Virus record (IMG/VR): IMGVR_UViG_3300004151_000006 | Span: 124,001 to 188,000 of that record | DNA length: 64,000 bases | Strand: one strand, 5' to 3' | Shown here: one piece after another, positions 1 through 64,000 of the stretch | How positions within the stretch are numbered: the first letter of the stretch is position 1 | Layout: every line of letters starts with the position of its first letter | Program-made: the position numbers and the translations under genes | The notes under the pieces: generated by a model | Told to the model about the DNA's origin: nothing | Database searches by the model: none | What the model saw: only the letters and a program-made list of their open reading frames with translations

Positions 1-275
1 ATGTATACCCACAATGCACCATGCTTACAGAAGAAAGGTATCCACCATCCAGCATTGAGATTACCCTCTATCATCACAATAGATTGATAACATTGCATGA
101 TAGAGAGAAACATTACACTGACCACCATAAAGTGCATATACTTATTATTCTCTTTATTTTGAGTCTTAAATTTAGTAGAGATCCAAATAGATATTCCGAC
201 ACAAAAAACTGATGATGCTAAGAGATAAAAATATCCAATCTTAATCAGATTGACTTCCATTGATGTGAATTGCAT
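1..275 (-). CDS. Multi-pass membrane protein (partial, runs off window start); holin candidate
   Basis: Not in the ORF track. GGGAGG RBS then ATG at 275; the open frame MQFTSMEVNLIKIGYFYLLASSVFCVGISIWIST...MHFMVVSVMFLSIMQCY...GWWIPFF has 2-3 hydrophobic segments. Divergent from the endolysin. Confidence 0.6.
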   Translation of the reverse strand, partial: MQFTSMEVNLIKIGYFYLLASSVFCVGISIWISTKFKTQNKENNKYMHFMVVSVMFLSIMQCYQSIVMIEGNLNAGWWIPFFCKHGALWVY

Positions 276-310
276 TACACCTCCCATGTGAAACACATTC
301 TTGCCCCAAC

Positions 311-343
311 TCATAAGATATTTTTTAAAGACCTATCGTATGA
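311..343. promoter_or_regulatory. Back-to-back putative late promoters (membrane protein / endolysin)
   Basis: ATCTTATGA on - (311-319) and ATCGTATGA on + (335-343); phiKZ late promoters carry TATG at the start site. Confidence 0.5.
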
Positions 344-371
344 GTAAATATTTTAAGGAGGGATATATCCC

Positions 372-1118
372 ATGACTACAAATTTTCAAGCTGCTAAAGC
401 AGAATTGGGTGATATTGAGGGATTCTATTCTAATGATTCAAAAGATAGGGGTGGTGAAACTCTTTATGGTTGGGCAAGAAATTATCATCCTGAGATTGAA
501 TTTTGGTCTAAACTTGACCAATATAAAAAACAGTATGGTGGTTGGAATGATAAGTGTGCTGCTGCAGTAAAGGCTGATCCATATTTTAAAGAAGTATCTG
601 ATAGAGAATATAAGAAGCAATATTGGGATTTCTTTGATGGTGATAATATACCCTATTCATTATCCCTTGAAATTTTTGAGGTTTGTGTCAATCTTGGCGT
701 TGGTGGAGGAGTGAGATTGCTTCAAGCCGTGCTCAATGGTCACAATTATGAAAATAAATTTGGTATTGATTTGAAGATGCCTTATGATGGGGTGTTTGGT
801 GATAATACACGAAAAATGTTCAAAGCTATGTTAGCTGCTGGGTATGCTGAATCTATTCAATATGGGATAAATGCTGAGCAGGGACATTATTATCGGACAA
901 GGACTGAAGAAAATATAGATAAACGAAAGTATTATCGGGGTTGGTTACGTACTCGGTGTAAAGCATCTTTTAAACAAAATCCTGGAGACATTGTTGTAAC
1001 AAATACTGCACCTGTGATAGTTGAATCTAATTCAACCAATCTATTTACAGAAGATGATATTAATAATATTAAGATGTTGACTGAAACGTTACAATCAATC
1101 TTAAAGAAAGTGATGTAA
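372..1118 (+). CDS. Endolysin, glycoside hydrolase family 108
   Basis: IEGFYSNDSKDRGGETLYG GH108 signature; YKKQYWD and VNLGVG motifs; DGVFGDNT and YYRGWLRTR resemble a peptidoglycan-binding domain; AAGGAGG RBS. Confidence 0.85.
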   Translation: MTTNFQAAKAELGDIEGFYSNDSKDRGGETLYGWARNYHPEIEFWSKLDQYKKQYGGWNDKCAAAVKADPYFKEVSDREYKKQYWDFFDGDNIPYSLSLEIFEVCVNLGVGGGVRLLQAVLNGHNYENKFGIDLKMPYDGVFGDNTRKMFKAMLAAGYAESIQYGINAEQGHYYRTRTEENIDKRKYYRGWLRTRCKASFKQNPGDIVVTNTAPVIVESNSTNLFTEDDINNIKMLTETLQSILKKVM

Positions 1119-1190
1119 ATTTTATTATAGTAGTGAAATTATAGTTGTTATCTTGATAAAGTTAGCTATTAAATTGTAAATGACAATATC

Positions 1191-1223
1191 ATAGCTCTGG
1201 GTGCACAGTGCACCCAGAGCTAT
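1191..1223. terminator. Perfect palindrome after the endolysin
   Basis: ATAGCTCTGGGTGCAC-A-GTGCACCCAGAGCTAT. Confidence 0.6.
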
Positions 1224-1238
1224 ATTCATCAATATTTT

Positions 1239-1251
1239 AAACATATATTAC
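1239..1251 (+). promoter_or_regulatory. Putative early promoter
   Basis: AAACATATATTAC, containing the phiKZ early motif TATATTAC. Confidence 0.65.
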
Positions 1252-1270
1252 ACAATAAGGAGGATAATAA

Positions 1271-1810
1271 ATGATCAAATATAAACACGGTGACATAGTT
1301 GAAGCACTGATTAAAACTACAGATATAGATGTATGTTTTCACCAAGCAAATTGTTTCTGCAATCTTGGAGCGGGCATAGCTAAACAATTAGCAGCTGTAT
1401 TTCCAGCATTGGTGGATGTAGATGATACTACTTCTGTAGGTGATAAAAATAAATTAGGTACATTTACGTATGCTGAATTTTATCAATCACATCAATTTAG
1501 AATCTACAATTTATATGGTCAATGGGCATTTAGATATGGTCTTATCTATAAATGGATAGATGGAGTAAAACATCAATTTACAATACCTGAAGAATATGAT
1601 GAAAATGGTCTTAAGCCCATGACTTCACTCCCGCATCTAAGACAGGCTATCGAAGGTATGATCAATCATGTCTGTGGTGTCAAACATGACTTAAGATTTG
1701 CTACAGTGAAGATTGGTGCTGGTCGTGGTGGTGCTGATTGGAATAGTCAAGTATATCCCATGCTAGAGGAATTGTTTGATGGTTTGGATTTGACAGTATA
1801 TAGATTTTAA
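1271..1810 (+). CDS. Macrodomain (ADP-ribose binding/hydrolase) protein
   Basis: GDI, HQANC..LGAGIAKQL, YNLYGQ and KIGAGRGGADW macrodomain motifs. Confidence 0.85.
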   Translation: MIKYKHGDIVEALIKTTDIDVCFHQANCFCNLGAGIAKQLAAVFPALVDVDDTTSVGDKNKLGTFTYAEFYQSHQFRIYNLYGQWAFRYGLIYKWIDGVKHQFTIPEEYDENGLKPMTSLPHLRQAIEGMINHVCGVKHDLRFATVKIGAGRGGADWNSQVYPMLEELFDGLDLTVYRF

Positions 1811-1861
1811 ATCAAGTATAAAGGAGAGCCTACTTATGAAGATTTTCATTGAGATTTTAAA

Positions 1862-2047
1862 ATGAAGAAAGATTATTTTTATTATAAACAGTTAGGATAT
1901 TGCACACAAGAACATTATTTCATGCGAGAATTGTTAATTATCAAAAATAAAGAATTTGAAAAATCACTGATATTTAATTTAATTGTATTGGGTTTAATAA
2001 TAATACTGATATGGTGTACAATTGATCTATTTATTTTAAAAAATTAA
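1862..2047 (+). CDS. Small membrane protein
   Basis: C-terminal hydrophobic helix LIFNLIVLGLIIILIWCTI. Confidence 0.4.
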   Translation: MKKDYFYYKQLGYCTQEHYFMRELLIIKNKEFEKSLIFNLIVLGLIIILIWCTIDLFILKN

Positions 2048-2149
2048 TAGTTTATCGGTTTTAAATCAACCATAAGAGGGAAAGTTAATAAAGGTGATCT
2101 ATAATAATTTAAGATTTTCATTGTGGAAATCCTGAATTGATCTAATGTA

Positions 2150-2184
2150 CCTATGATATGGGGGTTACACCCCCATATCATAGG
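2150..2184. terminator. Perfect hairpin overlapping the lipoprotein RBS
   Basis: CCTATGATATGGGGG-TTACA-CCCCCATATCATAGG. Confidence 0.55.
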
Positions 2185-2192
2185 AGGTCCAC

Positions 2193-2345
2193 ATGCGTTA
2201 TCTTCTTTTCATGTTGTTGGCCATGTTGATTAGCTGTCAAAAAGTCTCTATAGGTAAATTTGATTTGAAGTATGGTACTGGATCAGATACTTGGGAAAGT
2301 AATGAACGTGGAGATAGAGTCAAAAGACAAGATCATTGGCACTGA
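2193..2345 (+). CDS. Small lipoprotein (50 aa)
   Basis: Not in the ORF track. AGGAGG RBS; MRYLLFMLLAMLIS-CQKVSIGKFDLKYGTGSDTWESNERGDRVKRQDHWH with lipobox-like LISC. Confidence 0.6.
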   Translation: MRYLLFMLLAMLISCQKVSIGKFDLKYGTGSDTWESNERGDRVKRQDHWH

Positions 2346-2360
2346 TATTCATTTTATCTA

Positions 2361-2373
2361 GAATATATATTAT
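2361..2373 (+). promoter_or_regulatory. Putative early promoter
   Basis: GAATATATATTAT. Confidence 0.55.
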
Positions 2374-2416
2374 TCTTTCGAGAACTCAAGAATGTGATCC
2401 ACCACTATGATGTGAC

Positions 2417-2677
2417 TTGGGTAACCCTGTAACACCAATCGACATCAATGGAGTATTTGATATGTTTAAAAGTAAATTCTCTACTGGTCTTTATAATAAA
2501 ATAAATACAGTATATTTTTGGAGAAAGTGTCAAGTGTTGGGTTATGGAAAACCCATTCCTGCACGATTTTTAATGGTCCATGCTTCCATTGAAAATCCAC
2601 ATGTAATGGCTTATGTGGAATGGGAAGATGGGTCTGTCATGGAGTATCAGTTTGATCAAATCAAATTTGATAAATAG
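2417..2677 (+). CDS. Hypothetical protein
   Basis: ORF downstream of an early-promoter motif; start uncertain. Confidence 0.45.
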   Translation: MGNPVTPIDINGVFDMFKSKFSTGLYNKINTVYFWRKCQVLGYGKPIPARFLMVHASIENPHVMAYVEWEDGSVMEYQFDQIKFDK

Positions 2678-2712
2678 TTGTAACATTTAACAGTATTGGG
2701 GAGGGCAATTCC

Positions 2713-2991
2713 ATGAATAAACTTAAGTCTAATACCATTACCATAGATACTTCCAATTATAATCAGTTCAATCAGCTGTATTTTCATCATCCGGTAGAAG
2801 TACATTACACTGAAGTGATAATGGATACATCAAAGGGATATCCTGAACCAAAAAGTGTGCCCACTAGTGTAGTTAAAAAAGGAAAGATTCTTTATACCAC
2901 CAATGGTATTTGTGTCACAGTGCTTCTTGACAGTGGTGATATTGAAAACGTGTATAACAGTAACCTCAAATTACTCCCCAAGGAGGAATAG
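2713..2991 (+). CDS. Hypothetical protein
   Basis: GGGAGGG RBS; tightly coupled to the next gene. Confidence 0.6.
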   Translation: MNKLKSNTITIDTSNYNQFNQLYFHHPVEVHYTEVIMDTSKGYPEPKSVPTSVVKKGKILYTTNGICVTVLLDSGDIENVYNSNLKLLPKEE

Positions 2992-2993
2992 CC

Positions 2994-3383
2994 ATGCGCT
3001 ACATCTTTATGATCATCCTCATGCTGTGTACCACACAGCTGTATGCCCAGACCAGGACCCAGTCTGTGCAAGGCAAAGTGGTTCCCAACTTTAGCAACAA
3101 TTCTGTGGACATCTATACTCGTAGTGGCCAAAAGCAGACCGTCCCTCTCTATGGGGTGACTGTGGATCCCAAGAAGGCTGCTGCCGCTAACAAGACCTTC
3201 ATCGATAAACACAAGTCCCAGGACTATTCTAATGTCCGTATGTACACGGACAAATACGGCCAAAGCCGTGTTGAAGTAAATGGTCAAGATATTGGCCGTT
3301 CATTAACTTCAAAAAAATATGCTGTCCCCGATAGCCAATGTATTTCCAATCCCGGAAATCCATACTGTGCCAGATTGAAATAA
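2994..3383 (+). CDS. Secreted protein with degenerate thermonuclease (SNase)-like fold
   Basis: Signal peptide MRYIFMIILMLCTTQLYA; VPLYGV, TDKYGQ and VNGQDIGRSL..KKYAV echo SNase motifs VRLYGID/DRYGR/G.NVN..LV..G.A, but catalytic residues look absent. Confidence 0.5.
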   Translation: MRYIFMIILMLCTTQLYAQTRTQSVQGKVVPNFSNNSVDIYTRSGQKQTVPLYGVTVDPKKAAAANKTFIDKHKSQDYSNVRMYTDKYGQSRVEVNGQDIGRSLTSKKYAVPDSQCISNPGNPYCARLK

Positions 3384-3394
3384 TATTGATATAT

Positions 3395-3426
3395 GAGACA
3401 GTGGTACCAACAGGTACCACTGTCTC
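3395..3426. terminator. Perfect hairpin
   Basis: GAGACAGTGGTACC-AACA-GGTACCACTGTCTC. Confidence 0.55.
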
Positions 3427-3440
3427 TAAGGAGAATAAAT

Positions 3441-3638
3441 ATGATACACAGAAATGTTATTTGGTATCTGATTTATCTTTTTATATTGTTTGGGTGTTTC
3501 TTTGGTATAGCTTATAATACACAGATTGAACTTATTGGTGGTTCTGGAGTATTCTTAATTATCGGTGTTGGATTTTGTAGTCTTGAAATAGTGTCAGTAA
3601 TCATAAATTATATTTACAAGAAATTCAACCATGATTAA
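3441..3638 (+). CDS. Small two-TM membrane protein
   Basis: AAGGAG RBS before ATG 3441; two hydrophobic helices. Confidence 0.55.
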   Translation: MIHRNVIWYLIYLFILFGCFFGIAYNTQIELIGGSGVFLIIGVGFCSLEIVSVIINYIYKKFNHD

Positions 3639-4104
3639 ACTTAAATTTCCTTTGAGAGATCCAGTTTTAAGAGTCAATCCACAATATAATTACGTCTCAT
3701 ACAATATGGCAGATGCAATATTGTGTGATAATGATTTATTCAAAAGGAGTGTTGATATGGATGACTTCACATCAGAATATTCTATTGGATACTGGAAACA
3801 GTTTAAAGATGAAGATGTTGATTTACCTTGGCCAACAATAAATCCTGAATTGACAGATGAAATTAGAATGGATTATTTACGTTTACTTGATTTAGCTGAA
3901 AAAGATAAAGCTACTGCACATGAAAATTACAGAGGATGGTCTATGTGTCGATTGTGTAGAAAAGCGAATGGGATTGGTGAATTTGAAATGGTGATAGATG
4001 GTGTGTTGTATACCTGGCCTGATGGTTATCGACACTATATTGAAGATCATAAATGTGATATTGACTATAAATTTTATGAAGTGTTAAAAAAGAAATTTAG
4101 TTGA
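3631..4104 (+). CDS. Hypothetical protein with CxxC/His motif
   Basis: YRGWSMCRLC...YTWPDGYRHYIEDH; start overlaps the upstream stop. Confidence 0.65.
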   Translation: MIKLKFPLRDPVLRVNPQYNYVSYNMADAILCDNDLFKRSVDMDDFTSEYSIGYWKQFKDEDVDLPWPTINPELTDEIRMDYLRLLDLAEKDKATAHENYRGWSMCRLCRKANGIGEFEMVIDGVLYTWPDGYRHYIEDHKCDIDYKFYEVLKKKFS

Positions 4105-4109
4105 TTATC

Positions 4110-4141
4110 TAGCTAGGGTAGCCCATGGGCTACCCTAGCTA
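4110..4141. terminator. Loopless palindrome between convergent genes
   Basis: TAGCTAGGGTAGCCCATGGGCTACCCTAGCTA. Confidence 0.65.
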
Positions 4142-4687
4142 TCACTGATATGGGTGTGTATATTTTTTTCTATAGTCCCACCGATCTTTATATTTTTTAG
4201 CCACCTCTTCACTATAAATGAATATCACATTTTCACTATTTCGAGTACGTGCAGCGAATGACATATTGTAACTTCCAGTGAGTACTATTTTTTCATCGAA
4301 TATCATTACCTTATCGTGGGCTATAACGTACTTCGTATCTGAATATGTGGGGATACCCGCATGTTGTACTTCATCTGCCTGGGTACGATAGTGATCAGTT
4401 TGCCCGCCATCAATAATGAGTTGTACGTTCACACCACGTTTATGTGCCCGAATAAGTGCATTAGCTATATCTCTATCTGTAAATGAATATACTAATATAT
4501 AAATGGAAGTGTTGCTTTCATCAATGCGTTTAAGGATTTGTGTTATTACATCATCTTCTGGACTAAAATAAATCCACATTGGTGCAGTGATTATCTCACC
4601 ATGACTATATACTGGTGATACACACAACATCAATAACCACACACATATAATAAAGAGATTGAACAATATTCGTTCCATAAGTTTCAT
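4142..4687 (-). CDS. Phospholipase D-family (Nuc-like) endonuclease with N-terminal signal/TM segment
   Basis: Single HKD motif HDKVMIFDEKIVLTGSYN...NSEN; IYFSP; YSFT; GGAGG RBS before MKLMERILF; hydrophobic leader. Confidence 0.85.
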   Translation of the reverse strand: MKLMERILFNLFIICVWLLMLCVSPVYSHGEIITAPMWIYFSPEDDVITQILKRIDESNTSIYILVYSFTDRDIANALIRAHKRGVNVQLIIDGGQTDHYRTQADEVQHAGIPTYSDTKYVIAHDKVMIFDEKIVLTGSYNMSFAARTRNSENVIFIYSEEVAKKYKDRWDYRKKYTHPYQ

Positions 4688-4766
4688 TCTGTCCTCCAAA
4701 TTATATGTTAAAAGAATAACTCCACCCATACATATAGTCTTTAACATTTAAAAAGGAGTATCCATC

Positions 4767-5075
4767 ATGAATATGATCATGGTCAAGTTGGTCAATGGGC
4801 AGATCTGCATTGGGTCTCATGATGAATTGGAGAAATGTATCGTAGCTCCAGCTGAAGTCATGGGTACACCTACACAATCAGGCTATGTTTTTGGCATTGT
4901 TTTGATGGGCTTTCCCTTTGAACAAGAGATCAATCGTGAAGCAAAGATCCCAATGGATAAAGTCATCTATCAATATAAAGAAGTCCCAAAGGGATTGTCT
5001 GATCAGTATACAGAAAAACTCACAGGTATCAAGTTAGCAAATCCGAACCAAATTCTTAGTCTTGTAAAGAAATGA
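4767..5075 (+). CDS. Hypothetical protein (possible Sm-like fold)
   Basis: AAGGAG RBS; N-terminal MVKLVNGQICIG pattern. Confidence 0.55.
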   Translation: MNMIMVKLVNGQICIGSHDELEKCIVAPAEVMGTPTQSGYVFGIVLMGFPFEQEINREAKIPMDKVIYQYKEVPKGLSDQYTEKLTGIKLANPNQILSLVKK

Positions 5076-5100
5076 GTTGGGGTGTATTCCATTAAGTTTT

Positions 5101-5113
5101 AAATATATATTAC
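5101..5113 (+). promoter_or_regulatory. Putative early promoter
   Basis: AAATATATATTAC. Confidence 0.7.
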
Positions 5114-5180
5114 TAATATGATCTTGTATTTGAAATCGTTCTTAACCTTTTCTAACCTTTAACCTAAAGGAGTATTCCGC

Positions 5181-5666
5181 ATGGAATTTACTTGCAATGA
5201 TCCGATCCGTGGTGACAAGATCGCCCAGCTCAGTGAGCGACTGGCCCTTGTACTCTACAAGCAGGAAGACGATGCCTATTTCCTCATTTCCGGCATCGTG
5301 ATCGGCAAGGCTGTCCAGCTTCGCTATGATGATGGGCCCGATGGCCATAATCGCATGTCGGTTAGTGTGGAGGATGATTCGATCATCCTCCATCGGTCCT
5401 CTGTCGAGTTTGAGGAATGTCGGCCCAATGTGAAAGGGGATAAGCGTCTGGCCAATATCCCCAAGCTGCTGCAGGGTACCACTGTCTGTGATCTCTTCGA
5501 TGAGGTCGATCAGGCCGTGGCGGAATATGTTCCTTTGATCAAAAACTCCGTGTGTTATAACAACAGCCAGGCATATCCTTACCTTCGGCCCATGGGCTTT
5601 CGTCCGGATTATTCCCAGCAAATGGGCGGTGGTGGTTTTCAGCATCGGCCCACCAGGCGCGGATAG
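5181..5666 (+). CDS. GC-rich early hypothetical protein
   Basis: Early promoter at 5101, AAGGAG RBS, hairpin at 5689; C/G-ending codons. Confidence 0.7.
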   Translation: MEFTCNDPIRGDKIAQLSERLALVLYKQEDDAYFLISGIVIGKAVQLRYDDGPDGHNRMSVSVEDDSIILHRSSVEFEECRPNVKGDKRLANIPKLLQGTTVCDLFDEVDQAVAEYVPLIKNSVCYNNSQAYPYLRPMGFRPDYSQQMGGGGFQHRPTRRG

Positions 5667-5688
5667 ACCATCCATTTAGCCTGCATAT

Positions 5689-5721
5689 CTGGAGCACACC
5701 CCATCATGGGGTGTGCTCCAG
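5689..5721. terminator. Palindrome between convergent genes
   Basis: CTGGAGCACACCCCAT-C-ATGGGGTGTGCTCCAG. Confidence 0.65.
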
Positions 5722-5743
5722 TATACGGTATCTATCTTCATTT

Positions 5744-8305
5744 TTATACAATATCTACATGTTCATTGACCATACCTGCTAATACTACATCATCAGTCTT
5801 TAAAGCAATGGTGTCTACATCTGACATGGAATTACTATAAATGGAATTGTGATTAATAATAAACATCTGATTCACCATCTTTCTATCTTGTAGAGATTTG
5901 AGTAATTCAAGTAATGCAATCTGATGTGTTGGATCAAAGCTAGCTCCAATTTCATCTAAGAATAGTGGGTATTGATTGAGCATCTTTTTTTGAAGGAGTA
6001 TAGCTAAGGTAGTGGCTATAGTGACCATTTCAGATTGGCCTTTAGATAATCTAGATATATCAGGTACTCTCACATGTTCTACCATGACTTCAAAAGAAAA
6101 GTCTATTGGTGTATTGGTATCAATAGGTACTAATTTTAGGGGATAACTAAATACCTGTGCAATGAAATAATTGGTGTTGTGTATGATAGTATTGATAAAC
6201 TCTACTAAGTATCTATGAGGTAATCCATTATTTGGAGATAACTCTTTTTCAATACCTTGATATTTGATCTTTTCTTTTTCTATGATAGTGATTTGTTTCA
6301 TTACTTCTTCTTCATATCTAGCATATAGAGTATCTTGCTCTTTAATGAGAATATCGATTTGACGGAGATCTTCATCTATCTTGTTTTTTACAGCATTGCA
6401 AGACTCTATATATTTTTTATAAAAGATAGTAGTTTCGTAAGCTATTTGCTTATTAGCTAAACGATAGAACGTCTCTGACTTTACTTTAATATCATTTTTA
6501 AGTTCAATATATCTTTCATAAGTAGTATTTTTTTCTAGGTATTGTTTTCTTTTCTCATAATTGAGATTTAATGAATAAAGTAAGTTCTTATGAAGTTGTT
6601 CTTTTTCTAAGATAAGTTTTTCTAAGAACTCTTTAGAAGTAGCATGAGCTTTGATGTGAGCATCTATTTCAGTCTCTAAGAGATGTTGTTTTTCTAATAG
6701 CTGATCTCTGTGTCTAATAAGTTTACTGTTTTCAAGAATATGATCTAATATCATCAGTAGATCAGTAGGATTTTTGTTGAGATAATGAAGCAATTTATAC
6801 TTGAGGGTTACACTACTCAGTAGTCCAGTACTGTACCATATATTAGAGATATCATAAGCTAATTTAGTATAGGGTTCTCTATCCTTATATAAATCATAAA
6901 GTTTACTGTGTACTTTAAGATAATGATCAATACTTGTTTGTATGACTTTAAGATCTCTATTGAGAGTGATTTCTTTTTGATCTGCTTGATCTTTCTTATC
7001 TAGATACTTTTCTTTTAAACCACAGTTATTGAAATTACAAACATCTGGTACAAAGAGATTGTATTTATTTTTTTCTTGATTGATCAAATGGAGTTCTTGT
7101 TCTATACCACGTTTCTTATCTTGAAGATATTTGATATGTGTAATTAAATGATTAAGCTTTTTTTCTACCATCAACAATACTTGATTACTCCAAATATTGA
7201 CATGACTATATTTGTTATCTAAAAACTCTAATTTTGGTTTAAGAGTTTCTATATATTTTAAGAATATAGATTCTTGATCTATAGTCAAGACTATCCCAGT
7301 ATTCAGATCTATATTTTTATTGAGTTCATTGATGGTGGACTTGAGAGATATAATTTCACTCTCTATTACTGTAGTGGGTTTCTTATTTTGTTGTTGGATA
7401 TGTGTATTGTATTCATTGATTTCTTTTGTAAGTTGTTCCAATTGTTGTTGATATGTTTGTATTTCATTTTCACAAATATGTAAAGCATTATCATTTTCTC
7501 TATAGTCTTGAAGATATGTTTCTCTATTAATGAAACTGAGTTTAGGAAAATCTATTCTAAGTCTTTTGAGATAGTTCGAAGCATTTTGAATAAAAGTATT
7601 ATCTGAACTATAAGTTCTATCTATTTCATATTCTTGATATATTTGATTGACATGTTCTTGGAGTAAATAGATAGTTTTATCTATGAGATTTTTATCTTTC
7701 TCCAATTGTTCTTTATGTTTTTTAGTTTCTTCTAATACAGTAATATCTAAGAGTCTTGATTCTATTTCTTCTTTACGACGATAAAGATGTGTAAGTGTAT
7801 TTTTATATTCTTTGATTTGAGATAAACACTTTTTATGTAAATTTAAGATGAGTGTAAAGTCAGTTGGACTGATAGTTAGAAATAGATTTTTACGTTCAGA
7901 TTTACCCAATCTACAAAGATCAATTTCCATACGAAGTAATTTATCATCTAAAGATGTGTATCCAAGATATTTTTCAATGAGTTCTTCTTGCACCCCAGTA
8001 GTACCGCTGTGATTGAATTCTACATTATTTAAGACAAAAGAATGTGGTGAAGCTTTATTAGTAAAATCAGATACTAAGATATATTTATCATTTTCATGAG
8101 TAATATGAAGTTCTTTATATCCTTCTTTATTAAAATCGGATCTACTTGGGGGCAATGGAGATAACATTCTAAATAGTGTAGACTTTCCACTACCATTTGT
8201 ACCCACTACTACTGTGGTTGGTGATACGAAATCTATAGTGAGTTCTTTGATGTTAGAAAATTGAAATGGGATATAGTGTTTTAACACTATTGAGTTTAAA
8301 TACAT
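5744..8305 (-). CDS. sbcC: SbcC/Rad50-like SMC ATPase
   Basis: Walker A GTNGSGKST, long coiled coil with central CxxxxC, signature LSKGQ, Walker B LFLDE, H-loop INH. Confidence 0.9.
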   Translation of the reverse strand: MYLNSIVLKHYIPFQFSNIKELTIDFVSPTTVVVGTNGSGKSTLFRMLSPLPPSRSDFNKEGYKELHITHENDKYILVSDFTNKASPHSFVLNNVEFNHSGTTGVQEELIEKYLGYTSLDDKLLRMEIDLCRLGKSERKNLFLTISPTDFTLILNLHKKCLSQIKEYKNTLTHLYRRKEEIESRLLDITVLEETKKHKEQLEKDKNLIDKTIYLLQEHVNQIYQEYEIDRTYSSDNTFIQNASNYLKRLRIDFPKLSFINRETYLQDYRENDNALHICENEIQTYQQQLEQLTKEINEYNTHIQQQNKKPTTVIESEIISLKSTINELNKNIDLNTGIVLTIDQESIFLKYIETLKPKLEFLDNKYSHVNIWSNQVLLMVEKKLNHLITHIKYLQDKKRGIEQELHLINQEKNKYNLFVPDVCNFNNCGLKEKYLDKKDQADQKEITLNRDLKVIQTSIDHYLKVHSKLYDLYKDREPYTKLAYDISNIWYSTGLLSSVTLKYKLLHYLNKNPTDLLMILDHILENSKLIRHRDQLLEKQHLLETEIDAHIKAHATSKEFLEKLILEKEQLHKNLLYSLNLNYEKRKQYLEKNTTYERYIELKNDIKVKSETFYRLANKQIAYETTIFYKKYIESCNAVKNKIDEDLRQIDILIKEQDTLYARYEEEVMKQITIIEKEKIKYQGIEKELSPNNGLPHRYLVEFINTIIHNTNYFIAQVFSYPLKLVPIDTNTPIDFSFEVMVEHVRVPDISRLSKGQSEMVTIATTLAILLQKKMLNQYPLFLDEIGASFDPTHQIALLELLKSLQDRKMVNQMFIINHNSIYSNSMSDVDTIALKTDDVVLAGMVNEHVDIV

Positions 8306-8436
8306 CAGGGAACTCCTTTATATTGATCCATATTATGGAAAGTTTTAGTATAAATAGACAATGTAACTAGATCCTTTTATGTATGGTTAAGATTGACGAT
8401 ACTATAGTCCTATCTACTTCAAAGGAGCATATCGCT

Positions 8437-8766
8437 ATGCGAGCAGATATAACGACCATCTCTCAGACTATCCGTGCAAAGCTGGACCCGCATTTGGCTG
8501 CATTAGCACAGTTAGCACAATCTGAGATTGAGGCTATGCGATTAGCTGATCTCAGTCGTGAAGAAGTATTGCTTAGATTACAAAATTCCATTATTAAAAA
8601 TAACAATATGATATTGAAGACTATGGATATTTTGATAGATTTAAGACCAGATCTTATTGATGTGATGTCTTTAGTATCTGGATTGGAAGCTGCAGTAGAG
8701 AATTATAGTCAACGTATCACTGATATGGAACAGCGTATTTCAATATTAGAACAAACTAGTACTTGA
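8437..8766 (+). CDS. Coiled-coil hypothetical protein
   Basis: AAGGAG RBS before ATG 8437; heptad-like C-terminus. Confidence 0.6.
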   Translation: MRADITTISQTIRAKLDPHLAALAQLAQSEIEAMRLADLSREEVLLRLQNSIIKNNNMILKTMDILIDLRPDLIDVMSLVSGLEAAVENYSQRITDMEQRISILEQTST

Positions 8767-8800
8767 TAGATAGGGATGGGCAAATGCCCATCCCTATCTA
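8767..8800. terminator. Perfect hairpin
   Basis: TAGATAGGGATGGGCA-AA-TGCCCATCCCTATCTA. Confidence 0.6.
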
Positions 8801-8810
8801 CTTTCTTCTG

Positions 8811-8822
8811 ATATATAATTAC
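8811..8822 (+). promoter_or_regulatory. Putative early promoter (variant)
   Basis: ATATATAATTAC. Confidence 0.4.
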
Positions 8823-8886
8823 TTATGATGATAATTACATAGGTACTTCACTTACATACATCCTCCAACTTTATTGGAGCTGGCAT

Positions 8887-9702
8887 ATGGTCTCAGATTC
8901 TACACTTGATGGTATCGTGCATGATGTGCGATATAAATTCTCCAATACTGGAGAAGTCATTTCTACATTAGTACTCAATAGACCTGGTCACAATGTACCA
9001 TATTTTTGTGAGATCAAATGTCTTCAATCTGTAAATACACAAATAGCACGTGGTGATCATGTTCGTATCTCTATTTCCACAAATAATACCACTAATGAAA
9101 TAACTATTCTTAAAAGAAATACTGATACTAATTGTTATCCTACATTTATGATTGGATACCCATATTGTCCTTATTGTGGTACTAAGCTTCATTACAATAT
9201 GTTGTATGGTGAATGTCATACCAAGATTTGTCCAGCACAGATATCAAATAATATCCAAATCTTTGCTCAAGGTATTGGTTTATTCTTCCATGGTTCAAAT
9301 AAACTTATATTTAATAATTTACTTACTCGTGGGGTATTTCGGGATTATATTGACATTTTTAATACTACTATAAATACAATACTTGATCTAGATAATATTG
9401 CTATTTCAAATGGAGATATGAATTTATATATCAATACTATTAATTCATTTAAAGGTACTATAAATCTTTTTCAGATACTTAATGGATTTAATATTCCATA
9501 TCTCACTGTACAAGGTATTGATCAGATTATTCAAACACACACATATACCACATTACTTAAAGCAATTCCCTTTAATAAATATCTTTATGTAGATGGTAAT
9601 GCAGATACTTGTTTAAAAGCATTTTTTTCTAATCCATGTAATACAAACTCTTATGCTAAATTAGCTAGTGTGGCTACAGATGGTGTATTTGTCATGGGGT
9701 AA
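8887..9702 (+). CDS. NAD-dependent DNA ligase-like C-terminal fragment (OB-fold, C4 Zn finger, HhH) without adenylation domain
   Basis: VHDVRYKFSNTG (OB), CPYCG...C....CPAQ (LigA Zn finger), LLTRGVFRDYIDIF and LFQILNGFNIPYL (HhH-like); no KxDG. Confidence 0.65.
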   Translation: MVSDSTLDGIVHDVRYKFSNTGEVISTLVLNRPGHNVPYFCEIKCLQSVNTQIARGDHVRISISTNNTTNEITILKRNTDTNCYPTFMIGYPYCPYCGTKLHYNMLYGECHTKICPAQISNNIQIFAQGIGLFFHGSNKLIFNNLLTRGVFRDYIDIFNTTINTILDLDNIAISNGDMNLYINTINSFKGTINLFQILNGFNIPYLTVQGIDQIIQTHTYTTLLKAIPFNKYLYVDGNADTCLKAFFSNPCNTNSYAKLASVATDGVFVMG

Positions 9703-9720
9703 TAGATCCAAAGGTATTTG

Positions 9721-9733
9721 AAATATATATTAT
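9721..9733 (+). promoter_or_regulatory. Putative early promoter
   Basis: AAATATATATTAT. Confidence 0.65.
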
Positions 9734-9909
9734 TAAAATGGAATTACGATATAATTCCAAATATTTATAATGAATTTAAAATCACAAAATAGAATATAGT
9801 GACATTTGAGATTTATAAAAATATATCAATACAAGCCATTCTTTAGGTATTTATACCTACACTGGACTTTGGCTATTCCACCTAACTTTTCATTGGAGGA
9901 GCATCCCTC

Positions 9910-10431
9910 ATGTCGAAGGAAAAAGTTGAAAAGAAAGCCGATGATACACTCATCGTCTCTGCCATGACCTTTCTTATGGACAAAGCTACCTTGGCCGGCG
10001 AAAACATCTACACCGTCAAGGGCTCCGACCTGGAGCGCTTTTACAAGGACAACGGCGTGCCCGTTGAGATCCAGCATCGCACCATGGCGCTCAACGACGC
10101 CGTCCTGGCTGCAGCTATCGATTTCAACGGTGAAAAGCTCAAGGCCCAGATCGAGGCTCTCAAGAAGAGCAATGAAGATCCCGAAGGCGCTGAGAATACC
10201 ATCAAGCTGAACTACTCCGAAGCCACGACTGAAGTCAGCATGGTGCCCCATGTGGCTCGCAAGATCCCGACTCATCTGCCCGGCTGCGCCAATCGTGCTG
10301 ATTCCGGCGATGGCATGTCTCACCACTACGGTGTCACCCAGGTCCGTATCCGCACCAAGGGCCGGGTCACCCGCCGTGACGAACAGCTCACCGATTGGGC
10401 TGATACGATCAAAGAAGCTCTCGGCGTCTAG
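9910..10431 (+). CDS. GC-rich early hypothetical protein
   Basis: Early promoter at 9721, long leader, GGAGGAG RBS, hairpin at 10460. Confidence 0.75.
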   Translation: MSKEKVEKKADDTLIVSAMTFLMDKATLAGENIYTVKGSDLERFYKDNGVPVEIQHRTMALNDAVLAAAIDFNGEKLKAQIEALKKSNEDPEGAENTIKLNYSEATTEVSMVPHVARKIPTHLPGCANRADSGDGMSHHYGVTQVRIRTKGRVTRRDEQLTDWADTIKEALGV

Positions 10432-10459
10432 TATCTCCTTGTCTACCAGCTCTCTTTAT

Positions 10460-10497
10460 CATACAGTGGGTGTGGCCGATGCCACACCCACTGTATG
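10460..10497. terminator. Perfect hairpin
   Basis: CATACAGTGGGTGTGGC-CGAT-GCCACACCCACTGTATG. Confidence 0.6.
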
Positions 10498-10549
10498 GTA
10501 TTTATTTAAAGCTTTTTAAGAATACTAGATATGCAGATCATTTCATTAC

Positions 10550-10562
10550 AAATATATATCAT
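10550..10562 (+). promoter_or_regulatory. Putative early promoter
   Basis: AAATATATATCAT. Confidence 0.65.
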
Positions 10563-10619
10563 AAAAATGTATTTAGGAAACTAATCCCAATTAAACCATA
10601 TAGGTCCAAGGAGGACACC

Positions 10620-12014
10620 ATGTCTACTGCTACCAACACCGCTATGGCTGATGATACCATCACCCTGTCCAAGTCCTATTTTAAGGATGCCTTTGGTGCT
10701 CATGTGGAGTACCTCACGGACATCAGTTTGGAAAATTTCGCATTCTACAAGGACAACAAGACCCAGTCCTTTAAAGGTCATGTTTGTGTTGTGGATGGGA
10801 ATCAGTTCCCTGACAACATTGTTGACATTACCATGATCAAGGCACGCCTGGTCATCATCCAGAACTGCCAGACAGTCACCATCGGCCGTATCGATGCTGG
10901 TGATATTCTGATTGGTTCTTGTGGTCAGGTGACGGTTGCTGAGATCAAGACGGACACACTCTGCGCACTCACCATGAATCAGCTTGGCATTGGTGAGATT
11001 CACTGTGATAAGTTCGTGGGTTTCATCAACATGGGGCTCATTAAGAAAGGTATGATCTCGGATATGGCCATTTGTGCCACCGGACTGCAGTATGACTGCC
11101 GTGTTCTGGATCCCCAGATCTACACCCACCACTTCACCCTCTTTGGTGAAAACACTTTCAACTCGGAGAAGCTCGAGTTCTTCATGAACACCAAGAGCCT
11201 TTCCAAGCTGGATCGTTGGTTGTTCAATCACGATCCTGAAGATGCGGAATATTCCATCCGAAATGAAGTCTTGACAGGTTTCGTTTTTGAGTACACCATA
11301 TGCGGGGATTTCCCTGTGCAGTGGCTCATGGATCCTGGAAACATCCCGCATTTTACCTCTCTCATGGACAAGTATGATTACTTGACCAAGACCACTGAAT
11401 CCCAACGCCGTAAGGCCATTGATGCCATCAAGATCGAAGATGGTGTCTTTGACTTTATCGGAGATATCTGGGGTGGGGTCTGTGAGACAGTCGGCGACAT
11501 CACGGACACCGTCGGTGATTTCGTCTTTGGTGCACGTGATACTGGGGAAAAGAAAGACCCCGTGGTGGAGGAAGCTAAGGCCATTCTTGAAGAGGCTTTC
11601 TCTGATGAAGAGGAAGAAAAAGTTGAAGACCCCGATGCACCCGATACACCCTGGATGGATCCCAACATCATGCATGTGCGTCCTTCTGGGACATACAAGG
11701 AACGTGATATCACCGAAGCTGACATCAAGGAGATGATGGATGCTGGGATTATCCCCCCCACTGCAACAGTCCAACCCCAACCACAAGCATCTACTGTCGA
11801 TGTGGACATGGATCCGATGACAGCAGATCCGGCATCGACTCCGACCTTTGTGCCCCACATCATTGGTGGTACTCCGGCTGCGGCACCCATGGTGGGAATG
11901 GGTATTACCCCAATCATGGAAGATCCCATGGCCAATGAGATCATGGGGGATCTTCGTGTCAAGACCAGTGAGGAGTCGACTGCTCCCACCCCCAATGGCA
12001 AGAAAAAGAAGTAA
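10620..12014 (+). CDS. Early protein with beta-solenoid-like N-terminus and acidic/Pro-rich disordered C-terminus
   Basis: AAGGAGG RBS before ATG 10620; repeating short beta-strand pattern; promoter at 10550. Confidence 0.7.
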   Translation: MSTATNTAMADDTITLSKSYFKDAFGAHVEYLTDISLENFAFYKDNKTQSFKGHVCVVDGNQFPDNIVDITMIKARLVIIQNCQTVTIGRIDAGDILIGSCGQVTVAEIKTDTLCALTMNQLGIGEIHCDKFVGFINMGLIKKGMISDMAICATGLQYDCRVLDPQIYTHHFTLFGENTFNSEKLEFFMNTKSLSKLDRWLFNHDPEDAEYSIRNEVLTGFVFEYTICGDFPVQWLMDPGNIPHFTSLMDKYDYLTKTTESQRRKAIDAIKIEDGVFDFIGDIWGGVCETVGDITDTVGDFVFGARDTGEKKDPVVEEAKAILEEAFSDEEEEKVEDPDAPDTPWMDPNIMHVRPSGTYKERDITEADIKEMMDAGIIPPTATVQPQPQASTVDVDMDPMTADPASTPTFVPHIIGGTPAAAPMVGMGITPIMEDPMANEIMGDLRVKTSEESTAPTPNGKKKK

Positions 12015-12021
12015 CAGTATA

Positions 12022-12049
12022 GGGGTAGGGGCCACATGGCCCCTACCCC
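12022..12049. terminator. Hairpin between convergent genes
   Basis: GGGGTAGGGGCCA-CA-TGGCCCCTACCCC. Confidence 0.65.
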
Positions 12050-12053
12050 ATGC

Positions 12054-12611
12054 TTATCCGAGACATAATCCTTTTTTGACAAAAGCATATCCTACAGCGA
12101 TAGCATCTGCTTCATGTTCTACCATTTTATCAAAAGCTATTTGTTTAGCAGCTTTAAATGAGATTTGTGGATTATTTAAGATAGCATCTTGGATAGTGAG
12201 TTTATCTGCATGTCCATTGCCGGTGACTATGGATTTGATACCACAGGGTGAGATTTTAAATAAACCTAACTTATAATCCATTACAATGCGTGCAATTGTA
12301 TTGATACATAATTTTAATGCAATATAGGGATGTACACCACGTCTTGGATTATAAAAGGCATCTTCAGATACTACATACTGAGGACTATATGTCTCCATTA
12401 ATTCACGCACCACATCTTCAATAAGAAACAGTGACATAAGCTGTCTAGTATAGACGACGCATTCTTCTTTTAATTTTTTTGCATTATCACTGGGTTTGAC
12501 ATTACCAAATTTGATGACTTGAAATTTATCAGTATCAAATTGATATTGTGATACCGCCCAACCAAGACAGGTGGTCCCAGGATCAAATGACAAGATACGT
12601 GTATGTCTCAT
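12054..12611 (-). CDS. ruvC: RuvC-like Holliday junction resolvase
   Basis: ILSFDPGTT, VSED, GHADK, HEADAIAV catalytic motifs. Confidence 0.9.
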   Translation of the reverse strand: MRHTRILSFDPGTTCLGWAVSQYQFDTDKFQVIKFGNVKPSDNAKKLKEECVVYTRQLMSLFLIEDVVRELMETYSPQYVVSEDAFYNPRRGVHPYIALKLCINTIARIVMDYKLGLFKISPCGIKSIVTGNGHADKLTIQDAILNNPQISFKAAKQIAFDKMVEHEADAIAVGYAFVKKGLCLG

Positions 12612-12736
12612 GACAGTATATTCCTTGAGCTATGTGATTATCCCAATATGGGAGAATGGTTTGTTCTTTGGACTAATGATACAAAAAGCCCACTAAATTA
12701 TAATACATAAAAATCTATGGATATTTTTACAGTGCT

Positions 12737-12768
12737 AGATGAGATGGGGATTTCTCCCCATCTCATCT
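12737..12768. terminator. Hairpin after the DNA polymerase subunit
   Basis: AGATGAGATGGGGA-TTTC-TCCCCATCTCATCT. Confidence 0.6.
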
Positions 12769-14420
12769 CATTGCTCCATATATTCTGCTCGCCATTCTGC
12801 AGTGATACGTTCATAGATCAATTTTTGCATCTCTTGATAATTTGGTAATCCAAAATATTTATTACCGATGTATACAGCATTTTCTTTAGGTGCAGTCACA
12901 TTACTAAAATAATCTTCAGTATGAGTTTGACCGAATCCTTCTATCCTGACTCCAGTAAATAACTTAGTCTCTTTAGCTATGTTGAATGCTTGGAGTGCAC
13001 TGGGATATTCAGCTTCTACATCTTCATCATTGACCATGATAGTAACTTGTGTTTCATGATCAGATTCTTCTACTGCACGGATACCAATGTTAATAGCTTT
13101 ACTTGGTGGAAGTACTGTACCACCCAACTTAGGTATCATATCATCAAATGGTGTACCCATGATCATACCAGAAGTAGCAATGATTTTTCCTTGAGATTTA
13201 TTATAAAAATACATAGAATTCTTACCCATAGTAGTTTGTTTACTAAAATCACTCAAAAGAGAAGCATCAGTGAGTGCCATCATGGAGACACAATCATTAG
13301 TTTGTTTATGCATGAGTGGGATCAAGATACTATCTTTAATGTTATATGCAACATATCTTAAGAAATTATACATTTGTTCCATATAGTGGTTAGTGATCTT
13401 ACCTAAGCTGATCTTTCCCATACCAAGTATTTTATTAGCAATAGCATTAAGGGTATAATCTGATTCTCTTCCTTTTACTTTACGTAGACGTGCATAGAGA
13501 CACATGCTATCGATAAATTGAGTATATCCAGTACAATTTACCCAATGCCATTTATCTGCAAAATGTTCACAATCTCTATTGTCCACTTTATATTTAAAAT
13601 ATTGATATTTCTTAGGTACATCAGGATGACAAAAGATAGTAGCAGGATCTACACCCATGGATTCTAATCTCTCTAAGATACGTGAGATATCATAATTCAT
13701 ATTCCAAACACCAACAAAATCTGTCTTGTGTTCATGGATGCGATCAAATACCCATTTGATAAGATCAAGTTCAGTATTAGATTCATGTATCACTATTTCA
13801 AATCCATATGTGGATATCTCATCTTTTAATTCTTCATTAATGACTGACCACAATTCTTCTTGAGTAGCAGGTATCCTATTTCTATGTTGATCTACTTTCA
13901 TGAGATATTCTTTCAAATAAGCACAATAGATATATTTTCCAACATTGAAAGAAAAGACATTGATACGTTTTTCACCACGCACTTCGTTTTCAATGTCCAT
14001 ACTACCCACAGATAGTTGAGGTAACATACCTACAGTTTTATCATTATAGCTCTTCCTGATGAGTACCCCAGTATCAATATCTGCTCCATATACATAAGGA
14101 GAATTACACAACTCCCGTAACTGGGTACGTCTACTGTATATATCTAAACTCTTCTTTAGTTTTTCTATCATTTCACTATCTCGCACTGTATATTTTTCTA
14201 GATTCTTTTCATATTCAAATTCCTTTTTATATTTGTGTGATCTGAATCCAGGTTTAGTGATCCAAAATGGTCTACGTGGATCATTGATGATACGGAGATT
14301 GTCTTTCCATGTTTTATTGCCAGCATCATCTATCACTAATACTTTTTCCTTGATGACAAATGCATTAGCATCAGGGCGTTTACAATGAGTAGCATGTATC
14401 CAAAAAGGTATGGTTTGCAT
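12768..14420 (-). CDS. Split family-B DNA polymerase, exonuclease plus motif A subunit (phiKZ gp82-like)
   Basis: ExoI SMDIE, ExoII WNMNYD, ExoIII YNIKD, motif A DVEAEYPS; later polymerase motifs absent. Confidence 0.8.
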   Translation of the reverse strand: MQTIPFWIHATHCKRPDANAFVIKEKVLVIDDAGNKTWKDNLRIINDPRRPFWITKPGFRSHKYKKEFEYEKNLEKYTVRDSEMIEKLKKSLDIYSRRTQLRELCNSPYVYGADIDTGVLIRKSYNDKTVGMLPQLSVGSMDIENEVRGEKRINVFSFNVGKYIYCAYLKEYLMKVDQHRNRIPATQEELWSVINEELKDEISTYGFEIVIHESNTELDLIKWVFDRIHEHKTDFVGVWNMNYDISRILERLESMGVDPATIFCHPDVPKKYQYFKYKVDNRDCEHFADKWHWVNCTGYTQFIDSMCLYARLRKVKGRESDYTLNAIANKILGMGKISLGKITNHYMEQMYNFLRYVAYNIKDSILIPLMHKQTNDCVSMMALTDASLLSDFSKQTTMGKNSMYFYNKSQGKIIATSGMIMGTPFDDMIPKLGGTVLPPSKAINIGIRAVEESDHETQVTIMVNDEDVEAEYPSALQAFNIAKETKLFTGVRIEGFGQTHTEDYFSNVTAPKENAVYIGNKYFGLPNYQEMQKLIYERITAEWRAEYMEQ

Positions 14421-14492
14421 AGATATCGTTACCCCCAGATGTCGTTCAAACTATGACCACTTTAGTTAAAATATCTCATATGAAAAGGAATA

Positions 14493-14526
14493 GGTACACC
14501 AGGCCCCAAAGGGGGCCTGGTGTACC
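14493..14526. terminator. Hairpin after MCP
   Basis: GGTACACCAGGCCCC-AAAG-GGGGCCTGGTGTACC. Confidence 0.65.
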
Positions 14527-14578
14527 GTATCCTAGTGACCTAAGGGAGTGCTGAGGTCAGAGACTGTTGGTGTCGCGA

Positions 14579-16885
14579 TTAAGGATTGGTGGGCAACGGA
14601 AGCGGAGTCTCCGTGGGGACCAGGGAGATCTTCGCGTACAGGTCGATCAGCTTGCTGATGTTGACCACGTTGAGGTAGATGCCGATCGGGTTGGTGATGA
14701 GCGGGAGCTCACGGGCGTTGGCAAAGACGCGCTTGTTGACGCCGCCACCGATCTGCGGGTTGTAGTGGGCAAGATAGGTACCGAAGTCCCAATTGTGCCC
14801 AAAGTTCAAGATAGATTCGGGATCACCTTCACGGTACGGGAGGATGAGGATCTTTTCCCGCATGGTGTTGTAGGTGCACGAGACACACTCGAGGATGACG
14901 CCGTTGGGCAGGATCCGACGGTACTCGACGACTTCACCATCGAAAGCCATGTTCGTATTCCCTTCCATGTGATTATGGATATGGGGAATATTAAACAGGT
15001 TTTCGAGGATGATGTTCGACGTGATCAGCTTGTAGACCGGCTTTTCGCCGCTATTGAGCTGCGTCTTGTAGTAGGAGTTCTGGTGGATCAAGCTGAAGAT
15101 GTTGATCAGCTGGAGTTCCACGTACTGGCGGATATCGCCGAGGATATCCGAAGACCGGATGGAGTCGACGTTCGAGCAGTCGATGGTCGACACGATGACG
15201 TAGGGGTTGACCAGCTGCGAGGCCACGTACTCGAAGCCGACCCGATCCTCGAAGGAGCGGAATTCCGGATTCGGATTCTCGGCCTTGATACGGTCATAGA
15301 CCTGACGCAGGGTCGTGCTGACCAGCTTGAGCATACGATCGTCCTGGCCCAGGCTGATGGCCTCGGTGACGTTGCTCATGACATACTCAGGCAGGGCCTG
15401 CTGCAGAGCATAGTCGACGATGTAGTTACGACCAACCGGGATTTCCCAGGTCTGGGTCTTGTAGTGCGAACGGACGGCCACGTTCGATTTCCGAAGGTTC
15501 TCTTCAGAGAACTTGGAGTCGAGCTTATACGCGATGACTTCGGTCTTGATGTCGGCCATGACCGCAGCCACGGGCGCCGGGACAGCATCGCTATCCGGAT
15601 GATACGCAGTCGGGTAGGCACTGCCGGTGCAACGGGTATCCGCCCACTGCAGAGACAGATAAGGAGACGCATCGATCATGCAGGTGATGGCTTCCCGCGG
15701 AGTGAGATTGGCAAAGATCTCGGTGTCGGTGCCGGCCATGGTCTTGAGGCTCTTGTCCAGCAGGAAGGTCTGGGTGAAGTTCGCCCGACGATCACCGGAG
15801 TAGCGGTTGTTGTTGTGCATGATCAGGCGGGAGCCGTAGTACGGCGAGGTGTCGAACTCGATGTCCTCGGTCTTGCCGCCAGAGATGAAGCGCACGACCA
15901 CGGACTCGAGGATCGCACCATCAGCGATCAAGTCCGTGTAGTCGGTCATGGTAAAGCCGTAGACGTTGGGCAGGCGAGACAGGTCCATCATGTTGGCAGT
16001 CTTGCCGCAACGGATGTAGTTGTCCGCCAGCAGGACGTCGTCGTCGTCGTTGTCCTTCAGGACTTCGATACGCCGCAGGGTGTTGGAGACCATGGAGGGG
16101 TCGCCGTAGAGATGGATAAAGGGCTTGCGATGTTCCTGGGACTGCCGTTCCTTGGAGGTGGGCGCCATGGACTTGTTGAGGTCATAGACTTCGGCCCAGG
16201 GGATCACGTAGTTGATCACGGTCTGGGGAGAGGTCCGACGATGCATCACACGGTTGATCAGCCCACGGTGGAACTTGAGCAACGTGACGGTCATGGCAAT
16301 GCGGATGTCTGGCAGGACGCGGTCGGTATCGGCACCGAAGGCTTCCATACCCGGAGTGAACGAAGTCAAGAACTCGGCATGCAGCGATTCCGGGATGACC
16401 TGATGCAGATCCAGCAGATTCTGCTTCTGATCCGGAAGCGTATCGCTGGTAGCGAAGTGTCGAGACTGCGCCATAGCGCCATTGCCACGGTTGTTGTAGA
16501 GCAGCTGGCCAAGTGCCGGGATAGCCATGGCCTTGATGCGATCATTTTTCAGATCGCAGGAATCGCACAGCACGCCCAGGCTTTCCGGGCTCATGAAGGC
16601 GTCGGTGAACGACATCGTGCTGTTGAAGGCTTCACAGGAAGCGGTGACCTGACCAAAGGCTTCAGCATTGACCAGGCTATCAGAGACCGGGCTGCCGCCG
16701 TTGCCGAGGTTGTTCATGTTGATGAAGTCGGTGACGTTCTTCCAGATCTTGGTGATGAGCTTGCGTTCAGCAGCAGAGACATGGCCACTGTTATTTTTGG
16801 CATATCCCATGGATTCACAGGCAGCCAGAAAACCCTGGTAACCAGCGAGATCACCTGAAGCAGAAGGCATATTGTTGTTAAACAT
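14579..16885 (-). CDS. Major capsid protein (phiKZ gp120-like)
   Basis: About 770 aa, strongly codon-biased, two genes from DnaB as in phiKZ; N-terminal propeptide with G/A/S-x-E sites (PGMEAFG); GGGAG RBS before ATG 16885. Confidence 0.8.
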   Translation of the reverse strand: MFNNNMPSASGDLAGYQGFLAACESMGYAKNNSGHVSAAERKLITKIWKNVTDFINMNNLGNGGSPVSDSLVNAEAFGQVTASCEAFNSTMSFTDAFMSPESLGVLCDSCDLKNDRIKAMAIPALGQLLYNNRGNGAMAQSRHFATSDTLPDQKQNLLDLHQVIPESLHAEFLTSFTPGMEAFGADTDRVLPDIRIAMTVTLLKFHRGLINRVMHRRTSPQTVINYVIPWAEVYDLNKSMAPTSKERQSQEHRKPFIHLYGDPSMVSNTLRRIEVLKDNDDDDVLLADNYIRCGKTANMMDLSRLPNVYGFTMTDYTDLIADGAILESVVVRFISGGKTEDIEFDTSPYYGSRLIMHNNNRYSGDRRANFTQTFLLDKSLKTMAGTDTEIFANLTPREAITCMIDASPYLSLQWADTRCTGSAYPTAYHPDSDAVPAPVAAVMADIKTEVIAYKLDSKFSEENLRKSNVAVRSHYKTQTWEIPVGRNYIVDYALQQALPEYVMSNVTEAISLGQDDRMLKLVSTTLRQVYDRIKAENPNPEFRSFEDRVGFEYVASQLVNPYVIVSTIDCSNVDSIRSSDILGDIRQYVELQLINIFSLIHQNSYYKTQLNSGEKPVYKLITSNIILENLFNIPHIHNHMEGNTNMAFDGEVVEYRRILPNGVILECVSCTYNTMREKILILPYREGDPESILNFGHNWDFGTYLAHYNPQIGGGVNKRVFANARELPLITNPIGIYLNVVNISKLIDLYAKISLVPTETPLPLPTNP

Positions 16886-16978
16886 GGACGTGGCACTCCC
16901 ATTAGGTGTGGTAGTAGGTGTCAAAACACGCTAGGTGAGTTGGGGCGTGTTGAAACAGAACAATATAGATCTTTAGAC

Positions 16979-16987
16979 CTATAAGAT
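16979..16987 (-). promoter_or_regulatory. Putative late promoter of MCP
   Basis: ATCTTATAG on -. Confidence 0.45.
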
Positions 16988-17027
16988 AGAACCCATGTAA
17001 TTGGACCTATATAATTAAGGTGTTATT

Positions 17028-18527
17028 TTAGATAGATTTATGTGTGAGTTCAAGATCATTTAATCTAAATGACAATCGAGATAGAAAATCTTTGATAGAA
17101 TTGACACTGACAAGATTGATCCAATGTGTGAGCCATTTCTTTAACAACAACACTTCTTTAATTGGAAGATCTTTTGGAGTATTATTAAGGAGATTACGGA
17201 TACGTGAACATACTAATTTTTTATAAATTACATCTGCAAATGTTTCTTCTGGACTGGCTAATTCTAATAAAAGTTTCACTGGATCTCTGGGAGGAGGAGT
17301 ACCATCCCCTATTGGAATATTATCATCTGGAAAAGCTGCAGCATCTGGATCTTCTGGGATAGGATCTTCTCCTTCTTCAGGAGGAAGATCATCACTGCCC
17401 AGATCATCGGGAGGTGTATCTTCCATAGCTTCAGTACCTTTTTTATAGATAGGGAGTTCTAACATTTTATCTACAATAAACTTTGAAATAACACTATTTC
17501 GAAATGCTAAAGCTTCATTAGCTGTAATGAGATTAGTTGGTTTAGCGAGGTAGGCCGATACATCCCGATCTACTTCACATTTACTGACAAAGATTGAGAA
17601 TACTCGCGTATCCTCTAAATTTCCTATACGATGATAGTCTTTTAAAACAGTGAGCATTTTAAATAATGAATGTGTGGGCAGAGGAATGAGTTTCCCATCC
17701 ATGGTATTATTACCAGTGATAGTATCTGAGATAACTGAGAATAGATTATTATACACTGTATTAATAGAAGCATAGATACCTTTTTCCATACCAAAGGTTG
17801 ATAAAATACCAAAGATAGCATCAAGATCCTGAGAAGCAAAATTAAATCCAGAAAGATATTCAAAGAAGTCCAACTTTATATTTGTTTGATAGTTTTTGAG
17901 TTTTCTGATTAAATTAAAATCATAATCTGGAAGTGTGATCACATCAAATACAATAGTCATATATGGTAGTATATTCTTTCTATTTTCAGAAGATACATGG
18001 AGTCTGTTGGGATTTTGATTATTAATTGGTTGACTTCTACATTCAGCACTAGGTACTATTGTTAAACTTGGAATATATATACATGCACTGGGTTTTTTAC
18101 CTTCCATATATACATCAGTTGGATAACCATATCCCAATGCAGAAAGTAATGGGAGATAAAAATCTCTATGGGGGACCATATGTTTTAGTTGATCATTGAA
18201 ACATGGATATGAGAGTGCTTCATCAATCGTTTTCCAAGTGATAGTTCCAGGTTTACCATGAGTGAGAATATAATAAATAGAATCATAAATAGCTTTTTCA
18301 CTTTGATAAAGAGAGGGTTGTGGTTTAAGTGTTTTTACCAAATAAGCAACACTTTCAATATATTCAGTAATCAACGGGGTAGTTTCATGATTAAACATAT
18401 GAATATAACAAGCATAAATGGATTGATATAATACATATTGAATATAATCCAGATCATTTTTAAATTCCAAATCGATAAATGCCTGATCTGGTGTAGCAAA
18501 TTTGATGATGGGATTCGCTGGCTGCAT
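17028..18527 (-). CDS. Probable virion head-associated protein (phiKZ gp119 position)
   Basis: Lies between MCP and DnaB; GTEA processing-like site before an acidic Pro-rich linker. Confidence 0.5.
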   Translation of the reverse strand: MQPANPIIKFATPDQAFIDLEFKNDLDYIQYVLYQSIYACYIHMFNHETTPLITEYIESVAYLVKTLKPQPSLYQSEKAIYDSIYYILTHGKPGTITWKTIDEALSYPCFNDQLKHMVPHRDFYLPLLSALGYGYPTDVYMEGKKPSACIYIPSLTIVPSAECRSQPINNQNPNRLHVSSENRKNILPYMTIVFDVITLPDYDFNLIRKLKNYQTNIKLDFFEYLSGFNFASQDLDAIFGILSTFGMEKGIYASINTVYNNLFSVISDTITGNNTMDGKLIPLPTHSLFKMLTVLKDYHRIGNLEDTRVFSIFVSKCEVDRDVSAYLAKPTNLITANEALAFRNSVISKFIVDKMLELPIYKKGTEAMEDTPPDDLGSDDLPPEEGEDPIPEDPDAAAFPDDNIPIGDGTPPPRDPVKLLLELASPEETFADVIYKKLVCSRIRNLLNNTPKDLPIKEVLLLKKWLTHWINLVSVNSIKDFLSRLSFRLNDLELTHKSI

Positions 18528-18672
18528 CTGTATCCTCCTTAGGATATAAAAAACTAAGTCTACGGACTATCTTCTGTGTACATAGACCATCAGCTCAAAA
18601 TGTATGAAGATTCCTATACTATCCTTCGGGGACATCTATAATTTGGCTTTAGGAGAAAGGAGGTCAAATTTC

Positions 18673-20217
18673 ATGTTTGTAAATGCAGAGATATTTTTAG
18701 AGATGTTGATGCTTCTTGGATGCAATGGTAATCCAATCATTAGATCTATCATTCGTGATTTTATGGAGATCTATGAAAAAGAATCTAAAAATGATCTCCA
18801 TATGGGAGAAAATGAACATATCAAATTTTATGCTACTATTATTAAAGAACTCTTAGAGACTGAACTCAATGAACAAGATTTTCGTATAATGCTTGCTAAA
18901 ATGAAGACTATGCCTTTTATTCAACACCACCGTGATATCTACGATAGTGTTGAGACTATGCTTTTTCCAAAGGAACCTCTCACTGATCAACAAAAAAATA
19001 TGTTGATCAAACATGTCCAGAATTACTTACTTTGGTACTATGCTCAAGATTATACACGGAAAATGTTTGGTAAATTATCAGCTGTCAATTATACTGCAAA
19101 AGATGATAAGAAAGAAAAACTCTTAGAAGAAGTTAATAATATATCTGGTCAAATCAGTGATAAATTTCATATGATCAGATCTGCTCGAGTAGTACCAACC
19201 AACATCATCAATTTCAGTGATAAAGAATCTATTGCTAGAGGTGTCAAGAAACACAAATTGGCTAAAGTAGCTGGTGTCTTTAAGACTGGATGGCATGGTC
19301 TCAATCGAATGTTTGGTGAACGTGGTGGACCTGCACGTGGTGAGTCTATAGTCTTTGCAGCACTCTCACATAACTGTAAATCGCTGATGCTCATGAATAT
19401 GGCAAAATGGATCATCAATTATAATACACCCATAGCTGAAGCTGGTAAAGGCAAACCCACTATCTTATTTATTAGTTTAGAAAATGAAGCATCTGATAAT
19501 CTGATGAGTATGTATCGTTCTATCTATGAATCACTCACTCAAAATAGTGGTCTCAATAGACCTGATGAAGAAGTAGTTGAATTCATCTACGAATACTTTA
19601 ATCGCCGTGGTTGGACACTCATCATGGAACGTAGGGTCGGTGATGATTTTGGATATGAAGATTATAAAGGTATGTATGAAGCATATACAAAACTTGGACA
19701 TTGTATCATCAGTGTCATTGTGGATTATGTGAATAAGATGAAAAAGTCTTTCAGTGGGAAAGATGGAAACTATCTTGCATTACAAACTTTATTTGACAAT
19801 ATGATTAATTTTACTACAGAAAAAGGATCTACCTTTTTTACAGCACATCAACTCAATAGTGATGCTGCAAGACTCGCATCATCAGGTATCACTAATGTAG
19901 TACGCAAGTTCAATTTTGAGCATTTAGAGGATGGTAAAGCTCCCTTTAAAGTACCGGATGTAGTGATCTTTTGTCACATTGAATCAAATACCTATGGTAT
20001 CAAATATCTAACTATGTCTATCAAAAAGCATAGACATGTCACCACCACACCAGAGAGACATAAAAATACAGCATATAGATTCACACCATTCGGTATCACA
20101 GATGACATTGAAGGTGAAGATCAATCTGTAAAAGATATCTATGCAGATGCTTATGATCTCCCACCAGGTACAGATCTTGGCCCTGCAGCAGTGACTATAG
20201 AAGATGGATTCTTTTAG
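18673..20217 (+). CDS. dnaB: DnaB-like replicative helicase
   Basis: KTGWHGLNRMFG, divergent Walker A AALSHNCKS, FISLEN, IVDY, TAHQLN, KKHRH; GGAGG RBS before 18673. Confidence 0.85.
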   Translation: MFVNAEIFLEMLMLLGCNGNPIIRSIIRDFMEIYEKESKNDLHMGENEHIKFYATIIKELLETELNEQDFRIMLAKMKTMPFIQHHRDIYDSVETMLFPKEPLTDQQKNMLIKHVQNYLLWYYAQDYTRKMFGKLSAVNYTAKDDKKEKLLEEVNNISGQISDKFHMIRSARVVPTNIINFSDKESIARGVKKHKLAKVAGVFKTGWHGLNRMFGERGGPARGESIVFAALSHNCKSLMLMNMAKWIINYNTPIAEAGKGKPTILFISLENEASDNLMSMYRSIYESLTQNSGLNRPDEEVVEFIYEYFNRRGWTLIMERRVGDDFGYEDYKGMYEAYTKLGHCIISVIVDYVNKMKKSFSGKDGNYLALQTLFDNMINFTTEKGSTFFTAHQLNSDAARLASSGITNVVRKFNFEHLEDGKAPFKVPDVVIFCHIESNTYGIKYLTMSIKKHRHVTTTPERHKNTAYRFTPFGITDDIEGEDQSVKDIYADAYDLPPGTDLGPAAVTIEDGFF

Positions 20218-20229
20218 ATCTTCTACATA

Positions 20230-20266
20230 CATAGATAGGTGGGTCATTTAGACCCACCTATCTATG
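20230..20266. terminator. Hairpin after DnaB
   Basis: CATAGATAGGTGGGTC-ATTTA-GACCCACCTATCTATG. Confidence 0.6.
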
Positions 20267-20269
20267 GGC

Positions 20270-20278
20270 ATCGTATGA
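20270..20278 (+). promoter_or_regulatory. Putative late promoter
   Basis: ATCGTATGA. Confidence 0.5.
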
Positions 20279-20323
20279 CTTTATTGATAGTACACCTCCA
20301 TATTTGGAGATAGGGAGATACAC

Positions 20324-22891
20324 ATGACGAATGCTACATTTGAAGAAGTCACTACTGAATTGGTGACTACTGAGAAATTGTCTTTAGGTGGCCACACTGG
20401 TGTCACTGGTATCAGTGATGACTATACTGAAAACAGTACTATCAAATTACCTACATCACAAGCACTTTTTAATGGGTTAAGAAAGATACAGTCTCAAGTA
20501 GATATCCTCAATAATGTTGGACTTGGTATTGATAATTTAGTCATTTCTACTCCTTTAGTATCTCCAGTGTTTAATGATACTGGATACAATTACCTTGGTT
20601 GGGAGTTATACAACAATGTAGCTATTTATACTGGTGACACAGTTAACAACTATATTCAGTTGCCACACAATCTCTTTTCTGAAAATCATCACTATATCTT
20701 TAATATTAAAGTGCATATCCTTCAAAGTGGAAGATTGGAATTAAGAGATCAAGATGGTGATATCATTGAAGTCATGTCTGCTATTGGTGATTATTATTTT
20801 GAAATGACTGCTGGTGCTGCAGCTACTTTTAAACTCATTGCTAAAGACGTAGAAGTTGGTAAGACTATCACCATTTCATATTTAGCTATCCATCAAGTCT
20901 CTGATCAATTTTATAATTATCTTACTAGTAAAATTAGAGAATTGTCTAGTGTGGATGGTCAAGGATATGTAGATAAAGTATTATTTGAAACTCGTATGGA
21001 TGCAATTGAATTAGAATTTCAAACTGCAATCAGTGCTATGAGTGATAAAATAGATAATCATTTACTTGATAAAGAAAATCCACATGAAGTTACTTATCAG
21101 CAGATTGGTGCTGCTCCTGTGGTACATCAGCATGATGAAGAATATTATGTTAAAGAAGAGATCAATGCTTTGATTTCAGCTGCTATTGCTACCCGTGCAT
21201 TAACTAGTCATACACACATTAACTATGTTACTGAAAGTGATGTACAAGTTAGTATTGGTATTGCTTTAGATAATGCACTTAAAAGTGTACACACTGTTTC
21301 ACCATTATCCATTTTAGAAGGTCCAACTGGATTACTTCCTGAACTCTATACACACTGTGGTATTACACCCCCATCACAATTACTCATTACTAACACATTT
21401 AATCATGTCAGTGAAGGACCATATGACGTAGTATCCGGATATGCTTCTACTAATATTTCACCTGAAGAAGGATCAAAGATCGAAGATGCTTTTATGCGAT
21501 ACAATCTTTATCAAAAATGTGCTACATTTAATCACGATGTATCTGTGGAAAGAGTAGTCATCCATTATCAATTTCATAGAGTGAGAAAATTACTTGGATA
21601 TGTGATCCGTGGATTAGAGACTGGATATATCTCCAAATGGTCACTTTATACTAATTTCAATACTTTTGTACATTCAGTTACCAATGCCAGTTATACTGCC
21701 GGTGGATATGAGGTGTTATTACCAGTGAGTCAAGTTTGTACATCATTTGCTATTGAAGTGATAGAGACTTCAGCTCTCCGATTTGGTATTCATATTGAAC
21801 CCATCTTTGATGATATCACTACTGGGCATATTGGTGTATCAGAAGATCCAATGTTGTTATCTATTCCTAGATCTGGAAATAATTTGATCTTTACTTTAGA
21901 TTTGGATGTGATCAATGATATTACACCCACTTTACGTATTGAAGGTCTTCCTCTTTATGCATATGTGGAAGTGGGTACTCTTGGAAATGAACAACTCAAA
22001 TATACTTATATTCCACCTGAATTTGGTACTATTCGAAATGGTGTTAGTGTGTTTAAAGATAAATTTGAGATAGGTGTGGATATACAATCAGTATCTTACG
22101 ATCCCATGAAATACATTCCACATAAAGTCTTTGGTACTCTCAAACTTAAAGATGTGGATACCCCAACAATACCTTTGATCAATGTATATACTGGATTGGA
22201 TCCTTGGAGTATCAATACTAATGAAGCCACTATTGAACATACATTTATTACTCCAACATATATGGTAGGTTATGATCTTGAATGGGATACTGATAAAAAA
22301 GATAAATTGCCTACCACTTGGACACTTAAACTCTATGTAGTTAATGAATCCAATGAAGAAGAGCTTATAGTAGTGGATTCTGTTAATATATATGGTGGAA
22401 AACTCAATTATAATAAATCATCTATCCTTTATTGTAAAGATTTTAAGAAAGCTTATCTTGTAAAAAGATATGAACTTTATCTCAATAATGAAAATACTAC
22501 TGGATTACATATCTCTAATTTCAGACCTATGATCTCTCAAGATTTTTATCATGTACCTAAAAACACTATGTATTGTGGTGATACTCCAGTATCAAAGATT
22601 TATCTTGGTACTGCTACTTATTTAGATGGTGATTTTATTGTCATTTCTCAAAATGTAATTGGTACTACTTGTCATCTCCCGATTAATAATCTCGTGACTA
22701 CCGAGCATGGATATGAATATCAAATACTCAACCCATTCCACACTACGGATGTAAGTTGTAGTGTCCGATATGTGGATGGCGATACAGCATTTGCACCAAC
22801 TTGTAGTGTGGTGGATATGCAAGATGACGTGATCACAGTATTGGCATTTAGTGAACACCAATTTTTACTTACCATTGTACGTAACTGGTAA
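20324..22891 (+). CDS. Virion structural protein (tail/baseplate-associated)
   Basis: HLLDKENPHEVTYQQIGAAPVVHQH fibre-type motif; beta-rich domains; late-type promoter at 20270. Confidence 0.6.
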   Translation: MTNATFEEVTTELVTTEKLSLGGHTGVTGISDDYTENSTIKLPTSQALFNGLRKIQSQVDILNNVGLGIDNLVISTPLVSPVFNDTGYNYLGWELYNNVAIYTGDTVNNYIQLPHNLFSENHHYIFNIKVHILQSGRLELRDQDGDIIEVMSAIGDYYFEMTAGAAATFKLIAKDVEVGKTITISYLAIHQVSDQFYNYLTSKIRELSSVDGQGYVDKVLFETRMDAIELEFQTAISAMSDKIDNHLLDKENPHEVTYQQIGAAPVVHQHDEEYYVKEEINALISAAIATRALTSHTHINYVTESDVQVSIGIALDNALKSVHTVSPLSILEGPTGLLPELYTHCGITPPSQLLITNTFNHVSEGPYDVVSGYASTNISPEEGSKIEDAFMRYNLYQKCATFNHDVSVERVVIHYQFHRVRKLLGYVIRGLETGYISKWSLYTNFNTFVHSVTNASYTAGGYEVLLPVSQVCTSFAIEVIETSALRFGIHIEPIFDDITTGHIGVSEDPMLLSIPRSGNNLIFTLDLDVINDITPTLRIEGLPLYAYVEVGTLGNEQLKYTYIPPEFGTIRNGVSVFKDKFEIGVDIQSVSYDPMKYIPHKVFGTLKLKDVDTPTIPLINVYTGLDPWSINTNEATIEHTFITPTYMVGYDLEWDTDKKDKLPTTWTLKLYVVNESNEEELIVVDSVNIYGGKLNYNKSSILYCKDFKKAYLVKRYELYLNNENTTGLHISNFRPMISQDFYHVPKNTMYCGDTPVSKIYLGTATYLDGDFIVISQNVIGTTCHLPINNLVTTEHGYEYQILNPFHTTDVSCSVRYVDGDTAFAPTCSVVDMQDDVITVLAFSEHQFLLTIVRNW

Positions 22892-22990
22892 TCCACATTT
22901 CATATACATAAATATCTAGAGTCATCATCTTTTACACAGATACCTTGGATTGCATAAAGGTCACGTACCCCGTGTAGTCCAAGGTATCTT

Positions 22991-23003
22991 GAATATATAT
23001 TAC
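22991..23003 (+). promoter_or_regulatory. Putative early promoter
   Basis: GAATATATATTAC. Confidence 0.7.
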
Positions 23004-23076
23004 TTTATTGATGTCTGGAGTAAAAGTTACTTTAGACCATGTCATCCACTTCAACTTAAGTAAGGAGCTTTCTCAC

Positions 23077-24249
23077 ATGTACAGTGCTAACTTTGCTACC
23101 CCTGCTGCTCGTGAAGAATCCAATGTCAATACCAACGCTGCTCGTGGACCCCGGTACAACATGCCTGCCATCGGCGCCCGTGCGGCCCTGGATTTCCTGA
23201 AGAAGCATTTCCAGGCCCTCAAAGAGGGCACTGAAGATTTTATTCCGACGACGCCCGACGGCGAGTACACCATCGAGACGGCCCTGTCCGGCCATCGCTA
23301 TGCCAACGGCCAGACCGGCATGTGGGAGTGTGGTGGCAGCATGGGAGCCTACGGCGCCTGCAACGTCATTGCCGGCCCCGATGCCCAGCCGCTCAATCCC
23401 TTGCACCAGCACCATGTCAACCCCGAGCATGCCTGCGACAAGCATGTGCTCCTGCCCGTCAAGGAAGGATATATCATGGCGCATGCTGCCTTCGCTGAAG
23501 GCAACGTCCTGATCACCGCTTGGCGCTGCGAGACCCTGGCCTTTGATGCCGGTGACAACCCGGAACGTGGCGGTGTCACCCGCGCCACCTTCAAGCTCAT
23601 CTATGCGGCCGACGGCATCGATGCCTTGCCCCTCTTCCTCGCCGAGGAAGAAGAAGCGACCCCCGACAACCAGATGTTCCAGGCCTTTCTCAAGGCGGCG
23701 TGGACCAAGGCCAACATGTTCCGCTGCCAGTCCCAGGTGTGGGCCTATCCCTGGGCGCCCTGGATCGTCAAGAAGGGGGGTCGTGAGTGGGACCTGCCTG
23801 AAATCGTGGCTGCCCAGGAAGGCATCATCGAAGCCCTGACCGGCGTCGGCCTCTCCGACCCCGATCCCAAATCGGTCGTCACCGACTACAACACCATGGT
23901 CGCCGAAATCGAAGATGCGGCGTCCAAGGCCATCTACAAGTTCCGCAACGCCAGCAGCAACCCCCGTGGACCCCGTGTCCATGTCCTGCAGTACTTTACG
24001 CAGGAAGAAAACAGCTCGAAAGTGCGCGTGACCAACTTCGTGCTGCTGCACAACATCAAGACCCCGAAGATCTTGGCCACCAGGATCTACTACGCGGATC
24101 CCAACACCACCATGCAAAGCGAGCGCCCCGAACCGGCCTACTACCTCAACAATCGCCGGTTCATGCGCTGGGATCTCATCAAGTCCAAATTCGCGGACGA
24201 GGCCACCGGCGGCGAATGCAAGTTCGTCTACGAGTACACCGGCTGCTAG
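23077..24249 (+). CDS. Very GC-rich early hypothetical protein
   Basis: Early promoter at 22991, TAAGGAG RBS, hairpin at 24276. Confidence 0.75.
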   Translation: MYSANFATPAAREESNVNTNAARGPRYNMPAIGARAALDFLKKHFQALKEGTEDFIPTTPDGEYTIETALSGHRYANGQTGMWECGGSMGAYGACNVIAGPDAQPLNPLHQHHVNPEHACDKHVLLPVKEGYIMAHAAFAEGNVLITAWRCETLAFDAGDNPERGGVTRATFKLIYAADGIDALPLFLAEEEEATPDNQMFQAFLKAAWTKANMFRCQSQVWAYPWAPWIVKKGGREWDLPEIVAAQEGIIEALTGVGLSDPDPKSVVTDYNTMVAEIEDAASKAIYKFRNASSNPRGPRVHVLQYFTQEENSSKVRVTNFVLLHNIKTPKILATRIYYADPNTTMQSERPEPAYYLNNRRFMRWDLIKSKFADEATGGECKFVYEYTGC

Positions 24250-24275
24250 CCGGCATTTCCTGATCACATTCTGAC

Positions 24276-24309
24276 ACTAGAGGGTATCCCATGTGGGATA
24301 CCCTCTAGT
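24276..24309. terminator. Perfect hairpin
   Basis: ACTAGAGGGTATCCCA-TG-TGGGATACCCTCTAGT. Confidence 0.6.
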
Positions 24310-24399
24310 CAATAAGGATCTTCTTTCTTTTTTTTTTATAAACACTTATCTGGAGAGATTCTCCATGTTATAGGTCATAACCTATTTTTATGGGAGTAA

Positions 24400-25323
24400 A
24401 TGCACATGGTTTATCGAGGAAGTTTTTTTATTGACCACAATATCTCCATTCCAAGAGATAGTGTTGTGTCAATGGAAGATATTAATAGTGTCATCAATAA
24501 CCAACTCATCATACTCAATAATACTGATTTAGAAATTGCTAATGAAGGATTTTTACAAAATCTGTTTGTCGCTATAGCTGATACTATTTTTCACATTGGT
24601 AATAACTTTAAGACACTCTTTAAAATTTATAGAGATTTTAAACGATCTGAATTAAGATATTATTTGGAATCTAATGTATTACGTACATCAATCTTATTAT
24701 CTACTGACTTTAATATTATTAGAACATTGATGATACCTATTCCAAGGGGCATGACTACTACTTATATAGAAGCATGTTGCGCAGTAGATGATTGTTTAAA
24801 ACGTATGGATATGTTATCTAAAGCTGATCTTGCATTAGAATATTCAGATGTACTTTATGAACAATGTAGTAATGGTGACATTGATCATCTTGAGAAGAGT
24901 ATCAAATCCAATTCAATACACTTTACCGATAAAGAATTGAATAAATACTTTGATAAAGTCAACAAAGTTTTTGCTAATAAATCTACTGGAGAAGTGAAAT
25001 TGAATAGTGTATATGCCAATATACAAGATATCACCAGTGTGAATGAAAAACTCCTCAATATGGAAGATCATTTAATCAGCGTATCTAAAGTTTATTATAG
25101 ATTAGAACACATCACTAATAAAATTGACCTCATTTTAAAAGAATTTAAAGAAAAACCTGAATTACAAAAAAGATTAACCAATAGTTTATTGATAAAATTA
25201 GGTGAATCCATTCGTAATGTAGCTGTAGTATTTGAGAAATATGGTATCCTCATCAATGATGTCAATACTCTCACACACAATCAAGTAGAAGTACTTGAAA
25301 AGATCAGAAAATATGTCAAGTGA
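24400..25323 (+). CDS. Probable virion head protein
   Basis: N-terminal IANEGF, an A-x-E site of the type cut by phiKZ-like head protease; helical. Confidence 0.5.
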   Translation: MHMVYRGSFFIDHNISIPRDSVVSMEDINSVINNQLIILNNTDLEIANEGFLQNLFVAIADTIFHIGNNFKTLFKIYRDFKRSELRYYLESNVLRTSILLSTDFNIIRTLMIPIPRGMTTTYIEACCAVDDCLKRMDMLSKADLALEYSDVLYEQCSNGDIDHLEKSIKSNSIHFTDKELNKYFDKVNKVFANKSTGEVKLNSVYANIQDITSVNEKLLNMEDHLISVSKVYYRLEHITNKIDLILKEFKEKPELQKRLTNSLLIKLGESIRNVAVVFEKYGILINDVNTLTHNQVEVLEKIRKYVK

Positions 25324-25324
25324 G

Positions 25325-25352
25325 GATAGGGGACCCCACGGGGTCCCCTATC
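25325..25352. terminator. Hairpin between convergent genes
   Basis: GATAGGGGACCCC-AC-GGGGTCCCCTATC. Confidence 0.65.
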
Positions 25353-25356
25353 TATA

Positions 25357-26424
25357 TCATGAAATCTCTTCAAGATCACTGGCATTAATTGTGTTACCCA
25401 CTATTAGCCCATTTAAAAAATCATTGATTTCAGTAATCTCAGTAGTTTGGGTAGTGTCTACAGTCACATTCTGTAATATCTTAATAGCTTGATCTTTAGC
25501 GAAATTGAGTACATCAAGGTGTGTATTAGGTACTTCATGGCTATTGATGAAATTATTATAAATAGTGTTGATTTCACTGACAGTGGTTGCATTCGCCATG
25601 ATAATACAAACATCCCAATATTGATTTATATTATCTTCAAGAGTATTTAATTGTGTATTTATGGTATTGACTGTATTGACTATCTCTGGATCAATATCTA
25701 CATTACCCTGACTACCTTTAGTAAAACCAAGTATCTTAACATCTTCTTTACATTTAATCATATCAAATTCCAATTTGAGTAATTTTGTGATAAGAGAAAT
25801 ATTCATCTTAGTATTTCTAGAAACAATCAATAATAATTCATTGACCTGATCTTCTAATTCAGATTTAGAAGCTTTCATCGTTTCAAGATTATCTATACGC
25901 ATAGAGAGTTTAGGTAATTTCATCCTAACATCATGGAGCTGTTTATAAGTAAGTGCATCTACTTTAATAAGTCTAGCTAGTGTTTTAAAAATATGATCAA
26001 TGCGATGATTAAGTTGATATTTCAAGATCTTCCAATCCCTAGAAGCAATAGCTTTCCAATTTTCCACATTAAGTACACGATTGGAGACTTTGAGTACATT
26101 AGTTTGAAGTTCGGCTATAGCCATACGAATAGCTGACATTTCATCAAAAGCTTCTTCACCAATAGGATTTAAAATATATTCACTTGGAATAGCCGTAGCC
26201 CTGATCCAATTTTGAAATCGTGGTCTAGTCTTCACATCATTAATTAAACCACCAAGATAAAAAAATGCTTTAGTGTCTGGAGTAGCATCTACACCAACAG
26301 CAGTACAACACATCTCTAATGCAGTATTACAAATAGATCTTACTTTATATTGTTCATCTGGAGTACCAACTTTATGCCAATCAAAATCTTCTAACACATA
26401 TCTGATTGGTGAGACTTGTCCCAT
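25357..26424 (-). CDS. Hypothetical coiled-coil protein
   Basis: 355 aa ORF at the end of the minus-strand operon. Confidence 0.65.
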   Translation of the reverse strand: MGQVSPIRYVLEDFDWHKVGTPDEQYKVRSICNTALEMCCTAVGVDATPDTKAFFYLGGLINDVKTRPRFQNWIRATAIPSEYILNPIGEEAFDEMSAIRMAIAELQTNVLKVSNRVLNVENWKAIASRDWKILKYQLNHRIDHIFKTLARLIKVDALTYKQLHDVRMKLPKLSMRIDNLETMKASKSELEDQVNELLLIVSRNTKMNISLITKLLKLEFDMIKCKEDVKILGFTKGSQGNVDIDPEIVNTVNTINTQLNTLEDNINQYWDVCIIMANATTVSEINTIYNNFINSHEVPNTHLDVLNFAKDQAIKILQNVTVDTTQTTEITEINDFLNGLIVGNTINASDLEEIS

Positions 26425-26430
26425 AATGTG

Positions 26431-28185
26431 CTACTCCCCTACCAAGAAGGTAATGTTGTCTTCTGATAATGTTTCTCTATAATAAACATAAGATGCAAAA
26501 TACCCATCAAATGGTTTAGTACCATTTTGATGACCAATATCCAAATACTGAATATTTGATTTTTTAGTCAAGATAGTGGATACCTTCTTACCAGTATTAC
26601 CTGTGATACCCATCAAGAAATTAACTCGATCATAGCTAAATGACATCTGTATCTTTTTCCTATTGGTGGCTAAGAGAGGATAATCAAATACTTCTACATT
26701 TTCTTCATCATATATTCTAACAAAGAAGATATTGTTAGTACCATAATTTCCAGTCATACCAGGTTCGGTTTCATCTCTAAAGTTATATAAAGTACGCTCT
26801 ATATTTGTATTAAGTGTACAAGGGTTGATAAATTCAAAAGCAAATCCACCCTCTTCAGAATTATACCAATCCAATGTTGGGATAGTGAGTCTGATACCAT
26901 GTCTGGTTTTTGTTTCACCTTCAGTATAAATAAAGGGTGAACACCCAATAATATCACCATATTCACATTGGTAATTATCAATGATACATACATCTTCACC
27001 AAGACCAGCATATTTAAGTGCACCAATGCTCTGATGGTATGGGATATGTTGAATCTCAATTTCACCAGCAAGGGAATGAATGATAGAATATTCAATATGA
27101 AAATATCCTTCAGCTATCTTAATCATACGTACTGACATGATGTTGTTGAGTTCAGTCACTGATACAGTATTGTTCTCAAAATTAAGTATGGACATCTTGG
27201 ATACACCAAAGATCTTGTGGAGTACTCTGATACAAAGATATTTACATTTGATGGGTTTGATATCAAAGGAAATATTAGTGATTTTATTAGCTTCTACTGG
27301 TGTATGGAGATATGATAAAATATGTTCAGTAGATAAAATATCTACAGACTCTCTAAAGAGTGTAGCACCTTTCAAATTGTCTATCTTGTTGATAGATGGG
27401 AGATTTTGATTATATCCAAAGTCTAAATTTGTAGTATTCCAAGTATCTGTTTGACTAAAATCTCTACTATATTTACATTCATTAGTACGATCACCAAAGA
27501 TAGCTAACATGGGTTTACCAAATAAATAATCAGTAGGAAGATAATCAGTAGCAGCTAAATGGCGATATCCATCTCTTCCAATATATGTATATTTATCACC
27601 CCTATTAGTTTGATGTGTACCACCAACCCCATAAAGAGACATGATAGCTGCAGCTGGTTCTACTGTAGGAGGTACACCGGGAAACATCTTTTTAAAGAGG
27701 GCTGCATGTGCAGTTTCACTATCATCATGTTCTTTGATATATTTAGCAGTGAGTTTGACAGTAGTGAGAAGTTTTGGATTGGTACCATCATAAATATCAT
27801 CTAAACCAGCAATTTGATAGTCTTCAAATAATATAGTGAGGAATGAATCATACGGGGCTACACCACCACGATTAGTGTATTCTTTGTATAACAAATGTAG
27901 TATATCAGTAGCAAATTGAGAAAGATCCGTTTGATGTGGATTATTGAAATCTCTAGCATGAACAGTAACCAATTTAAAGAGTCTATCAATAGTGGTCTTA
28001 TTGCAAAGTTTTTTAATCTCACGTAATTGATCTAAGATCTCCTGAGAAGTAATTGGAATGACTTTCTTAGGAGTGTGAAGATTGTTTGAACGTGTATGAA
28101 ATCCACCATCCCACCCAGAGATGATAGCGGTGGCTTCACGTTCCAATTCATCATACGGTGTTTCAGATTGTACTGGAGAAGTCAT
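26431..28185 (-). CDS. Virion structural protein (fibre/baseplate-associated, LamG-like C-terminus)
   Basis: HARDFNNPH and HDDSETAH motifs; RTNECKYSRDF; C-terminal LDIGHQNGTKPFDGY...YY. Confidence 0.6.
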   Translation of the reverse strand: MTSPVQSETPYDELEREATAIISGWDGGFHTRSNNLHTPKKVIPITSQEILDQLREIKKLCNKTTIDRLFKLVTVHARDFNNPHQTDLSQFATDILHLLYKEYTNRGGVAPYDSFLTILFEDYQIAGLDDIYDGTNPKLLTTVKLTAKYIKEHDDSETAHAALFKKMFPGVPPTVEPAAAIMSLYGVGGTHQTNRGDKYTYIGRDGYRHLAATDYLPTDYLFGKPMLAIFGDRTNECKYSRDFSQTDTWNTTNLDFGYNQNLPSINKIDNLKGATLFRESVDILSTEHILSYLHTPVEANKITNISFDIKPIKCKYLCIRVLHKIFGVSKMSILNFENNTVSVTELNNIMSVRMIKIAEGYFHIEYSIIHSLAGEIEIQHIPYHQSIGALKYAGLGEDVCIIDNYQCEYGDIIGCSPFIYTEGETKTRHGIRLTIPTLDWYNSEEGGFAFEFINPCTLNTNIERTLYNFRDETEPGMTGNYGTNNIFFVRIYDEENVEVFDYPLLATNRKKIQMSFSYDRVNFLMGITGNTGKKVSTILTKKSNIQYLDIGHQNGTKPFDGYFASYVYYRETLSEDNITFLVGE

Positions 28186-28196
28186 ATATCTTCCTC

Positions 28197-29198
28197 CTAG
28201 GATAAGATAGATGTGAGCATAGCACCCGATGTAATAGTTTGATTATAATACCAAAAGGATTTTAAAGTGGATTTAAGCATATCTTTTTCTTTCCATGGTG
28301 CATAAAAATGGATATGTATTGGATCAAGATATATATTGGGTATTTCTAATATTGTAGTATCTTGACTAAGGATACTCTTAAAATATATATGTTTAGTATC
28401 ATAACTTAAAGTAAATCCATATGTAAAATCTGTATAATCAATTGAATCAATATGGATCAGTGTCTTTGGTGTAGATGGATCAGTTAAATAAACTGTGAGA
28501 CCAAGTAAAGGTTCCACATAACAATCAAGGCTGGTGATTCCATTAGTAATGGACAAAAGTTTAGTTGGTGTAATTGGTTGTACATAATGCATACCAACCA
28601 CCACACAACCTTGGGTGGGACACCAATCTTCTTTAATGATATATGTGGTGTAACTGTTATTACCAGCTTCAGTGGTTTCTAAGATACGTGAAGTAGCAAA
28701 ATGTTTCAATGAAATGACTGGAGTATAAGGACAAGCATTTTTATCTAAGAATTGGCTAAACAATCCATGATGAGAATTGACATCCAATTCATGTTCATCA
28801 GTCAAATATCTAAATCCAGGTACATGGAGAGCTTTAGTAGATTCTTGTTTACCTTTGATCTCTGCCCAAGTGGCTAATTCAAGATCATAAAACATTCGTC
28901 TATACATTTCTTCTTTATCAGTGACATATCCAAGCATACGATATTTGATATAGAGATTTTCCAATAATTGAGCAGCAAACTGTTCTATCCTCATTTGATG
29001 TGGATCAGTATCTTCACTCAAGTGAAAATTGATAGCTCTCATACATTCAACTAATTTAGCTATTTCACCTTTGGTTCGGAGTTGATTAATGATCAAAGCT
29101 GCATCTTCAATGAATGGTGCTGTGGGTGTAGAATTGGGCCCAGCATTGGAGATCACCTGCCACCCAGCTATAGTACCATGTTCAACTTCTTTTGTCAT
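28197..29198 (-). CDS. Virion structural protein, paralog of the 26431..28185 N-terminus
   Basis: Shared pattern HLSEDTDPHQ..QFA..LL..LY..Y and HELDVNSHHGLF. Confidence 0.6.
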   Translation of the reverse strand: MTKEVEHGTIAGWQVISNAGPNSTPTAPFIEDAALIINQLRTKGEIAKLVECMRAINFHLSEDTDPHQMRIEQFAAQLLENLYIKYRMLGYVTDKEEMYRRMFYDLELATWAEIKGKQESTKALHVPGFRYLTDEHELDVNSHHGLFSQFLDKNACPYTPVISLKHFATSRILETTEAGNNSYTTYIIKEDWCPTQGCVVVGMHYVQPITPTKLLSITNGITSLDCYVEPLLGLTVYLTDPSTPKTLIHIDSIDYTDFTYGFTLSYDTKHIYFKSILSQDTTILEIPNIYLDPIHIHFYAPWKEKDMLKSTLKSFWYYNQTITSGAMLTSILS

Positions 29199-29247
29199 GT
29201 GGTATGCTCCAATAAAGTGTCTTTTAAATGAATACCTTCGGGATCTA

Positions 29248-29255
29248 CATAAGAT
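29248..29255 (-). promoter_or_regulatory. Putative late promoter
   Basis: ATCTTATG on -. Confidence 0.5.
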
Positions 29256-29277
29256 GCCCATTTTATTGATCCACAGT

Positions 29278-29309
29278 GATACAGTAGGACCTTATGGTCC
29301 TACTGTATC
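29278..29309. terminator. Hairpin after UvsX
   Basis: GATACAGTAGGACC-TTAT-GGTCCTACTGTATC. Confidence 0.6.
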
Positions 29310-29323
29310 TGTGATAATTTCAT

Positions 29324-30727
29324 TTATTTCTTCGTATCCACTACTTTAGGTTTGGATTTAAGTTCACTCAACTTAGATAAAATATCTACAGTAGACATAT
29401 ATGGTCTATCATCTTTAGAGGTAGTCCAATATCCACGGGTATTTAAAATGTCTTTAGCAATAGCTTTATCACCAGTGAGCCTATCTGCTACTTCTAAAAT
29501 AGGCATATTCATAGAAGGATCCATGTTAGCAGTGAACCAATAGTTTTGAATGAAAGCTATCTGAGTCGTGAGTTCTAAAGCTCTACGAAACATATAATCT
29601 TCATCACCCATCTTTCGAATATTTTGTCTAGTTACACTTTTTTCAGGATAGAGCATAAGTTTTGGTGATCTACTATTGGGATCAAGTAATCCATATCCTT
29701 TCATTTGTTTGAGATAATGATAATTTGTGACTTCATTGAGGATACCTTGATACTGCGAAACAATAAATGGTAAAGTAGCACCACCAGCATTATTTTTCAC
29801 TTTAACAAATGTGGTAGAGACTTCATTGACTTCGGTATCAGGTGCATTTCCATGTGGCGCAGGATATTCAGATTTTTTATTACCATCTAAAAGTACTGTG
29901 GCTTTCTTATTTTGCAATAATGTAGAAGCTAAAAATTCAAAGCTCCCACCTACATTTTTAAAAGTCTGATCAGCTTTCATAAATTGCATATCTTTAGTGG
30001 GATGTGCCATAGCACTCATATTCTTTTTCTCATCAATGTGTGCAGTACAAATAAAATAGAGTCCATATTTTGCAGCTAATGTGGGAATGGTTCTATTAAT
30101 ACGTGTCTTAACTAATCCTTCTTTCATGAAGATTGTATTCATATCTGAACTATCAGTTTTAATCTTATTGTCTTCATATCTATCAGACACTGATGTAACT
30201 GTAGCATTAGACCAACTATCAGTATATGCAATAGTTGGTTTCCACATGAGATAGGGTTTCATAGTCTTTAAATTGAGAAAAGGTGATTCAATTAAATAAT
30301 CTTTTTTATGTAATTCACGTTCTTTACAATACGGTAAGATCACCTTATCATAAAATTCATCTAATGTCATTTGTGCACTGCTGATAAATAGGATCCTATC
30401 ACTAACAGGTTTTTCATATATTGGTACAAAATCATCATAACGAGTAGCCGATGTAATAGTTTGTTCTGATTCAAAGACTATACCTTCAGCTTCTTTATAA
30501 ATAGCTAAAATACGTGCTAAGATAGATCCTGCTGCACCAGACTTATAAAGTCCTGTTTGACCACCAATGACAGTAGAACAATGGATACCACCATTGAGAT
30601 ACATGTGATCACCAAGACCATGTACAAATTTACCAGTAGCAAGATCGACCATAGTACCAGTGTTGAGATATGGAATAAATGACATATCATCATCAACGAT
30701 ATCCCGAAACTTGTCAATGAGTCCCAT
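29324..30727 (-). CDS. uvsX: UvsX/RecA-like recombinase
   Basis: LNTGTMVDLATG, P-loop GQTGLYKS, YTDSW, CTAH; phiKZ-type size. Confidence 0.8.
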   Translation of the reverse strand: MGLIDKFRDIVDDDMSFIPYLNTGTMVDLATGKFVHGLGDHMYLNGGIHCSTVIGGQTGLYKSGAAGSILARILAIYKEAEGIVFESEQTITSATRYDDFVPIYEKPVSDRILFISSAQMTLDEFYDKVILPYCKERELHKKDYLIESPFLNLKTMKPYLMWKPTIAYTDSWSNATVTSVSDRYEDNKIKTDSSDMNTIFMKEGLVKTRINRTIPTLAAKYGLYFICTAHIDEKKNMSAMAHPTKDMQFMKADQTFKNVGGSFEFLASTLLQNKKATVLLDGNKKSEYPAPHGNAPDTEVNEVSTTFVKVKNNAGGATLPFIVSQYQGILNEVTNYHYLKQMKGYGLLDPNSRSPKLMLYPEKSVTRQNIRKMGDEDYMFRRALELTTQIAFIQNYWFTANMDPSMNMPILEVADRLTGDKAIAKDILNTRGYWTTSKDDRPYMSTVDILSKLSELKSKPKVVDTKK

Positions 30728-30739
30728 ACTTAACCTACC

Positions 30740-31129
30740 TTAAGATTTATCCGGATCCACAAGATAATACACTGGTTTATCTGGTCCCATGGGGTGTTTC
30801 GCATAATTTATTTCGCTACGAGTGGATTCACCAATATATCCACCAAGATTGACTACAAATACAAAATCAGCTAAATCAATTTTCCCTTTATGTAAAATAT
30901 CAAGATTCTTTTTTTGTTCTTCAGTATATTCCATTTTATCGGCATGATTATATCCAACTACAGTTAGCACTATATATCCCATCAAACCAAAAGCAATTTC
31001 AGCTTCTTGAAATTCTAATTTGAATTTAGTGGAACCACAAAGACAAACTATTTTAGGAATACGGTCGATATGTGAATCCATTGGATGGGGTGGGAAAGGA
31101 TCGGGGTATTTACTCAGATCAATCTGCAT
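30740..31129 (-). CDS. DUF4406-like / nucleoside deoxyribosyltransferase-fold protein
   Basis: IVCLCGS.KF, HKGKIDLAD.VFVVN.GGYIGEST.SEI.YA. Confidence 0.65.
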   Translation of the reverse strand: MQIDLSKYPDPFPPHPMDSHIDRIPKIVCLCGSTKFKLEFQEAEIAFGLMGYIVLTVVGYNHADKMEYTEEQKKNLDILHKGKIDLADFVFVVNLGGYIGESTRSEINYAKHPMGPDKPVYYLVDPDKS

Positions 31130-31212
31130 TGTGATTCTCCTTTTGATTTATATTTTAGAGTCAAATGATAGACATTTTTTATAAATCATCACATTGAATT
31201 GTATCATTTACC

Positions 31213-31221
31213 ATCTTATGA
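31213..31221 (+). promoter_or_regulatory. Putative late promoter of the fibre gene
   Basis: ATCTTATGA. Confidence 0.5.
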
Positions 31222-31278
31222 TCCTACAGATCATTGTGGGAAATATATGACACCATCTCCAAAGTGAGGGATACCCAT

Positions 31279-33258
31279 ATGGCAGATAGTAAAGTCATCC
31301 AGGATATCATGGATAATCTCCAAGATACCTCTGAAACTTTGATGAAAGTAGCTGCAGATGTAGCTGCCCAGGCTGAAGCCCTGGCTGAACATAACACTGC
31401 TTCAGGTTCACATCCTTATATTTTACAGAAAATTGAAGATCTGGATTCTGTCTCTATGGCAGATCTCAATGACGCTATCACCACACATTCAAACAATACA
31501 AGTGCACATGCTAATATTATTACTCAAATCACGCAGACCACTGGTACTAACACCACCAGTGCTATAGGTACTCACAATACTTCTCAAAGTGCACATCCTG
31601 ATCTTCGCAACACTATCAATACTCTCAATACTGAAATGGCTACAGTGAGAAATTATCGGGTGTACATTGAACAATTGGATGATCTCTTTGGTGGTGGAGG
31701 TGGGACTATCTCTCTTCCTGCTATCCAAGGTATGGAGACACGTCTCACTACTGCAGAATACACTATTAATACCATCAATACACGTGTTGGTGATCTTACT
31801 CCTCGTGTGACTACCTTAGAGACTTCACAAACTCAACAAAATCAGAGATTAGATACTATTGAAACTCAAGTATCTCAACATACTGCAGATATCAGTGAAT
31901 TGAAAATACGTATGGATATTGCTGAAACTAAAATCAGCTCATTCTCAGGTAGTTCTCCTGATATGGTAAATCTGATTCATAATGTACCGGCTTATGTAAA
32001 GGCTAATACGCAATACAATGTAACATTCAGCGGTGTTGAGTTTGATGCTGGACAGACTTTAGCATTTTCTATTGAATCACCAACATCAGGTATTTCATTT
32101 TCAAAGACTGTTGGTATTACACAAAGTGAAACTATTGTGATGACTATTGCTGCAGGTGTGGCACCCAATACAGTATTGCAATTTGTATTACGTGGTACAC
32201 TTTCTCCAAGTAATGATACTAATGCTATTACTATTATCACTCGTGTGGCAGTACTCCCAGATATGACTAGTTTTACTGTATCTGGTATTGGTGAAACTTC
32301 TATTGCTGGTGTGGCATATGCTTATAGTTTTACTCCGGCTATTGATTCTCAAGGTAATACCATCACATATGGTGTGGCATCTTGTTCTTCTGGTACTTGT
32401 ACTCTTGATAATGCAACTAAACAGGGTGTCTTCACTCCTGCTGCAAATACTCCAAGTGGTACTGTGGTGAATATTGTATTCCGTGCTACTACTGTAAATG
32501 GATATAGTGATAAAACTATCACTACAAATATTGCTGCATCTGTGAATATTACTGGGCTCAGCTCTACTCATCCCCTTATTTCAAAACCCAATAACTATAT
32601 CAGTTTTAGTTTAAATGGTGCTACTTCTTCTGCTGGTGGTATCCGGTATAGTGTCGCTCCAAAATCAGGTAGTGTCATCGCTTTTACACCCAATACTGGA
32701 ATTTCAAACAATGATCCCATTACTATGATTGTGCCCACCAATGCTTCCCGTGGTACTGATCAAACATTTGTTGTCACTGTGACTGATGCTGTCGGTGCTA
32801 CTGCTATTAAAGAATTTGTTGTAAAGATAAATTCACTTCCAGTGTCTAGTGGTATTGTTATTAACGGTATTAGCGGTGCTGTAAACTCTGGATCGACTTT
32901 AAATGTATCCTTTAGTAATGGAACTGATGCTGATAATCAAACTCTTAAATATGGTATATATAATCAAACACGCAGTAATGTACTTTTTAGTAAGAAAAAT
33001 GATATCACTGCAAATGAAACGATAAACATTACCCTGGATTATATCACTGAAAATACAACATTTATGTTTGATGTACAAGTAACTGATACTTTAGGTGAAA
33101 TTAGTACAGATCTTAAAACTATATATATTGAAATGCTTCCAGTATATATTGCACAGACACCTGAAATCACTTATCCCACCGATAATGCAGTACTCTCTTC
33201 AGATGCAGTGACATTTGCATTCAGTGAACTGGTAGTCACTACTGCCACTGGTGCATAA
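31279..33258 (+). CDS. Tail fibre-like protein (His-motif repeats, coiled coil, Ig-like domains)
   Basis: HNTASGSHP, HSNNTSAHA, HNTSQSAHP; coiled coil; Thr/Ser-rich beta-sandwich repeats (TDADNQTLKY, VTDTLG). Confidence 0.7.
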   Translation: MADSKVIQDIMDNLQDTSETLMKVAADVAAQAEALAEHNTASGSHPYILQKIEDLDSVSMADLNDAITTHSNNTSAHANIITQITQTTGTNTTSAIGTHNTSQSAHPDLRNTINTLNTEMATVRNYRVYIEQLDDLFGGGGGTISLPAIQGMETRLTTAEYTINTINTRVGDLTPRVTTLETSQTQQNQRLDTIETQVSQHTADISELKIRMDIAETKISSFSGSSPDMVNLIHNVPAYVKANTQYNVTFSGVEFDAGQTLAFSIESPTSGISFSKTVGITQSETIVMTIAAGVAPNTVLQFVLRGTLSPSNDTNAITIITRVAVLPDMTSFTVSGIGETSIAGVAYAYSFTPAIDSQGNTITYGVASCSSGTCTLDNATKQGVFTPAANTPSGTVVNIVFRATTVNGYSDKTITTNIAASVNITGLSSTHPLISKPNNYISFSLNGATSSAGGIRYSVAPKSGSVIAFTPNTGISNNDPITMIVPTNASRGTDQTFVVTVTDAVGATAIKEFVVKINSLPVSSGIVINGISGAVNSGSTLNVSFSNGTDADNQTLKYGIYNQTRSNVLFSKKNDITANETINITLDYITENTTFMFDVQVTDTLGEISTDLKTIYIEMLPVYIAQTPEITYPTDNAVLSSDAVTFAFSELVVTTATGA

Positions 33259-33260
33259 AA

Positions 33261-33300
33261 TATATCCATGGGTGGGGAGCAATCCCCACCCATGGATATA
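33261..33300. terminator. Hairpin after the fibre gene
   Basis: TATATCCATGGGTGGGGA-GCAA-TCCCCACCCATGGATATA. Confidence 0.6.
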
Positions 33301-33358
33301 TAAAAATGTATCTAATATGTATCTCTTATGATTTCAAATACTACAGGAGGAAATCATT

Positions 33359-34066
33359 ATGAGTAAATATCTACTCCTTATCTCTAAATCCAATGAACAT
33401 ATGCACCATATGTGTTCTATTGATGAATGGAATAATCTCTCTCCAGAAGATCATGAAAATTATACTAAAGTCACTGTAGAGAATGATCCACCCCAATATG
33501 ATGTATTTAATGAAATGGCTATCGTTGGTGATATCAAGGAACTTATTTTAAATATCAACACTGAAACGAATAGTGTGAAAGCTGATTGGAAGATCATCCC
33601 AGTTCAATCTCATGTAAAAATTGAACGTATCAATCAATACAATCACATCATGATAAAAAATTATTCAGATGCATTTATCAAATTTCTTAACCAACAGAGA
33701 AATACATATTTATACACTACGAGATCTAAAGTAGGTGATAAACATTATGAATTACTTATGGATCTTGAAATGATTTACAATGAATTTCAGAATAGAAATT
33801 TAAGATATCCATTTGTATTTCCAGTCAATGAACTCATCAAGATGGAATCACCAGATATTATTGATCCCATTGAACCAGATAAACAACAGTTTATGCGTAT
33901 ACCTGGATACATTGAATTTGATGGATTTGCTATGCAACAATTGATGTTTGAATATAAAAAGAAAATCAAAGAAGCTTATGCGGATTTTGGTAAACGTATC
34001 AAAGAAGACCATATTTCAAATTATGCTGATTTGATACGACATTATAAAGTGAATACTCAACAATAA
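33359..34066 (+). CDS. Hypothetical protein (possible fibre chaperone)
   Basis: AGGAGG RBS; follows the fibre gene; late-type motif variant at 33323. Confidence 0.55.
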   Translation: MSKYLLLISKSNEHMHHMCSIDEWNNLSPEDHENYTKVTVENDPPQYDVFNEMAIVGDIKELILNINTETNSVKADWKIIPVQSHVKIERINQYNHIMIKNYSDAFIKFLNQQRNTYLYTTRSKVGDKHYELLMDLEMIYNEFQNRNLRYPFVFPVNELIKMESPDIIDPIEPDKQQFMRIPGYIEFDGFAMQQLMFEYKKKIKEAYADFGKRIKEDHISNYADLIRHYKVNTQQ

Positions 34067-34069
34067 CAT

Positions 34070-34099
34070 GATAGGGATGCCCCATGGGGCATCCCTATC
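34070..34099. terminator. Loopless palindrome between convergent genes
   Basis: GATAGGGATGCCCCATGGGGCATCCCTATC. Confidence 0.65.
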
Positions 34100-34104
34100 T
34101 AGCA

Positions 34105-34605
34105 TCAAGGAAAGTAAGTGTGAGGTGTAATACACAAATCAATATCTTTCTCTTTTCTACGTAAAAATACTTCAGTATTGATTGCATCATTTAACTGAAT
34201 TGGTGTATACCACCGATCTTGTACATATTTAAAATTTGATCTCAAGGCATGTAAACAAAACTCAGTACAGAACCATCTGTAAGTACTATTAGCTAAAGCA
34301 ATGAATGGGCCCAATAACAAAGCTATCCAATCATATTTACACCCTTCTTCATGTTTGCATATTTCCATGATAAGTTGTTCTTCTTCTTTAGTGATCCATT
34401 CAAGATTGTGCACTCTCCACTTTTCTCTATTATCGAGATCTTTAATAGTAGTGAATCTTGTACCACCATCACTGGGTGATGCACCAAATACCATATTGTT
34501 ACTAAAGACCAATTCACAGTGATAGCATTTATCACGGGTAACAAATTTGATCAGACGATCAATATAATCCTCTGGATCCCCGATCCTAAATGCTATACGC
34601 ATCAT
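34105..34605 (-). CDS. Permuted NlpC/P60 (YiiX-like) protein
   Basis: YHCELVF, GCKYDW, RWFCTEF (His before Cys). Confidence 0.7.
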   Translation of the reverse strand: MMRIAFRIGDPEDYIDRLIKFVTRDKCYHCELVFSNNMVFGASPSDGGTRFTTIKDLDNREKWRVHNLEWITKEEEQLIMEICKHEEGCKYDWIALLLGPFIALANSTYRWFCTEFCLHALRSNFKYVQDRWYTPIQLNDAINTEVFLRRKEKDIDLCITPHTYFP

Positions 34606-34820
34606 GACGTGGCTGCTGAAATGGAGATATCTGCCATATGATTGCATTTTGAACAATAAGTGTTAGCTACTAAAGTAGATCCATTTTTATTGATAAAAGT
34701 TTTTCCACCAACGACCAATTTACTACCACAAATAGGACAATAGTTGAGCATTGGAGGTTTGATAGCTTTAGCTGTAACAGCTTTAGCATCTGCATCAGTG
34801 ATAGTGATCTCAGGACACAT
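34602..34820 (-). CDS. Small zinc-ribbon protein
   Basis: YCPICG...YCSKC; GGAGG RBS before ATG 34820. Confidence 0.6.
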   Translation of the reverse strand: MCPEITITDADAKAVTAKAIKPPMLNYCPICGSKLVVGGKTFINKNGSTLVANTYCSKCNHMADISISAATS

Positions 34821-35376
34821 ATTCAAATTCCTCCATGACTTGAGCAATAGCAGCAGCTTTAAGTGCAGCAGCTGATTGATAATCGAGTGCAATAGCAGCA
34901 GCTAGATCATTTTTATTTTCCATCTTAGCAGCTAACCATGCACTTTGAAGACCCTGTAAGATAGGCGTGAATTCATCTTCGATTGCTTTGAGTCTAAGGG
35001 CTAATGCAGTCTCTGGATCAGTGGGATCTTGTGGATCCAATACATCCAATCTACTTTTGAGCTCAGTCACTTTTGTATTTACATCAGCGATAGCAGTCAA
35101 GAGACTGGGGTGTGCAGTGCTGATCCCATCATGTGTACTGACCATTTGAGTCATCATCGTAGTGGCATCATTGACTAAAATAAATCCAGTAGCATCGACT
35201 ACATCTGTAATCAAATCACGGATATCAGGGTGTGCTTCTTCTGAAGATTCATGGTCCATCAATGATTGTTTTACATTATCAAGTTTTGTACAAGCAGTTT
35301 GTAATTCAGCTATAGCAGCATTAACTGCATTAAGTAACCCCTGTTCAGATAACTTATCGCCAATGGTATCGCCCAT
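34810..35376 (-). CDS. Fibre-associated coiled-coil protein
   Basis: HESSEEAHPDIR and HDGISTAHP motifs shared with the fibre at 31279. Confidence 0.6.
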   Translation of the reverse strand: MGDTIGDKLSEQGLLNAVNAAIAELQTACTKLDNVKQSLMDHESSEEAHPDIRDLITDVVDATGFILVNDATTMMTQMVSTHDGISTAHPSLLTAIADVNTKVTELKSRLDVLDPQDPTDPETALALRLKAIEDEFTPILQGLQSAWLAAKMENKNDLAAAIALDYQSAAALKAAAIAQVMEEFEYVS

Positions 35377-35389
35377 GACATTTACTCCT

Positions 35390-37084
35390 TTAAGGATTCT
35401 GTGCTACTGGAATTTCCAGTGCAGTGATACGGCTTTGCATATCAGTCAATGTATTGGTAAGTGTAGCTACAGCATTTTGTAATCGGAGAACTATGTTCGC
35501 AGTAACATCTTCAGTACGTACACGTGTAACGATATATGGGATCAGTTGATCGGAAATATTAAAGGGGATAGTTGGGATGTAATATTGATTCCTGAGATGT
35601 GTAAAGAGTTGTACATCTTTAAGACCAATGGTCCCAGTACCAGTCCAATCAACAATAGTAAATCTATATTTACTCATAATGACACTATCTGACACTACAG
35701 CCAATTTAAACTTCCCATAGGTCTCAGTATTTATATCAAAGGTTTTATCGTGGAGTGTATGCCACTGTGTTCCATCATAACCTTCTACCAACCAATGAAT
35801 GGGTCTAACACCATCAGGCTTAGGATAAATAGTATATGCTGATATGATATTATTCAATCCAGTCACTTCAAAATATTCAGCTACAGCAGCGTTATCAGTC
35901 TGATCACTATTCCAAGAGATAGTGTTGTTTACATTAGCAATAGAGTGTGGATCTGGAGTAGTCACTACTACACCAGTCAAGTCATCTATTTTGTCATATT
36001 CATATTGGATGAGTCCATATAAATCGGGTTCAATATATACATTCAAGAGTCTACCATCTACTGGCACTCTATTGATAGGGGTCACTTTTGTATCTCTTGT
36101 CATGTAAATGATATCACCGATCTCTTCATGCTTCATTCCAATACCAAGATCTTTAAAAGGGACCACATAGACAAACCCCTTAGGAGCTTCGATATTGGGC
36201 ATCATGAGACTGTTTTTATTGCGTCCATAGAGATAGAGTCTTTTGAGACCAGGAGTGAGTGTAGCATCTTCAGTCATATACCATTGAGAAAAAGTAAATT
36301 TGATATGTTTGACTTCAGTAGGAGTGGGAGTATCATAGCTACGATCTTCACCAGTCTGCCATTTAGGCTCATCAGTGATAGTCTCTATCTCATACCAAGT
36401 GATACCATCTAAAGATCCTTCGAGTGTCCATTGTTTGGGTGAAGGAGCATCCATGAATGGTGCACTGACATGACCTAATCGAGAGATGATATCATATCCA
36501 TCTAAGATATAAGTATCAAGTCCTTTGAATTCGATAGTGAGTGTACAAGTAGTGGTACCAGCATCTGTGATCCATTGATCTGTGACCCAATGAACATTTT
36601 CTACATCTATTGGTTTATTGAATATATTCCAAGCATAGAGATTTTCATCGACACTACTGGCAGTCACTTGGACGATAGTCATATCACCATCTGTGATGAC
36701 TGGATTGATACGGACACTCTCACTATAGACTTCTTCCAGACTAAGAGCTATATCACCAGTGACTATTTGACCTTCTAATGGAATAAGTTCTGGGTAAATA
36801 GATAAAGCTTTCCTTTGGATGAGTCTTGGCATAGTCCGATACCACTTCTCATCAAATCCACCCATATGTTCATGACCTACACCACTATATTGATTGGGAT
36901 GTCTATGTGGGGGAGTGAGATCAAATGTCTGACCACACCCAATTTTAAACTCTTGTGTCGTAGTATTGTAGACTGGTACACCAGGTGGGATGGGCTTTGT
37001 CATAGCCCTCAAATTAGCATCAGTATCCGCAGGTACGTTAGTCAGTAACGTAGCTGTGTTTTTCTTTGTCTTACTACCAGCCAT
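35390..37084 (-). CDS. Tail protein with two discoidin/F5-8-like domains
   Basis: PKQWTLEGSLDGITW and PIHWLVEGYDGTQW; YNTTTQEFKIG; tail-collar-like segments. Confidence 0.65.
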   Translation of the reverse strand: MAGSKTKKNTATLLTNVPADTDANLRAMTKPIPPGVPVYNTTTQEFKIGCGQTFDLTPPHRHPNQYSGVGHEHMGGFDEKWYRTMPRLIQRKALSIYPELIPLEGQIVTGDIALSLEEVYSESVRINPVITDGDMTIVQVTASSVDENLYAWNIFNKPIDVENVHWVTDQWITDAGTTTCTLTIEFKGLDTYILDGYDIISRLGHVSAPFMDAPSPKQWTLEGSLDGITWYEIETITDEPKWQTGEDRSYDTPTPTEVKHIKFTFSQWYMTEDATLTPGLKRLYLYGRNKNSLMMPNIEAPKGFVYVVPFKDLGIGMKHEEIGDIIYMTRDTKVTPINRVPVDGRLLNVYIEPDLYGLIQYEYDKIDDLTGVVVTTPDPHSIANVNNTISWNSDQTDNAAVAEYFEVTGLNNIISAYTIYPKPDGVRPIHWLVEGYDGTQWHTLHDKTFDINTETYGKFKLAVVSDSVIMSKYRFTIVDWTGTGTIGLKDVQLFTHLRNQYYIPTIPFNISDQLIPYIVTRVRTEDVTANIVLRLQNAVATLTNTLTDMQSRITALEIPVAQNP

Positions 37085-37110
37085 GTGATGGATCTCCTTT
37101 TAAAAAAGAT

Positions 37111-37338
37111 TTATTGACTATCGGATTCGAAAGCAGTCTGACACTGGATACAACGTGTAGTGTGTGGTACAGCGATCACACGTTTAGCTGGGATGATCCC
37201 ACCACAGTCTTCACAATACCTCTCACCATTGATATCTGTATATTTAATGGATTGAGATTTGAGCATGGCCTGATGTGCTTGTATACACATCTGATCATGA
37301 TGACTCGACTGTTCATATGCCAAATCGCATGCATCCAT
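37111..37338 (-). CDS. traR: TraR/DksA-family C4 zinc finger protein
   Basis: N-terminal DACDLA (DxxDxA) and CEDCG..IP..R....P...RCIQCQ. Confidence 0.9.
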   Translation of the reverse strand: MDACDLAYEQSSHHDQMCIQAHQAMLKSQSIKYTDINGERYCEDCGGIIPAKRVIAVPHTTRCIQCQTAFESDSQ

Positions 37339-37377
37339 GTATGAGATCCTTTTGATGTCATATGGTGTAGTAAAAAC

Positions 37378-37386
37378 CTATAAGAT
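37378..37386 (-). promoter_or_regulatory. Putative late promoter of the traR-tail operon
   Basis: ATCTTATAG on -. Confidence 0.45.
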
Positions 37387-37422
37387 GCTTTAAAATCTAC
37401 TCTTGTTTTTCATTAGATGTTG

Positions 37423-37435
37423 AAATATATATCAT
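37423..37435 (+). promoter_or_regulatory. Putative early promoter
   Basis: AAATATATATCAT. Confidence 0.65.
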
Positions 37436-37456
37436 ATTTTTGGAGGTAAACAATAT

Positions 37457-38272
37457 ATGCATTTTCATCAGCCATACACACCTACCATACGTTTTGCTAC
37501 AAGTTGTCCCAGCACATATAAATTCAATTTTAATATTGGGCTCATACGGAATCTTGAATTAGATTTTACATCACCAATATTTGTTAGTGTAGAATACAAT
37601 GAAATACACACACTCTTACGATTTACATTTACTAACGATATCACATCTATTCAACATGCAAATCGATCCACTGTCTTAAAGACGTGTATGGAAATACGTA
37701 ATACATATGTATTTGATTGGCTCTTTTCTACATTTACAAAAGATATGATACATAATCAAAGATACAAACTCCTTGCAGATGGAAAAAATATATTCATATT
37801 AAATATCAATAAAAATGATATACTATTATTTTTGGAATATGATAATTTAACTTGGACACATTTTAAATCAAATGCTAGCAATTTATCCAATGCTGTCATT
37901 TCGATACATGAAATCTCTACACGTACTGATATTAATACACCACATAATATTCGATTAGCCAATTGGACAAATGTTACTGCAAATATATTGGATCTCCCTA
38001 TTCTAAAGAGTGCTACATTTGACTATGATACTGATCTCAATAAATATGTCATTGTATTTAATAGAAAGTTTGATTATCACAAAATCAGATATGAACCTAC
38101 ACGTCAACAATACACTATGGGCATACCAGTATTTATCTATGTTAAATTAAGGACACATTTTCATATCACTGATAAAAATAAGACACATAAATTTCATCTC
38201 ATTAAACACCCCACACGTACAAATACTGCTATTATAAATGCACATATTTTATCTAAAGCAGAATTGATCTAG
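37457..38272 (+). CDS. Early hypothetical protein
   Basis: Early promoter at 37423, GGAGG RBS. Confidence 0.65.
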   Translation: MHFHQPYTPTIRFATSCPSTYKFNFNIGLIRNLELDFTSPIFVSVEYNEIHTLLRFTFTNDITSIQHANRSTVLKTCMEIRNTYVFDWLFSTFTKDMIHNQRYKLLADGKNIFILNINKNDILLFLEYDNLTWTHFKSNASNLSNAVISIHEISTRTDINTPHNIRLANWTNVTANILDLPILKSATFDYDTDLNKYVIVFNRKFDYHKIRYEPTRQQYTMGIPVFIYVKLRTHFHITDKNKTHKFHLIKHPTRTNTAIINAHILSKAELI

Positions 38273-38308
38273 GATACATTGATCTAGATATACTGATAGG
38301 AGCTACTC

Positions 38309-38686
38309 ATGCTCTTTACTTCATATTTTGCTAGGAGTAGAGACTTTCCATCTACTGCTAGGCAGATAGCCATCTGTAGGTATCCACCCAAATGGTACAC
38401 TGGATATGTCTATCCACAACTAGCACCTACAGCTTCTCTCTTAGAGAGATACAAAGCAAAGGAGATCACTGAAGAACAATATAAAGATATCTATTGGTCA
38501 GAGACTCTCTCACTGTTTGTACCAGAGCATCTCTATCCATATCTGGACACTGGTCCACTCACTTTCATCTTGTGTCATGAGGAATCTACCGTGTTCTGTC
38601 ATAGACATCTGGTAGCACAATGGATCAATCTCTCTTATGGGGAGACTCTTGTCACTGAGTATACTGGATCAAAAGGAGATAGATAG
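38309..38686 (+). CDS. DUF488-family protein
   Basis: FTSYFA, ICRYPPKW, LAPT, LCHE...FCHRHLVA. Confidence 0.75.
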   Translation: MLFTSYFARSRDFPSTARQIAICRYPPKWYTGYVYPQLAPTASLLERYKAKEITEEQYKDIYWSETLSLFVPEHLYPYLDTGPLTFILCHEESTVFCHRHLVAQWINLSYGETLVTEYTGSKGDR

Positions 38687-39391
38687 ATGATAGCACCAAT
38701 ACAACATAAGGTAGAATGGAAAGTACCAAAAGACGTCAGAGAGCTGACAAAGATCACTACCTATATATCTAAACCCACCCATGATAATGTCCCAATCTAT
38801 CTGAAATACAATATCAATGAAAAGTATACTGGTGCATATAGTGGTTATATCTTTCGTACACACACAGCTATGATGAATGTCCTCAACCGTGTACACTACT
38901 ATCGGATGCAAGCCAGGACTGCTACTACATTTGGACTCAAAGATGTCACAGATCATCCTTTCTCACAGCCTGGAGCATATGGTACATATATCGATACGAT
39001 CTATCAAAAGAGTGTGTGTGAGGATGGTGTAGTCTATCCATTCATCTTCTATGATCTCCATCTCTGTAGTGCAGATGCTCTTCATAGTGAAGATATAGAT
39101 GAGATCCATACATCGATCCATGATGACTATGAAGCTACAGTAGAAGAGTATATTAGATATAAAGATAAATTGGTAGATGGATTTTCATTGGTGACTCTCC
39201 TTCGATTTGATAAGTTCGAGATCATCGTAGCGTCTAAGATGGGTACACATGTAGATAGTCTGGAGGTATTTGAAGTGAAAGATGATACCACCCCAATGGA
39301 AAATAGAGTATATGTAGCACTAGGACATTGTCATCTCAACAGACCTACTATCCCACCTCTACGTGTCAAGAAAGATAGGAGCAATACATGA
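38687..39391 (+). CDS. Hypothetical protein, tandem paralog A
   Basis: Shares LKY, VLNR.HYY, PGA and RFDKFEI..ASKMG.H with the next ORF. Confidence 0.7.
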   Translation: MIAPIQHKVEWKVPKDVRELTKITTYISKPTHDNVPIYLKYNINEKYTGAYSGYIFRTHTAMMNVLNRVHYYRMQARTATTFGLKDVTDHPFSQPGAYGTYIDTIYQKSVCEDGVVYPFIFYDLHLCSADALHSEDIDEIHTSIHDDYEATVEEYIRYKDKLVDGFSLVTLLRFDKFEIIVASKMGTHVDSLEVFEVKDDTTPMENRVYVALGHCHLNRPTIPPLRVKKDRSNT

Positions 39392-40125
39392 TAGAGCCCA
39401 CACCAACAGAGACACTCATCCCATCTACAGATACTGTCTGGTATGTACCAGACACTGTCAGTGATCATTGTAAAGTGAATATCTACGCATCTGTAGAAGT
39501 ATGTAAAGCCTATCCTCATGCACTCAAATATGATGTACATGGAAAATCCACTGATCGTCACATTGATCTACAGATCAAATCGTTATCTATGGCCATGATT
39601 GTACTCAATCGTATCAGATATTATCATGCACAAAATGCACTCCTCACACAATGTGGTATCACAGATCTCATAGATAATGCATATACTAGACCTGGTGCAT
39701 TCAGACATTTTATCACTACTGAGATGTGTAAGGTGATGACTAGTAAGACATTCCCATTACCATATTGTTATGCGGATACACATATCATGCAGAATACAGC
39801 TCTATATCAAGAAGATTTAAATATAGTGCGTAAGATGGAACATGAAGATTATGATGCAGTAGTAGCAGCATATCAAAGGTATGGTAATAAAGAAGATGAT
39901 GGTTTTACTCTCACACTCCTCAATAGATTTGATAAATTTGAGATAGTGATAGCTGCAAAGATGGGGAGTCATGCTACTAAAATCGAGCACTATACCTATG
40001 CTGAGGATGAAGTAGATACTACTCCATCTGAAGAAAAGATCCACACTACGATAGGTGCATTCGCTCTGATCTACTATCATCCCAGACCACTCATCGGGAT
40101 GAGCACTCCCTTGGATGAAATGTAA
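39388..40125 (+). CDS. Hypothetical protein, tandem paralog B
   Basis: See previous feature; ATGA-type overlap. Confidence 0.7.
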   Translation: MIEPTPTETLIPSTDTVWYVPDTVSDHCKVNIYASVEVCKAYPHALKYDVHGKSTDRHIDLQIKSLSMAMIVLNRIRYYHAQNALLTQCGITDLIDNAYTRPGAFRHFITTEMCKVMTSKTFPLPYCYADTHIMQNTALYQEDLNIVRKMEHEDYDAVVAAYQRYGNKEDDGFTLTLLNRFDKFEIVIAAKMGSHATKIEHYTYAEDEVDTTPSEEKIHTTIGAFALIYYHPRPLIGMSTPLDEM

Positions 40126-40140
40126 GGAATAACAAGATTG

Positions 40141-40167
40141 TAGGGTAGCCCATTATGGGCTACCCTA
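40141..40167. terminator. Palindrome, near-copy of the 4110 element
   Basis: TAGGGTAGCCCAT-T-ATGGGCTACCCTA. Confidence 0.6.
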
Positions 40168-40348
40168 TTTATCATGATGTATTATATCTTTTTTCTTATT
40201 TGTCTCTACTCTTTATATAGTACTAAATCCAACACACACTACCTCTCTACCACCAGGTAGGGGAGGCCCCATCAGACTCCGTCTATACTGTCTATGTGAC
40301 CTATTCATTATCTATAGTGTAGAGTCTTTACCTTCAGTCTTTTATCAT

Positions 40349-40377
40349 GAGAGTAGAGGGTGATACCCTCTACTCTC
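40349..40377. repeat. Perfect hairpin inside a long intergenic region
   Basis: GAGAGTAGAGGGT-GAT-ACCCTCTACTCTC. Confidence 0.6.
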
Positions 40378-40464
40378 TATCTAGAGTCATTACCCTAGTT
40401 CTTTATATAGACTATTGATTTAGTCTTGATATAGATAGCATGATTAGAGGAGGAGTATACCCTC

Positions 40465-42132
40465 ATGCCTATATTACCATGTCCACTCACAGAGTACACT
40501 ACACATATATTTGATCCACTCTTCCAAAACATGGTCAATAGACTGATATACACCATGGGATATAAAGATATCTTTAAGGATAACATTTATATCAACTCTA
40601 GCTATGCGCGTACATCAGATACTACTGATGGTGATAACAACGCTATGATACGTAGTGATAAGTTTATAGCTGATGTGACCATGCAGATGCAACCCGATAG
40701 TACCAAATGGAATACATTCAATTTCAATCACACTGCTGCATATGGTATCAATTCTAATAGTATAAAGAATAATCATTTACTCTTTTTAGATAGTGGGGCT
40801 AAAGTGAGTCTTTGGGAACAATCTTCTCCTTGTAGTGTGATACTCAATTGTCGTATGGTATTTCTTAATAAGATGCATGCATATCAGACTCCACATATAT
40901 TACTCAATAGATTCTTATCTGGGTCAGTACTGGAGGTAGCAGATCTGTTTTATGATTATCAGTTACCCACGAGTGCACTTTATGCATTCTCTGAGATACA
41001 CTCTAGGAGAGGACTTGATCTTGACTATTATCAATACTTGAGAGTGGGGAGTGATGGTCAAATTGGTCTAGTAAAGAATATCCATGGTGATAGACCTGAA
41101 TATGTGGTGAAGAAGAGTCAGATACGATGTCTTTATACTGTAGAGTATAGTGATGAACAGCCTAGTGATGAAAAGACCAATGCTGCACCCAACTCCTTTG
41201 TGATACCTTTTACGTATACAATTCAATTTGCTTTACCCAATCTCTTGTTTTTGGAATACCCCATCATGATCAATAATCAATTACTCCCTCAAGAATGTAT
41301 CCCTACTCATATCTACAATACTGCTCCTGGATTCACTGGAGACTTTACTTTTAAAACTATGAGTGATTACTATCATGAGTATTACAAGAATCAACCTACA
41401 AGTTGTTTTATTTCTCCTTTCTGGGAAGATTGGGCACCACCATCGAATGCTATGCCAAGACGTTATAGCCATGAACCTTTCTTCATTGGTACTCTCACTA
41501 TCGATGATCCCAATGAAAAGATGATGATAGATCTATCTGGTGATCTTGGAGATGGATTTAGATTCAATCCTATCTTGTTGGATATCTTAAGAGAGCAAGG
41601 TGAAGGAGCATTCAAATTTGAATCATTATTTAATATCTCAGTATATAAAGATAATCAGTTACTTGATAGAAGTGAGCTCAGTCTCAGTGATGAATTACAG
41701 CTTTCATTTTCAGCTAAAGAGCCTTTGGCTATCTATAGACTGGTGATCTCTCAAATGCAATATCTCTTCAATTTGAGGATAGAATATTGGGACTTGGCAT
41801 TTAAGTATAGATTCTTTTTAGGTAATGCAAATACTATCAAAGAGTTCTTTCATAAACGGGTGCCATATTGGAAGAATTATACTCAATTCTATTTTGACAA
41901 TCGTACAAAGAGTTATTATGATAAGACCACTAAAGCATTTGTATTTGCAGTCGATAAAGATGGTAGAATGTATAGATGGATAGATGGTATCTATGGATCA
42001 CCTAAAAAAGAGTATTTTGATGATCTCACCTATCTCCCAGAAGGAGTGAAAAAATATGGGTCTTTTACCACGTTCAGGATCCTTGACACCGACATCACAA
42101 CAGCAGGTGGAACCACACCAGACACTCCCTAA
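40465..42132 (+). CDS. Probable virion structural protein
   Basis: GAGGAGG RBS; 555 aa; first gene of a block resembling phiKZ gp98-101 (recalled synteny). Confidence 0.5.
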   Translation: MPILPCPLTEYTTHIFDPLFQNMVNRLIYTMGYKDIFKDNIYINSSYARTSDTTDGDNNAMIRSDKFIADVTMQMQPDSTKWNTFNFNHTAAYGINSNSIKNNHLLFLDSGAKVSLWEQSSPCSVILNCRMVFLNKMHAYQTPHILLNRFLSGSVLEVADLFYDYQLPTSALYAFSEIHSRRGLDLDYYQYLRVGSDGQIGLVKNIHGDRPEYVVKKSQIRCLYTVEYSDEQPSDEKTNAAPNSFVIPFTYTIQFALPNLLFLEYPIMINNQLLPQECIPTHIYNTAPGFTGDFTFKTMSDYYHEYYKNQPTSCFISPFWEDWAPPSNAMPRRYSHEPFFIGTLTIDDPNEKMMIDLSGDLGDGFRFNPILLDILREQGEGAFKFESLFNISVYKDNQLLDRSELSLSDELQLSFSAKEPLAIYRLVISQMQYLFNLRIEYWDLAFKYRFFLGNANTIKEFFHKRVPYWKNYTQFYFDNRTKSYYDKTTKAFVFAVDKDGRMYRWIDGIYGSPKKEYFDDLTYLPEGVKKYGSFTTFRILDTDITTAGGTTPDTP

Positions 42133-43366
42133 TACCACTGTGCTTTTAGATGGTGGACGATATCATCTTCCTAATGATGGAAATCTCTCTAATGAAAAGA
42201 TAGTCAAAGATACACTCCAGACACAGACTGCTTGGAATGTGGATCGATATGCAAGTAGTCTTTCTCTCATGGCAGGATATGCTGATGGATTTCCTCTCAG
42301 TGTAACCTATTTTAATCAAGAGACTAGACCTGGATACAAGTCTACTCCTATTGATATTGTGATGTCAAATACTGAACATGTAGTACATAAAAACATCATC
42401 AAGATCCTTAATTTTGAGGTACGATTATCTGGACCACTAGATTTTCAAAATGACAAAGAAGAGACATTCATGACTGCCGTAGGTCAAATGACCACACCAG
42501 CTGGATTCAAACCTGCTATAGGTGATTTCTTTTATATGTTACAGCAAGATGGTAAATGGGGTATAGTGGCTATCCGAGATATAGATAGATTATCATTGAG
42601 CCAGAATACTTTCATCAAATGTGATATTGAATTAGTAGCATTCTTGACTGTAGATCAAAGAGAGTTCATTGAACAGTGTGTGACTAATACTTATTACTTT
42701 GATAAACAGAAATATCACATTAACAATATGACATTACTTAAAGAGACTTCATATATCCAAATGAATATTGTGACACAGATACGTAAAGAGATGATCTCTT
42801 ATTACTACGAACAGTTTTACAATAAAGTGATTAATAGTGTGGTGTTGCCAGATGGTACGTATGATCCCTATGTAGTAGAATTTTTACATAAGAAAGTGAG
42901 TGTGGTGGATTTCCCTAAAAGACCTCAACAATTATTACCTGAACTTTATGATTATAACAATAGTATCTGGGCTTGTTTCACTGAGAAAAATAGATCCAAT
43001 GATCCACGTACTGTAGATAATGCTATCCATTTAAAACGTAGAGAGAATAACTATTGGCAAACTGGTATTACACTTCTTGTAGATAGAGAATATATTGCTT
43101 TAGGTAAAGCTAAGACTAATTGGAAATTTGGTGAAAAAGAAATAATGACACCTTATGTATTTTCGATTGAGTTTTATTTGTGCAACACAAAAGATATGAC
43201 AGGACCCGAATTATTAGTTTATGAGACACTCAGTCAATCTATCAATATTGAACGTATCATTGAGTTTATGCAGACCTATAGAAATTGGGAAAAAGAATAT
43301 GCATTTTATTGGATACCTATCTCATTGTGGCTCATGGATATAGCTTACGCCAATATCACAGATTGA
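42056..43366 (+). CDS. Probable virion structural protein
   Basis: 436 aa; PAIGDFF and YDPYVVEFL; same block. Confidence 0.5.
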   Translation: MGLLPRSGSLTPTSQQQVEPHQTLPNTTVLLDGGRYHLPNDGNLSNEKIVKDTLQTQTAWNVDRYASSLSLMAGYADGFPLSVTYFNQETRPGYKSTPIDIVMSNTEHVVHKNIIKILNFEVRLSGPLDFQNDKEETFMTAVGQMTTPAGFKPAIGDFFYMLQQDGKWGIVAIRDIDRLSLSQNTFIKCDIELVAFLTVDQREFIEQCVTNTYYFDKQKYHINNMTLLKETSYIQMNIVTQIRKEMISYYYEQFYNKVINSVVLPDGTYDPYVVEFLHKKVSVVDFPKRPQQLLPELYDYNNSIWACFTEKNRSNDPRTVDNAIHLKRRENNYWQTGITLLVDREYIALGKAKTNWKFGEKEIMTPYVFSIEFYLCNTKDMTGPELLVYETLSQSINIERIIEFMQTYRNWEKEYAFYWIPISLWLMDIAYANITD

Positions 43367-43371
43367 TCTCA

Positions 43372-43400
43372 TAGAGGAGGAGGCTATGCCTCCTCCTCTA
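43372..43400. terminator. Perfect hairpin
   Basis: TAGAGGAGGAGGC-TAT-GCCTCCTCCTCTA. Confidence 0.6.
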
Positions 43401-43422
43401 GATATGCTGATCATTTCATTTT

Positions 43423-43435
43423 AAATATATATCAT
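43423..43435 (+). promoter_or_regulatory. Putative early promoter
   Basis: AAATATATATCAT. Confidence 0.65.
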
Positions 43436-43495
43436 TTAAATGAATCTGGATATCAAACCTTAGATAAAAACATTCAACTTAAGGAGACTACCTAG

Positions 43496-43672
43496 GTGCC
43501 CCATTATCTCAATGATCGTATGATCCGGTTGCAGGCCATCTTTGAAACCATCAACTCCCAGTTCGAGGAACAGCAGAAGCAAGGAATGACTTACATCCCC
43601 ACCTTGCCCGGCATGGGTGATCATGAGGCGGCTTACCGTCTCCTTAACGGCAGGGGCATCGCCTGTCAGTGA
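43496..43672 (+). CDS. Small GC-rich early protein (58 aa)
   Basis: Not in the ORF track. Promoter at 43423, AAGGAG RBS, GTG start, MPHYLNDRMIRLQAIFETINSQFEEQQKQGMTYIPTLPGMGDHEAAYRLLNGRGIACQ, hairpin at 43681. Confidence 0.7.
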   Translation: MPHYLNDRMIRLQAIFETINSQFEEQQKQGMTYIPTLPGMGDHEAAYRLLNGRGIACQ

Positions 43673-43680
43673 CCTGTACA

Positions 43681-43708
43681 GTGGAGGGTCCCCATGGGGA
43701 CCCTCCAC
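43681..43708. terminator. Loopless palindrome
   Basis: GTGGAGGGTCCCCATGGGGACCCTCCAC. Confidence 0.6.
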
Positions 43709-43753
43709 CACATCAGTGGTCTTTATATTTTTTGTATATGATCCATAAAAACG

Positions 43754-43762
43754 ATCTTATAG
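43754..43762 (+). promoter_or_regulatory. Putative late promoter
   Basis: ATCTTATAG. Confidence 0.45.
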
Positions 43763-43784
43763 TCTTTTATCTTGGAGGAATATC

Positions 43785-44243
43785 ATGGCTAAGACACAAT
43801 ATGTAGATATAGTTGATCATATTAATAAATATCCATATAGAGTATTAGCACCTGCCAAATATACACCTATAGCCGATTATGATAAACTTTTTAATTTTGA
43901 TCCACTCTATCAACCAACTGATCCTGATATGGTCTGTACTCATGCACTCACTATAGTCAATCTCATTGACATGCATGCTAACAATATAGAATTTAGAGTA
44001 GTGAAAAATGAAGATGTATTTGATATTTATCATAAACTTTATTCATATATGGAGATACTCCATAGCAATAGAAAAAGAAATGTAGATCAAGAAGTCTTCT
44101 ATCAAAAGGCTATGACATTTTTACAACTCTGTGCTAAGAAATGTAGATTAGCACATAAGCGACTTGATTTAGATAGAGAAGTAAAACCTGGTACATTATC
44201 AGCAGTTCTTACTAAGATTAATAGAGCACTTCAAGGGAGGTAA
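43785..44243 (+). CDS. Hypothetical protein
   Basis: GGAGG RBS; late-type motif at 43754. Confidence 0.65.
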   Translation: MAKTQYVDIVDHINKYPYRVLAPAKYTPIADYDKLFNFDPLYQPTDPDMVCTHALTIVNLIDMHANNIEFRVVKNEDVFDIYHKLYSYMEILHSNRKRNVDQEVFYQKAMTFLQLCAKKCRLAHKRLDLDREVKPGTLSAVLTKINRALQGR

Positions 44244-44249
44244 TTTATT

Positions 44250-45596
44250 ATGGGTATGAATATCAGACCCAGTGAACAATTAGACAATGCTATTTTTTCT
44301 GCTTTAGATAAACGCATTCAATGTACCTATCGATTAGAGTGTACTATCTCCAATGCTGAGACTGGATTTGAATTGGAAGTATATTATTTTACTGGTATGG
44401 GTATCAATCAAAGTTTCACTGAAAATTATACAGACTTGATCAGTGTGTCTATTGAACTCAGACCTAGTGACTTCCTCACAGTACTCACCAATTATAATAA
44501 TCTTAATTGTACTATTATTCTCACTACAGTGGATGCACATACGTTTTATGATGTAGATGATCTCGATCCTATCATCTTTACGGGTAGAGTCATCATCAAT
44601 AATCCCCAAGACATTATGAAGAAATATAATTTTAGACAACTCATAGAAGAAGAAGATGACCCGAATAGTGAAGAGTCTAAAAAGGCAGTCAAGTTACCAC
44701 TCAGCTTTCAGATGATGCGACAAGAGACTTATGATTTGAAACGTAAAGAAGTTAACGCTATGTTCACTGATACTACGTTGGATAAAGTCATGTCCTTTGT
44801 AGCAGATCAGTTTGGTATCACCGCTACTAATATGAAGTTACCAGATAATATGGATAAGATCAAGAATCTAGTGATACCACCAGGTCAAGATCTTTCATCA
44901 GTATTCCACTACTTGCAAGAGAGATTTGGTGTATTTGGAAACGGTATGAGTGCCTATATATCAGATAAAATATTACATATTTATCCACCCAATGATACTG
45001 AAGCTAAAGATTATAAAACAACTATGCATGTCATTAAAGCACCAGCCAATTATATCCCAGGTGAACAAGGATATCATACAGTAGAAAATGGTGAACTCAT
45101 CGTGGTATCCACTGGTGGTGGTGATATAGCTAACATGACTGAAGCTGGAGTAGAACAAGCAGGTAACACTCAAGTGTCAGTACAATCGGATCGTATGATA
45201 GATTTTACTACTACAATGAAAGAAGATGGTGAAGTCAAAATGAATGAAAATACACAGACTTTATCTTTAGATACGAAGAATCAAGCACAAGAAAATGCAA
45301 TCAATGCACGTTACTCTGGTGAAACAGTCAACTCATTTAATCAACTTTCTAATATGGGACAATATGATTGTATTATGGCTACTCTCAATTGGGTGTCAGC
45401 TAGACCAATGTTGCTTAATCCAGGTCAAAAGCTCACATTACATTATGATGATGAAAATGGAGTATACACTACAGCATCTGGTGTATTGGAAGGTATCTCA
45501 TTTACAAGTTCTAAATTAGATAAGTATATTGGTCAACCTTTTTATATATTTGGTAGTCAAATAGTAGCTCGATTGAAATCTAATAAGAGGGACTAA
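44250..45596 (+). CDS. Probable virion structural (baseplate hub-like) protein
   Basis: IPPGQDL..VFHYLQERFGVF.NG; C-terminal W..ARP.LL.PG. Confidence 0.55.
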   Translation: MGMNIRPSEQLDNAIFSALDKRIQCTYRLECTISNAETGFELEVYYFTGMGINQSFTENYTDLISVSIELRPSDFLTVLTNYNNLNCTIILTTVDAHTFYDVDDLDPIIFTGRVIINNPQDIMKKYNFRQLIEEEDDPNSEESKKAVKLPLSFQMMRQETYDLKRKEVNAMFTDTTLDKVMSFVADQFGITATNMKLPDNMDKIKNLVIPPGQDLSSVFHYLQERFGVFGNGMSAYISDKILHIYPPNDTEAKDYKTTMHVIKAPANYIPGEQGYHTVENGELIVVSTGGGDIANMTEAGVEQAGNTQVSVQSDRMIDFTTTMKEDGEVKMNENTQTLSLDTKNQAQENAINARYSGETVNSFNQLSNMGQYDCIMATLNWVSARPMLLNPGQKLTLHYDDENGVYTTASGVLEGISFTSSKLDKYIGQPFYIFGSQIVARLKSNKRD

Positions 45597-45602
45597 CTTT
45601 AA

Positions 45603-45926
45603 GTGGGAGTATTTGACATGGTAGTAAAGTACGACTATTTTTTTAAAGATAAACCAATTCGAATATTACAAAATCTAGATAATGAGTCTGTTGGGGCACA
45701 CGTTAATAAATTAGGTAAACATGATTATGTTGCTTATGCTTGTTTTCATAGACCATGTCCAGATATTTGGTTTGGTAGACTCTTAGCTTTTCCTATATGT
45801 AAATTTGATTGGTTAGATGATTTTGTAAAATGCATTCCTATGGATCTATTTATGTATAATAAAAAGAAAGGTCTATGTTCTTTTTATGTAGATGATATGT
45901 GTATCTTCTCACCATATGCACCCTAG
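45603..45926 (+). CDS. Hypothetical protein
   Basis: ORF following the structural block. Confidence 0.5.
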   Translation: MGVFDMVVKYDYFFKDKPIRILQNLDNESVGAHVNKLGKHDYVAYACFHRPCPDIWFGRLLAFPICKFDWLDDFVKCIPMDLFMYNKKKGLCSFYVDDMCIFSPYAP

Positions 45927-45943
45927 TAAATCAATAAATACTC

Positions 45944-45956
45944 AAGCATATATTAT
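45944..45956 (+). promoter_or_regulatory. Putative early promoter
   Basis: AAGCATATATTAT. Confidence 0.6.
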
Positions 45957-46010
45957 TTATGAGCTAGAGTGTATCACAAATGAATAAATCCCATTAGGAG
46001 GAAAGATCAG

Positions 46011-46331
46011 ATGGTAGTAGATCTGCAAGAAGAAGTGATCATGGATAGTATCATCAATGATGCTAAAACCATTTCTAATGAAACAATGAATTTGGTAAAT
46101 AACACTAAACTTCTCATGGATCAAGTGGTGAGTTTGCGTGAACTTATCTTTATGTATTTTGAAGCTAAAGATTGGTATGATCAGGTACTTGGTGGTTTAG
46201 AACATTATCATTTGGATACTCAGGATACACGTGATAGTTTTGATTTGATCTTTGAAAATGCCACTCAAGAATATTACAGTGCTTGTACTCTTCTTCGTAG
46301 ACTTGGTGTCATCACCCAGGAGGATATGTAA
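46011..46331 (+). CDS. Early hypothetical protein
   Basis: Promoter at 45944, AGGAGG RBS. Confidence 0.6.
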   Translation: MVVDLQEEVIMDSIINDAKTISNETMNLVNNTKLLMDQVVSLRELIFMYFEAKDWYDQVLGGLEHYHLDTQDTRDSFDLIFENATQEYYSACTLLRRLGVITQEDM

Positions 46332-46332
46332 T

Positions 46333-46737
46333 ATGTTGGAATTGGTGTTGATCCGTGGTCTTCCTGGGAGTGGGAAGACCACTATGGCTAAGGAACAGTT
46401 CCCTGATCACATTCATTGTGAAGCTGATCAATATTTTACAGATGAACATGGTAATTTTAATTTTGATCCTAAGTTTATTGAAGTGGCACATGAAGCATGT
46501 TTCAATAAAGCAAATGATGCATTGGGTATTGGAAAAAGTGTGGTGGTATCAAATCAATTTCGTCTGTTAAAGGAGATGAAATCTTACGTAACTTTGGCAG
46601 ATTGTTATGGTGCAGAACTCAAAGTGTATGAATGTACTGGTTTTTATGGAAGTAAAGCTACTGATCCTGATTATTTGCAATTTGCTAAGTCTACCTGGGA
46701 ACCCCTCATATCGGAATCTAAAGAAGGAGTGAATTAA
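46333..46737 (+). CDS. P-loop kinase/AAA_33-like protein
   Basis: LIRGLPGSGKTT, CEADQYF, VVVSN; AGGAGG RBS before ATG 46333. Confidence 0.8.
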   Translation: MLELVLIRGLPGSGKTTMAKEQFPDHIHCEADQYFTDEHGNFNFDPKFIEVAHEACFNKANDALGIGKSVVVSNQFRLLKEMKSYVTLADCYGAELKVYECTGFYGSKATDPDYLQFAKSTWEPLISESKEGVN

Positions 46738-46738
46738 T

Positions 46739-47155
46739 ATGCATCTTCAGAATTATGTCAATAATATCACTACATATTTCAATGCTCTCATTCCTAAAGA
46801 AAAATACAATGAACTTTTTGTGTGTATCCAAAAATATGTTGCATATGCAGTGACAAATAAAAAGAATCTGGAATTTATTCTTCAACTTACAAGAAATGAT
46901 CTTGCTATCATCATTCCAGATGGATCAATTGACGGTCGTGTGACACATGGTGTGGATGTTTATCTTACAAAGATTGATATGTCATTCTTTCATAGATTTC
47001 TTTCTTCAGGTACTGGATTTGAATTTCCTTTTGAAGATAAAAAGGTTATCATTGATTTTGATATGGAAAGTGATCTTCCTGTATCTTATACTGATATGAT
47101 GAATAGTAAAAGGAGTTATCGTGGAATGATGCGTATCCTTTACACCATGAATTGA
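46739..47155 (+). CDS. Hypothetical protein
   Basis: Coupled to the upstream kinase; AAGGAG RBS. Confidence 0.6.
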   Translation: MHLQNYVNNITTYFNALIPKEKYNELFVCIQKYVAYAVTNKKNLEFILQLTRNDLAIIIPDGSIDGRVTHGVDVYLTKIDMSFFHRFLSSGTGFEFPFEDKKVIIDFDMESDLPVSYTDMMNSKRSYRGMMRILYTMN

Positions 47156-47186
47156 TGTTTTGGATATAAAAAAAGACAACAATCGT

Positions 47187-47220
47187 GCATAGTAGGAGGG
47201 AGATCTCCCTCCTACTATGC
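47187..47220. terminator. Loopless palindrome
   Basis: GCATAGTAGGAGGGAGATCTCCCTCCTACTATGC. Confidence 0.6.
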
Positions 47221-47247
47221 ACATTACCCATTTCATTTGGAGGAAAA

Positions 47248-48102
47248 ATGGAGGCTATATCTGGCGGAGTGTCTCTCTTTGTGAAGGTCGATAACATCTT
47301 AAATAAGATCCATTTTGCTATGGGAGGTTTTAATCAGATATTGGATTACACTGATACTGATAAAGGATATCTTTCTGGTGGTATCCAAATCTTAGAAGAG
47401 ATTTATGGTGAGCTGACAACTATAAAAAATGAATTGAAATCAAAACAGGATGTAGTAAATGATATTGTTCCAATGGAGATTATAAAAGAAGAGATACCAA
47501 CAGTTCGTGTGATTAAACCTGCTGAATTAAAATCTATAAATACACAATCTTTAGATACATTATCCAATACAAATAAAACCAATGTAAACATGAAACATCT
47601 CAATCTTCCGAACATTATTGATACAAGTAAATCTAATACTAGACCGGCATTCCCTATACCAGATACACCACGTGGATTTAATACTATCCCTGGTTTGGAT
47701 AAATTGACATTACCTAAACCAAACATCATGTCACAGGATAAATCAAAGTCAGATATTCAACCTGTTAATGTTGATATTGTATCTAATCAAATTGATCCAC
47801 CAATGGCTTCTGGATATAAGCTTTCACCTGAAGAGGCTACCATCTCTAATGTTGAGAGTGATATTTTACAATATTTAATGGATCAGAATGATGTTTGGTC
47901 AAACATTAGTCAAATTTGTAAAGGTGTGAATAAAGTAAGAGCTACAGTTAATAAATATATTAAAATGTTATCAGAAAAAGGATTTGTGATTCATGATGTG
48001 GTGACGAATCGTAAGACAAATACCACTACTTGGAAATTAGATAGAAAATATTCTAATGATATTGATAGATTGAAATTTATCATTACCTTATCTAAAAAAT
48101 AG
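47248..48102 (+). CDS. Protein with C-terminal winged helix-turn-helix
   Basis: ILQYL....WSNISQICKGVNKVRATVNKYIKMLSEKGFV; GGAGG RBS before 47248. Confidence 0.65.
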   Translation: MEAISGGVSLFVKVDNILNKIHFAMGGFNQILDYTDTDKGYLSGGIQILEEIYGELTTIKNELKSKQDVVNDIVPMEIIKEEIPTVRVIKPAELKSINTQSLDTLSNTNKTNVNMKHLNLPNIIDTSKSNTRPAFPIPDTPRGFNTIPGLDKLTLPKPNIMSQDKSKSDIQPVNVDIVSNQIDPPMASGYKLSPEEATISNVESDILQYLMDQNDVWSNISQICKGVNKVRATVNKYIKMLSEKGFVIHDVVTNRKTNTTTWKLDRKYSNDIDRLKFIITLSKK

Positions 48103-48124
48103 TATTAGATATAATATACAGGAA

Positions 48125-48149
48125 GTGGAGGGGACAATGTCCCCTCCAC
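48125..48149. terminator. Palindrome between convergent genes
   Basis: GTGGAGGGGACA-A-TGTCCCCTCCAC. Confidence 0.65.
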
Positions 48150-48155
48150 CAACTA

Positions 48156-49316
48156 TTACCCGTTATATATTTTTTCATGTAAAGATAAGATACGTATCTC
48201 GATATAATCTCTGAGTTCATGGTGTTTACAGTTTGTCCAGGGTCTATTGTTTTTAAGCCTATTGATGATACGTTTGTATTCCACTAAGATAGTTTTAAAT
48301 AAAGTATTTTTAGGATTTAGTTTTAAAATATTAAAAATGAGTTCAAAGATATCAATCTCTTTTAAGATAGTGAGAAACATATATGGTCGTTTATGATCAG
48401 TATACCAACGTGTTTGACTGGATATCAAGAGATCTCTCAATGATCCGGAAAATAATAGATCCGTATTGAGAAGATTAATAGCTCTTGTATTATTGTGTTT
48501 AATGAGATCGAATTCTTTAAATAAAGATAGCATTCCATCGGTGTAAGTAGTAGTTATCTTACCATATTGATTTTCTACTTCTATTTCATCATAAGTCCTA
48601 GTAGATACAGTATCTAATGTATCAATATTGATCAACCATCGTAATTGTTTCATGAGCCAAATATTGGTGAGATCTGATTGAAAAGTATTATAAATGAAAT
48701 TCTTATAAAAGAATAAATTAGCTGAAGTGATATCTGGATATTGCATTATACCTTCTTTCTTAAATTTATACCATTTAAATATTAATGCTATTGGATCAAT
48801 CAAAAATATACATTGACTGGGTAATTGGTCATAAAAACGTATCCTACTTCCATTGAGATTAAGACTGAATTCATCACTATCATGCCACCAGACTTTCATG
48901 ACAGATATGTCTTTCCAAATATCCCATCCACTATTAAATGGTAAATATTGTAACGTATCAAGATCTTCATTCGATATGACAAATTCTTTTGTATAGCTCC
49001 CAGAGATATAATAGCGTCTAAAGATACTGCCTGTGTGGGTAGTGTCATATTTACTTATAAGTTCATTTCTTAAATCTGATATATAAAACATATATCGATC
49101 TACATCATTGGAGAATTTATTCATGTATTTCAAATCTACCATATGACAAAGAATATCGAGTAATCGCATACCATGTGGATAACTATTACTGTTACCATTT
49201 AAGTATTGATTGGTTTTATTGTTAGTATAGATTCTCATTCGTTCAAGGTAGTATTTATATTTAGGTATGGACCTTGGTGCACCTGGAGGAATATGATCTA
49301 AGAGATAATTCAGCAC
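48156..49316 (-). CDS. Hypothetical protein
   Basis: 386 aa, AAGGAG RBS, divergent from the putative chimallin gene. Confidence 0.6.
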   Translation of the reverse strand: MLNYLLDHIPPGAPRSIPKYKYYLERMRIYTNNKTNQYLNGNSNSYPHGMRLLDILCHMVDLKYMNKFSNDVDRYMFYISDLRNELISKYDTTHTGSIFRRYYISGSYTKEFVISNEDLDTLQYLPFNSGWDIWKDISVMKVWWHDSDEFSLNLNGSRIRFYDQLPSQCIFLIDPIALIFKWYKFKKEGIMQYPDITSANLFFYKNFIYNTFQSDLTNIWLMKQLRWLINIDTLDTVSTRTYDEIEVENQYGKITTTYTDGMLSLFKEFDLIKHNNTRAINLLNTDLLFSGSLRDLLISSQTRWYTDHKRPYMFLTILKEIDIFELIFNILKLNPKNTLFKTILVEYKRIINRLKNNRPWTNCKHHELRDYIEIRILSLHEKIYNG

Positions 49317-49396
49317 ATGAAATTCTCCTTATATTGTCATACTTTTAAACTATAGGATTGTAAAAACTTATAGGGTCTAATATCCAAAATAACTTG

Positions 49397-49409
49397 AGAT
49401 ATATATTAT
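49397..49409 (+). promoter_or_regulatory. Putative early promoter of chimallin
   Basis: AGATATATATTAT. Confidence 0.65.
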
Positions 49410-49536
49410 CATAGTGGTGATACAATATAAAGATAGATTTTGGCACGACGGTGACCATCATAGTCTGTCCGAACATAGCGTATCACTACGCGTCTGGACG
49501 CATCATTCACCCTTACCTCCATGGAGGAGAACATTC

Positions 49537-51288
49537 ATGGCTCTTACCACTTCGACGACTGGTTCGACTGCTCCCAATGCTCAACCGCAGGGTGCACCCA
49601 CCATGCAGCCCACTGCATCAGCTGCTACCGCTACTGCAGTGTCACCTGATCCGACCATGATCACCACCCCCATCAATACCACTACGGCTCCTCGTCCGGA
49701 AGAGGGTGCTATTCCCAATAAGAAAGATCGCGGCAATATCCGTGACTTGCTCCATAAAGCCCCTATCCCGATGGCCATGAGTGAAGGTGCTACCAAGTAC
49801 ATTGAAGGTCTTAAGAAGTACTACGCTGAACATCAAAATATCGAATACCGAAATATCCGTGTCAATGCTCTGGCCCAGTTGCCCGGCGTCTTCATGGTTG
49901 AATACAATGATCGTGTGGCTCCTCTGATCATGCATGAGATGGTCGGCAGCATGATTGCAGACAACTCTCCTGACACCGTCGTCATGCGTCAGGCTGCCCA
50001 GGTCTATGCCCAGTACGTTCGGGGAAACATCGAAGCTCGGTTTACGCTGCTGCCGGCTGTGGTAATTCATCCTTCGGATTACCACAAGGTCGAGATCATG
50101 GGCAGCATCTTGTCCAACACCCTGTCCAATATCTCCGGACAGGAGTCTATCAATTCAGCAGTTCTCAAAAATGAACCGTTGATCATCTCGATCAACCAGT
50201 CGGAAGTCATGCCGTTCATTGATCGGCTGTCTCCGCATGGCATCCCTGGTCGGCACGACATCGGCTTCAAGCTGAGCCTGGCTCCCCAGAACATGAACTA
50301 CCAGTCCCGCAACGAGATGTTCGGCAACTGGAAAAATGAGATCGAGGATATCGCCGCTGTCACGGCATATACCGAGATTATCACTGGTCCGATTGATCCC
50401 ATGACTGGTATCCCCAAGTTCGTCCCGGTGGTTCATATCACCGACGTTCTGTCGCGTATCCAGGATATCAGGATGTACGTTATCCTGGTTTCCCTGGCTG
50501 CCGAGATCTTCATTCGTCAGGGCCTCTGGGAACACCAGTTCGCCCGTTTTAACAAGGATGAGCCCAACCTTGGATATCTGGTCAATGACCCCAATACCAA
50601 GGACCTCATGTTCATCGATAGTGCTCCGGCACTCAAGAGCTTCATCTATACCTACATGACTCCTCCGGTCCTGGTCGTCGACACCCTGGACGGACGGTCA
50701 CGTATCCCGGATACCGAGTTGACGGTCCTCTCGGCATCTGCGGATCTCAATGCCTACAAGCGGCAGGTCCTGACTAACTGCTTCAAAGAGCTCTGCACCA
50801 CGTTGAGCCTTGATCAGGCCAATGCTCTGGTGCCATTCCAGCCGTATTCTTACGAGAATACCGGATTGGCTTCCATCGGCGGCAGTCTCACGGACACTCG
50901 CGAGATCGACTACCTGCGTCTGGCTACCAACTGGAAGTCTGAAGTCGGCACCGCAGCCCTGCTCATGCAGCGTGCAGCTGGTGCCAAGCCGTCAGATCGT
51001 TTCGATCTGCAGAAGCGCTTCTACAGCGATGCTGTGGCGCTTTACAACAACAACATCATCCGTGTCGATCTGTCTTCCATCGCTGCCATCCAGTCCGAGA
51101 TCAGCCGTAACATCACGTTGGATCGTACGTCCTGGTCTCCCAGCATGGCCAACATCGACCTCACCGGCGCCATCGACGATACCCGCAAGTTCCTCAGTGG
51201 AGCTGGCAGTCTGGGTGTCAATGGCGGAGCCTTCGTCAATATGTCGACCATGTCCATCTATGGTGGGCCTGGTTACTACGGTCGTTAG
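49537..51288 (+). CDS. chmA: Chimallin, phage nuclear shell protein (phiKZ gp54-like)
   Basis: About 583 aa; disordered Thr/Ala/Pro N-terminus and Gly/Tyr C-terminal tail; strong codon bias; early promoter; directly upstream of nvRNAP beta'-N as in phiKZ; LTDTREIDYL. Confidence 0.75.
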   Translation: MALTTSTTGSTAPNAQPQGAPTMQPTASAATATAVSPDPTMITTPINTTTAPRPEEGAIPNKKDRGNIRDLLHKAPIPMAMSEGATKYIEGLKKYYAEHQNIEYRNIRVNALAQLPGVFMVEYNDRVAPLIMHEMVGSMIADNSPDTVVMRQAAQVYAQYVRGNIEARFTLLPAVVIHPSDYHKVEIMGSILSNTLSNISGQESINSAVLKNEPLIISINQSEVMPFIDRLSPHGIPGRHDIGFKLSLAPQNMNYQSRNEMFGNWKNEIEDIAAVTAYTEIITGPIDPMTGIPKFVPVVHITDVLSRIQDIRMYVILVSLAAEIFIRQGLWEHQFARFNKDEPNLGYLVNDPNTKDLMFIDSAPALKSFIYTYMTPPVLVVDTLDGRSRIPDTELTVLSASADLNAYKRQVLTNCFKELCTTLSLDQANALVPFQPYSYENTGLASIGGSLTDTREIDYLRLATNWKSEVGTAALLMQRAAGAKPSDRFDLQKRFYSDAVALYNNNIIRVDLSSIAAIQSEISRNITLDRTSWSPSMANIDLTGAIDDTRKFLSGAGSLGVNGGAFVNMSTMSIYGGPGYYGR

Positions 51289-51306
51289 ACCATCCATCTA
51301 TGGTGG

Positions 51307-51332
51307 GATGCCCCTGCACATGCAGGGGCATC
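51307..51332. terminator. Hairpin after chimallin
   Basis: GATGCCCCTGCA-CA-TGCAGGGGCATC. Confidence 0.6.
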
Positions 51333-51397
51333 TCCCATATATAAATATGCTCTATAAATTTTTATGAATTTATACCCATACTAATCATGTTGTAGGA

Positions 51398-51410
51398 AAA
51401 TATATATCAT
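51398..51410 (+). promoter_or_regulatory. Putative early promoter of nvRNAP beta'-N
   Basis: AAATATATATCAT. Confidence 0.65.
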
Positions 51411-51464
51411 AATGTTGAAGACACAGATAGTCTTTTATATAAATAAAAAGACAGGAGGTCTGAT

Positions 51465-53057
51465 TTGACAGTACCACATTATGCAGATATAAGCAAGGTA
51501 CCTAGTATTTATCATCATCTTAATCTTACTGAATTTGATCTAGATCCTCATGATGGTATCATGGATCGGATTCTTGATCTTGCACGTATTCTCACTCCTA
51601 TTGATTTTGAAAAACTATTTCAACAATCGCATAATGCGGGGATTATCAATCAGGGTCATCTGGTGGTAAAAAAGTTATCTGATGAATTCACTCGTGGTAT
51701 CTTTGCTGAATCAGATCAAGATGTACCATATCAACCACACTGTGAATGTAAAAAATTAAAAGGTCAGATGCACATAAATATGGTATGCCCCATTTGTAAT
51801 ACTAAAGTTTCCAATGAGTTTGTAGATCATTTATCACATGTAGCATGGTTGGGTATCCCCGATGGGCTTCCAAAAATGTTACATCCCGTTTGGTATCTAG
51901 TACTTAGAGATTGGCTTGGTGGTAAGAAAGGTGAATCATCTATCATTGATGCTATCTTAAATCCAGAATTGGAACTACCTAAAGATCTTAAAGCTATCAT
52001 CCCTGAACAAAGTTATATGTATTTTTATAATCATGCTGATGAAATTATGCAGGTATTGATGAATTTATATGAACCAACTAAACGAAAGAAATATACACCA
52101 TGGATTAAACGAATGTATCATGAATTTAAAGATATCATGTTTACCTCTAAGTTTCCAATTTTACACAATAGTTTACATCCATTTATGTCTGGTAGTTCCA
52201 CATTAAAATATGTAGATAAACCTTGTAAAGAGATCCTCAATGCTATCTTTGATCTTTCTGCTATTACATTTAGTTATCATACTCAATGGAAAGATAGATT
52301 GCTTACTGAAAAGAGAAAGAAAGAAATCAATAAAACACTTTATGATATTTACCGTAATGTTGTTGCATATTACATTGTGTTGATCAATGAGAAAGTTGGT
52401 AAGAAATCAGCTATCATGCGTAAACATAATTTTGGTACTCGAATGCATTTCACTATCAGATCAGTCGTAGTACCAATTACGGGTGCACATGATCCAGATG
52501 AAATTTATTTACCTTGGAAGTGTATAGTCAATGCCTATAAGTTGGAAATAATCGGAAGATTGGTAGATGATTATGGAATAGAAGCACCAAAAGCATATGT
52601 AAAACATCTTAATGCACTAGTGCATTATGATCCAATGATCCATGATATCATGCTCAAATTGATGAAGGAATGTCCATTTAAAGGTCTTCCTTTTCTCATA
52701 GGTAGAAATCCCACATTACGTTTATTTTCTATCATGCAATTGTTTTGTACTAAAATCAAAACAGATCTTCATGATCAGACTATTTCAATTTCTCCTCTGA
52801 TCCTTAAAGGAAGTAATACTGATTTTGATGGTGATGAATTAAATGGTGTCAATATCAAAGAAATGGCAGGTGTAATAGATATGGATACTATGCATCCAAG
52901 AGAAGCAGTACTGGATACGAATTCACCAAATGTATCCACATTGGTCATGCCATCAAATCAAGCATTACAAAATGCACACAGATTTGTACATCAAAATCCA
53001 GATATTGGTTATATCATTATGGGTGGTGGAAATACAGTCGGAGGTATGGCAGCATGA
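51465..53057 (+). CDS. Non-virion multisubunit RNA polymerase beta'-N subunit (phiKZ gp55-like), uninterrupted
   Basis: Zn finger CEC...CPIC, RKHNFGTRMHFTIRSVV, GRNPTL, catalytic NTDFDGDELN. Confidence 0.9.
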   Translation: MTVPHYADISKVPSIYHHLNLTEFDLDPHDGIMDRILDLARILTPIDFEKLFQQSHNAGIINQGHLVVKKLSDEFTRGIFAESDQDVPYQPHCECKKLKGQMHINMVCPICNTKVSNEFVDHLSHVAWLGIPDGLPKMLHPVWYLVLRDWLGGKKGESSIIDAILNPELELPKDLKAIIPEQSYMYFYNHADEIMQVLMNLYEPTKRKKYTPWIKRMYHEFKDIMFTSKFPILHNSLHPFMSGSSTLKYVDKPCKEILNAIFDLSAITFSYHTQWKDRLLTEKRKKEINKTLYDIYRNVVAYYIVLINEKVGKKSAIMRKHNFGTRMHFTIRSVVVPITGAHDPDEIYLPWKCIVNAYKLEIIGRLVDDYGIEAPKAYVKHLNALVHYDPMIHDIMLKLMKECPFKGLPFLIGRNPTLRLFSIMQLFCTKIKTDLHDQTISISPLILKGSNTDFDGDELNGVNIKEMAGVIDMDTMHPREAVLDTNSPNVSTLVMPSNQALQNAHRFVHQNPDIGYIIMGGGNTVGGMAA

Positions 53058-53707
53058 GTTATAGTTATACTCGCATTGAGCTTCCCAATAATGCTGCTAC
53101 CATTGGTCAACTCTTTGGAAATGTCTCTACATCAGATTGTTTGAAACAGATAGCTCAGAATTTTGGATATAATACTTCTTATTTTGGTAGTGATGCAGAT
53201 CCAACAAGAAATATGTATGCATATTTTCGTGAAGTCACATATGCACCATATCTTCAGACTGCTGAATGTTTTAAACAAGCAAATGCAATCATAGATAGAC
53301 AAGATGTATTTACACCAATCACTACAATAGAACAATTAAAAGAGGGTCCTCCCCCATGTATGTGGGTACCTATCTTGATGTATCCCCCAATGATGGAACT
53401 CCTTAAAGATGAAAAGATCTGTGGATATGGATATGATCCTAATAGTTTTCCTGAAGTAGATCCTGATCCTTATGGTAGATTGATCAACAATGGTACTATT
53501 CAATTGATCAATGATAATACAGTGTTTAATGATAAAAATGATCCCAATGCATTTTATGTTGAAGAAGTGTATACTACATACGATCCTAAAGTGACTGAGG
53601 ATGAACTCAATGCATTAGAGAAAACTAGGAAGTTTTTGGATATGTTCATGACTGCTGAAGATACCATGTATTTGGATCCAACGAATCCATTTGAGTTAAG
53701 GGGCTAA
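53054..53707 (+). CDS. Conserved jumbo-phage protein (possible phiKZ gp59/Imp3 position)
   Basis: Overlaps the RNAP stop; C-terminal DPT motif; assignment from synteny only. Confidence 0.5.
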   Translation: MSYSYTRIELPNNAATIGQLFGNVSTSDCLKQIAQNFGYNTSYFGSDADPTRNMYAYFREVTYAPYLQTAECFKQANAIIDRQDVFTPITTIEQLKEGPPPCMWVPILMYPPMMELLKDEKICGYGYDPNSFPEVDPDPYGRLINNGTIQLINDNTVFNDKNDPNAFYVEEVYTTYDPKVTEDELNALEKTRKFLDMFMTAEDTMYLDPTNPFELRG

Positions 53708-53711
53708 TGAA

Positions 53712-53737
53712 TGGGGAGCTAGATATCTAGCTCCCCA
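53712..53737. terminator. Loopless palindrome
   Basis: TGGGGAGCTAGATATCTAGCTCCCCA. Confidence 0.6.
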
Positions 53738-53773
53738 CTAATATAATCCACAACCACCATTGGAGGATATCTA

Positions 53774-55276
53774 ATGGATATCAAGCCTATAGACAATTCC
53801 ATCTCTAAAACACTTGATGCTTGTAGTGAAGAAGAATTGTCACATATGTCATCAAATTATCCTTTTATCATTAAAGCTGGTAAAATTCCAGACTGCTGTC
53901 TGAATTATAATAATTTACTTCCTATTTGGCTTTATCATTGTGGTACTGCACCCCTTGGCTATGTGACTGCACAAGAGATGATCTTTCAATGTAAATCTTG
54001 TGGAAGACATATTTTGGCTAAAATATTCTTTGCAGTCAATGGTACGTGTTATGTGACTCAAGAAAATTCACGTGAAGTATTGTTTAGAAATGATGCATTG
54101 AAAGATACTCTTAATCGTATGTGGTATATCTTTAAGATTCCGAATAGTCTTAATCAAAGTGAATTAATTCAGTATCATCAACTTGCTGAAAATAATAGAT
54201 TTGCTTTCAATCTCGGTAATGGTAAATTGATGACATATCTTGAAGATATATCTGCTTGTGATTCCAATATGAATACTATTTCTACTACTGAGACACTTCA
54301 GATCATTGAAGGATCCATTCCTCCAGTAGAACTCAAAGGTAATGAACCAGATATGTTGACTATAGATGAATTGCCCCCTATTTTGACACCAGAAGAATTA
54401 GTTGAACAGGGAAAAGAAGTGTTACCTAAATTGAAATGTGATGCTAATCTTTTAGATACGGATTCAATAATGAAATATGATACTGTTATTTTGACTACTG
54501 AAAATGGTGTAAAATGTATCGATTATCCGATTTCTGAAGAAACTATAAAAAATATGAAAGATATTCCAATGATCAATAAGTATCTTCAGAAGCTTAAGAC
54601 TGGTGAATCACTCACTGAAGAAGATTTGGTAGCTAAGAAAATACACGATCTTATTATTGAAGGTGGACCAGTAGCTAAGGCTAATTTTGATATCAAGGGA
54701 AAAGAGAAAACTCTATTGAAAGATACCTTCTGTTTTAGAATAGGTGGTGATGTTACTAAAAATGATAATTCTAATGTTGGTTACAAGAATAAAATAGAAT
54801 TTTATAATGTGTATTGTAAATCACTTTCTTTATTGCCAAATCGTGATGAGATACTTGATCAGGGTACTATACGATTAAAACATATGTATCTTCAAGATGT
54901 TGCAATAAATCAATCTAATACGAGTGAAACACCTAAACAAAAGATCAATTTGATACTTAGAAATGTAGTATATGAAAAGATTGATATCACATCTAAACAA
55001 ACTTATTATGAATATGTGGATAAACTTATTGTTGAACTTGATAGTGAAAAATCAAATGATCAAGTATGTATTAATATTCTTCTTAATATTGAAGCTGGAG
55101 AATGGACAATCAATTATATCAATATGGGTGAAACTGTAGTTGATGAAGATTTTAAATTTGATGAAGTGGTGGAAGATACTGATGGTGTCCATACCGAACT
55201 CTCATGTGGTAAAGAAGGATATAATGATTTGGATGGTGAGTGTGCTAGATGTAGAAATAGAGAATGTGATAGTTAA
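53774..55276 (+). CDS. Hypothetical protein with N- and C-terminal Cys clusters
   Basis: HCG...CKSC; C-terminal CGKEGY....ECARCRNREC. Confidence 0.65.
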   Translation: MDIKPIDNSISKTLDACSEEELSHMSSNYPFIIKAGKIPDCCLNYNNLLPIWLYHCGTAPLGYVTAQEMIFQCKSCGRHILAKIFFAVNGTCYVTQENSREVLFRNDALKDTLNRMWYIFKIPNSLNQSELIQYHQLAENNRFAFNLGNGKLMTYLEDISACDSNMNTISTTETLQIIEGSIPPVELKGNEPDMLTIDELPPILTPEELVEQGKEVLPKLKCDANLLDTDSIMKYDTVILTTENGVKCIDYPISEETIKNMKDIPMINKYLQKLKTGESLTEEDLVAKKIHDLIIEGGPVAKANFDIKGKEKTLLKDTFCFRIGGDVTKNDNSNVGYKNKIEFYNVYCKSLSLLPNRDEILDQGTIRLKHMYLQDVAINQSNTSETPKQKINLILRNVVYEKIDITSKQTYYEYVDKLIVELDSEKSNDQVCINILLNIEAGEWTINYINMGETVVDEDFKFDEVVEDTDGVHTELSCGKEGYNDLDGECARCRNRECDS

Positions 55277-55285
55277 CTATTAATG

Positions 55286-55317
55286 TGGATAGGGGACCCA
55301 TTTGGGTCCCCTATCCA
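55286..55317. terminator. Perfect hairpin, near-copy of the 25325 element
   Basis: TGGATAGGGGACCCA-TT-TGGGTCCCCTATCCA. Confidence 0.6.
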
Positions 55318-55386
55318 TACGTTTAAATATACGATTTATGGTCAAGATATAGGGATTTATATATTTTTTCAAGGAGATCACTATAT

Positions 55387-55830
55387 ATGTCTACTACACC
55401 AATTCGGATGTTGCCAGTACTTAGTAGTGTGACAGGTATTCTTACTGATATACATGAAATCACAGCTAGTATTATTAGATTTGTCATGTGCACACCTGGG
55501 ACCACATCTAGTTACGTAGAAGAAGAATTGGTTTCTTTTAGATATTTAGCTGGTAAAGTGGGATATGATAAAGATCAAATGTGTAAGATGTTAGAAGTTG
55601 GACTTACTGGTATTTTTCAAAGATATTTTCCAGACCACACACCAATTGTAGCAGTGACAAATGCACCATATGAAGGAAATGAATTGGAGTTTAGATATAC
55701 CATTACCATTGACGTCACTTATCGTACAAGTGATGGGGATATCATTTCTGGTATTGAAGCTGGTACTTTCTTAGTAGATTCAGATAACAGGATTACTCTT
55801 AAATTCAACAATAGTAGCACTACCATTTAA
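55387..55830 (+). CDS. Conserved hypothetical / possible virion protein
   Basis: AAGGAG RBS; within the core block. Confidence 0.55.
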   Translation: MSTTPIRMLPVLSSVTGILTDIHEITASIIRFVMCTPGTTSSYVEEELVSFRYLAGKVGYDKDQMCKMLEVGLTGIFQRYFPDHTPIVAVTNAPYEGNELEFRYTITIDVTYRTSDGDIISGIEAGTFLVDSDNRITLKFNNSSTTI

Positions 55831-55841
55831 GGAGAAACCAT

Positions 55842-56600
55842 ATGACAAAACCAGACTTTGGTGATCTTAGAGCACCACGTGGTAGAGAACGTGATTTGGA
55901 AAATATGGTAACACATTTCAGAAAATTACAAAATTCATTAATCATATTTACTGAATCTGAATTTAGTAAATACACACCAATTTATATGGCTGAATATAGA
56001 AAGGAAGTATCTGAATATACACCAAGTGAATTGGAATTTATTGCAAACTTATCTAAAGAGTTTCATTCTAGAATTGATCTTTATAAACCAACATATGTTG
56101 TGAGTGATCAATTAACACCTATCCAAAAAGAACTTCAACTCAGTAGAACAAACCATGAACAAATATTCACTGCTGGGGAAAAATTATATATCTATTTTGG
56201 AAATAACATACTTAGAGAAGTACTCTTTATTCTTCCAGAAATACAACAACCTTTTAGTTCACTTAAAACCACTGAAGCTAAAGAAGCTGTTGACATTTGT
56301 CAAAATATTACAGCTAATGCACATGATCAGCCATGGAAAGTCTCTGAAGCAGTGAATAATTTAGCGCACCATATGTTTGCTTCTCAAGATATGGATCAGA
56401 CCGTAATTAATGGTAAGAATTTTATGCAACATGTGATCAAGCTTCATAACTCAAAATATTTCAATACTAAGATCACTGCATCTGGAAAATTAGAATATAA
56501 ACAAGATAACTCTGTTATACCAACAATAAATCCTACAACTACTCCAATAGATAAAGTTGATAAAAAAGGAGATGTGTCATTAGACGATCTTTTTGATTAA
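55842..56600 (+). CDS. Hypothetical protein ending in DDLFD
   Basis: AAGGAG RBS; core block before SbcD. Confidence 0.65.
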   Translation: MTKPDFGDLRAPRGRERDLENMVTHFRKLQNSLIIFTESEFSKYTPIYMAEYRKEVSEYTPSELEFIANLSKEFHSRIDLYKPTYVVSDQLTPIQKELQLSRTNHEQIFTAGEKLYIYFGNNILREVLFILPEIQQPFSSLKTTEAKEAVDICQNITANAHDQPWKVSEAVNNLAHHMFASQDMDQTVINGKNFMQHVIKLHNSKYFNTKITASGKLEYKQDNSVIPTINPTTTPIDKVDKKGDVSLDDLFD

Positions 56601-56616
56601 GGAGGGTCAATATCTT

Positions 56617-57759
56617 GTGATTAAACAACTTTATATATCTGATCTTCATTTTGGAAAATCTAGGATAGATCCAATACGATTAAGAGAGACTTTATTAGAA
56701 GAAATAGCTAAAGAGATAGAGGATGTTCAAATCATATTTTTTTGTGGTGATATGTTTAATCAGATGTTATTTTTAGATCATCCTGCAGCATATCAAGCTA
56801 TATTGTTTATTACTGGAGTATTGCATTTAGCTAAACAACACAATGTGATAGTGAGATTTTTGCGTGGTACATATACCCATGACAGGGAACAACAGAGAAT
56901 TATTGATGGTCTCGGTATCCAGGGTGTAAACTATCGAGTCATCAATGAAATTTATGTGGAAACTATTAGTGATTGGAATAATAATGATACTGGTAAATTG
57001 AAAATACTCTATTTACCAGATTCATTACCATACAGAAACATTATTCAGATCTATAATAAAATTAAAGAGCTTTATACTTTAGTTGGTTGGGATAAATGTG
57101 ATTTGATCATTGGACATGGGGCATTTAGTCATTGTTTTCCTGAACATATAAAACTTCCACCGTGTGTTTATACAGTGAATGACATAAATCAATTTGTTAG
57201 TGGGTATGTGGTCATGGGGCATATACATACTCCCAGTAAAAAAGAAAATGTCATATATGTGGGTAGTTTTGAACGTATGTCCCATGGTGAAGAAGAAAAG
57301 AAAGGATATTTGATTGGTTATAAAGATCAAGATCATTGGAAATTTAAATTCAAAGAAAACAAACAGGCCACACTCTTTATCACCATGTATCCGAAAGAAC
57401 ATACAAAAGAAAATCTCCTTAATGAGGTCTATCAATTTATTGAAAATAAGTTTCCTAATCAGACTGGATATCTTCGTATTATACACCATGATCCAGAATT
57501 TAAATCTATCATTTTAAACATCTGTTATCAAAAATATCCAAACATTAAGATTACCTTTAAAAATGATACTACACATAAATCTGAAATGGAATTAGATGAA
57601 TGTGATATTGATGCTACTTTAGAAGTAGATACTTTATCAATAGAAAATATAGCAGCACATATAACTGATGTATTGGCTAAAGATAGTATTTATGGAACAT
57701 ATCACTATGGATATGATGAAATACGAAATACATTAGAAATATTATCTTTGAAAAAATAG
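56617..57759 (+). CDS. sbcD: SbcD/Mre11-like metallophosphoesterase nuclease
   Basis: SDLHFG, CGDMF, RGTYTHD, IGHG, MGHIH, YVGSF.R.SHGEE; GGAGG RBS before GTG 56617. Confidence 0.9.
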   Translation: MIKQLYISDLHFGKSRIDPIRLRETLLEEIAKEIEDVQIIFFCGDMFNQMLFLDHPAAYQAILFITGVLHLAKQHNVIVRFLRGTYTHDREQQRIIDGLGIQGVNYRVINEIYVETISDWNNNDTGKLKILYLPDSLPYRNIIQIYNKIKELYTLVGWDKCDLIIGHGAFSHCFPEHIKLPPCVYTVNDINQFVSGYVVMGHIHTPSKKENVIYVGSFERMSHGEEEKKGYLIGYKDQDHWKFKFKENKQATLFITMYPKEHTKENLLNEVYQFIENKFPNQTGYLRIIHHDPEFKSIILNICYQKYPNIKITFKNDTTHKSEMELDECDIDATLEVDTLSIENIAAHITDVLAKDSIYGTYHYGYDEIRNTLEILSLKK

Positions 57760-57769
57760 GAGATAGATT

Positions 57770-58615
57770 ATGGATTTAGAAAATATTAACAATGTTGCTG
57801 GGGATGGGAGCTTTGGATTAGCTCCCATCCTCAATATGTTTTCCACACATGCCAATAATAAAAATAGGCCAAAATGGGATCTTTATGTAGTCAACATGCT
57901 TACACTTATTAGAAATAATCAACAAAAAGGAAAACAACTATCGGTACTTATTAATAATACTATTAGAGATGCAGAGTTACTTATTACACATATTGAAAAT
58001 TATGTGGAGTTGGATAAATTAAGTCTTAGTCAACCGACACTTATTATTTATATACCTTTTTATCAAATACCACAATTATATGTGAAAAAGATTTCACCAT
58101 CTTTAGTTGAACAACAATTGGCTTGTGATAAAATACGGAATCAATTGAAACCAAGAGTCTATACTCAAGGTAGCCTTACCATCCATGTGGTGTATGTTGG
58201 TAGTAATAGATCTACTCCAAAATGTGAATTAATCAATTATATCAATGCACAGATATCCAATAGTTATAAGTTTAAACGCACTGCTATCATTTCACATATT
58301 GCTATGGATCTACATCTTTTTCAAGATATAGTTGAGATTATATTGATTGAATGCTTTACAGGTAAACTTAAAAAGAGTAATGTGTTTAATGAAAAAGTCT
58401 TTAATACAAAAGAACTTCCATTTCATCCTTACATACATTTACTATTGGGTGACAATACTTTTATTAAACGAACACTTAAGAAAAAACAATATGATGAATT
58501 ATTGGCTTTTGCAAAATCACATTCTTGGAAGTATCGACCTACCGTCCTCATAGAGAAGGATCTTCTCTCCATGAAGTTAGTGGAAGATAAGCACTTCTTT
58601 GAATATAAACTTTAA
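57770..58615 (+). CDS. Conserved jumbo-phage protein (phiKZ gp66 position)
   Basis: VNMLTLIRN, ISH...DL, LIECFTG, LLGD; synteny. Confidence 0.55.
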   Translation: MDLENINNVAGDGSFGLAPILNMFSTHANNKNRPKWDLYVVNMLTLIRNNQQKGKQLSVLINNTIRDAELLITHIENYVELDKLSLSQPTLIIYIPFYQIPQLYVKKISPSLVEQQLACDKIRNQLKPRVYTQGSLTIHVVYVGSNRSTPKCELINYINAQISNSYKFKRTAIISHIAMDLHLFQDIVEIILIECFTGKLKKSNVFNEKVFNTKELPFHPYIHLLLGDNTFIKRTLKKKQYDELLAFAKSHSWKYRPTVLIEKDLLSMKLVEDKHFFEYKL

Positions 58616-58638
58616 CACCCATACCGTGGGGAAGGAGC

Positions 58639-59256
58639 ATGATCTTTATGTCTGATGCACCCAATTATAATAATTTGTGGTCTACCACTTCACGTGAAAA
58701 GGATCAAAAGAATTCTAATCAGTTGTCATTTGGTGTATTTAATCGTATTGCTGGTTTTTCTGTCTTTATGGGTGATAGTCCTGGACGTCCGAAATTTAAA
58801 CACTCTCTCAATAATGAAAGTATTGTACTTCTGGAAGAATACATTGATACTTTGCTTAATGCTAAAGGTGAACATAAAGAATATTTGATTTCTACCAAAT
58901 ACAACATGGAAACTAAACAATCAGAAAAGATCTCTCAGATCACATTTATTCGTGATGAAAAAGGTATCTTTCATATCGAATGCTACAATAAAGAATTAGG
59001 TAGTCCGGTGATGTTCACTCTTCGATCTACGACTACATACACTACTGGTGGAGATGGTATCTCTGTTGCTAAAAAATCTGAACTTGCTATGAAGAGTCTT
59101 AAGAAAACCTTGCAGGATATCAATTTAGCTAAGTGGAATTCTCCTGCTATGGCACCCAATCGTAATGGTGGTGGTAAGTTTGGTGGAAACAATGGTAGTA
59201 ATAGTTCTGGTAGTGGTGGTAGTAAACCCAGTGGTGGTGATGATCTGTTCGATTGA
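58639..59256 (+). CDS. Conserved protein with Gly/Ser linker and acidic DDLFD tail (phiKZ gp67 position; SSB-like architecture)
   Basis: NGGGKFGGNNGSNSSGSGGSKPSGGDDLFD. Confidence 0.55.
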   Translation: MIFMSDAPNYNNLWSTTSREKDQKNSNQLSFGVFNRIAGFSVFMGDSPGRPKFKHSLNNESIVLLEEYIDTLLNAKGEHKEYLISTKYNMETKQSEKISQITFIRDEKGIFHIECYNKELGSPVMFTLRSTTTYTTGGDGISVAKKSELAMKSLKKTLQDINLAKWNSPAMAPNRNGGGKFGGNNGSNSSGSGGSKPSGGDDLFD

Positions 59257-59270
59257 TCATAGATCGGATG

Positions 59271-59297
59271 TAGAGGAGACCCAATGGGTCTCCTCTA
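59271..59297. terminator. Perfect hairpin
   Basis: TAGAGGAGACCCA-A-TGGGTCTCCTCTA. Confidence 0.6.
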
Positions 59298-59321
59298 TGT
59301 ACTGTGTTTCATCATGAGAAT

Positions 59322-59334
59322 AAATATATATTAC
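59322..59334 (+). promoter_or_regulatory. Putative early promoter
   Basis: AAATATATATTAC. Confidence 0.7.
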
Positions 59335-59384
59335 ATTTATGATGTGACTTGGATAAATGTCTATTTTAAACAGGAGGATGATGT

Positions 59385-60410
59385 GTGATGTCCGTCCCAC
59401 AAAGGAAATTGGGACAATTGCAGGATGAACCCCAATTTGAGAATTGTTTTGTTGAACACTTTTATACGAGTCAAAACATAGTACCATTGGGGTATGTCGT
59501 ACTGCGGTTGTTTGATGAAATGACCACATTAGCTAGTCTTTATCCACAGATACCTAAAATTATACGTAATGGTACAAATGCAAAATATCAAGAAGATTTT
59601 CTCTATCTTTGTGGAAAACGATCACGGAATGTGTTGGGTATTCAAAGTAAAATTTGTATAGTAGTTGCACCCTATGAAACAACATTACATGATGTACAGT
59701 GTGATTATTTACTGATCATTGGTGGAAAAAAGGTACATATTAAAAATAGTAATATTAATAGTTTATTCATTTATGGTACTGAACAGGTGATTGTAGAAAA
59801 TGTGACTATCATTGATACATTTATTGATATTTCAAATACTTTAGAGATGCGTGGAGATTATTTTCATTGTGATCTTAATTATATTACTGTAAAAAATCTC
59901 ATTACTAACAATATTGACATTGTTAAAGATGCATTTTATTTATTGGGGCTTACCAATGTGAACTTAAATAAAACAAGTCCAAAGATGTTAGAACAATTTC
60001 CAAATATGTATTTGTGTTCGATGGAATACTCAAATAAAATTGTAGTGTTTAAGTTATCACCCACTATGATACATCTTAGATTCATGTGGCTTATATGGGC
60101 AATGTGGAATGTAGATCATTTTGATATTGATATTACACAAAGCCATTTGACACTGTTGGAAAGTAAATCTATTAATAATAGTCCAAATTATCTTCGTATG
60201 TCCAGATATCTTCATGAACGTAATCCTTATTATCAATATTTTTATAACAAAATGGTTAGTATCAATATGCATCTTTCTGATAGTGAAATTAATATATTTG
60301 AAGAAAGTACTAATAGATGTAATACTACTTCATTTGATTTGGTACCCCAGATATTCACATCACGTGTAGATTCTAGTATTAAATCAAAGTATTTAATAAA
60401 ATCCGTATAA
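59385..60410 (+). CDS. Early protein with beta-solenoid-like region
   Basis: Promoter at 59322, AGGAGG RBS, hairpin at 60415. Confidence 0.6.
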   Translation: MMSVPQRKLGQLQDEPQFENCFVEHFYTSQNIVPLGYVVLRLFDEMTTLASLYPQIPKIIRNGTNAKYQEDFLYLCGKRSRNVLGIQSKICIVVAPYETTLHDVQCDYLLIIGGKKVHIKNSNINSLFIYGTEQVIVENVTIIDTFIDISNTLEMRGDYFHCDLNYITVKNLITNNIDIVKDAFYLLGLTNVNLNKTSPKMLEQFPNMYLCSMEYSNKIVVFKLSPTMIHLRFMWLIWAMWNVDHFDIDITQSHLTLLESKSINNSPNYLRMSRYLHERNPYYQYFYNKMVSINMHLSDSEINIFEESTNRCNTTSFDLVPQIFTSRVDSSIKSKYLIKSV

Positions 60411-60414
60411 TGTA

Positions 60415-60452
60415 GGATGCATACGGGAGCTCTAGAGCTCCCGTATGCATCC
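60415..60452. terminator. Loopless 38-bp palindrome
   Basis: GGATGCATACGGGAGCTCTAGAGCTCCCGTATGCATCC. Confidence 0.6.
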
Positions 60453-60463
60453 ATCATGGTTGA

Positions 60464-60476
60464 AAGTATATATTAT
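60464..60476 (+). promoter_or_regulatory. Putative early promoter of the gp68-like operon
   Basis: AAGTATATATTAT. Confidence 0.65.
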
Positions 60477-60556
60477 TTTTTTGTAGACCCAATGATATAT
60501 GGAAAAAAATAAATATCCATGTTACTATGTAATGAACTTAGGGAGGATATCACTTT

Positions 60557-62230
60557 ATGCAATTCGTTCGTCGCGACAACGAATTTGGTTTATCTTGCAT
60601 TTATTTGGATATGGAAGGTATTGAGCTTGGTATTCGAGATGTATATAAACCAGGATTTCATTCACTCACTGAAGATGAGTTTTTAAAATTGGCAGAGACT
60701 AGTGAACCATTTAAGATGTTTCGGGTAGATACTTATAATGTACTCAAACCCACCAATAGTTCATTTAATTGGGATTGTGTTTTTGGACCTGTTAATCATT
60801 TTCTTAAATCTATGACCAATGATGAATGTCGTACAATTGCAGAGACACTTATCTCTGTCCATCATGATATTGTTTCTGAGATGCAATATGGTGCTAGCTT
60901 ATCAAGTAATTTAATTGAGATCACTAAGAGTTTAGCTAATCAGTTGGATTGTATGGAACGTGAACTTAATCTTTGTGAAAGATTGGAAGTTTATGTAAAC
61001 AATCCACTCAATATGGATATTCCATTATTTGAAAATGCAGGTAAACGTGCTCAAGATAAAGCAGATATGACTTTTCATAGACCTGAAGTAGTATTACTCA
61101 CTGCTATCACAGTTCTTAATAAATTATTATCTCCCGTACTTGGTGTGTTTATTGAACATTGTAAAAAACAGTTAGACAATAGTTTAAAAGAACTCCATTG
61201 TGTAAATATGATTATGCCCATTTTGTATAGAAAATATCCAGACTTAGTACCAAAACTTAAATGGTATATCAGAAATATTATTAAACCAAATGTGAAGAAT
61301 ACTGTAGAATATGTGGCAAATGGATTTACGTTAGAATTAGAATCACAAAAGAGTTTTGCTAATATCTTAGTAAGAAAATTAGTCAGTGTCAATTTGTTTA
61401 AAGAAGGTGGAAATTTAATGACTTATATCACAGCATCTATTAAAGAGTCTACTCGTACACCTACATTTATGTCAGTTACAAGAAATGCAATCAAAGAAAT
61501 GGATAATCCTACTGAGAGTAGTAGTTCACCCTCTAGTGAAGAAGGTAATACTTCAGCGTTAGAATATGGATCTCGTTGTTCTGATCATACTGTGGATTTT
61601 CCAGTACTTACAAGTTTAGCTGCAAAATCACTTATTAAAAATATCATCAATGAAGAAGAAATTGATCCTGAACTTTTTGAAGAGTGTTTAGCATACTATC
61701 GAATAAATCTTATCACTATGACACCCATCAATTTATATTTGTTAGCTACGACATATGGATATAGCTTAGGTGGTGCTAAATCTATCTGGGCACTTAACAT
61801 GAAAGAGATAATTGAACTTGTCACAGTATTTCAATTCCAGTGTTTGAAACGTGGGTATCATGCTCTTATTCCAGCAGTATCTTTAGGTGAAGCTACCCAT
61901 TTGGGATTACCACCAATCAAATCTATTCAGACCCAATTTGATAGTCAACTAAAGACTGCATGGAATGCTTCATTCGAATATAAAAACTGTAAAGCAAGAT
62001 TTAATACAATAATCAGTACTTTAGAATGGGACACAGTAGTTAAAGAAATAGTAGAATTTCTTATTAATAATAATAAAGCTATTAATCTCCCATTTTATTT
62101 CTTAGAACAACTAAAGATTGATCATCTTAATCAAAAAGAATATCAGTATCCTGAAATTATTATCAAAACCATTTGTGGATATACATTGGATGTTACAACA
62201 GGCATCTATGAAGGAGCAATTGAAGCATGA
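60557..62230 (+). CDS. nvRNAP specificity subunit (phiKZ gp68-like)
   Basis: 557 aa; position in the core block; acidic linker SSEEGNTSALE; early promoter. Confidence 0.6.
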   Translation: MQFVRRDNEFGLSCIYLDMEGIELGIRDVYKPGFHSLTEDEFLKLAETSEPFKMFRVDTYNVLKPTNSSFNWDCVFGPVNHFLKSMTNDECRTIAETLISVHHDIVSEMQYGASLSSNLIEITKSLANQLDCMERELNLCERLEVYVNNPLNMDIPLFENAGKRAQDKADMTFHRPEVVLLTAITVLNKLLSPVLGVFIEHCKKQLDNSLKELHCVNMIMPILYRKYPDLVPKLKWYIRNIIKPNVKNTVEYVANGFTLELESQKSFANILVRKLVSVNLFKEGGNLMTYITASIKESTRTPTFMSVTRNAIKEMDNPTESSSSPSSEEGNTSALEYGSRCSDHTVDFPVLTSLAAKSLIKNIINEEEIDPELFEECLAYYRINLITMTPINLYLLATTYGYSLGGAKSIWALNMKEIIELVTVFQFQCLKRGYHALIPAVSLGEATHLGLPPIKSIQTQFDSQLKTAWNASFEYKNCKARFNTIISTLEWDTVVKEIVEFLINNNKAINLPFYFLEQLKIDHLNQKEYQYPEIIIKTICGYTLDVTTGIYEGAIEA

Positions 62231-63378
62231 TCATAGCCATTAAACCCAGTTCTTTTGAACCATGTATAAAATTTGTAGATAGTAGTACTACAAGAGTAAT
62301 TCGTGGTACCCATTGTGGTGAAAGTTATTATGGTATTGGTGGATATTTTCATGTCTCTGATAAAATCCAGAAATATAGAATCACTGAATATCATCAAGGT
62401 GTTTATATTGAAAGATATTTTGTTGGTCCTAAGGGATACTTATTTCATCCAAAATGGAGATCTGATAAATTGCTTTGTCAGATTATGATAAAGACCGTTG
62501 ATCCCAGAGTAAACATTTATCGGGGTGATATTACCCATGTACTCATTGATAGACGTGGTATTGAAAAGTGTTTAAAGCTTTATAATGATTTATCTGTCAA
62601 TACAAAGTTTCTCAGTAATATCTTTTATAAATGTGTAAAAGCTGAATGTGAAAATGATGCCTATTTAGGAGAAGCTTTTGATGATGCAGAATGTAGTATA
62701 GATCAATATCAACAACTTAGTTGGGTATTATCTAAACATTTAAATCATGGTAGAGAATTTATTCCACATTATCAACCTGAAGACATTATGAATATATTAC
62801 TTACAGATTTTCAAAGTATACAGCGTGGATATATACCTACAAGACAATTGTTATATTCAGTGGAAGATCTTTTTGTACCAGATGGGAGTCTTACATTTCC
62901 CAATAGATTCAGTGCACAAATACTCAAAAATCCAGGTACATCACAAGATGAAATCATGTCACATGTCGGTGGTGAAATAGGGAGAGATAGTGTATGTACA
63001 GATGATGTAGAATTTATGGATTTAGCAAAATATAGATATAAAATTAAACCAATCACCTATTATAATGAGGCTATCATGGATCTAATTGATGTGTGTAGTA
63101 CTATGGTCTATAGTGATCTTTATTTCGAATATATATCATTAAAATGTGGTAATATAAAATCTACTGTAAGATATGCTGGTGTAATATTAGATTCAGTTTA
63201 TTCAAATGATATATTGAGAAATATAGCTACCATTATCATAGATGATCTCATGCCTACCATTGGTGAGTTTAAGTTTTATAAAACATATGATCAAGAGATC
63301 TATATTGAAGCTAACAATGAACTTATTGTAATAGACATGGTTTTAGGTAATATTATTTCTTTAGCACTACATAGGTAA
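62227..63378 (+). CDS. Probable nuclear import factor PicA/Imp1 (phiKZ gp69-like)
   Basis: Translationally coupled after the gp68-like gene; 383 aa; assignment from synteny only. Confidence 0.5.
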   Translation: MIIAIKPSSFEPCIKFVDSSTTRVIRGTHCGESYYGIGGYFHVSDKIQKYRITEYHQGVYIERYFVGPKGYLFHPKWRSDKLLCQIMIKTVDPRVNIYRGDITHVLIDRRGIEKCLKLYNDLSVNTKFLSNIFYKCVKAECENDAYLGEAFDDAECSIDQYQQLSWVLSKHLNHGREFIPHYQPEDIMNILLTDFQSIQRGYIPTRQLLYSVEDLFVPDGSLTFPNRFSAQILKNPGTSQDEIMSHVGGEIGRDSVCTDDVEFMDLAKYRYKIKPITYYNEAIMDLIDVCSTMVYSDLYFEYISLKCGNIKSTVRYAGVILDSVYSNDILRNIATIIIDDLMPTIGEFKFYKTYDQEIYIEANNELIVIDMVLGNIISLALHR

Positions 63379-63433
63379 TAACAAATTTATCTTTGTATCT
63401 AAATTGATCCGAAAAGAGGAGGGCTATACATAT

Positions 63434-64000
63434 ATGATCCCCATTCTGCCCAATCAAGCATTGCCAAATTATATCAATGATGCAAATATGTTCATGCAGG
63501 GTAGTGCATTTTCTTCAAGATGTGCTACCTTGTATTTATTTACTCCAAAACATCTGTCGGATCAATTCCGCAGACCTCATGTATACAAATTTGAACAGCC
63601 CTTTATTTGGAATATCCAAAACACTATTGAACATAATAAAGTATCACAGCGTAACATCAATATGTCTTCATTCATGGTGGGTAATGCTGAAGCTAATACT
63701 TCCGTTATGCCAAATATGCATGGTATCCCCATTCAAACTAATCCACTTCGTATAATGTGGACATTTGTACTCATTGTTGACAATGATAAAGATCCTTCTA
63801 TTGGTATGTATCTTAAAGTGAATCAGAGAGCCATTTATTCTGGATATTGTACAGATGAACCTGTTAGTGTTGGTCTTAATGGTATGAATCCTCAACCTAA
63901 TCCACAGTGTTTCTTTGTAGTGACACATCGTACTTCTACTAATGTTGGAAATGTAATTAGTCAAACTGGTACTGTGCCACAAATGCATGTATCATCCAAT
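63434..64000 (+). CDS. Conserved protein (phiKZ gp70 position), partial
   Basis: Not in the ORF track. GAGGAGG RBS; open frame MIPILPNQALPNY...QFRRPHVYKF...RAIYSGYCTDEPV to the window end. Confidence 0.65.
   Translation, partial: MIPILPNQALPNYINDANMFMQGSAFSSRCATLYLFTPKHLSDQFRRPHVYKFEQPFIWNIQNTIEHNKVSQRNINMSSFMVGNAEANTSVMPNMHGIPIQTNPLRIMWTFVLIVDNDKDPSIGMYLKVNQRAIYSGYCTDEPVSVGLNGMNPQPNPQCFFVVTHRTSTNVGNVISQTGTVPQMHVSSN

What the first reader, a model, noticed from the sequence alone, without database searches (positions are those of the whole stretch)
1191..60452. Window-wide system of 27 perfect, nearly loopless GC-rich palindromes at transcription-unit ends
Seen: 27 intergenic inverted repeats with 12-19 bp arms, strict Watson-Crick symmetry and 0-5 nt loops (six have no loop), in otherwise AT-rich DNA. 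Nearly all lie shortly after a stop codon, including six convergent junctions (4110, 5689, 12022, 25325, 34070, 48125), and many precede an early promoter. Most lack the adjacent U-tract of classical intrinsic terminators. Arm sequences vary, but many share a loose grammar: TAGRGG...CCCA(N0-3)TGGG...CCYCTA. Inference: selection for perfect symmetry on both strands suggests more than a host-type terminator. Possibilities are a phage-RNAP-specific bidirectional termination or 3'-processing signal (analogous to the Mimivirus hairpin rule), an mRNA export mark for the chimallin nucleus, or DNA cruciform/REP-like protein-binding sites.
Basis: partly seen in the sequence, partly recalled or inferred. 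Interest (0 to 1): 0.8.

Follow-up and report, generated by a model that had tools for sequence, protein, structure and literature searches.

The report
Tail-less palindromic terminator hairpins, jumbo phage
The 27 perfect GC-rich palindromes are real and are most likely the transcript-end (terminator) hairpins of an uncultured phiKZ-like giant phage that carries its own RNA polymerase; they are a longer, symmetric version, without a U-tail, of a signal already known from phiKZ, EL and AR9.

Summary
Observation confirmed. The window (part of a 287-kb freshwater-metagenome phage contig) holds exactly 27 perfect palindromes with 12-19 bp arms and 0-5 nt loops, against 0.07 expected by chance. 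All are intergenic, at a median of 14 nt after a stop codon. They occupy 6 of 8 convergent, 19 of 51 codirectional and 0 of 7 divergent junctions, and have no U-tract.

Interpretation partly supported. The phage encodes a phiKZ-type non-virion RNA polymerase. About 50 relatives carry the same kind of element at 2-6 per 10 kb. The position is conserved (after the capsid gene in 41 of 49) while the sequence turns over. Stems evolve by compensatory double changes and loops evolve freely. Across the clade the tails are directionally U-rich, and the rare G·U pairs favour the sense strand. These are features of an RNA transcript-end signal, not of a DNA cruciform or protein site.

phiKZ's mapped terminators are also short, almost perfect palindromes. 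AR9 and EL carry long ones, and in AR9 they coincide with strong termination. So this is a new variant of a known kind. What is distinctive here is the length, 27 of 28 strong hairpins being perfect, the G-rich 5′ arm and the missing tail. No RNA data exist for this phage, so termination and 3′-end stabilisation cannot be told apart.

The parts
1191..1223 (.). Perfect palindrome, 16-bp arms, loop 1. Codirectional (+): 72 nt after the endolysin-like gene 372-1118, 47 nt before 1271. ATATATTA at 1243.
   Evidence: (-26.6 kcal/mol)
2150..2184 (.). Perfect palindrome, 16-bp arms, loop 3. Codirectional (+): 102 nt after 1862-2047, 8 nt before 2193.
3395..3426 (.). Perfect palindrome, 14-bp arms, loop 4. 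11 nt after 2994-3383 (+).
   Evidence: the ORF 3393-3638 that overlaps it scores as non-coding
4110..4141 (.). Perfect loopless palindrome, 16-bp arms. It fills the convergent junction between 3631-4104 (+) and 4142-4747 (-), with gaps of 5 and 0 nt.
5689..5721 (.). Perfect palindrome, 16-bp arms, loop 1. 22 nt after the SbcC-like gene 5744-8305 (-). Convergent if 5181-5666 (+) is the real gene.
8767..8800 (.). Perfect palindrome, 16-bp arms, loop 2. Starts immediately after the stop of 8383-8766 (+). One of three with a T-rich tail.
10460..10497 (.). Perfect palindrome, 17-bp arms, loop 4. 28 nt after the GC3-rich gene 9910-10431 (+). T-rich tail.
12022..12049 (.). Perfect palindrome, 13-bp arms, loop 2 (75% GC). 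Convergent junction between 10470-12014 (+) and 12054-12611 (-), with gaps of 7 and 4 nt.
12737..12768 (.). Perfect palindrome, 14-bp arms, loop 4. Abuts the stop of the DNA polymerase gene 12768-14420 (-).
14493..14526 (.). Perfect palindrome, 15-bp arms, loop 4. 52 nt after the major capsid gene 14579-16924 (-). T-rich tail on the - strand. The position is conserved in 41 of 49 relatives.
20230..20266 (.). Perfect palindrome, 16-bp arms, loop 5. 12 nt after the DnaB-like helicase gene 18604-20217 (+).
22939..22988 (+). The only other strong gene-end hairpin in the window. It is imperfect: 11-bp perfect outer arms with an interior containing G.U pairs. -26.6 kcal/mol on the sense (+) strand against -19.7 on the - strand. 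It follows 20324-22891 (+) and is followed by ATATATTA at 22995.
24276..24309 (.). Perfect palindrome, 16-bp arms, loop 2. 26 nt after the GC3-rich gene 23008-24249 (+).
25325..25352 (.). Perfect palindrome, 13-bp arms, loop 2. Convergent junction between 24400-25323 (+) and 25357-26424 (-), with gaps of 1 and 4 nt.
29278..29309 (.). Perfect palindrome, 14-bp arms, loop 4. 14 nt after 29324-30727 (-) and 16 nt before the start of 28197-29261 (-).
33260..33301 (.). Perfect palindrome, 19-bp arms, loop 4 (-35.2 kcal/mol). 1 nt after 31234-33258 (+).
34070..34099 (.). Perfect loopless palindrome, 15-bp arms. Convergent junction between 33359-34066 (+) and 34105-34656 (-), with gaps of 3 and 5 nt.
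40141..40167 (.). Perfect palindrome, 13-bp arms, loop 1. 15 nt after 39388-40125 (+). First of two hairpins in a 339-nt intergenic region.
40349..40377 (.). Perfect palindrome, 13-bp arms, loop 3. Second hairpin of the same intergenic region, 87 nt before 40465 (+).
43372..43400 (.). Perfect palindrome, 13-bp arms, loop 3. 5 nt after the virion-protein gene 42056-43366 (+).
43681..43708 (.). Perfect loopless palindrome, 14-bp arms. Second hairpin of the 43367-43784 intergenic region (the ORF 43460-43711 (-) scores as non-coding). 76 nt before 43785 (+).
47185..47222 (.). Perfect loopless palindrome, 19-bp arms. 29 nt after 46739-47155 (+).
48125..48149 (.). Perfect palindrome, 12-bp arms, loop 1. 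Convergent junction between 47185-48102 (+) and 48156-49316 (-), with gaps of 22 and 6 nt.
51307..51332 (.). Perfect palindrome, 12-bp arms, loop 2. 18 nt after the GC3-rich gene 49414-51288 (+) and 132 nt before the nvRNAP beta' gene.
53712..53737 (.). Perfect loopless palindrome, 13-bp arms. 4 nt after 53054-53707 (+).
55286..55317 (.). Perfect palindrome, 15-bp arms, loop 2. 9 nt after 53774-55276 (+). Shares 12 nt of its arm with 25325.
59271..59297 (.). Perfect palindrome, 13-bp arms, loop 1. 14 nt after 58639-59256 (+). ATATATTA at 59326.
60415..60452 (.). Perfect loopless palindrome, 19-bp arms. 4 nt after 59385-60410 (+). ATATATTA at 60468.
51465..53057 (+). Gene for a homologue of the phiKZ gp55 / AR9 non-virion RNA polymerase beta' subunit. 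It is the inferred enzyme, or one of the enzymes, that reads these signals.
   Evidence: 7OGP_A, E 2.8e-37

Best explanation
The palindromes are the transcript-end signals of this phage. When transcribed they fold into very stable RNA hairpins (12-19 bp, -21 to -35 kcal/mol) just after the stop codon. These hairpins end, or define the 3' end of, transcripts made by the phage's own phiKZ-type multisubunit RNA polymerases. A perfect palindrome gives the same hairpin whichever strand is transcribed. One element can therefore serve both genes at a convergent junction, and at codirectional junctions it can also block antisense read-through. In this lineage the usual U-rich tail is missing. I infer that the AU-rich base of the long stem takes over its role: the GC-rich top nucleates, and the stem then zips down through a weak hybrid. 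Shown: the existence, placement, conservation and pairing-constrained evolution of the elements, and the presence of the phage polymerase. Inferred: that RNA 3' ends form there, that the phage polymerase and not the host's is the responder, and how release happens.
For: (1) Placement. The median is 14 nt from stop to hairpin, then 69 nt to the next start. Codirectional junctions without a hairpin have a median gap of 10.5 nt. Occupancy in the window is 6 of 8 convergent, 19 of 51 codirectional and 0 of 7 divergent junctions. In 37 representative loci it is 65%, 28% and 10%.
(2) Every one of the six strongly codon-biased genes (GC3 0.55-0.77, capsid included) is directly followed by a hairpin.
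(3) The feature is clade-wide. There are 2-6 per 10 kb in relatives down to 27% capsid identity, and one lies after the capsid stop in 41 of 49 relatives with unrelated sequences.
(4) Evolution is constrained on pairing, not on sequence. Substitutions per site are 0.35 in loops, 0.115 in flanks and 0.086 in arms. Interior stem columns are 371 invariant, 37 covarying, 5 G.T, 6 A.C and 11 other mismatches. The two apical pairs behave as loop.
(5) Direction-specific RNA signatures appear across the clade. TTTT is found downstream on the sense strand in 41 of 133 against 10 of 133 mirrored, and YTAT in 70 against 48, p = 0.01. G.U mismatches are 10 on the sense strand against 3 antisense and 6 against 2 in orthologues. 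The capsid hairpin of L006 has a sense-strand U.G and a U-rich tail. The window's one imperfect hairpin is 7 kcal/mol more stable on the sense strand.
(6) The phage encodes a phiKZ gp55-like nvRNAP beta' subunit.
(7) There is precedent. phiKZ has 133 mapped termination sites, and 61 share a short stem-loop motif (PMC10914365). Those hairpins are near-perfect, often loopless palindromes, and the one at a convergent gene pair is symmetric. 201phi2-1 has 132 sites, 15 of them bidirectional (PMC11512511). AR9 carries long perfect palindromes at 22 per 50 kb, and termination is strong at its predicted terminators (PMC5312081).
Against: No RNA 3'-end data exist for this phage. No RNA run holding it was listed, and the reads laid were fragments of distant relatives. 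The window's hairpins lack the U-tract that bacterial and T7-type polymerases need for intrinsic termination. Hairpin-only release is therefore an assumption, and a hairpin without a tail might only pause the polymerase or protect a 3' end. Five of the 19 codirectional hairpins leave 25 nt or less before the next start codon, which is too little room for a promoter. Some hairpins may therefore act inside operons. The sense-strand G.U bias rests on small, partly overlapping counts. No paper I found tests termination by phiKZ-type polymerases biochemically.
Confidence: 0.72

Rival explanations
1. The hairpins do not release the polymerase. They are RNA 3'-end stability or processing elements. 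Transcripts run on, 3'-to-5' exonucleases trim back to the stable stem (or a double-strand-specific RNase cuts it), and the hairpin protects the upstream mRNA. Chloroplast 3' inverted repeats and bacterial REP elements work this way.
For: There is no U-tract in this window. The stems are far more stable than termination usually requires (-21 to -35 kcal/mol). Five hairpins lie 25 nt or less before the next start codon. Every highly codon-biased, presumably abundant, gene has one. Placement, covariation and sense-strand bias fit this reading as well as termination.
Against: Hairpin junctions carry about 100 nt of extra spacer, and some carry a promoter-like motif, as expected where a new transcription unit starts. 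In phiKZ, 201phi2-1 and AR9 the analogous elements coincide with coverage drops that the authors call termination, and eight elements from 201phi2-1 terminate in a reporter assay. The clade-wide directional U-rich tail is a termination feature, not a stability feature.
Confidence: 0.17
2. The palindromes act as DNA: as cruciforms or as symmetric binding sites for a dimeric phage protein involved in genome organisation, replication, packaging or a REP-like mobile family.
For: Watson-Crick symmetry on both strands is strict (255 perfect against 28 imperfect in the clade). Six are loopless. The phage encodes SbcC- and SbcD-like nuclease subunits. Some arms share 10-12 nt.
Against: None of the 7 divergent junctions in the window has one, and only 10% do across the clade, against 65% of convergent junctions. 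They hug stop codons. There is no common consensus, and the sequence turns over completely at conserved positions. The centre of symmetry is not conserved, because apical pairs mutate freely and loops of 0-8 nt interchange. Tails and G.U pairs are strand-directional across the clade. Arm polarity flips between lineages. SbcCD homologues are also annotated in 201phi2-1, which has only short palindromes.
Confidence: 0.04
3. The hairpins are recognition marks for exporting mRNA from a chimallin-type phage nucleus.
For: The phage is phiKZ-like, and its relatives uncouple transcription from translation. A structured tag that is the same in every mRNA would be a convenient handle. This is inference only.
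Against: Only 27 hairpins serve about 66 genes, so many transcripts would lack the mark. No shell gene was identified in the window. The one known export-associated RNA binder, ChmC, gives eCLIP peaks near start codons with no detectable motif (bioRxiv 10.1101/2023.09.22.559000). AR9 has equally dense palindromes; whether AR9 forms a chimallin nucleus I did not check.
Confidence: 0.03
4. The perfection is mainly mutational. Palindromes arise, or are re-homogenised, in one step by intrastrand template switching during replication (quasi-palindrome correction). Selection acts only on having some hairpin.
For: 90% of clade hairpins are perfect although the stems have stability to spare. Sequence turns over rapidly at conserved positions. 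Many have very short or zero spacers. At one site (L077 17445) the relatives keep the 5' arm (13 of 16) better than the 3' arm (8-9 of 16).
Against: Only that one site family shows arm asymmetry. Arms evolve about four times more slowly than loops, which ordinary purifying selection plus compensatory change explains. The idea addresses how perfection arises, not what the elements do, so it complements the main explanation more than it competes with it.
Confidence: 0.1

Closest known systems
phiKZ / 201phi2-1 conserved terminator hairpins (ONT-cappable-seq; PMC10914365, PMC11512511)
   Same: Both occur in phages with phiKZ-type virion and non-virion multisubunit RNA polymerases. Both are short-looped or loopless, almost strictly Watson-Crick palindromes placed just after stop codons. 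Both serve two genes at convergent junctions. Both have a lineage-specific sequence flavour.
   Different: phiKZ arms are 7-11 bp, with none >=12 in 50 kb. Their 5' arm is C-rich (CCYCCCC...GGGRRGG) and a conserved TTAT follows. Here the arms are 12-19 bp, the 5' arm is G-rich (G:C 154:78), there is no TTAT or U tail, and no single consensus.
Gene-end palindromes of Bacillus phage AR9 and Pseudomonas phage EL
   Same: They are long perfect palindromes at similar density: AR9 22 and EL 8 per 50 kb with arms >=12, up to 21 and 17 bp, and several in AR9 are loopless. AR9 RNA-seq shows strong termination at the predicted terminators (PMC5312081).
   Different: AR9 arms are AT-rich, with A-rich 5' and T-rich 3' ends that build the U-tract into the palindrome. 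EL arms are C-rich on the 5' side with TTAT or GTAT tails. I did not check which individual AR9 or EL palindromes are the published terminators.
Canonical bacterial intrinsic (Rho-independent) terminators, including bidirectional ones
   Same: A GC-rich hairpin shortly after the stop codon, with conserved arms and a fast-evolving spacer (general pattern in PMC13155455). Symmetric versions serve convergent genes.
   Different: The defining U-tract of 7-9 nt is absent. The stems are about twice the usual length and almost never contain G.U pairs, mismatches or bulges (27 of 28 perfect). IR density is about 14.7 bp per kb against a bacterial mean of 3.14.
Chloroplast mRNA 3' inverted repeats and bacterial REP elements (3'-end stabilisers)
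   Same: Stable stem-loops without a U-tract downstream of coding regions. The comparison rests on my general knowledge of these systems.
   Different: REPs are families of near-identical imperfect repeats linked to RAYT transposases. Here each element has its own sequence. Whether these act by stabilisation is untested.
Mimivirus 'hairpin rule'
   Same: Palindromes after most genes of a giant virus with its own transcription machinery.
   Different: In that system the hairpin is a cleavage and polyadenylation signal of a eukaryote-infecting virus. Nothing here indicates polyadenylation, and only about 40% of genes are followed by a hairpin.

Membership tests
Canonical intrinsic (Rho-independent) terminator | GC-rich RNA stem-loop at the end of a transcription unit | tested here: met
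   All 27 fold at -21 to -35 kcal/mol. Median 14 nt after a stop codon. 6 of 8 convergent and 0 of 7 divergent junctions occupied.
Canonical intrinsic (Rho-independent) terminator | U-tract of about 7-9 nt immediately 3' of the stem | tested here: not met
   Hairpin+T-run sites number 11 against 10.0 expected, and only 3 of the palindromes qualify. TTTT downstream in 1 of 20. T fraction is 0.385 downstream against 0.35 for the mirrored A.
Canonical intrinsic (Rho-independent) terminator | RNA 3' ends / polymerase release at the site | not testable with these tools
   No RNA run holding this phage was listed. The laid contigs were fragments of relatives.
phiKZ-type phage terminator motif | Host genome is a phage encoding phiKZ-type multisubunit RNA polymerases | tested here: met
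   51465-53057 matches phiKZ gp55 (7OGP_A, E 2.8e-37) and AR9 nvRNAP beta'. phiKZ-type capsid.
phiKZ-type phage terminator motif | Consensus BCCYCCCC-HWWD-GGGRRGG followed by TTAT | tested here: not met
   The 5' arms are G-rich (G 154, C 78 of 402). TTAT occurs downstream in 2 of 20 against 3 of 20 mirrored. There is no single consensus.
phiKZ-type phage terminator motif | Near-perfect, short-loop palindrome after stop codons, shared by convergent genes | tested here: met
   Window. phiKZ benchmark: 9 of 15 perfect, 134 WC / 5 G.U / 1 mismatch, with a symmetric site between gp86 and gp87.
REP / BIME-like repeated extragenic palindromes | Many near-identical copies of one consensus sequence | tested here: not met
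   Only 3 arm pairs share 9 nt or more. Orthologous positions carry unrelated sequences.
REP / BIME-like repeated extragenic palindromes | Associated RAYT/Y1 transposase | tested here: inconclusive
   None appeared among the roughly 40 larger proteins scanned against PHROGs or Pfam, but only 64 of 287 kb was examined.
DNA cruciform / symmetric protein-binding site | Function independent of the direction of transcription; conserved dyad centre or recognition sequence | tested here: not met
   Absent from divergent junctions. Apical pairs and loops are free to vary. Tails and G.U pairs are directional in the clade.
DNA cruciform / symmetric protein-binding site | Extrusion or protein binding on duplex DNA | not testable with these tools
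   Needs nuclease probing or footprinting.
Mimivirus-type hairpin rule | Hairpin-directed cleavage followed by polyadenylation | not testable with these tools
   No transcript data.

The most novel reading that the evidence does not exclude
In this lineage the long, perfectly symmetric hairpins without a tail are a hairpin-only, orientation-independent termination signal. They would be read by phage multisubunit RNA polymerases that work without host factors such as Rho or NusA. That would be a release mechanism different from the hairpin-plus-U-tract rule of bacterial and T7-type enzymes. The lineage-specific arm polarity would then reflect co-evolution with the polymerase.
Probability: 0.3. 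Interest if true: 0.65.

Novelty: new variant of a known kind. Interest (0 to 1): 0.4.

Why it matters
In the papers I read, the way phiKZ-type virion and non-virion RNA polymerases terminate had not been tested biochemically. If this phage forms a nucleus-like compartment as phiKZ does, these enzymes work away from host termination factors, so the signal would have to be self-sufficient; that is inference. This phage and its roughly 50 uncultured relatives provide a natural series. It runs from phiKZ-like short hairpins with a TTAT tail, through long hairpins with U-rich tails, to this genome's long, perfectly symmetric hairpins with no tail. That series gives defined templates for asking what a minimal, bidirectional, factor-independent terminator for these polymerases needs. 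In practice the elements mark transcription-unit ends in unannotated jumbo-phage contigs. They could be tried as compact bidirectional insulators. They also break short-read assemblies of relatives. If they prove to be ordinary terminators for the host polymerase as well, the finding is simply a good annotation.

Tried and rejected
(1) Direct transcript evidence. No RNA run holding the window was listed. The two wastewater RNA-seq runs found with the capsid gene hold only short fragments of relatives, and one is flagged as probably DNA. The read-laying run showed no transcript ends. Its only use was as a control: a 43-kb DNA contig of the source sample passes through the palindromes.
(2) Near-identical or cultured relatives. 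There is no megablast or tblastn match in the phage collection for a 12-kb stretch, an 855-aa protein or the capsid. Only the DNA polymerase finds phiKZ-like phages, at about 32% identity.
(3) Rfam gave 0 hits and tRNA search 0 genes.
(4) TATATTAC as an 'early promoter': 9 against 6.4 expected, not significant. ATATATTA is not enriched window-wide either (17 against 15). Only its concentration in upstream regions is notable.
(5) TCTTTWTATA: 5 against 1.3 expected, but only two of the hits are intergenic.
(6) The 'born perfect by template switching' test had too few informative sites.
(7) Resolving the strand of 5142-5675 against 5181-5666 by homology found no homologues in the fetched loci or in Pfam.
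(8) The supplementary terminator tables of the phiKZ and 201phi2-1 papers are not held. I therefore could not place mapped 3' ends relative to the hairpins.
(9) Searching for a shell protein among the three largest unannotated proteins found no PDB or Pfam match. Whether this phage forms a nucleus is not established here.
(10) The three weaker palindromes (arms 10-11) lie inside ORFs and are not counted as part of the system.

Full report
WHAT THE WINDOW IS. The 64-kb window is part of a 286,688-bp IMG/VR contig, with a twin 60.9-kb contig. The sequencing runs that hold it are freshwater metagenomes. It encodes a phiKZ-type major capsid protein at 14579-16924(-) (Pfam PF25620). The DNA polymerase at 12768-14420(-) is about 32% identical to phiKZ gp82. 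There is a DnaB-like helicase, SbcC-like and SbcD-like nuclease subunits and an endolysin-like protein. The gene at 51465-53057 is a clear homologue of the phiKZ gp55 / AR9 non-virion RNA polymerase beta' subunit (7OGP_A, E 2.8e-37). The genome is therefore an uncultured, distant phiKZ-like jumbo phage with its own multisubunit RNA polymerase. It has no close relative in the GenBank phage collection. I did not find a nuclear-shell gene in the window, so 'chimallin nucleus' is an assumption.

Dinucleotide-preserving shuffles give 0.07 such repeats. All 27 are intergenic, although about 92% of the window is coding. Three weaker repeats (arms 10-11) lie inside ORFs and are not part of the system. 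As RNA the 27 fold at -21 to -35 kcal/mol, with effective loops of 3-5 nt, because loopless palindromes open their innermost pairs. No U-tract follows them. Classical hairpin-plus-T-run sites are at chance level (11 against 10.0), and TTTT occurs downstream of 1 hairpin in 20. An energy-based scan of every junction without a palindrome found only one more strong hairpin, at 22939-22988. It is imperfect and 7 kcal/mol more stable on the sense strand. So 27 of the 28 strong gene-end hairpins in this window are perfect.

PLACEMENT POINTS TO TRANSCRIPT ENDS. Hairpins start a median of 14 nt after a stop codon and are followed by a median of 69 nt before the next start. Codirectional junctions without a hairpin have a median gap of 10.5 nt, as inside operons. 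In the window 6 of 8 convergent, 19 of 51 codirectional and 0 of 7 divergent junctions carry one (two gene calls are uncertain). At convergent junctions the palindrome fills almost the whole gap between the two stop codons. Six genes have a strikingly different codon usage (GC3 0.55-0.77 against about 0.2-0.3), and the capsid gene is one of them. Each of the six is directly followed by a hairpin.

THE FEATURE BELONGS TO A WHOLE CLADE AND EVOLVES LIKE A STRUCTURE. A capsid alignment retrieved 75 loci from metagenomic and viral contig collections, including copies of the window and duplicates, plus five from exact-protein look-ups. Perfect palindromes with arms >=12 occur at about 2-6 per 10 kb in nearly all of them, down to 27% capsid identity. 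A perfect palindrome lies within 200 nt after the capsid stop codon, usually 14-55 nt away, in 41 of 49 loci, and its sequence is unrelated between lineages. A census that allowed isolated mismatches found 255 perfect hairpins, 22 with one mismatch and 6 with two. Of the perfect ones, 132 are at codirectional junctions, 80 at convergent ones and 15 at divergent ones. In 37 representative loci the occupancy is 65% of convergent, 28% of codirectional and 10% of divergent junctions. Between orthologous sites, substitutions per site are 0.35 in loops, 0.115 in flanks and 0.086 in arms. Most arm changes are compensatory doubles (136 double-change cells against 58 G.T or A.C and 50 other). Counted per orthologous group on unique alleles, interior stem columns are 371 invariant, 37 with two or more Watson-Crick types, 5 G.T, 6 A.C and 11 other mismatches. 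The two apical pairs show 28 non-Watson-Crick states against 2 covarying columns. A clean example is L007 against L008, where one stem carries an A-T to G-C double change and the neighbouring 4-nt loop has three changes. Selection therefore acts on pairing, the sequence is free, and looplessness itself is not conserved.

RNA OR DNA? Four results favour an RNA-level, direction-aware role. First, divergent junctions are avoided. Second, tails across the clade are directional: T is 0.48 downstream on the sense strand against 0.38 for the mirrored A. TTTT occurs in 41 of 133 against 10 of 133, and YTAT in 70 against 48 (p = 0.01). Third, the rare mismatches at codirectional sites are all of the transition type and favour G.U on the sense strand (10 against 3; 6 against 2 among orthologues; the two counts are small and not independent). 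Fourth, the closest relative with flanking sequence (L006, 67% capsid identity) has a 16-bp capsid hairpin with one sense-strand U.G and an AUUUUCUUA tail. A DNA cruciform or a symmetric protein site predicts none of these, and there is no common recognition sequence. The arms do share more sequence than composition alone predicts: 18 pairs share >=7 nt against 2.6 expected, and three pairs share 10-12 nt. The 5' arms are G-rich, with C clustered next to the loop. This polarity is lineage-specific: strongly G-rich 5' arms here and in the L042 and L082 groups, and strongly C-rich in the L007/L011 and L080 groups.

COMPARISON WITH WHAT IS KNOWN. ONT-cappable-seq mapped 133 termination sites in phiKZ. 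Sixty-one of them share a stem-loop motif (C-rich arm, short loop, G-rich arm, then TTAT), and six regions are bidirectional (PMC10914365). 201phi2-1 has 132 sites, 15 of them bidirectional, with a similar motif, and eight tested elements terminate in a reporter assay (PMC11512511). In 50 kb of phiKZ I find those hairpins to be 7-11 bp and often loopless. They are almost strictly Watson-Crick (134 WC, 5 G.U, 1 mismatch), and the site between convergent genes has symmetric tails. Strict symmetry is therefore not special to this window. Long perfect palindromes also occur in cultured relatives. AR9 has 22 per 50 kb with arms >=12 (up to 21 bp, several loopless). EL has 8 (up to 17 bp, with TTAT or GTAT tails). 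phiKZ, 201phi2-1 and SPN3US have none. For AR9 the authors report strong termination at the ends of all predicted operons, at the predicted terminators (PMC5312081). A survey of 118,019 genomes found that perfect inverted repeats peak just after stop codons, with conserved arms and fast-evolving spacers (PMC13155455). This window's density, about 14.7 IR bp per kb, is several times the bacterial mean of 3.14.

WHAT IS DISTINCTIVE HERE. Within its clade this genome stands out in four ways. Its arms are long (12-19 bp), 27 of 28 strong hairpins are perfect, the 5' arm is G-rich, and the tail is missing in both directions (TTTT 1 against 1 and YTAT 5 against 5 of 20). If the hairpins release the polymerase, they do it without a U-tract. 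My inference is that the AU-rich base of the long stem substitutes for the tail. The outer arm positions are rich in A and T, for example in the recurrent GATAG...CTATC ends. I did not test this idea.

MOST LIKELY MECHANISM AND RIVALS. I put 0.72 on transcript-end RNA hairpins that terminate phage-polymerase transcription and are symmetric so that they work in both directions. I put 0.17 on their acting only as 3'-end stabilisers or processing sites. The missing tail, the very high stability and the five hairpins within 25 nt of the next start codon keep that rival alive. DNA-level roles (0.04) and an export mark (0.03) are poorly supported. ChmC, the known export-associated RNA binder, crosslinks near start codons and no motif was detected. 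A mutational contribution to the perfection, through template-switch homogenisation, is possible but untested, since only one informative site family was found.

LIMITS. There are no transcript data for this phage or for any close relative. Gene calls in the relatives are crude longest-ORF calls, which probably explains most of the 'divergent' cases. The covariation cells are not phylogenetically independent. The published termination-site tables were not available. In the papers I read, termination by phiKZ-type polymerases had not been tested in vitro.

VERDICT. The system is best filed as the terminator (transcript-end) hairpins of a phiKZ-like phage. It is a new variant of a known kind, with one open mechanistic question: termination without a tail.

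Noticed in passing
window 5142-5675, 9910-10431, 10470-12014, 14579-16924, 23008-24249, 49414-51288: Six genes, the major capsid gene among them, have a very different codon usage from the rest of the window: GC3 0.55-0.77 and gene GC 0.48-0.59, against GC3 of about 0.2-0.3. They almost completely avoid TTA, CTA and TCA (1 in 781 codons in the capsid gene). This leaves codon-aligned 'shadow' ORFs open on the opposite strand, for example 763 aa opposite the capsid gene. The likely cause is strong translational selection on highly expressed genes, but such a two-class split inside one phage genome is unusual.
   Followed up: partly
window 40126-40464 and 43367-43784: Two long intergenic regions each hold two perfect hairpins. 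In the first, each hairpin is followed by the same TCTTTATATAG string (40210 and 40400). This suggests a short non-coding transcription unit of about 150 nt that ends at the second hairpin. The region folds better than shuffles (z = -5.5), largely because of the two hairpins. There is no Rfam match.
   Followed up: partly
window 1243, 2365, 5105, 9725, 22995, 45948, 49401, 59326, 60468 (+ strand): ATATATTA is not enriched in the window as a whole (17 against 15 expected). However, 9 of its 17 copies lie in intergenic DNA, upstream of and in the orientation of the next gene, 13-185 nt before the start codon. It is a candidate phage promoter core of the AT-rich kind described for virion-RNAP promoters of jumbo phages (PMC7598289). 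Four of the six GC3-rich genes have it. Its temporal class is unknown.
   Followed up: partly
window 5744-8305 (-) and 56593-57759 (+): The phage encodes SbcC-like and SbcD-like subunits of the hairpin/palindrome-specific nuclease family while carrying hundreds of short perfect palindromes. The same genes are annotated in 201phi2-1, which has only short palindromes, so this is probably an ordinary recombination nuclease.
   Followed up: no
L005 3238 (contig end); L006 1-24 and 7374-7395 (both contig ends): Short-read assembly contigs of relatives stop at palindromes. L005 (90% capsid identity) ends about 50 nt after the capsid stop, where the window's hairpin begins. Both ends of L006 are half-palindromes. 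Perfect palindromes probably fragment de Bruijn-graph assemblies of these phages, although the source sample's own 43-kb contig reads through them.
   Followed up: partly
loci L007/L011, L042/L077, L080, L082 versus the window: Arm polarity is lineage-specific. Summed G minus C in the 5' arms is +21 in L010, a 22-kb copy of the window region around the capsid gene. It is -30 and -36 in L007 and L011, +38 in L042, -49 in L080 and +47 in L082. Because a perfect palindrome reads the same on both strands, this is a real property of the element. It may track the polymerase or a mutational bias.
   Followed up: no
L077 17445-17484 versus L042/L043/L060/L061/L078: At one orthologous site only L077 has a perfect 16-bp palindrome. 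The relatives keep the 5' arm (10-13 of 16) better than the 3' arm (8-9 of 16). This is compatible with the 3' arm having been created in one step by inverted copying. It is a single case.
   Followed up: partly
window 5368-5392, 46355-46382, 57802-57830, 52606-52631: Three shorter perfect repeats (arms 10-11, loops 3-8) and one 12-pair repeat with a T.T mismatch lie inside ORFs. About one repeat with arms >=10 is expected by chance, so one or two of these might be real internal elements.
   Followed up: no

What the first reader, a model, noticed from the sequence alone, without database searches (positions are those of the whole stretch)
5101..51332. GC-rich, self-contained expression cassettes embedded in an AT-rich genome
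Seen: genes 5181, 9910, 10620, 23077, 43496, chimallin and MCP have strongly C/G-ending codons, unlike their neighbours. All but MCP are single-gene units of early promoter, strong RBS, ORF and palindrome. Inference: core genes (MCP, chimallin) share the bias, so this is translational adaptation of the most highly expressed genes to a GC-rich host, not recent transfer. The five unknown proteins are therefore predicted to be very abundant early proteins, with possible roles in host takeover, the early vesicle or nucleus, or anti-defence.
Basis: partly seen in the sequence, partly recalled or inferred. Interest (0 to 1): 0.6.

Follow-up and report, generated by a model that had tools for sequence, protein, structure and literature searches.

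The report
Codon-optimised gene cassettes in jumbo phage
In an AT-rich, nucleus-forming giant phage from fresh water, about 16 genes, including the capsid, tail-tube and nuclear-shell genes and five orphan early genes, use a sharply different GC-ending codon set; this is most likely an extreme case of the known tuning of high-demand phage genes to host translation.

Summary
The genome is 286,688 bp and 34.9% GC. Most genes have GC3 of 0.25 ± 0.05. Seven ORFs in the window reach GC3 0.58–0.78, which is 6–10 SD higher, and the shift starts and stops at the ORF boundaries.

Corrections:
- The capsid gene lies on the minus strand.
- The consensus promoter of g9910 is 186 nt upstream.
- The palindromes (134) and the early-promoter motif (50 copies, all on the + strand) occur across the whole genome. 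However, the combination of promoter, single ORF and hairpin is strongly enriched among GC-rich genes (7/17 vs 8/220).

The "chimallin" call is now shown by fold. All nine significant Foldseek PDB hits are chimallin/PhuN structures, and the gene sits next to a homolog of the phiKZ gp55 RNA polymerase subunit, as in phiKZ.

The bias is a codon dialect, not a plain GC shift:
- A-ending four-fold codons fall from 33% to 1–2%.
- TTA, ATA, AGA and CTA vanish, while GCT, GGT, CGT and GAA stay.
- The same ranking (capsid > chimallin > tube > sheath) is seen more weakly in phiKZ.
- Chimallin homologs in relatives are also GC3-rich within AT-rich flanks.

No bacterial relatives were found for the orphans tested. 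Selection for high expression fits best. Expression level and host were not testable here. The kind is known; the degree is extreme.

The parts
5104..5113 (+). Early-promoter-like core TATATATTAC of cassette 1 (extended motif about 5079-5128)
   Evidence: PWM score 32.9. It is one of 50 sites, all on the + strand.
5181..5666 (+). g5181: orphan ORF, 161 aa, GC3 0.60. AAGGAG lies 8 nt before the ATG.
   Evidence: LLR +71 bits for the + strand; CAI rank 9 of 297. No Pfam, PHROG, NCBIfam or PDB hit.
5689..5721 (.). Perfect 15-bp hairpin closing cassette 1
9724..9733 (+). Early-promoter-like core upstream of g9910 (186-nt leader)
   Evidence: PWM score 32.3
9910..10431 (+). g9910: orphan ORF, 173 aa, GC3 0.70, with a GGAGGAG RBS
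   Evidence: CAI rank 4. No relative in 185,579 species genomes.
10460..10497 (.). Perfect 17-bp hairpin between g9910 and the next promoter
10553..10562 (+). Early-promoter-like core of cassette 3. It belongs to the subclass with ATGCWGATCAT upstream.
10620..12014 (+). g10620: orphan ORF, 464 aa, pI 4.5, with an acidic, Pro-rich C-terminal tail. GC3 0.58.
   Evidence: CAI rank 13. Only itself was found among 5.8 billion protein clusters.
12022..12049 (.). Perfect 12-bp hairpin closing cassette 3
14493..14526 (.). Perfect 15-bp hairpin downstream of the MCP stop codon
14579..16885 (-). Major capsid protein, phiKZ gp120 type, 768 aa. GC3 0.77, A-ending four-fold codons 1%.
   Evidence: PF25620 8.6e-23 and phrog_3231; codon data
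22994..23003 (+). Early-promoter-like core of cassette 4
   Evidence: PWM score 30.0
23077..24249 (+). g23077: orphan ORF, 390 aa. It has the highest GC3 in the genome (0.78) and Nc 36.5 against 46.7 expected.
   Evidence: (LLR +197 bits). No relatives. Public gene calls carry the antisense ORF instead.
24276..24309 (.). Perfect 15-bp hairpin closing cassette 4
43372..43400 (.). Perfect 13-bp hairpin upstream of cassette 5
43426..43435 (+). Early-promoter-like core of cassette 5 (ATGCTGATCAT subclass)
43496..43672 (+). g43496: orphan ORF, 58 aa, GTG start, AAGGAG 9 nt upstream. GC3 0.68.
   Evidence: LLR +25 bits; CAI rank 8
43681..43708 (.). Perfect 12-bp hairpin closing cassette 5
49400..49409 (+). 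Early-promoter-like core of the chimallin cassette (137-nt leader, conserved in relative L016)
49537..51288 (+). Chimallin (ChmA) homolog, 583 aa, GC3 0.65
   Evidence: AF2 model pLDDT 82.5, pTM 0.80. The nine significant Foldseek PDB hits are all chimallin/PhuN, E 7e-17 to 3e-14. Synteny with a gp55 homolog.
51307..51332 (.). Perfect 11-bp hairpin closing the chimallin cassette
51465..53057 (+). Context: an AT-rich (GC3 0.23) homolog of the phiKZ gp55 RNA polymerase subunit (non-virion RNAP by recollection), with its own early-type promoter at 51401
   Evidence: phrog_2987 2.3e-82; blastp to phiKZ gp55 6.5e-34
2994..3383 (+). It is the third gene of an operon, not a single-gene unit.
   Evidence: (LLR +89 bits)

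Best explanation
The window belongs to a divergent phiKZ-like, nucleus-forming jumbo phage. Its genome sits near an AT-rich mutational equilibrium. About 16 genes whose products are needed in the largest amounts have been pushed by selection to a second codon dialect, one that the host's own tRNA pool reads efficiently. These genes include capsid, tail tube, sheath, chimallin and a set of lineage-specific early genes.

The dialect avoids A-ending codons, and avoids TTA, CTA, ATA, AGA and GTA almost completely. AGA and GTA are among the codons for which the phage carries its own tRNAs; ATA may be a third, if the CAT-anticodon tRNA is in fact an Ile2 tRNA, which was not tested. The dialect uses C- and G-ending codons plus a few retained T- or A-ending ones (GCT, GGT, CGT, GAA).

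In the window, the early members are each wired for maximal output. Each has its own virion-RNA-polymerase-type promoter, a Shine-Dalgarno site, a low-GC first ten or so codons, and a flanking hairpin.

Shown: the composition, the codon pattern, the gene identities, the cassette anatomy, conservation in relatives, and the absence of detectable bacterial relatives for three of the five orphans.

Inferred: that the motif is an early promoter, that the host prefers these codons, and that the five orphan proteins are abundant early proteins.
For: 1. Known high-copy genes carry the bias in order of expected copy number: MCP 0.77, chimallin 0.65, tube 0.61, sheath 0.43. [quoted passage not shown]
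2. The bias is more than GC content.
   - A at four-fold sites drops from 0.33 to 0.01-0.02 in the top genes (MCP, g23077, g9910, x22686), while T stays at 0.13-0.24 there.
   - TTA, CTA, ATA and AGA are at or near 0, while GCT, GGT, CGT and GAA are kept.
   - Nc is 36-38 against 47-53 expected from GC3 alone.
3. The five orphans share the dialect of the structural genes. RSCU correlates at r=0.85 with late structural genes and -0.24 with bulk genes. Their CAI ranks are 4, 5, 8, 9 and 13 of 297, using a reference built only from MCP, tube and sheath.
4. There is a 5' ramp: GC3 is 0.41 in codons 2-6 and rises to 0.65. The 5' UTRs of the five orphan cassettes are at background GC (0.30-0.43); chimallin's is 0.52.
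5. The bias is specific to the gene and conserved.
   - Across 40 homolog pairs with phiKZ, GC3 correlates at r=0.83 (p=3e-11; rank correlation weaker, Spearman 0.35, p=0.03), with the same top order.
   - In phiKZ, MCP is 0.43 and gp54 is 0.42, against a median of 0.26.
   - Chimallin homologs in relatives have GC3 0.79, 0.77 and 0.42 beside AT-rich flanks. The neighbouring gene in the closest relative is 0.31.
   - MCP relatives have GC3 0.34-0.38 against neighbours at 0.13-0.25.
6. The phage tRNAs read AGA, GTA, GTG and AAY, plus a CAT anticodon.
7. No bacterial relatives were found for g23077, g9910 or g10620.
8. Single-gene units of promoter, ORF and hairpin are enriched among GC-rich genes, p=1.2e-5.
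9. Prior work shows host-preferred codons in phage structural genes (PMC2266997) and AT-rich ~10-nt early promoter motifs in RNAP-encoding jumbo phages (PMC7598289).
Against: - There are no expression data. Only DNA runs hold the phage.
- The host is unknown, so the match to host tRNAs or to the host's highly expressed genes is untested.
- Synonymous divergence of chimallin from the 77%-identical relative (0.41 of identical residues) is not lower than in the adjacent AT-rich gene (0.39). The changes are directional, with T>C 64 against C>T 24, which suggests the strength of the bias is still shifting between lineages.
- The shift is much larger than in phiKZ or other known phages.
- GC1 and GC2 are also raised. 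Homologs of the same proteins in relatives show this too.
- MYG1, an enzyme unlikely to be needed in bulk, is also GC-rich.
- g5181 and g43496 were tested for relatives only in family libraries, and g5181 also in viral contigs and the PDB.
Confidence: 0.7

Rival explanations
1. Recent horizontal transfer: the GC-rich ORFs were acquired from GC-rich bacteria or GC-rich phages and have not yet drifted to the AT-rich composition of the genome.
For: - The composition breaks sharply at the ORF boundaries.
- The five orphans have no relatives in other phages, as expected for accessory cargo.
- One GC-rich gene outside the window, MYG1 (PF03690, 1.9e-66), belongs to a cellular family that is almost absent from phages.
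Against: - Core vertically inherited genes (MCP, chimallin, tube, sheath) show the same dialect.
- The ranking is reproduced in phiKZ, and chimallin homologs in three further lineages are each GC3-rich inside AT-rich flanks.
- A-ending codons are avoided far more than T-ending ones, and a 5' ramp is present.
- No relative was found in 185,579 species genomes for g23077 or g9910, nor among 5.8 billion protein clusters for g10620.
- The cassettes use the phage's own promoter and hairpin syntax.
Confidence: 0.06
2. Selection at the mRNA level rather than on decoding. Depletion of A and of AU-rich stretches makes these transcripts resistant to host or phage ribonucleases that cut AU-rich single-stranded RNA, or alters export or structure. 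This would raise mRNA half-life rather than translation rate.
For: - A is removed much more thoroughly than T.
- The cassettes are bracketed by stable hairpins that could protect transcript ends.
- The effect is larger than codon selection usually produces.
Against: - Most 5' UTRs stay AT-rich (the five orphan cassettes 0.30-0.43, chimallin 0.52), and the first codons are kept low in GC.
- GAA, GAT and CAT remain the majority codons.
- The depletion targets particular codons (TTA, CTA, ATA, AGA, GTA), including two for which the phage carries tRNAs (AGA, GTA), which points to decoding.
- This rival would still imply high-expression genes, so it differs only in the step that is optimised.
Confidence: 0.12
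3. Insurance against tRNA shortage or tRNA-targeting defence. Essential high-demand genes avoid codons read by U34 tRNAs, which are the usual targets of anticodon nucleases, and avoid codons that depend on phage-encoded tRNAs. They could then still be translated before phage tRNAs accumulate, or after host tRNAs are cleaved.
For: - There is near-total loss of A-ending codons, including AAA (0.76 to about 0.22) and CAA.
- The avoided codons include AGA and GTA, which the phage supplies tRNAs for.
- Early cassettes must be translated first.
Against: - GAA, read by a U34 tRNA, remains the majority Glu codon.
- Late genes such as MCP show the same pattern as early ones.
- There is no evidence on the host's defence repertoire.
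- The pattern is what ordinary translational selection in a host with rare NNA-reading tRNAs would also give.
Confidence: 0.07
4. Artefact: a chimeric assembly, or mis-called frames, creates apparent GC-rich genes.
For: - This is a metagenomic assembly.
- GC-rich stretches carry long mirror ORFs on both strands.
- Public gene calls picked the antisense ORF at 23056-24267.
Against: - Identical sequence occurs in independent runs and samples, on contigs of 43-300 kb.
- The islands are delimited by the phage's own promoters and hairpins.
- Two islands encode verified phage proteins.
- The codon model resolves the strand decisively.
Confidence: 0.01

Closest known systems
Translational selection on codon usage of highly expressed phage genes (Lucks et al. 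2008, PMC2266997; T4 late genes, Cowe and Sharp 1991, recalled from memory)
   Same: Genes for proteins needed in high copy number, especially structural ones, use codons that suit host translation. Codon bias varies non-randomly along the phage genome.
   Different: - The shift is extreme and nearly bimodal: GC3 0.25 for bulk genes against 0.58-0.78.
- It is confined to single ORFs.
- It includes early non-structural orphan genes, each in its own transcription unit.
- The host is unknown, so the match to host preference is inferred.
Pseudomonas phage phiKZ (AF399011): gp120 capsid and gp54 chimallin
   Same: - It is an AT-rich jumbo phage whose host I recall to be GC-rich.
- MCP (GC3 0.43) and chimallin (0.42) lie in the upper tail, against a median of 0.26.
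- The order is the same: MCP > chimallin > tube > sheath.
- Chimallin is followed by the gp55 RNA polymerase subunit gene.
   Different: - The maximum GC3 in phiKZ is 0.55.
- Protein identity to this phage is only 20-36% for 46 genes.
- MCP is detectable only by profile, and chimallin only by fold.
Chimallin / PhuN nuclear shell proteins (PDB 7SQQ, 7SQR, 7SQS, 7SQT, 7SQU, 7SQV, 8FNE, 8IGG)
   Same: Full-length fold match (TM 0.56-0.64, E down to 7e-17), similar size, an early single-gene unit, and synteny with the RNA polymerase subunit gene.
   Different: - Sequence identity is 13-16%.
- The Pfam copy used here (PF25677.1) detects neither this protein nor 67 relatives.
- It belongs to a large, mostly metagenomic subfamily: 381 representatives at 50% identity.
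Early promoters of RNA-polymerase-encoding jumbo phages, recognised by the virion RNA polymerase (Sokolova et al. 2020, PMC7598289)
   Same: A highly conserved AT-rich motif of about 10 nt lies upstream of presumed early units and can be found bioinformatically. Here it precedes chimallin and an RNA polymerase subunit gene.
   Different: The motif sequence is specific to this phage. It has extra conserved tCAt upstream and TGA downstream. Transcription start sites are not mapped.
Horizontally acquired genomic islands or morons
   Same: Compositionally deviant, self-contained units with their own promoter and terminator.
   Different: - Core phage genes share the composition.
- There are no mobility genes and no cellular homologs.
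- The codon pattern is selective rather than donor-like.

Membership tests
Chimallin (ChmA) nuclear shell protein | Fold of solved chimallin protomers | tested here: met
   The AF2 model has pLDDT 82.5. The Foldseek top 9 PDB hits are all chimallin/PhuN, E 7e-17 to 3e-14, TM 0.56-0.64. The next hit is at E 0.017.
Chimallin (ChmA) nuclear shell protein | Match to Pfam PF25677 Chimallin_Phikzvirus | tested here: not met
   There is no hit for the protein or for 68 family members with the local PF25677.1 model. A 34%-identical relative, P0005, carries a precomputed PF25677 hit. Sequence-level membership is therefore only transitive.
Chimallin (ChmA) nuclear shell protein | Genomic context as in phiKZ (gp54 followed by the RNA polymerase subunit gene gp55; early gene) | tested here: met
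   The downstream gene matches phrog_2987 at 2.3e-82 and phiKZ gp55 by blastp at 6.5e-34. An early-type promoter lies at 49400.
Chimallin (ChmA) nuclear shell protein | Self-assembly into a shell around phage DNA | not testable with these tools
   Needs microscopy or in vitro assembly.
phiKZ-type major capsid protein | Match to PF25620 above the curated cut-off | tested here: met
   80.8 bits against a cut-off of 27, E 8.6e-23; phrog_3231 at 1.8e-15.
Translationally selected codon bias | Bias concentrated in genes of known high expression | tested here: met
   MCP, chimallin, tube and sheath are at the top. The same order holds in phiKZ.
Translationally selected codon bias | Synonymous pattern not explained by base composition alone | tested here: met
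   Nc is 9-15 below Wright's expectation. A4 is 0.01-0.02 while T4 is 0.13-0.24 in the top genes. Specific codons are lost.
Translationally selected codon bias | Preferred codons match the host's tRNA pool or its highly expressed genes | not testable with these tools
   The host is unknown; this is a freshwater metagenome. The only indirect support is that the phage tRNAs cover AGA and GTA, codons avoided in the GC-rich set.
Translationally selected codon bias | Bias correlates with measured mRNA or protein level | not testable with these tools
   No RNA run holds the phage. Laid contigs carry no expression information.
Translationally selected codon bias | Reduced synonymous divergence in biased genes | tested here: inconclusive
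   Chimallin 0.41 against the AT-rich neighbour 0.39, compared with relative L016. The changes are directional (T>C 64, C>T 24). This rests on one gene pair and 131 neighbour codons.
Horizontally transferred island | Close homologs in cellular genomes | tested here: not met
   None for g23077 or g9910 in genome contigs. g10620 found only itself. g5181 found only itself in viral contigs. g43496 was checked only against family libraries.
Jumbo-phage early (virion RNA polymerase) promoter | Conserved AT-rich ~10-nt motif upstream of early units, over-represented and strand-consistent | tested here: met
   50 sites against 0.3 expected, all on the + strand. They precede chimallin and RNA polymerase subunit genes.
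Jumbo-phage early (virion RNA polymerase) promoter | Transcription start mapped about 10 nt downstream; early timing | not testable with these tools
   No RNA data.

The most novel reading that the evidence does not exclude
The genome deliberately runs two codon dialects. The AT dialect, used by the bulk of genes, depends on phage-supplied tRNAs and U34-reading host tRNAs. A second dialect is reserved for the proteins the infection cannot do without in quantity.

This second dialect makes those genes independent of the tRNAs that host anticodon-nuclease defences destroy, and of phage tRNAs that are not yet made. On this reading, the five orphan early cassettes are lineage-specific, very abundant early effectors (shell or early-vesicle partners, or anti-defence proteins), and codon dialect alone can find them.
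Probability: 0.08. Interest if true: 0.75.

Novelty: new variant of a known kind. Interest (0 to 1): 0.45.

Why it matters
If the reading is right, codon dialect gives a sequence-only ranking of protein demand in uncultured nucleus-forming phages. It nominates five orphan early proteins, with g23077 and g9910 on a par with the capsid gene, as the most heavily produced unknowns of this virus. They are therefore first candidates for shell-associated, early-vesicle or anti-defence functions.

It also shows how far mutation-selection balance can split one phage genome: GC3 0.25 against 0.78.

There are two practical consequences:
- Gene callers mis-strand such genes. The true g23077 protein is absent from public protein collections.

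Tried and rejected
- **INPHARED phages.** tblastn or megablast of MCP and chimallin gave no match.
- **Sequence searches of chimallin against the PDB.** Single-sequence and 3-sequence-profile searches gave only a spurious uL30 hit.
- **First AF2 model.** Built from 3 sequences, it was useless (pLDDT 35).
- **hhalign against phiKZ gp54.** Probability was 5-9% only, although the alignment was colinear.
- **ESM Atlas.** Nothing usable for chimallin or g23077.
- **Family libraries for the five orphans.** Pfam, PHROGs and NCBIfam gave nothing. The PDB gave nothing for the four that were searched (g23077, g10620, g9910, g5181).
- **blastp among genes of this genome.** The orphans have no paralogs.
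- **Sequencing runs.** Only four DNA runs from freshwater metagenomes were found, and none was RNA.
- **Read laying on window 9700-15699 (6,000 letters, within the operators' limit).** It gave contigs with zero differences, so a SNP-based test of synonymous constraint was impossible.
- **Variant contigs L044 and L045.** They differ by one SNP in 7.7 kb and by none. The SNP is synonymous in g23077 and non-synonymous in the antisense ORF, which is anecdotal.
- **A split into "late" and "early" sub-dialects.** I considered it (Pro CCG vs CCC; chi-square p=7e-5) and dropped it. Per-gene profiles form one continuum set by bias strength, and MCP and g23077 are nearly identical.
- **Sau et al. 2005 on phiKZ codon usage.** The paper is not held.
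- **Chimallin 5' UTR hairpin.** Only 5 pairs in 4 sequences, too weak to claim.

Full report
**What the window is**

The window is bases 124001-188000 of a single 286,688-bp virus record with inverted terminal repeats, JGI metagenome 3300004151. The whole genome is 34.9% GC. Near-identical contigs occur in other freshwater samples, one of them 300,343 bp long.

By blastp, 46 genes have 20-36% identical homologs in Pseudomonas phage phiKZ. These include tail sheath, tail tube, RNA polymerase subunits, a helicase and virion proteins. Pfam finds a phiKZ-type major capsid protein, a tail tube and a phiKZ gp29-type sheath. No record in the INPHARED phage collection is close enough for tblastn. This is a divergent, uncultured relative of the phiKZ-like jumbo phages.

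**Checking the observation**

I called ORFs across the whole genome. Bulk genes have GC3 of 0.249 ± 0.052.

| ORF | GC3 |
|---|---|
| g5181 | 0.60 |
| g9910 | 0.70 |
| g10620 | 0.58 |
| MCP | 0.77 |
| g23077 | 0.78 |
| g43496 | 0.68 |
| chimallin candidate | 0.65 |

These values are 6-10 SD above the bulk.

GC-rich stretches carry long mirror ORFs on both strands. I therefore trained a codon model on the four genes of known identity and compared sense with mirror frames. The + strand wins for all five unknown ORFs by 25-198 bits.

The GC shift begins at the start codon. The 60 nt upstream of the five orphan ORFs are at 0.30-0.43 GC; chimallin's leader is 0.52.

**Cassette anatomy**

A motif (tCAt, about 11 nt, AAATATATATYAY, 5 nt, TGA) occurs 50 times, against 0.3 expected. 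Every copy is on the + strand. It precedes g5181, g10620, g23077, g43496, chimallin and the RNA polymerase subunit gene next to chimallin. For g9910 the consensus copy lies 186 nt upstream.

This fits the published description of a conserved AT-rich early-promoter motif of about 10 nt in jumbo phages that encode their own RNA polymerases (PMC7598289). Timing and start sites are not shown here.

Perfect GC-rich hairpins with stems of 9-21 bp are genome-wide punctuation: 134 against 12 in a shuffle. Shine-Dalgarno pairing is good in the GC-rich genes, but not significantly better than elsewhere (p=0.08). None of the individual elements is therefore special to these genes.

The combination is. 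Units of promoter, single ORF and hairpin make up 7 of 17 plus-strand genes with GC3 >= 0.5, but only 8 of 220 others (Fisher p=1.2e-5). Six of the seven lie in this window.

**Is the 583-aa protein chimallin?**

Sequence methods failed. A profile search of 1.84 billion representatives found 381 relatives of similar length. With 68 of them as the alignment, AlphaFold2 gave pLDDT 82.5 and pTM 0.80.

The nine significant Foldseek hits in the PDB are all chimallin/PhuN structures of 201phi2-1, phiPA3 and Goslar (E 7e-17 to 3e-14, TM 0.56-0.64, near full length). The next hit has E 0.017.

The gene directly downstream is a homolog of phiKZ gp55, the RNA polymerase subunit gene that follows gp54 (chimallin) in phiKZ. 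I accept the chimallin call. The local Pfam model PF25677.1 does not detect this subfamily.

**What kind of bias is it?**

It is not a uniform GC shift.

| Feature | Bulk genes | GC-rich genes |
|---|---|---|
| A at four-fold sites | 0.33 | 0.01-0.02 (MCP, g23077, g9910, x22686) |
| T at four-fold sites | 0.45 | 0.13-0.24 in those four genes (up to 0.38 in weaker ones) |
| TTA | 0.34 | 0-0.04 |
| ATA | 0.25 | 0-0.01 in the structural and window-orphan sets |
| AGA | 0.43 | 0-0.01 in the structural and window-orphan sets |
| CTA | 0.06 | 0-0.01 |
| GTA | 0.42 | 0.01-0.08 |

GCT, GGT, CGT and GAA remain common, and GAT and CAT remain majority codons.

Other measures agree:
- Effective codon number is 36-38 for MCP, g23077 and g9910, against 47-53 expected from their GC3.
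- RSCU of the five orphans correlates at r=0.85 with the late structural genes and at -0.24 with the bulk.
- With a CAI reference built only from MCP, tube and sheath, the orphans rank 4, 5, 8, 9 and 13 of 297.
- The first codons stay low in GC3: 0.41 in codons 2-6, rising to 0.65.

The five phage tRNAs read AGA, GTA, GTG and AAY, plus a CAT anticodon. The phage thus supplies readers for two of the codons that its bulk genes use heavily and its GC-rich genes avoid; ATA would be a third only if the CAT tRNA is an Ile2 type, which I did not test.

**Is it gene-specific and old, or recent cargo?**

- In phiKZ itself, median GC3 is 0.26 and the maximum is 0.55. MCP is at 0.43, chimallin 0.42, tube 0.35 and sheath 0.28.
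- Across 40 homolog pairs, GC3 in the two phages correlates at r=0.83 (p=3e-11; Spearman 0.35, p=0.03, so the top genes drive it), with the same top order.
- A relative with 77% identical chimallin has GC3 0.79 in that gene and 0.31 in the neighbouring gene. It has the same promoter, leader and hairpin.
- Two more distant chimallin homologs have GC3 0.77 and 0.42 beside AT-rich flanks.
- MCP relatives at 42-48% identity have GC3 0.34-0.38, against 0.13-0.25 in their neighbours.
- The raised GC1 and GC2 of these genes is also seen in their homologs, so it reflects the proteins and not a donor genome.
- DNA-level scans of 185,579 species genomes found no relative of g23077 or g9910. g10620 found only itself among 5.8 billion protein clusters. 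Viral contigs return only the same phage.

Recent transfer is therefore a poor explanation for the window's genes.

**Evidence that does not fit neatly**

- Between this phage and the 77% relative, 41% of identical chimallin residues use different codons. The figure is 39% in the AT-rich neighbouring gene, so synonymous sites in chimallin are not visibly more constrained.
- Those changes are directional (T>C 64, C>T 24), as if the strength of the bias differs between the two lineages.
- Outside the window, MYG1 (PF03690, 1.9e-66; GC3 0.69) belongs to a cellular family almost absent from phages. It is more likely an acquisition. The GC-rich class is therefore probably not uniform.
- Expression could not be tested. 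Only DNA runs hold the phage, and the laid contigs showed no variation.

**Interpretation**

The most likely mechanism is mutation-selection balance. A strong AT mutational bias sets the bulk composition. Selection for efficient decoding by the host tRNA pool has recoded the genes with the highest demand.

Published work fits this. [quoted passage not shown] Structural genes of many phages use host-preferred codons (PMC2266997).

By this logic the five orphan cassettes encode abundant early proteins. I put 0.7 on the mechanism and somewhat less on the abundance of each orphan.

Rivals are selection on mRNA stability (0.12), insurance against loss of U34 tRNAs or dependence on phage tRNAs (0.07), recent transfer (0.06) and artefact (0.01).

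**The orphans**

| Protein | Size | pI | Notes |
|---|---|---|---|
| g5181 | 18 kDa | 5.4 | |
| g9910 | 19 kDa | 6.0 | |
| g10620 | 51 kDa | 4.5 | Long acidic, Pro-rich tail ending in KKKK |
| g23077 | 43 kDa | 5.6 | |
| g43496 | 6.7 kDa | 6.0 | |

All are predicted soluble. They have no paralogs. None has a hit in Pfam, PHROGs or NCBIfam, and the four searched against the PDB (all but g43496) have no hit there either.

**Novelty**

The kind is known. The degree is unusual: a split of more than 0.5 in GC3 within one genome, delimited by ORFs. The link to single-gene early units is also unusual. I rate the finding as a new variant of a known kind, with interest 0.45.

Noticed in passing
window 23056-24267 (-) versus 23077-24249 (+): Public protein collections hold the 403-aa antisense mirror ORF (three near-identical entries) and not the true 390-aa + strand protein. 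Protein-level homology searches for g23077 are therefore blind. The one SNP in a variant contig (L044) is synonymous on the + strand and non-synonymous in the antisense ORF.
   Followed up: yes
window 10532-10562 and 43405-43435; also L005:9735-9765, L005:12864-12894, L010:723-753: A promoter subclass with the extended upstream element ATGCWGATCAT occurs exactly five times in the genome. Each copy lies in front of a GC-enriched ORF: g10620, g43496, an ORF with GC3 0.44, the MYG1 unit, and a GC-rich island at genome 228.4-229.4 kb.
   Followed up: partly
window 22969-22982 and L003:1125-1138: The 14-mer CCCGTGTAGTCCAA lies just upstream of the promoters of g23077 and of another GC-rich ORF (genome 41162-41650), and nowhere else in the genome.
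   Followed up: no
whole genome (window sites 1242, 2364, 5104, 9724, 10553, 22994, 37426, 43426, 45947, 49400, 51401, 59325, 60467, 63130): All 50 early-promoter-like sites are on the + strand. The 60 minus-strand genes include MCP, tube, sheath, a DNA polymerase B exonuclease-domain protein, a UvsX-like recombinase and an SMC-like ATPase. These would then be middle or late genes.
   Followed up: partly
L005:13255-14136 (+) (genome 89255-90136): A MYG1/UPF0160 family gene (PF03690, 1.9e-66) with GC3 0.69 sits in an early-type unit behind a small GC-rich ORF. The family is almost absent from phages, with one weak hit among 50,697 records. This is probably a cellular acquisition and a possible clue to host codon usage.
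   Followed up: partly
window 49537-51288 and proteins P0002-P0152: There is a large chimallin subfamily: 381 representatives at 50% identity, 505-654 aa, mostly metagenomic. The Pfam model used here (PF25677.1) does not recognise it.
   Followed up: partly
window 49412-49536: The 137-nt chimallin leader is conserved in the 77% relative. It contains a small hairpin with compensatory changes in four homologs, and the RBS sits inside the palindrome CCTCCATGGAGG. The evidence is weak, with only 5 pairs.
   Followed up: partly
L003:2196-2439 and L006:15539-15695: There are five phage tRNA genes: CAT (Met, or possibly Ile2), Arg-TCT, Val-CAC, Val-TAC and Asn-GTT. AGA and GTA are heavily used by bulk genes and almost absent from the GC-rich set.
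   Followed up: partly
L002:2686-3537 (-) and window 35390-37084 (-): The GC-rich 283-aa ORF outside the window (GC3 0.77, top CAI) shares a 59-aa segment (46% identity) with a 564-aa tail or virion protein encoded in the window. It is therefore probably a high-copy virion protein.
   Followed up: no
L010:16286-17008 (+): A 240-aa ORF shows 33% identity over 97 aa to the major capsid protein. It may be a capsid-related paralog or fragment.
   Followed up: no
L010:10496-11380 (+): A GC-rich (0.58) 294-aa ORF has an N-terminal hydrophobic segment and weak SMC/Rad50 coiled-coil matches.
   Followed up: no
phiKZ AF399011, about 4.7-12 kb and 111-114 kb: In phiKZ the highest-GC3 ORFs (0.41-0.55) are small genes clustered near the left end and near 111 kb. 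They rank above MCP and chimallin, a possible parallel to the orphan cassettes here.
   Followed up: no

What the first reader, a model, noticed from the sequence alone, without database searches (positions are those of the whole stretch)
49397..64000. Divergent nucleus-forming jumbo phage: chimallin-nvRNAP-import factor core block
Seen: a codon-biased ~583 aa early gene directly before a DFDGD-containing RNAP subunit, then SbcD and a run of genes whose order matches my recollection of phiKZ gp65-gp70. Established: in phiKZ, gp54 is chimallin, gp55 is nvRNAP beta'-N, gp68 is the specificity subunit and gp69 is PicA/Imp1. Inference: this phage builds a protein nucleus. The proteins look highly diverged, so it may be a new lineage on a host unlike the studied ones.
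Basis: partly seen in the sequence, partly recalled or inferred. Interest (0 to 1): 0.7.

Follow-up and report, generated by a model that had tools for sequence, protein, structure and literature searches.

The report
Divergent chimallin in freshwater jumbo phage
This freshwater jumbo phage carries a very diverged but structurally clear copy of the protein that phiKZ-like phages use to wall off their DNA in a "phage nucleus", in the same gene neighbourhood, and it belongs to a large uncultured family that the Pfam and PHROGs chimallin models do not detect.

Summary
ORF 49537-51288 (583 aa) is strongly codon-biased (GC3 0.64 against a genome median of 0.24). It sits directly before an RNA polymerase beta'-N subunit that carries DFDGD, and SbcD and homologues of phiKZ gp66, gp67 and gp68 follow.

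Homologues of the chimallivirus-specific genes gp059, gp062, gp066 and gp069 are present in phiKZ order.

One correction is needed. The PicA/Imp1 (gp69) homologue is not 62227-63378. It is the next ORF, 63404-65041, which runs off the window.

The protein belongs to a family of at least 355 50%-identity clusters from metagenomes. All relatives I examined keep the same synteny. The source is a 286.7-kb, 35% GC contig from a freshwater metagenome, and the host is unknown.

Verdict: a deep, uncultured relative of Chimalliviridae that very probably builds a protein nucleus. Interpretation partly supported.

The parts
48156..49316 (-). 386-aa gene transcribed divergently from the shell gene. It is the positional equivalent of phiKZ gp052 (core gene cg3).
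   Evidence: Homologues sit in the same place and orientation in relatives L006-L009 and L032 and in the P0140 contig. Known chimalliviruses have a minus-strand gene of about 350 aa there. No sequence match to phrog_3938, so homology to gp052 is positional only.
49400..49409 (+). AT-rich motif TATATATTAT, a candidate early (virion RNAP) promoter element 128 nt upstream of the shell gene.
   Evidence: TATATATTA occurs in 22 upstream-oriented intergenic regions; 32 copies exist genome-wide, about 20-fold enrichment. All 7 window copies of TATATATTAY are on the + strand. The class of motif is described in PMC7598289. Function is inferred.
49537..51288 (+). Chimallin-like major nuclear-shell protein, 583 aa. 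Disordered tails span 1-62 and 536-583; the two-domain core spans about 63-535.
51305..51336 (+). GC-rich perfect hairpin (13-bp inner stem, 4-nt loop) 17 nt after the shell gene's stop codon. Likely a terminator or mRNA-stabilising structure.
   Evidence: Fold of 51286-51470: -59.9 kcal/mol, z = -5.9, 0 of 200 shuffles fold as well. Coordinates. There is no U-run, so the consensus terminator scan did not call it.
51465..53057 (+). Non-virion RNA polymerase beta'-N subunit (phiKZ gp55 type) with the catalytic DFDGD motif at residues 453-457.
   Evidence: phrog_2987 at 2e-82. phiKZ gp55 at 24% identity, E 2.5e-33. 296 phage records match, all <= 29% identical among the listed best hits. Motif.
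53054..53707 (+). 217-aa homologue of phiKZ gp059 (chimallivirus-specific core gene cg6). Its start overlaps the RNAP gene's end by 4 nt.
   Evidence: hhalign against a 6-phage gp059 family alignment: 96.8%, E 2.8e-10, 148 columns. Known chimalliviruses have the same position and size. No direct PHROG hit.
53774..55276 (+). 500-aa gene of unknown function, inserted relative to phiKZ and to relative L007.
   Evidence: No Pfam or PHROG hit. No tblastn match in L006-L009, where the 217-like and 147-like genes are adjacent.
55387..55830 (+). 147-aa homologue of phiKZ gp062 (chimallivirus-specific core gene cg7).
   Evidence: phrog_3294 at 2.9e-6. phiKZ gp062 is phrog_3294.
55842..56600 (+). 252-aa gene of unknown function, in the position of phiKZ gp063/gp064.
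   Evidence: No Pfam or PHROG hit.
56593..57759 (+). SbcD-like nuclease (phiKZ gp65, cg8).
   Evidence: phrog_100 at 2.9e-24, with a sub-threshold Metallophos_2 Pfam hit (23.3 bits, cut-off 27). phiKZ gp65 at 26% identity, E 7e-25.
57770..58615 (+). Homologue of phiKZ gp066 (chimallivirus-specific core gene cg9).
   Evidence: phrog_3229 at 2.4e-13. phiKZ gp066 is phrog_3229.
58639..59256 (+). Homologue of phiKZ gp067 (cg10).
   Evidence: phrog_3284 at 2e-7. phiKZ gp067 is phrog_3284.
59385..60410 (+). 341-aa gene of unknown function with its own TATATATTAC motif at 59325. Absent at this position in phiKZ.
   Evidence: No Pfam or PHROG hit. Motif.
60557..62230 (+). Homologue of phiKZ gp68, the fifth, sigma-like promoter-specificity subunit of the non-virion RNAP. 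A TATATATTAT motif lies at 60467.
   Evidence: phrog_3209 at 8.9e-16 over residues 75-542. phiKZ gp68 is phrog_3209. Role of gp68 from PMC7598289.
62227..63378 (+). 383-aa clade-specific gene of unknown function. It is NOT the PicA homologue.
   Evidence: hhalign against the gp69 family: probability 0.1%. No PHROG, Pfam or phage tblastn hit. A gene of the same size (380-408 aa) sits between the gp68-like and gp69-like genes in L012, L014 and L015; BLASTP links the window's copy only to L015's (60% identity).
63404..64000 (+). 5' part of the 545-aa PicA/Imp1 (phiKZ gp69, cg12) homologue. The ORF continues to 65041 in window numbering (G000 187404-189041).
   Evidence: hhalign of a 6-sequence family against a 9-phage gp69 alignment: 95.7%, E 9e-9, 396 aligned columns. 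Unrelated control pairs score <= 0.4%. ORF limits. The AF2 model was too poor to use (pLDDT 38).

Best explanation
The region is core gene blocks 1 and 2 of a deep-branching, uncultured relative of the nucleus-forming jumbo phages (Chimalliviridae).

ORF 49537-51288 encodes a compact (583 aa), highly diverged chimallin. It has an N-terminal alpha/beta domain, a GNAT-like C-terminal domain, and flexible N- and C-terminal tails.

By analogy with 201phi2-1, Goslar, phiPA3 and phiKZ, the likely sequence of events is as follows.
1. The gene is transcribed very early and very strongly, probably by the injected virion RNAP from the AT-rich TATATATTAY promoter.
2. The protein self-assembles into a lattice that encloses the replicating phage DNA.
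3. The neighbouring genes supply what such a compartment needs: the non-virion RNAP that transcribes inside it (beta'-N at 51465-53057, the gp68-like specificity subunit at 60557-62230, and the beta subunits just beyond the window), and the PicA/Imp1-like import factor (63404-65041).

Shown here: the fold, the remote homology, the synteny, the codon bias and the size of the family. Inferred: shell assembly, timing of expression, and protein import.
For: Fold:
- AF2 model pLDDT 84.4, pTM 0.81.
- Foldseek against PDB: the nine best hits are all chimallin entries (7sqq, 8fne, 7sqs, 7sqr, 8igg A/B, 7sqv, 7sqt, 7squ) at E 7e-16 to 1e-13. The next hit is at E 0.02.
- BFVD: the top 18 hits are 590-690-aa proteins, the named ones all from jumbo phages (RSF1, Noxifer, RP12, Eowyn, Stratton, D3, pTD1), at 9-14% identity.

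Sequence:
- hhalign of the 147-sequence family against 37 phiKZ-type chimallins gives 95.5% (local, E 1.6e-8, 335 columns) and 98.4% (global).
- The two families share a G..[ST]D.R..D.L motif.

Synteny:
- The order is: minus-strand gene, shell gene, beta'-N, gp059-like, gp062-like, SbcD, gp066-, gp067-, gp068-, gp069-like, then nvRNAP beta subunits (phrog_3295, phrog_3015) and a helicase. This matches phiKZ gp52-gp75 and the other chimalliviruses I fetched.
- These are Prichard's core genes cg3-cg15. gp054, gp059, gp062, gp066 and gp069 are flagged there as chimallivirus-specific.

Family:
- 355 representative clusters at E <= 1e-3.
- Relatives at 23-28% identity keep the arrangement shell gene followed by beta'-N.

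Expression:
- GC3 0.64 against a median of 0.24, a bias shared with the major head protein.
- Strong SD sequence, upstream early-type motif, and a strong downstream hairpin.
Against: - No chimallin sequence model recognises the protein. PF25677 and phrog_4795 give nothing even at E <= 10. A family profile finds no PDB chimallin sequence. 0 of 90 family members hit PF25677 at E <= 0.01.
- Identity to solved chimallins is only 12-16%.
- The family is about 90 residues shorter than phiKZ-type chimallins (median 539 against 629 aa), so lattice contacts may differ.
- No tubulin (PhuZ) was detected, although PhuZ is absent from about a third of chimalliviruses (PMC10299810).
- The tail-to-core binding test gave no verdict.
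- In a beta'-N tree the clade sits apart from known chimalliviruses, and a Bacillus phage is not resolved from them. Membership of the family in the strict sense is therefore not shown.
- No infection data exist.
Confidence: 0.78

Rival explanations
1. The 583-aa protein shares the chimallin fold through common ancestry but does something else in this lineage, for example acting as a GNAT-type enzyme or a scaffold. On this view the phage does not build a closed nucleus.
For: Only 12-16% identity to solved chimallins. The core is about 90 residues shorter. No PhuZ was detected. No verdict on tail-core binding. The beta'-N tree places the clade apart from all known nucleus formers.
Confidence: 0.14
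2. This is an ordinary member of already catalogued chimallin-encoding phages, for example one of the three chimallin clades of Sun et al. 2025, which screened IMG/VR. On this view nothing is new beyond a database gap.
For: Sun et al. screened 16 million viral genomes, including IMG/VR, with six HMMs and a fold check. They report clades with no cultured reference and GC contents of 27-59% (PMC12625630). One 44%-identical relative (P0003) has a 'faint' precomputed PF25677 hit. Their supplementary tables were not available to me.
Against: Their screen required an HMM E-value <= 1e-5. This protein and 90 of 90 tested family members give no PF25677 hit at E <= 0.01, and the window's protein gives no phrog_4795 hit. 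BLASTP finds no link between this clade and eight known chimallins, which all detect one another except the Goslar-SPLA10 pair. There is no tblastn hit in 50,697 GenBank phage records. The contig is not in the held part of Prichard's IMG list.
Confidence: 0.2
3. The 583-aa ORF is a virion structural protein. Its codon bias resembles that of the capsid gene, and the fold match is an artefact of modelling.
For: The GC3 bias is shared with the major head protein. The divergently transcribed neighbour's phiKZ counterpart, gp052, is annotated as a head protein.
Against: Five AF2 models agree (pLDDT 83.4-84.4). Two independent structure aligners and a sequence-only profile comparison all point to chimallin alone. 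No PHROG structural family matches.
Confidence: 0.03

Closest known systems
Chimallin (ChmA): 201phi2-1 gp105, phiKZ gp54, phiPA3 gp53 (PhuN), Goslar gp189. PDB 7SQQ-7SQV, 8FNE, 8IGG. Pfam PF25677, phrog_4795.
   Same: - Long low-complexity N-tail and a Gly/aromatic-rich C-tail.
- Position immediately upstream of the nvRNAP beta'-N gene and downstream of a divergently transcribed gene.
- Signs of very high expression.
   Different: - 12-16% identity.
- Invisible to PF25677, phrog_4795, BLAST and a PDB profile search.
- Family median length 539 aa against 629 aa.
- No cultured representative.
- Lattice assembly untested.
Chimalliviridae core genome blocks 1-2 (Prichard et al. 2023, PMC10299810): phiKZ gp52-gp75.
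   Same: The gene order cg4, cg5, cg6, cg7, cg8, cg9, cg10, cg11, cg12, then the nvRNAP beta subunits and a helicase, is kept. The chimallivirus-specific genes gp059, gp062, gp066 and gp069 are detectable.
   Different: - There are extra genes (500 aa, 341 aa, 383 aa), and a 520-aa phrog_3216 gene lies before the RNAP beta genes.
- The gp052 and gp070 equivalents are not detectable, or only weakly (E 0.035).
- No tubulin was found.
- RNAP beta'-N is 24-29% identical to known members, slightly below their own deepest splits (28-31%).
PicA/Imp1 (phiKZ gp69, PhiPA3 gp63), the protein import factor of the phage nucleus.
   Same: ORF 63404-65041 (545 aa, against 557 aa for gp69) aligns over 396 columns at 95.7% hhalign probability. 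It lies downstream of the gp68-like gene.
   Different: - It is not adjacent to gp68. A conserved gene of about 380 aa lies between them.
- 16% identity.
- No phrog_3141 hit.
AR9/PBS1-type and other msRNAP jumbo phages without chimallin (for example Bacillus phage AgentSmith).
   Same: They share split multisubunit RNAP genes and a gp68-like subunit. Their beta'-N identity to the window (26%) is similar to that of chimalliviruses.
   Different: Those phages lack the shell gene upstream of beta'-N. AgentSmith has a 392-aa 'acetyltransferase' there that scores only -2 to 3 bits against both chimallin profiles, well short of significance. According to Prichard et al. they also lack the conserved blocks.

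Membership tests
Chimallin (ChmA) protein family | Significant match to the curated family sequence models (Pfam PF25677 Chimallin_Phikzvirus, phrog_4795 nuclear shell protein) | tested here: not met
   No hit at E <= 10 for the protein or in the six-frame genome search. 0 of 90 family members hit PF25677 at E <= 0.01. One relative has only a 'faint' precomputed hit.
Chimallin (ChmA) protein family | Two-domain chimallin fold (N-terminal alpha/beta domain plus GNAT-like C-terminal domain) | tested here: met
   [not shown]
Chimallin (ChmA) protein family | Detectable common ancestry at the sequence-profile level | tested here: met
   hhalign A1 against A2: 95.5% local (E 1.6e-8, 335 columns) and 98.4% global. 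Unrelated control pairs score <= 0.4%.
Chimallin (ChmA) protein family | Flexible N- and C-terminal segments that dock onto neighbouring protomers to build the lattice | tested here: inconclusive
   The model has low-confidence tails at 1-62 and 536-583, with one short helix at 543-554. The C-termini are Gly/aromatic-rich, as in phiKZ-type chimallins. The docking test of tail against core gave no verdict.
Chimallin (ChmA) protein family | Forms the DNA-enclosing shell in infected cells | not testable with these tools
   No isolate, no host, and no RNA or imaging data. Only DNA runs from freshwater metagenomes hold the sequence.
Chimalliviridae (nucleus-forming jumbo phages) | Chimallivirus-specific core genes besides chimallin (gp052, gp059, gp062, gp066, gp069 in blocks 1-2) | tested here: met
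   gp059-like 96.8% by hhalign. gp062-like phrog_3294. gp066-like phrog_3229. gp069-like 95.7% by hhalign. gp052 is positional only. The list comes from Prichard Table S3.
Chimalliviridae (nucleus-forming jumbo phages) | Conserved order of core genes within blocks | tested here: met
   The order matches phiKZ gp52-gp75 and seven other chimalliviruses, with three inserted genes.
Chimalliviridae (nucleus-forming jumbo phages) | Split multisubunit non-virion RNAP with a gp68-like fifth subunit | tested here: met
   beta'-N phrog_2987 at 2e-82. gp68-like phrog_3209 at 9e-16. Beta subunits phrog_3295 at 1e-128 and phrog_3015 at 2e-96, just past the window.
Chimalliviridae (nucleus-forming jumbo phages) | Monophyly with known members to the exclusion of chimallin-less msRNAP phages | tested here: inconclusive
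   In the beta'-N tree the window plus L007 and L009 form a 100/100 clade on a long branch. Known chimalliviruses and Bacillus phage AgentSmith form an unresolved polytomy, and there is no reliable root.
Chimalliviridae (nucleus-forming jumbo phages) | PhuZ tubulin (frequent but not universal) | tested here: not met
   No PF00091 match in the 286.7-kb genome at E <= 1, while the controls rang in 13 of 14 genomes. PhuZ is present in only 66% of chimallin-encoding phages, so this does not exclude membership.
PicA/Imp1 (phiKZ gp69) - claim for ORF 62227-63378 | Homology to the gp69 family | tested here: not met
   hhalign probability 0.1%. No phrog_3141 hit in the genome. No phage tblastn hit.
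PicA/Imp1 (phiKZ gp69) - ORF 63404-65041 | Homology to the gp69 family | tested here: met
   hhalign 95.7%, E 9e-9, 396 columns covering family positions 15-447 of 510. Structural confirmation failed because the model's pLDDT was 38.

The most novel reading that the evidence does not exclude
The 583-aa protein represents a second, compact chimallin family. It comprises at least 355 clusters at 50% identity, has a median length of about 540 aa, and is absent from the 50,697 GenBank phage records searched by tblastn. The Pfam and PHROGs chimallin models, and BLAST from known chimallins, miss it. It marks a large uncultured sister lineage of Chimalliviridae found in freshwater and other metagenomes.

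If so, nucleus-based replication is considerably more widespread and older than the catalogued family. Its shell may also use different lattice contacts, and its import system carries an extra conserved partner of about 380 aa.
Probability: 0.5. Interest if true: 0.72.

Novelty: new variant of a known kind. Interest (0 to 1): 0.6.

Why it matters
The phage nucleus is one of the most striking recent discoveries in phage cell biology. Its known distribution rests on sequence models built from phiKZ-like chimallins. Here a shell-protein family with a clear chimallin fold and full chimallivirus synteny escapes the Pfam and PHROGs chimallin models.

- Published censuses may therefore undercount nucleus formers. 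One example is the 1,103-genome set of PMC12625630, which required an HMM E-value <= 1e-5.
- The claim of a 'first freshwater nucleus-forming phage' (PMC13573597) concerns isolates only.
- The family offers a natural experiment on which chimallin features are indispensable. The core is about 90 residues smaller, the tails are retained, and identity is 12-16%.
- It could also help place the origin of the compartment relative to the msRNAP jumbo phages.

The alignment A1 (147 sequences) could be turned directly into an HMM for new screens.

Tried and rejected
- Direct sequence searches for chimallin (Pfam, PHROGs, tblastn against 50,697 phages, profile against PDB sequences) all returned nothing. 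These are uninformative about the fold and do not count against it.
- Protein comparison with alignment ids failed internally twice. I ran hhalign in the Python box instead.
- Complex prediction of core (63-535) against C-tail (536-583) gave no answer. The chains were folded without alignments at pLDDT 25-28, so this is no evidence either way.
- The AF2 model of the PicA-like ORF, built from a 6-sequence alignment, had pLDDT 38 and was unusable, so no fold search was run on it.
- The search for related loci with phiKZ gp69 returned only phiKZ-like PA7. I built the gp69 family from GenBank records instead.
- Searches of the genome with phrog_3141 (gp69), phrog_3938 (gp052) and phrog_3254 (gp059) gave no hits. 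phrog_3520 (gp70) gave only E 0.035, in the 537-aa ORF at window-numbering 65056-66669.
- The consensus terminator scan found nothing on the + strand after the shell gene. The hairpin was found by folding.
- Moraphages (PMC12619734) were considered as a possible identity and rejected, because they lack RNAP genes.
- The 'putative acetyltransferase' of Bacillus phage AgentSmith, upstream of its beta'-N gene, was tested as a possible chimallin precursor. Its scores against both chimallin profiles were -2 and 3 bits, so it was rejected.
- Host prediction was not achieved. There are no tRNAs in the window and no way to do a spacer search with these tools.

Full report
**Source and context.** The window is bases 124001-188000 of a 286,688-bp IMG/VR virus record (JGI sample 3300004151, scaffold Ga0066602_10000002). 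CheckV rates it 100% complete. The genome GC is 0.349. Only runs labelled freshwater metagenome, all apparently DNA, hold the sequence. The window also carries the following genes:
- SbcC (5744-8305, minus strand)
- a phiKZ-type DNA polymerase (12768-14420, minus strand)
- the phiKZ-type major head protein (14579-16924, minus strand, phrog_3231)
- a DnaB-like helicase
- a UvsX-like recombinase
- several phiKZ-group PHROGs (3289, 3013, 3245)

**Checking the observation.** ORF 49537-51288 encodes 583 aa behind a GGAGGAG Shine-Dalgarno sequence.
- Its GC is 0.53 and GC3 0.64. The median GC3 over 212 ORFs of at least 150 aa is 0.24, and only four ORFs reach 0.64.
- The genome has twelve such GC-rich islands. 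One is the major head protein gene, with GC3 0.77. The bias therefore marks very highly expressed genes, and 'codon-biased' is correct.
- The next ORF, 51465-53057, has DFDGD at residues 453-457. It matches phrog_2987 at 2e-82 and phiKZ gp55 at E 2.5e-33.
- SbcD is 56593-57759.
- The next genes fall into the very PHROGs that hold phiKZ gp66, gp67 and gp68.

**Is the 583-aa protein a chimallin?** Sequence models say nothing.
- There is no Pfam or PHROG hit and no PF25677 or phrog_4795 signal in the genome at E <= 10.
- There is no tblastn hit in 50,697 GenBank phage records.
- A profile built from the protein's family finds no PDB chimallin sequence.

An exhaustive phmmer search of 1.84 billion representatives did find 355 relatives at E <= 1e-3, nearly all 505-654 aa long. 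I aligned 147 of them (A1). AlphaFold2 on that alignment gave a confident model with pLDDT 84.4 and pTM 0.81. The core spans about 63-535, and the tails at 1-62 and 536-583 are disordered.

The structural evidence is consistent across methods.
- Foldseek against the PDB returned nine hits at E 7e-16 to 1e-13, all of them chimallin chains from 201phi2-1, phiPA3 and Goslar. Nothing else scored better than E 0.02.
- Against BFVD the best 18 hits are 590-690-aa proteins, the named ones all from jumbo phages, at 9-14% identity.

Independently of any structure, hhalign of A1 against 37 phiKZ-type chimallins (A2) gave 95.5% (local, E 1.6e-8, 335 columns) and 98.4% (global). A shared motif stands out: G-x-L-[ST]-D-x-R-x-[IL]-D-x-L. 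I conclude that the protein is a genuine but very remote chimallin homologue.

**Synteny.** Prichard et al. list block 1 as gp052*, gp054*, gp055, gp059*. They list block 2 as gp062*, gp065, gp066*, gp067, gp068, gp069*, gp070, gp071/73 and onward. An asterisk marks a chimallivirus-specific gene. The window has the following, in that order.

| Window ORF | Size / strand | Assignment | Evidence |
|---|---|---|---|
| 48156-49316 | 386 aa, minus | gp052 position only | |
| 49537-51288 | 583 aa | chimallin-like | |
| 51465-53057 | 530 aa | beta'-N (gp055) | |
| 53054-53707 | 217 aa | gp059 family | hhalign 96.8%, E 2.8e-10 |
| 53774-55276 | 500 aa | inserted, unknown | |
| 55387-55830 | 147 aa | gp062 family (phrog_3294) | |
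| 55842-56600 | 252 aa | unknown | |
| 56593-57759 | 388 aa | SbcD (gp065) | |
| 57770-58615 | 281 aa | gp066-like | |
| 58639-59256 | 205 aa | gp067-like | |
| 59385-60410 | 341 aa | inserted, unknown | |
| 60557-62230 | 557 aa | gp068-like | |
| 62227-63378 | 383 aa | unknown | |
| 63404-65041 | 545 aa | gp069-like | |

Beyond the window the order continues:
- a 537-aa ORF with a weak gp070 signal (E 0.035)
- a 520-aa phrog_3216 protein
- nvRNAP beta subunits (phrog_3295 at 1e-128; phrog_3015 at 2e-96)
- a helicase, as in phiKZ gp71-75

Seven GenBank chimalliviruses I fetched show the same local layout around the shell gene.

**PicA.** I built small family alignments for the three candidate ORFs from syntenic metagenomic contigs. 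I built a gp69 family from nine GenBank phages.
- Only the 545-aa ORF family matches gp69: 95.7%, E 9e-9, 396 columns.
- The 383-aa and 537-aa families score 0.1%.
- Unrelated control pairs score <= 0.4%.

The PicA/Imp1 homologue is therefore 63404-65041, and the window end cuts it. A 380-408-aa gene occupies the same slot between the gp68-like and gp69-like genes in three relatives (L012, L014, L015); only L015's is detectably similar (60% identity). Its function is unknown.

**How diverged, and is it a lineage?**
- BLASTP splits the shell proteins into two islands. Eight known chimallins detect one another at 19-35% identity (every pair but Goslar-SPLA10). The window and its metagenomic relatives detect each other at 25-28%. 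No cross hit reaches E <= 1e-3.
- None of 90 family members hits PF25677 at E <= 0.01. One relative has only a 'faint' precomputed hit.
- Family members are shorter, with a median of 539 aa against 629 aa.
- Relatives at 23-28% identity keep the arrangement shell gene followed by beta'-N, and where the upstream DNA is held (L006-L009, L032, the P0140 contig) also the minus-strand gene.
- Beta'-N is 24-29% identical to known phages. Known chimalliviruses bottom out at 28-31% among themselves.
- In a maximum-likelihood tree the window clade is separated with 100/100 support. Known chimalliviruses and the Bacillus phage AgentSmith are left in an unresolved polytomy. The tree therefore cannot decide between 'sister to' and 'inside' Chimalliviridae.
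- The conserved blocks argue for common descent with that family. According to Prichard et al., the chimallin-less phage PBS1 lacks this block arrangement.

**Regulatory features.**
- The 9-mer TATATATTA is about 20-fold enriched in upstream-oriented intergenic DNA: 22 such regions carry it and there are 32 copies genome-wide.
- All seven window copies of TATATATTAY are on the + strand. They include 49400 (shell gene), 59325 and 60467 (gp68-like gene).
- This fits the roughly 10-nt AT-rich early promoter class described for RNAP-encoding jumbo phages (PMC7598289).
- A perfect GC-rich hairpin at 51305-51336 follows the shell gene (z = -5.9).
- A variant motif, ATATATATCAT, lies at 51400, before beta'-N.

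**Host.** The host is unknown. Shine-Dalgarno-like 4-mers precede 57% of crude ORF starts, against 7% in the background. On general knowledge this argues against Bacteroidota-type translation initiation. No tubulin gene was found.

**Literature.** Sun et al. 2025 screened 16 million viral genomes for chimallin, but required an HMM E-value <= 1e-5. This family would probably be missed. I could not read their tables, so prior capture cannot be excluded. I found no paper describing a second or compact chimallin family.

**Verdict.**
- The mechanism (nucleus-based replication) is inferred with about 0.78 confidence.
- Novelty: a new variant of a known kind, namely a deep uncultured lineage with a compact chimallin that is invisible to sequence models.

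Noticed in passing
window 5142-5675, 9826-12035, 14579-16924, 23008-24267, 49414-51288; genome-wide 12 islands (G000 22251-24000, 40751-42750, 56501-59250, 88751-90500, 128751-129750, 133751-136250, 138001-141250, 146501-148750, 173251-175750, 189501-191000, 228251-229750, 238251-239750): There are sharp GC-rich islands (GC 0.5-0.6, GC3 up to 0.77) in a 35% GC genome, each about one gene long. Two are identified: the major head protein and the chimallin-like gene. The others have no PHROG hit. Because of the composition, long ORFs are open on both strands, so gene orientation there is ambiguous. The islands probably mark the most highly expressed genes, and the size of the GC3 shift (0.24 to 0.64-0.77) is unusual.
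   Followed up: partly
L006:9670-11613 (IMGVR_UViG_3300028601_000021): In this relative the beta'-N RNAP gene matches the window protein in three separated pieces (residues 11-323, 324-416, 417-454), with gaps of about 300 nt. This suggests two introns or other insertions. Goslar's orthologue has an annotated group I intron at its 3' end.
   Followed up: no
window 62227-63378 and L012:8833-9975, L014:8759-9985, L015:1810-2955: A gene of about 380 aa with no detectable relatives in the phage databases searched sits between the gp68-like and PicA-like genes, overlapping the gp68-like stop codon. Same-sized genes fill that slot in L012, L014 and L015, though only L015's is detectably similar to the window's. 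It is a candidate lineage-specific partner of the RNAP or of the import machinery.
   Followed up: partly
G000 1-59 and 286630-286688: The first 59 bases of the record are the exact reverse complement of the last 59. IMG/VR classes this as inverted terminal repeats. It may be an assembly artefact rather than the true genome ends.
   Followed up: no
L012:14460-15729, L014:13101-14707: In more distant relatives a DUF2345 (faint hit) plus PAAR-motif gene pair, which looks like a tail-spike tip, lies between the PicA-like block and the RNAP beta genes. In the window's genome a 520-aa phrog_3216 'baseplate assembly protein' occupies a similar position (L010:4776-6338).
   Followed up: no
fold search of model m314adbc236b5 against BFVD, ranks 19-35: After the chimallins, a run of phage 'homing endonuclease / endonuclease-like' proteins (PA5oct, Campylobacter phage CP21, uncultured Myoviridae) match part of the model at E 1e-5 to 1e-3 and TM about 0.3. 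This hints at a relationship for one chimallin domain.
   Followed up: no
L028:680-1858 (Bacillus phage AgentSmith, MW749006): This msRNAP phage has a 392-aa 'putative acetyltransferase' two genes upstream of its beta'-N gene, roughly where chimalliviruses have chimallin. It scores only -2 to 3 bits against both chimallin profiles, too weak to count as homology.
   Followed up: yes
whole genome G000: No tubulin/PhuZ (PF00091) was detectable at E <= 1, and there are no tRNA genes in the 64-kb window. Shine-Dalgarno motifs precede more than half of the ORFs.
   Followed up: partly
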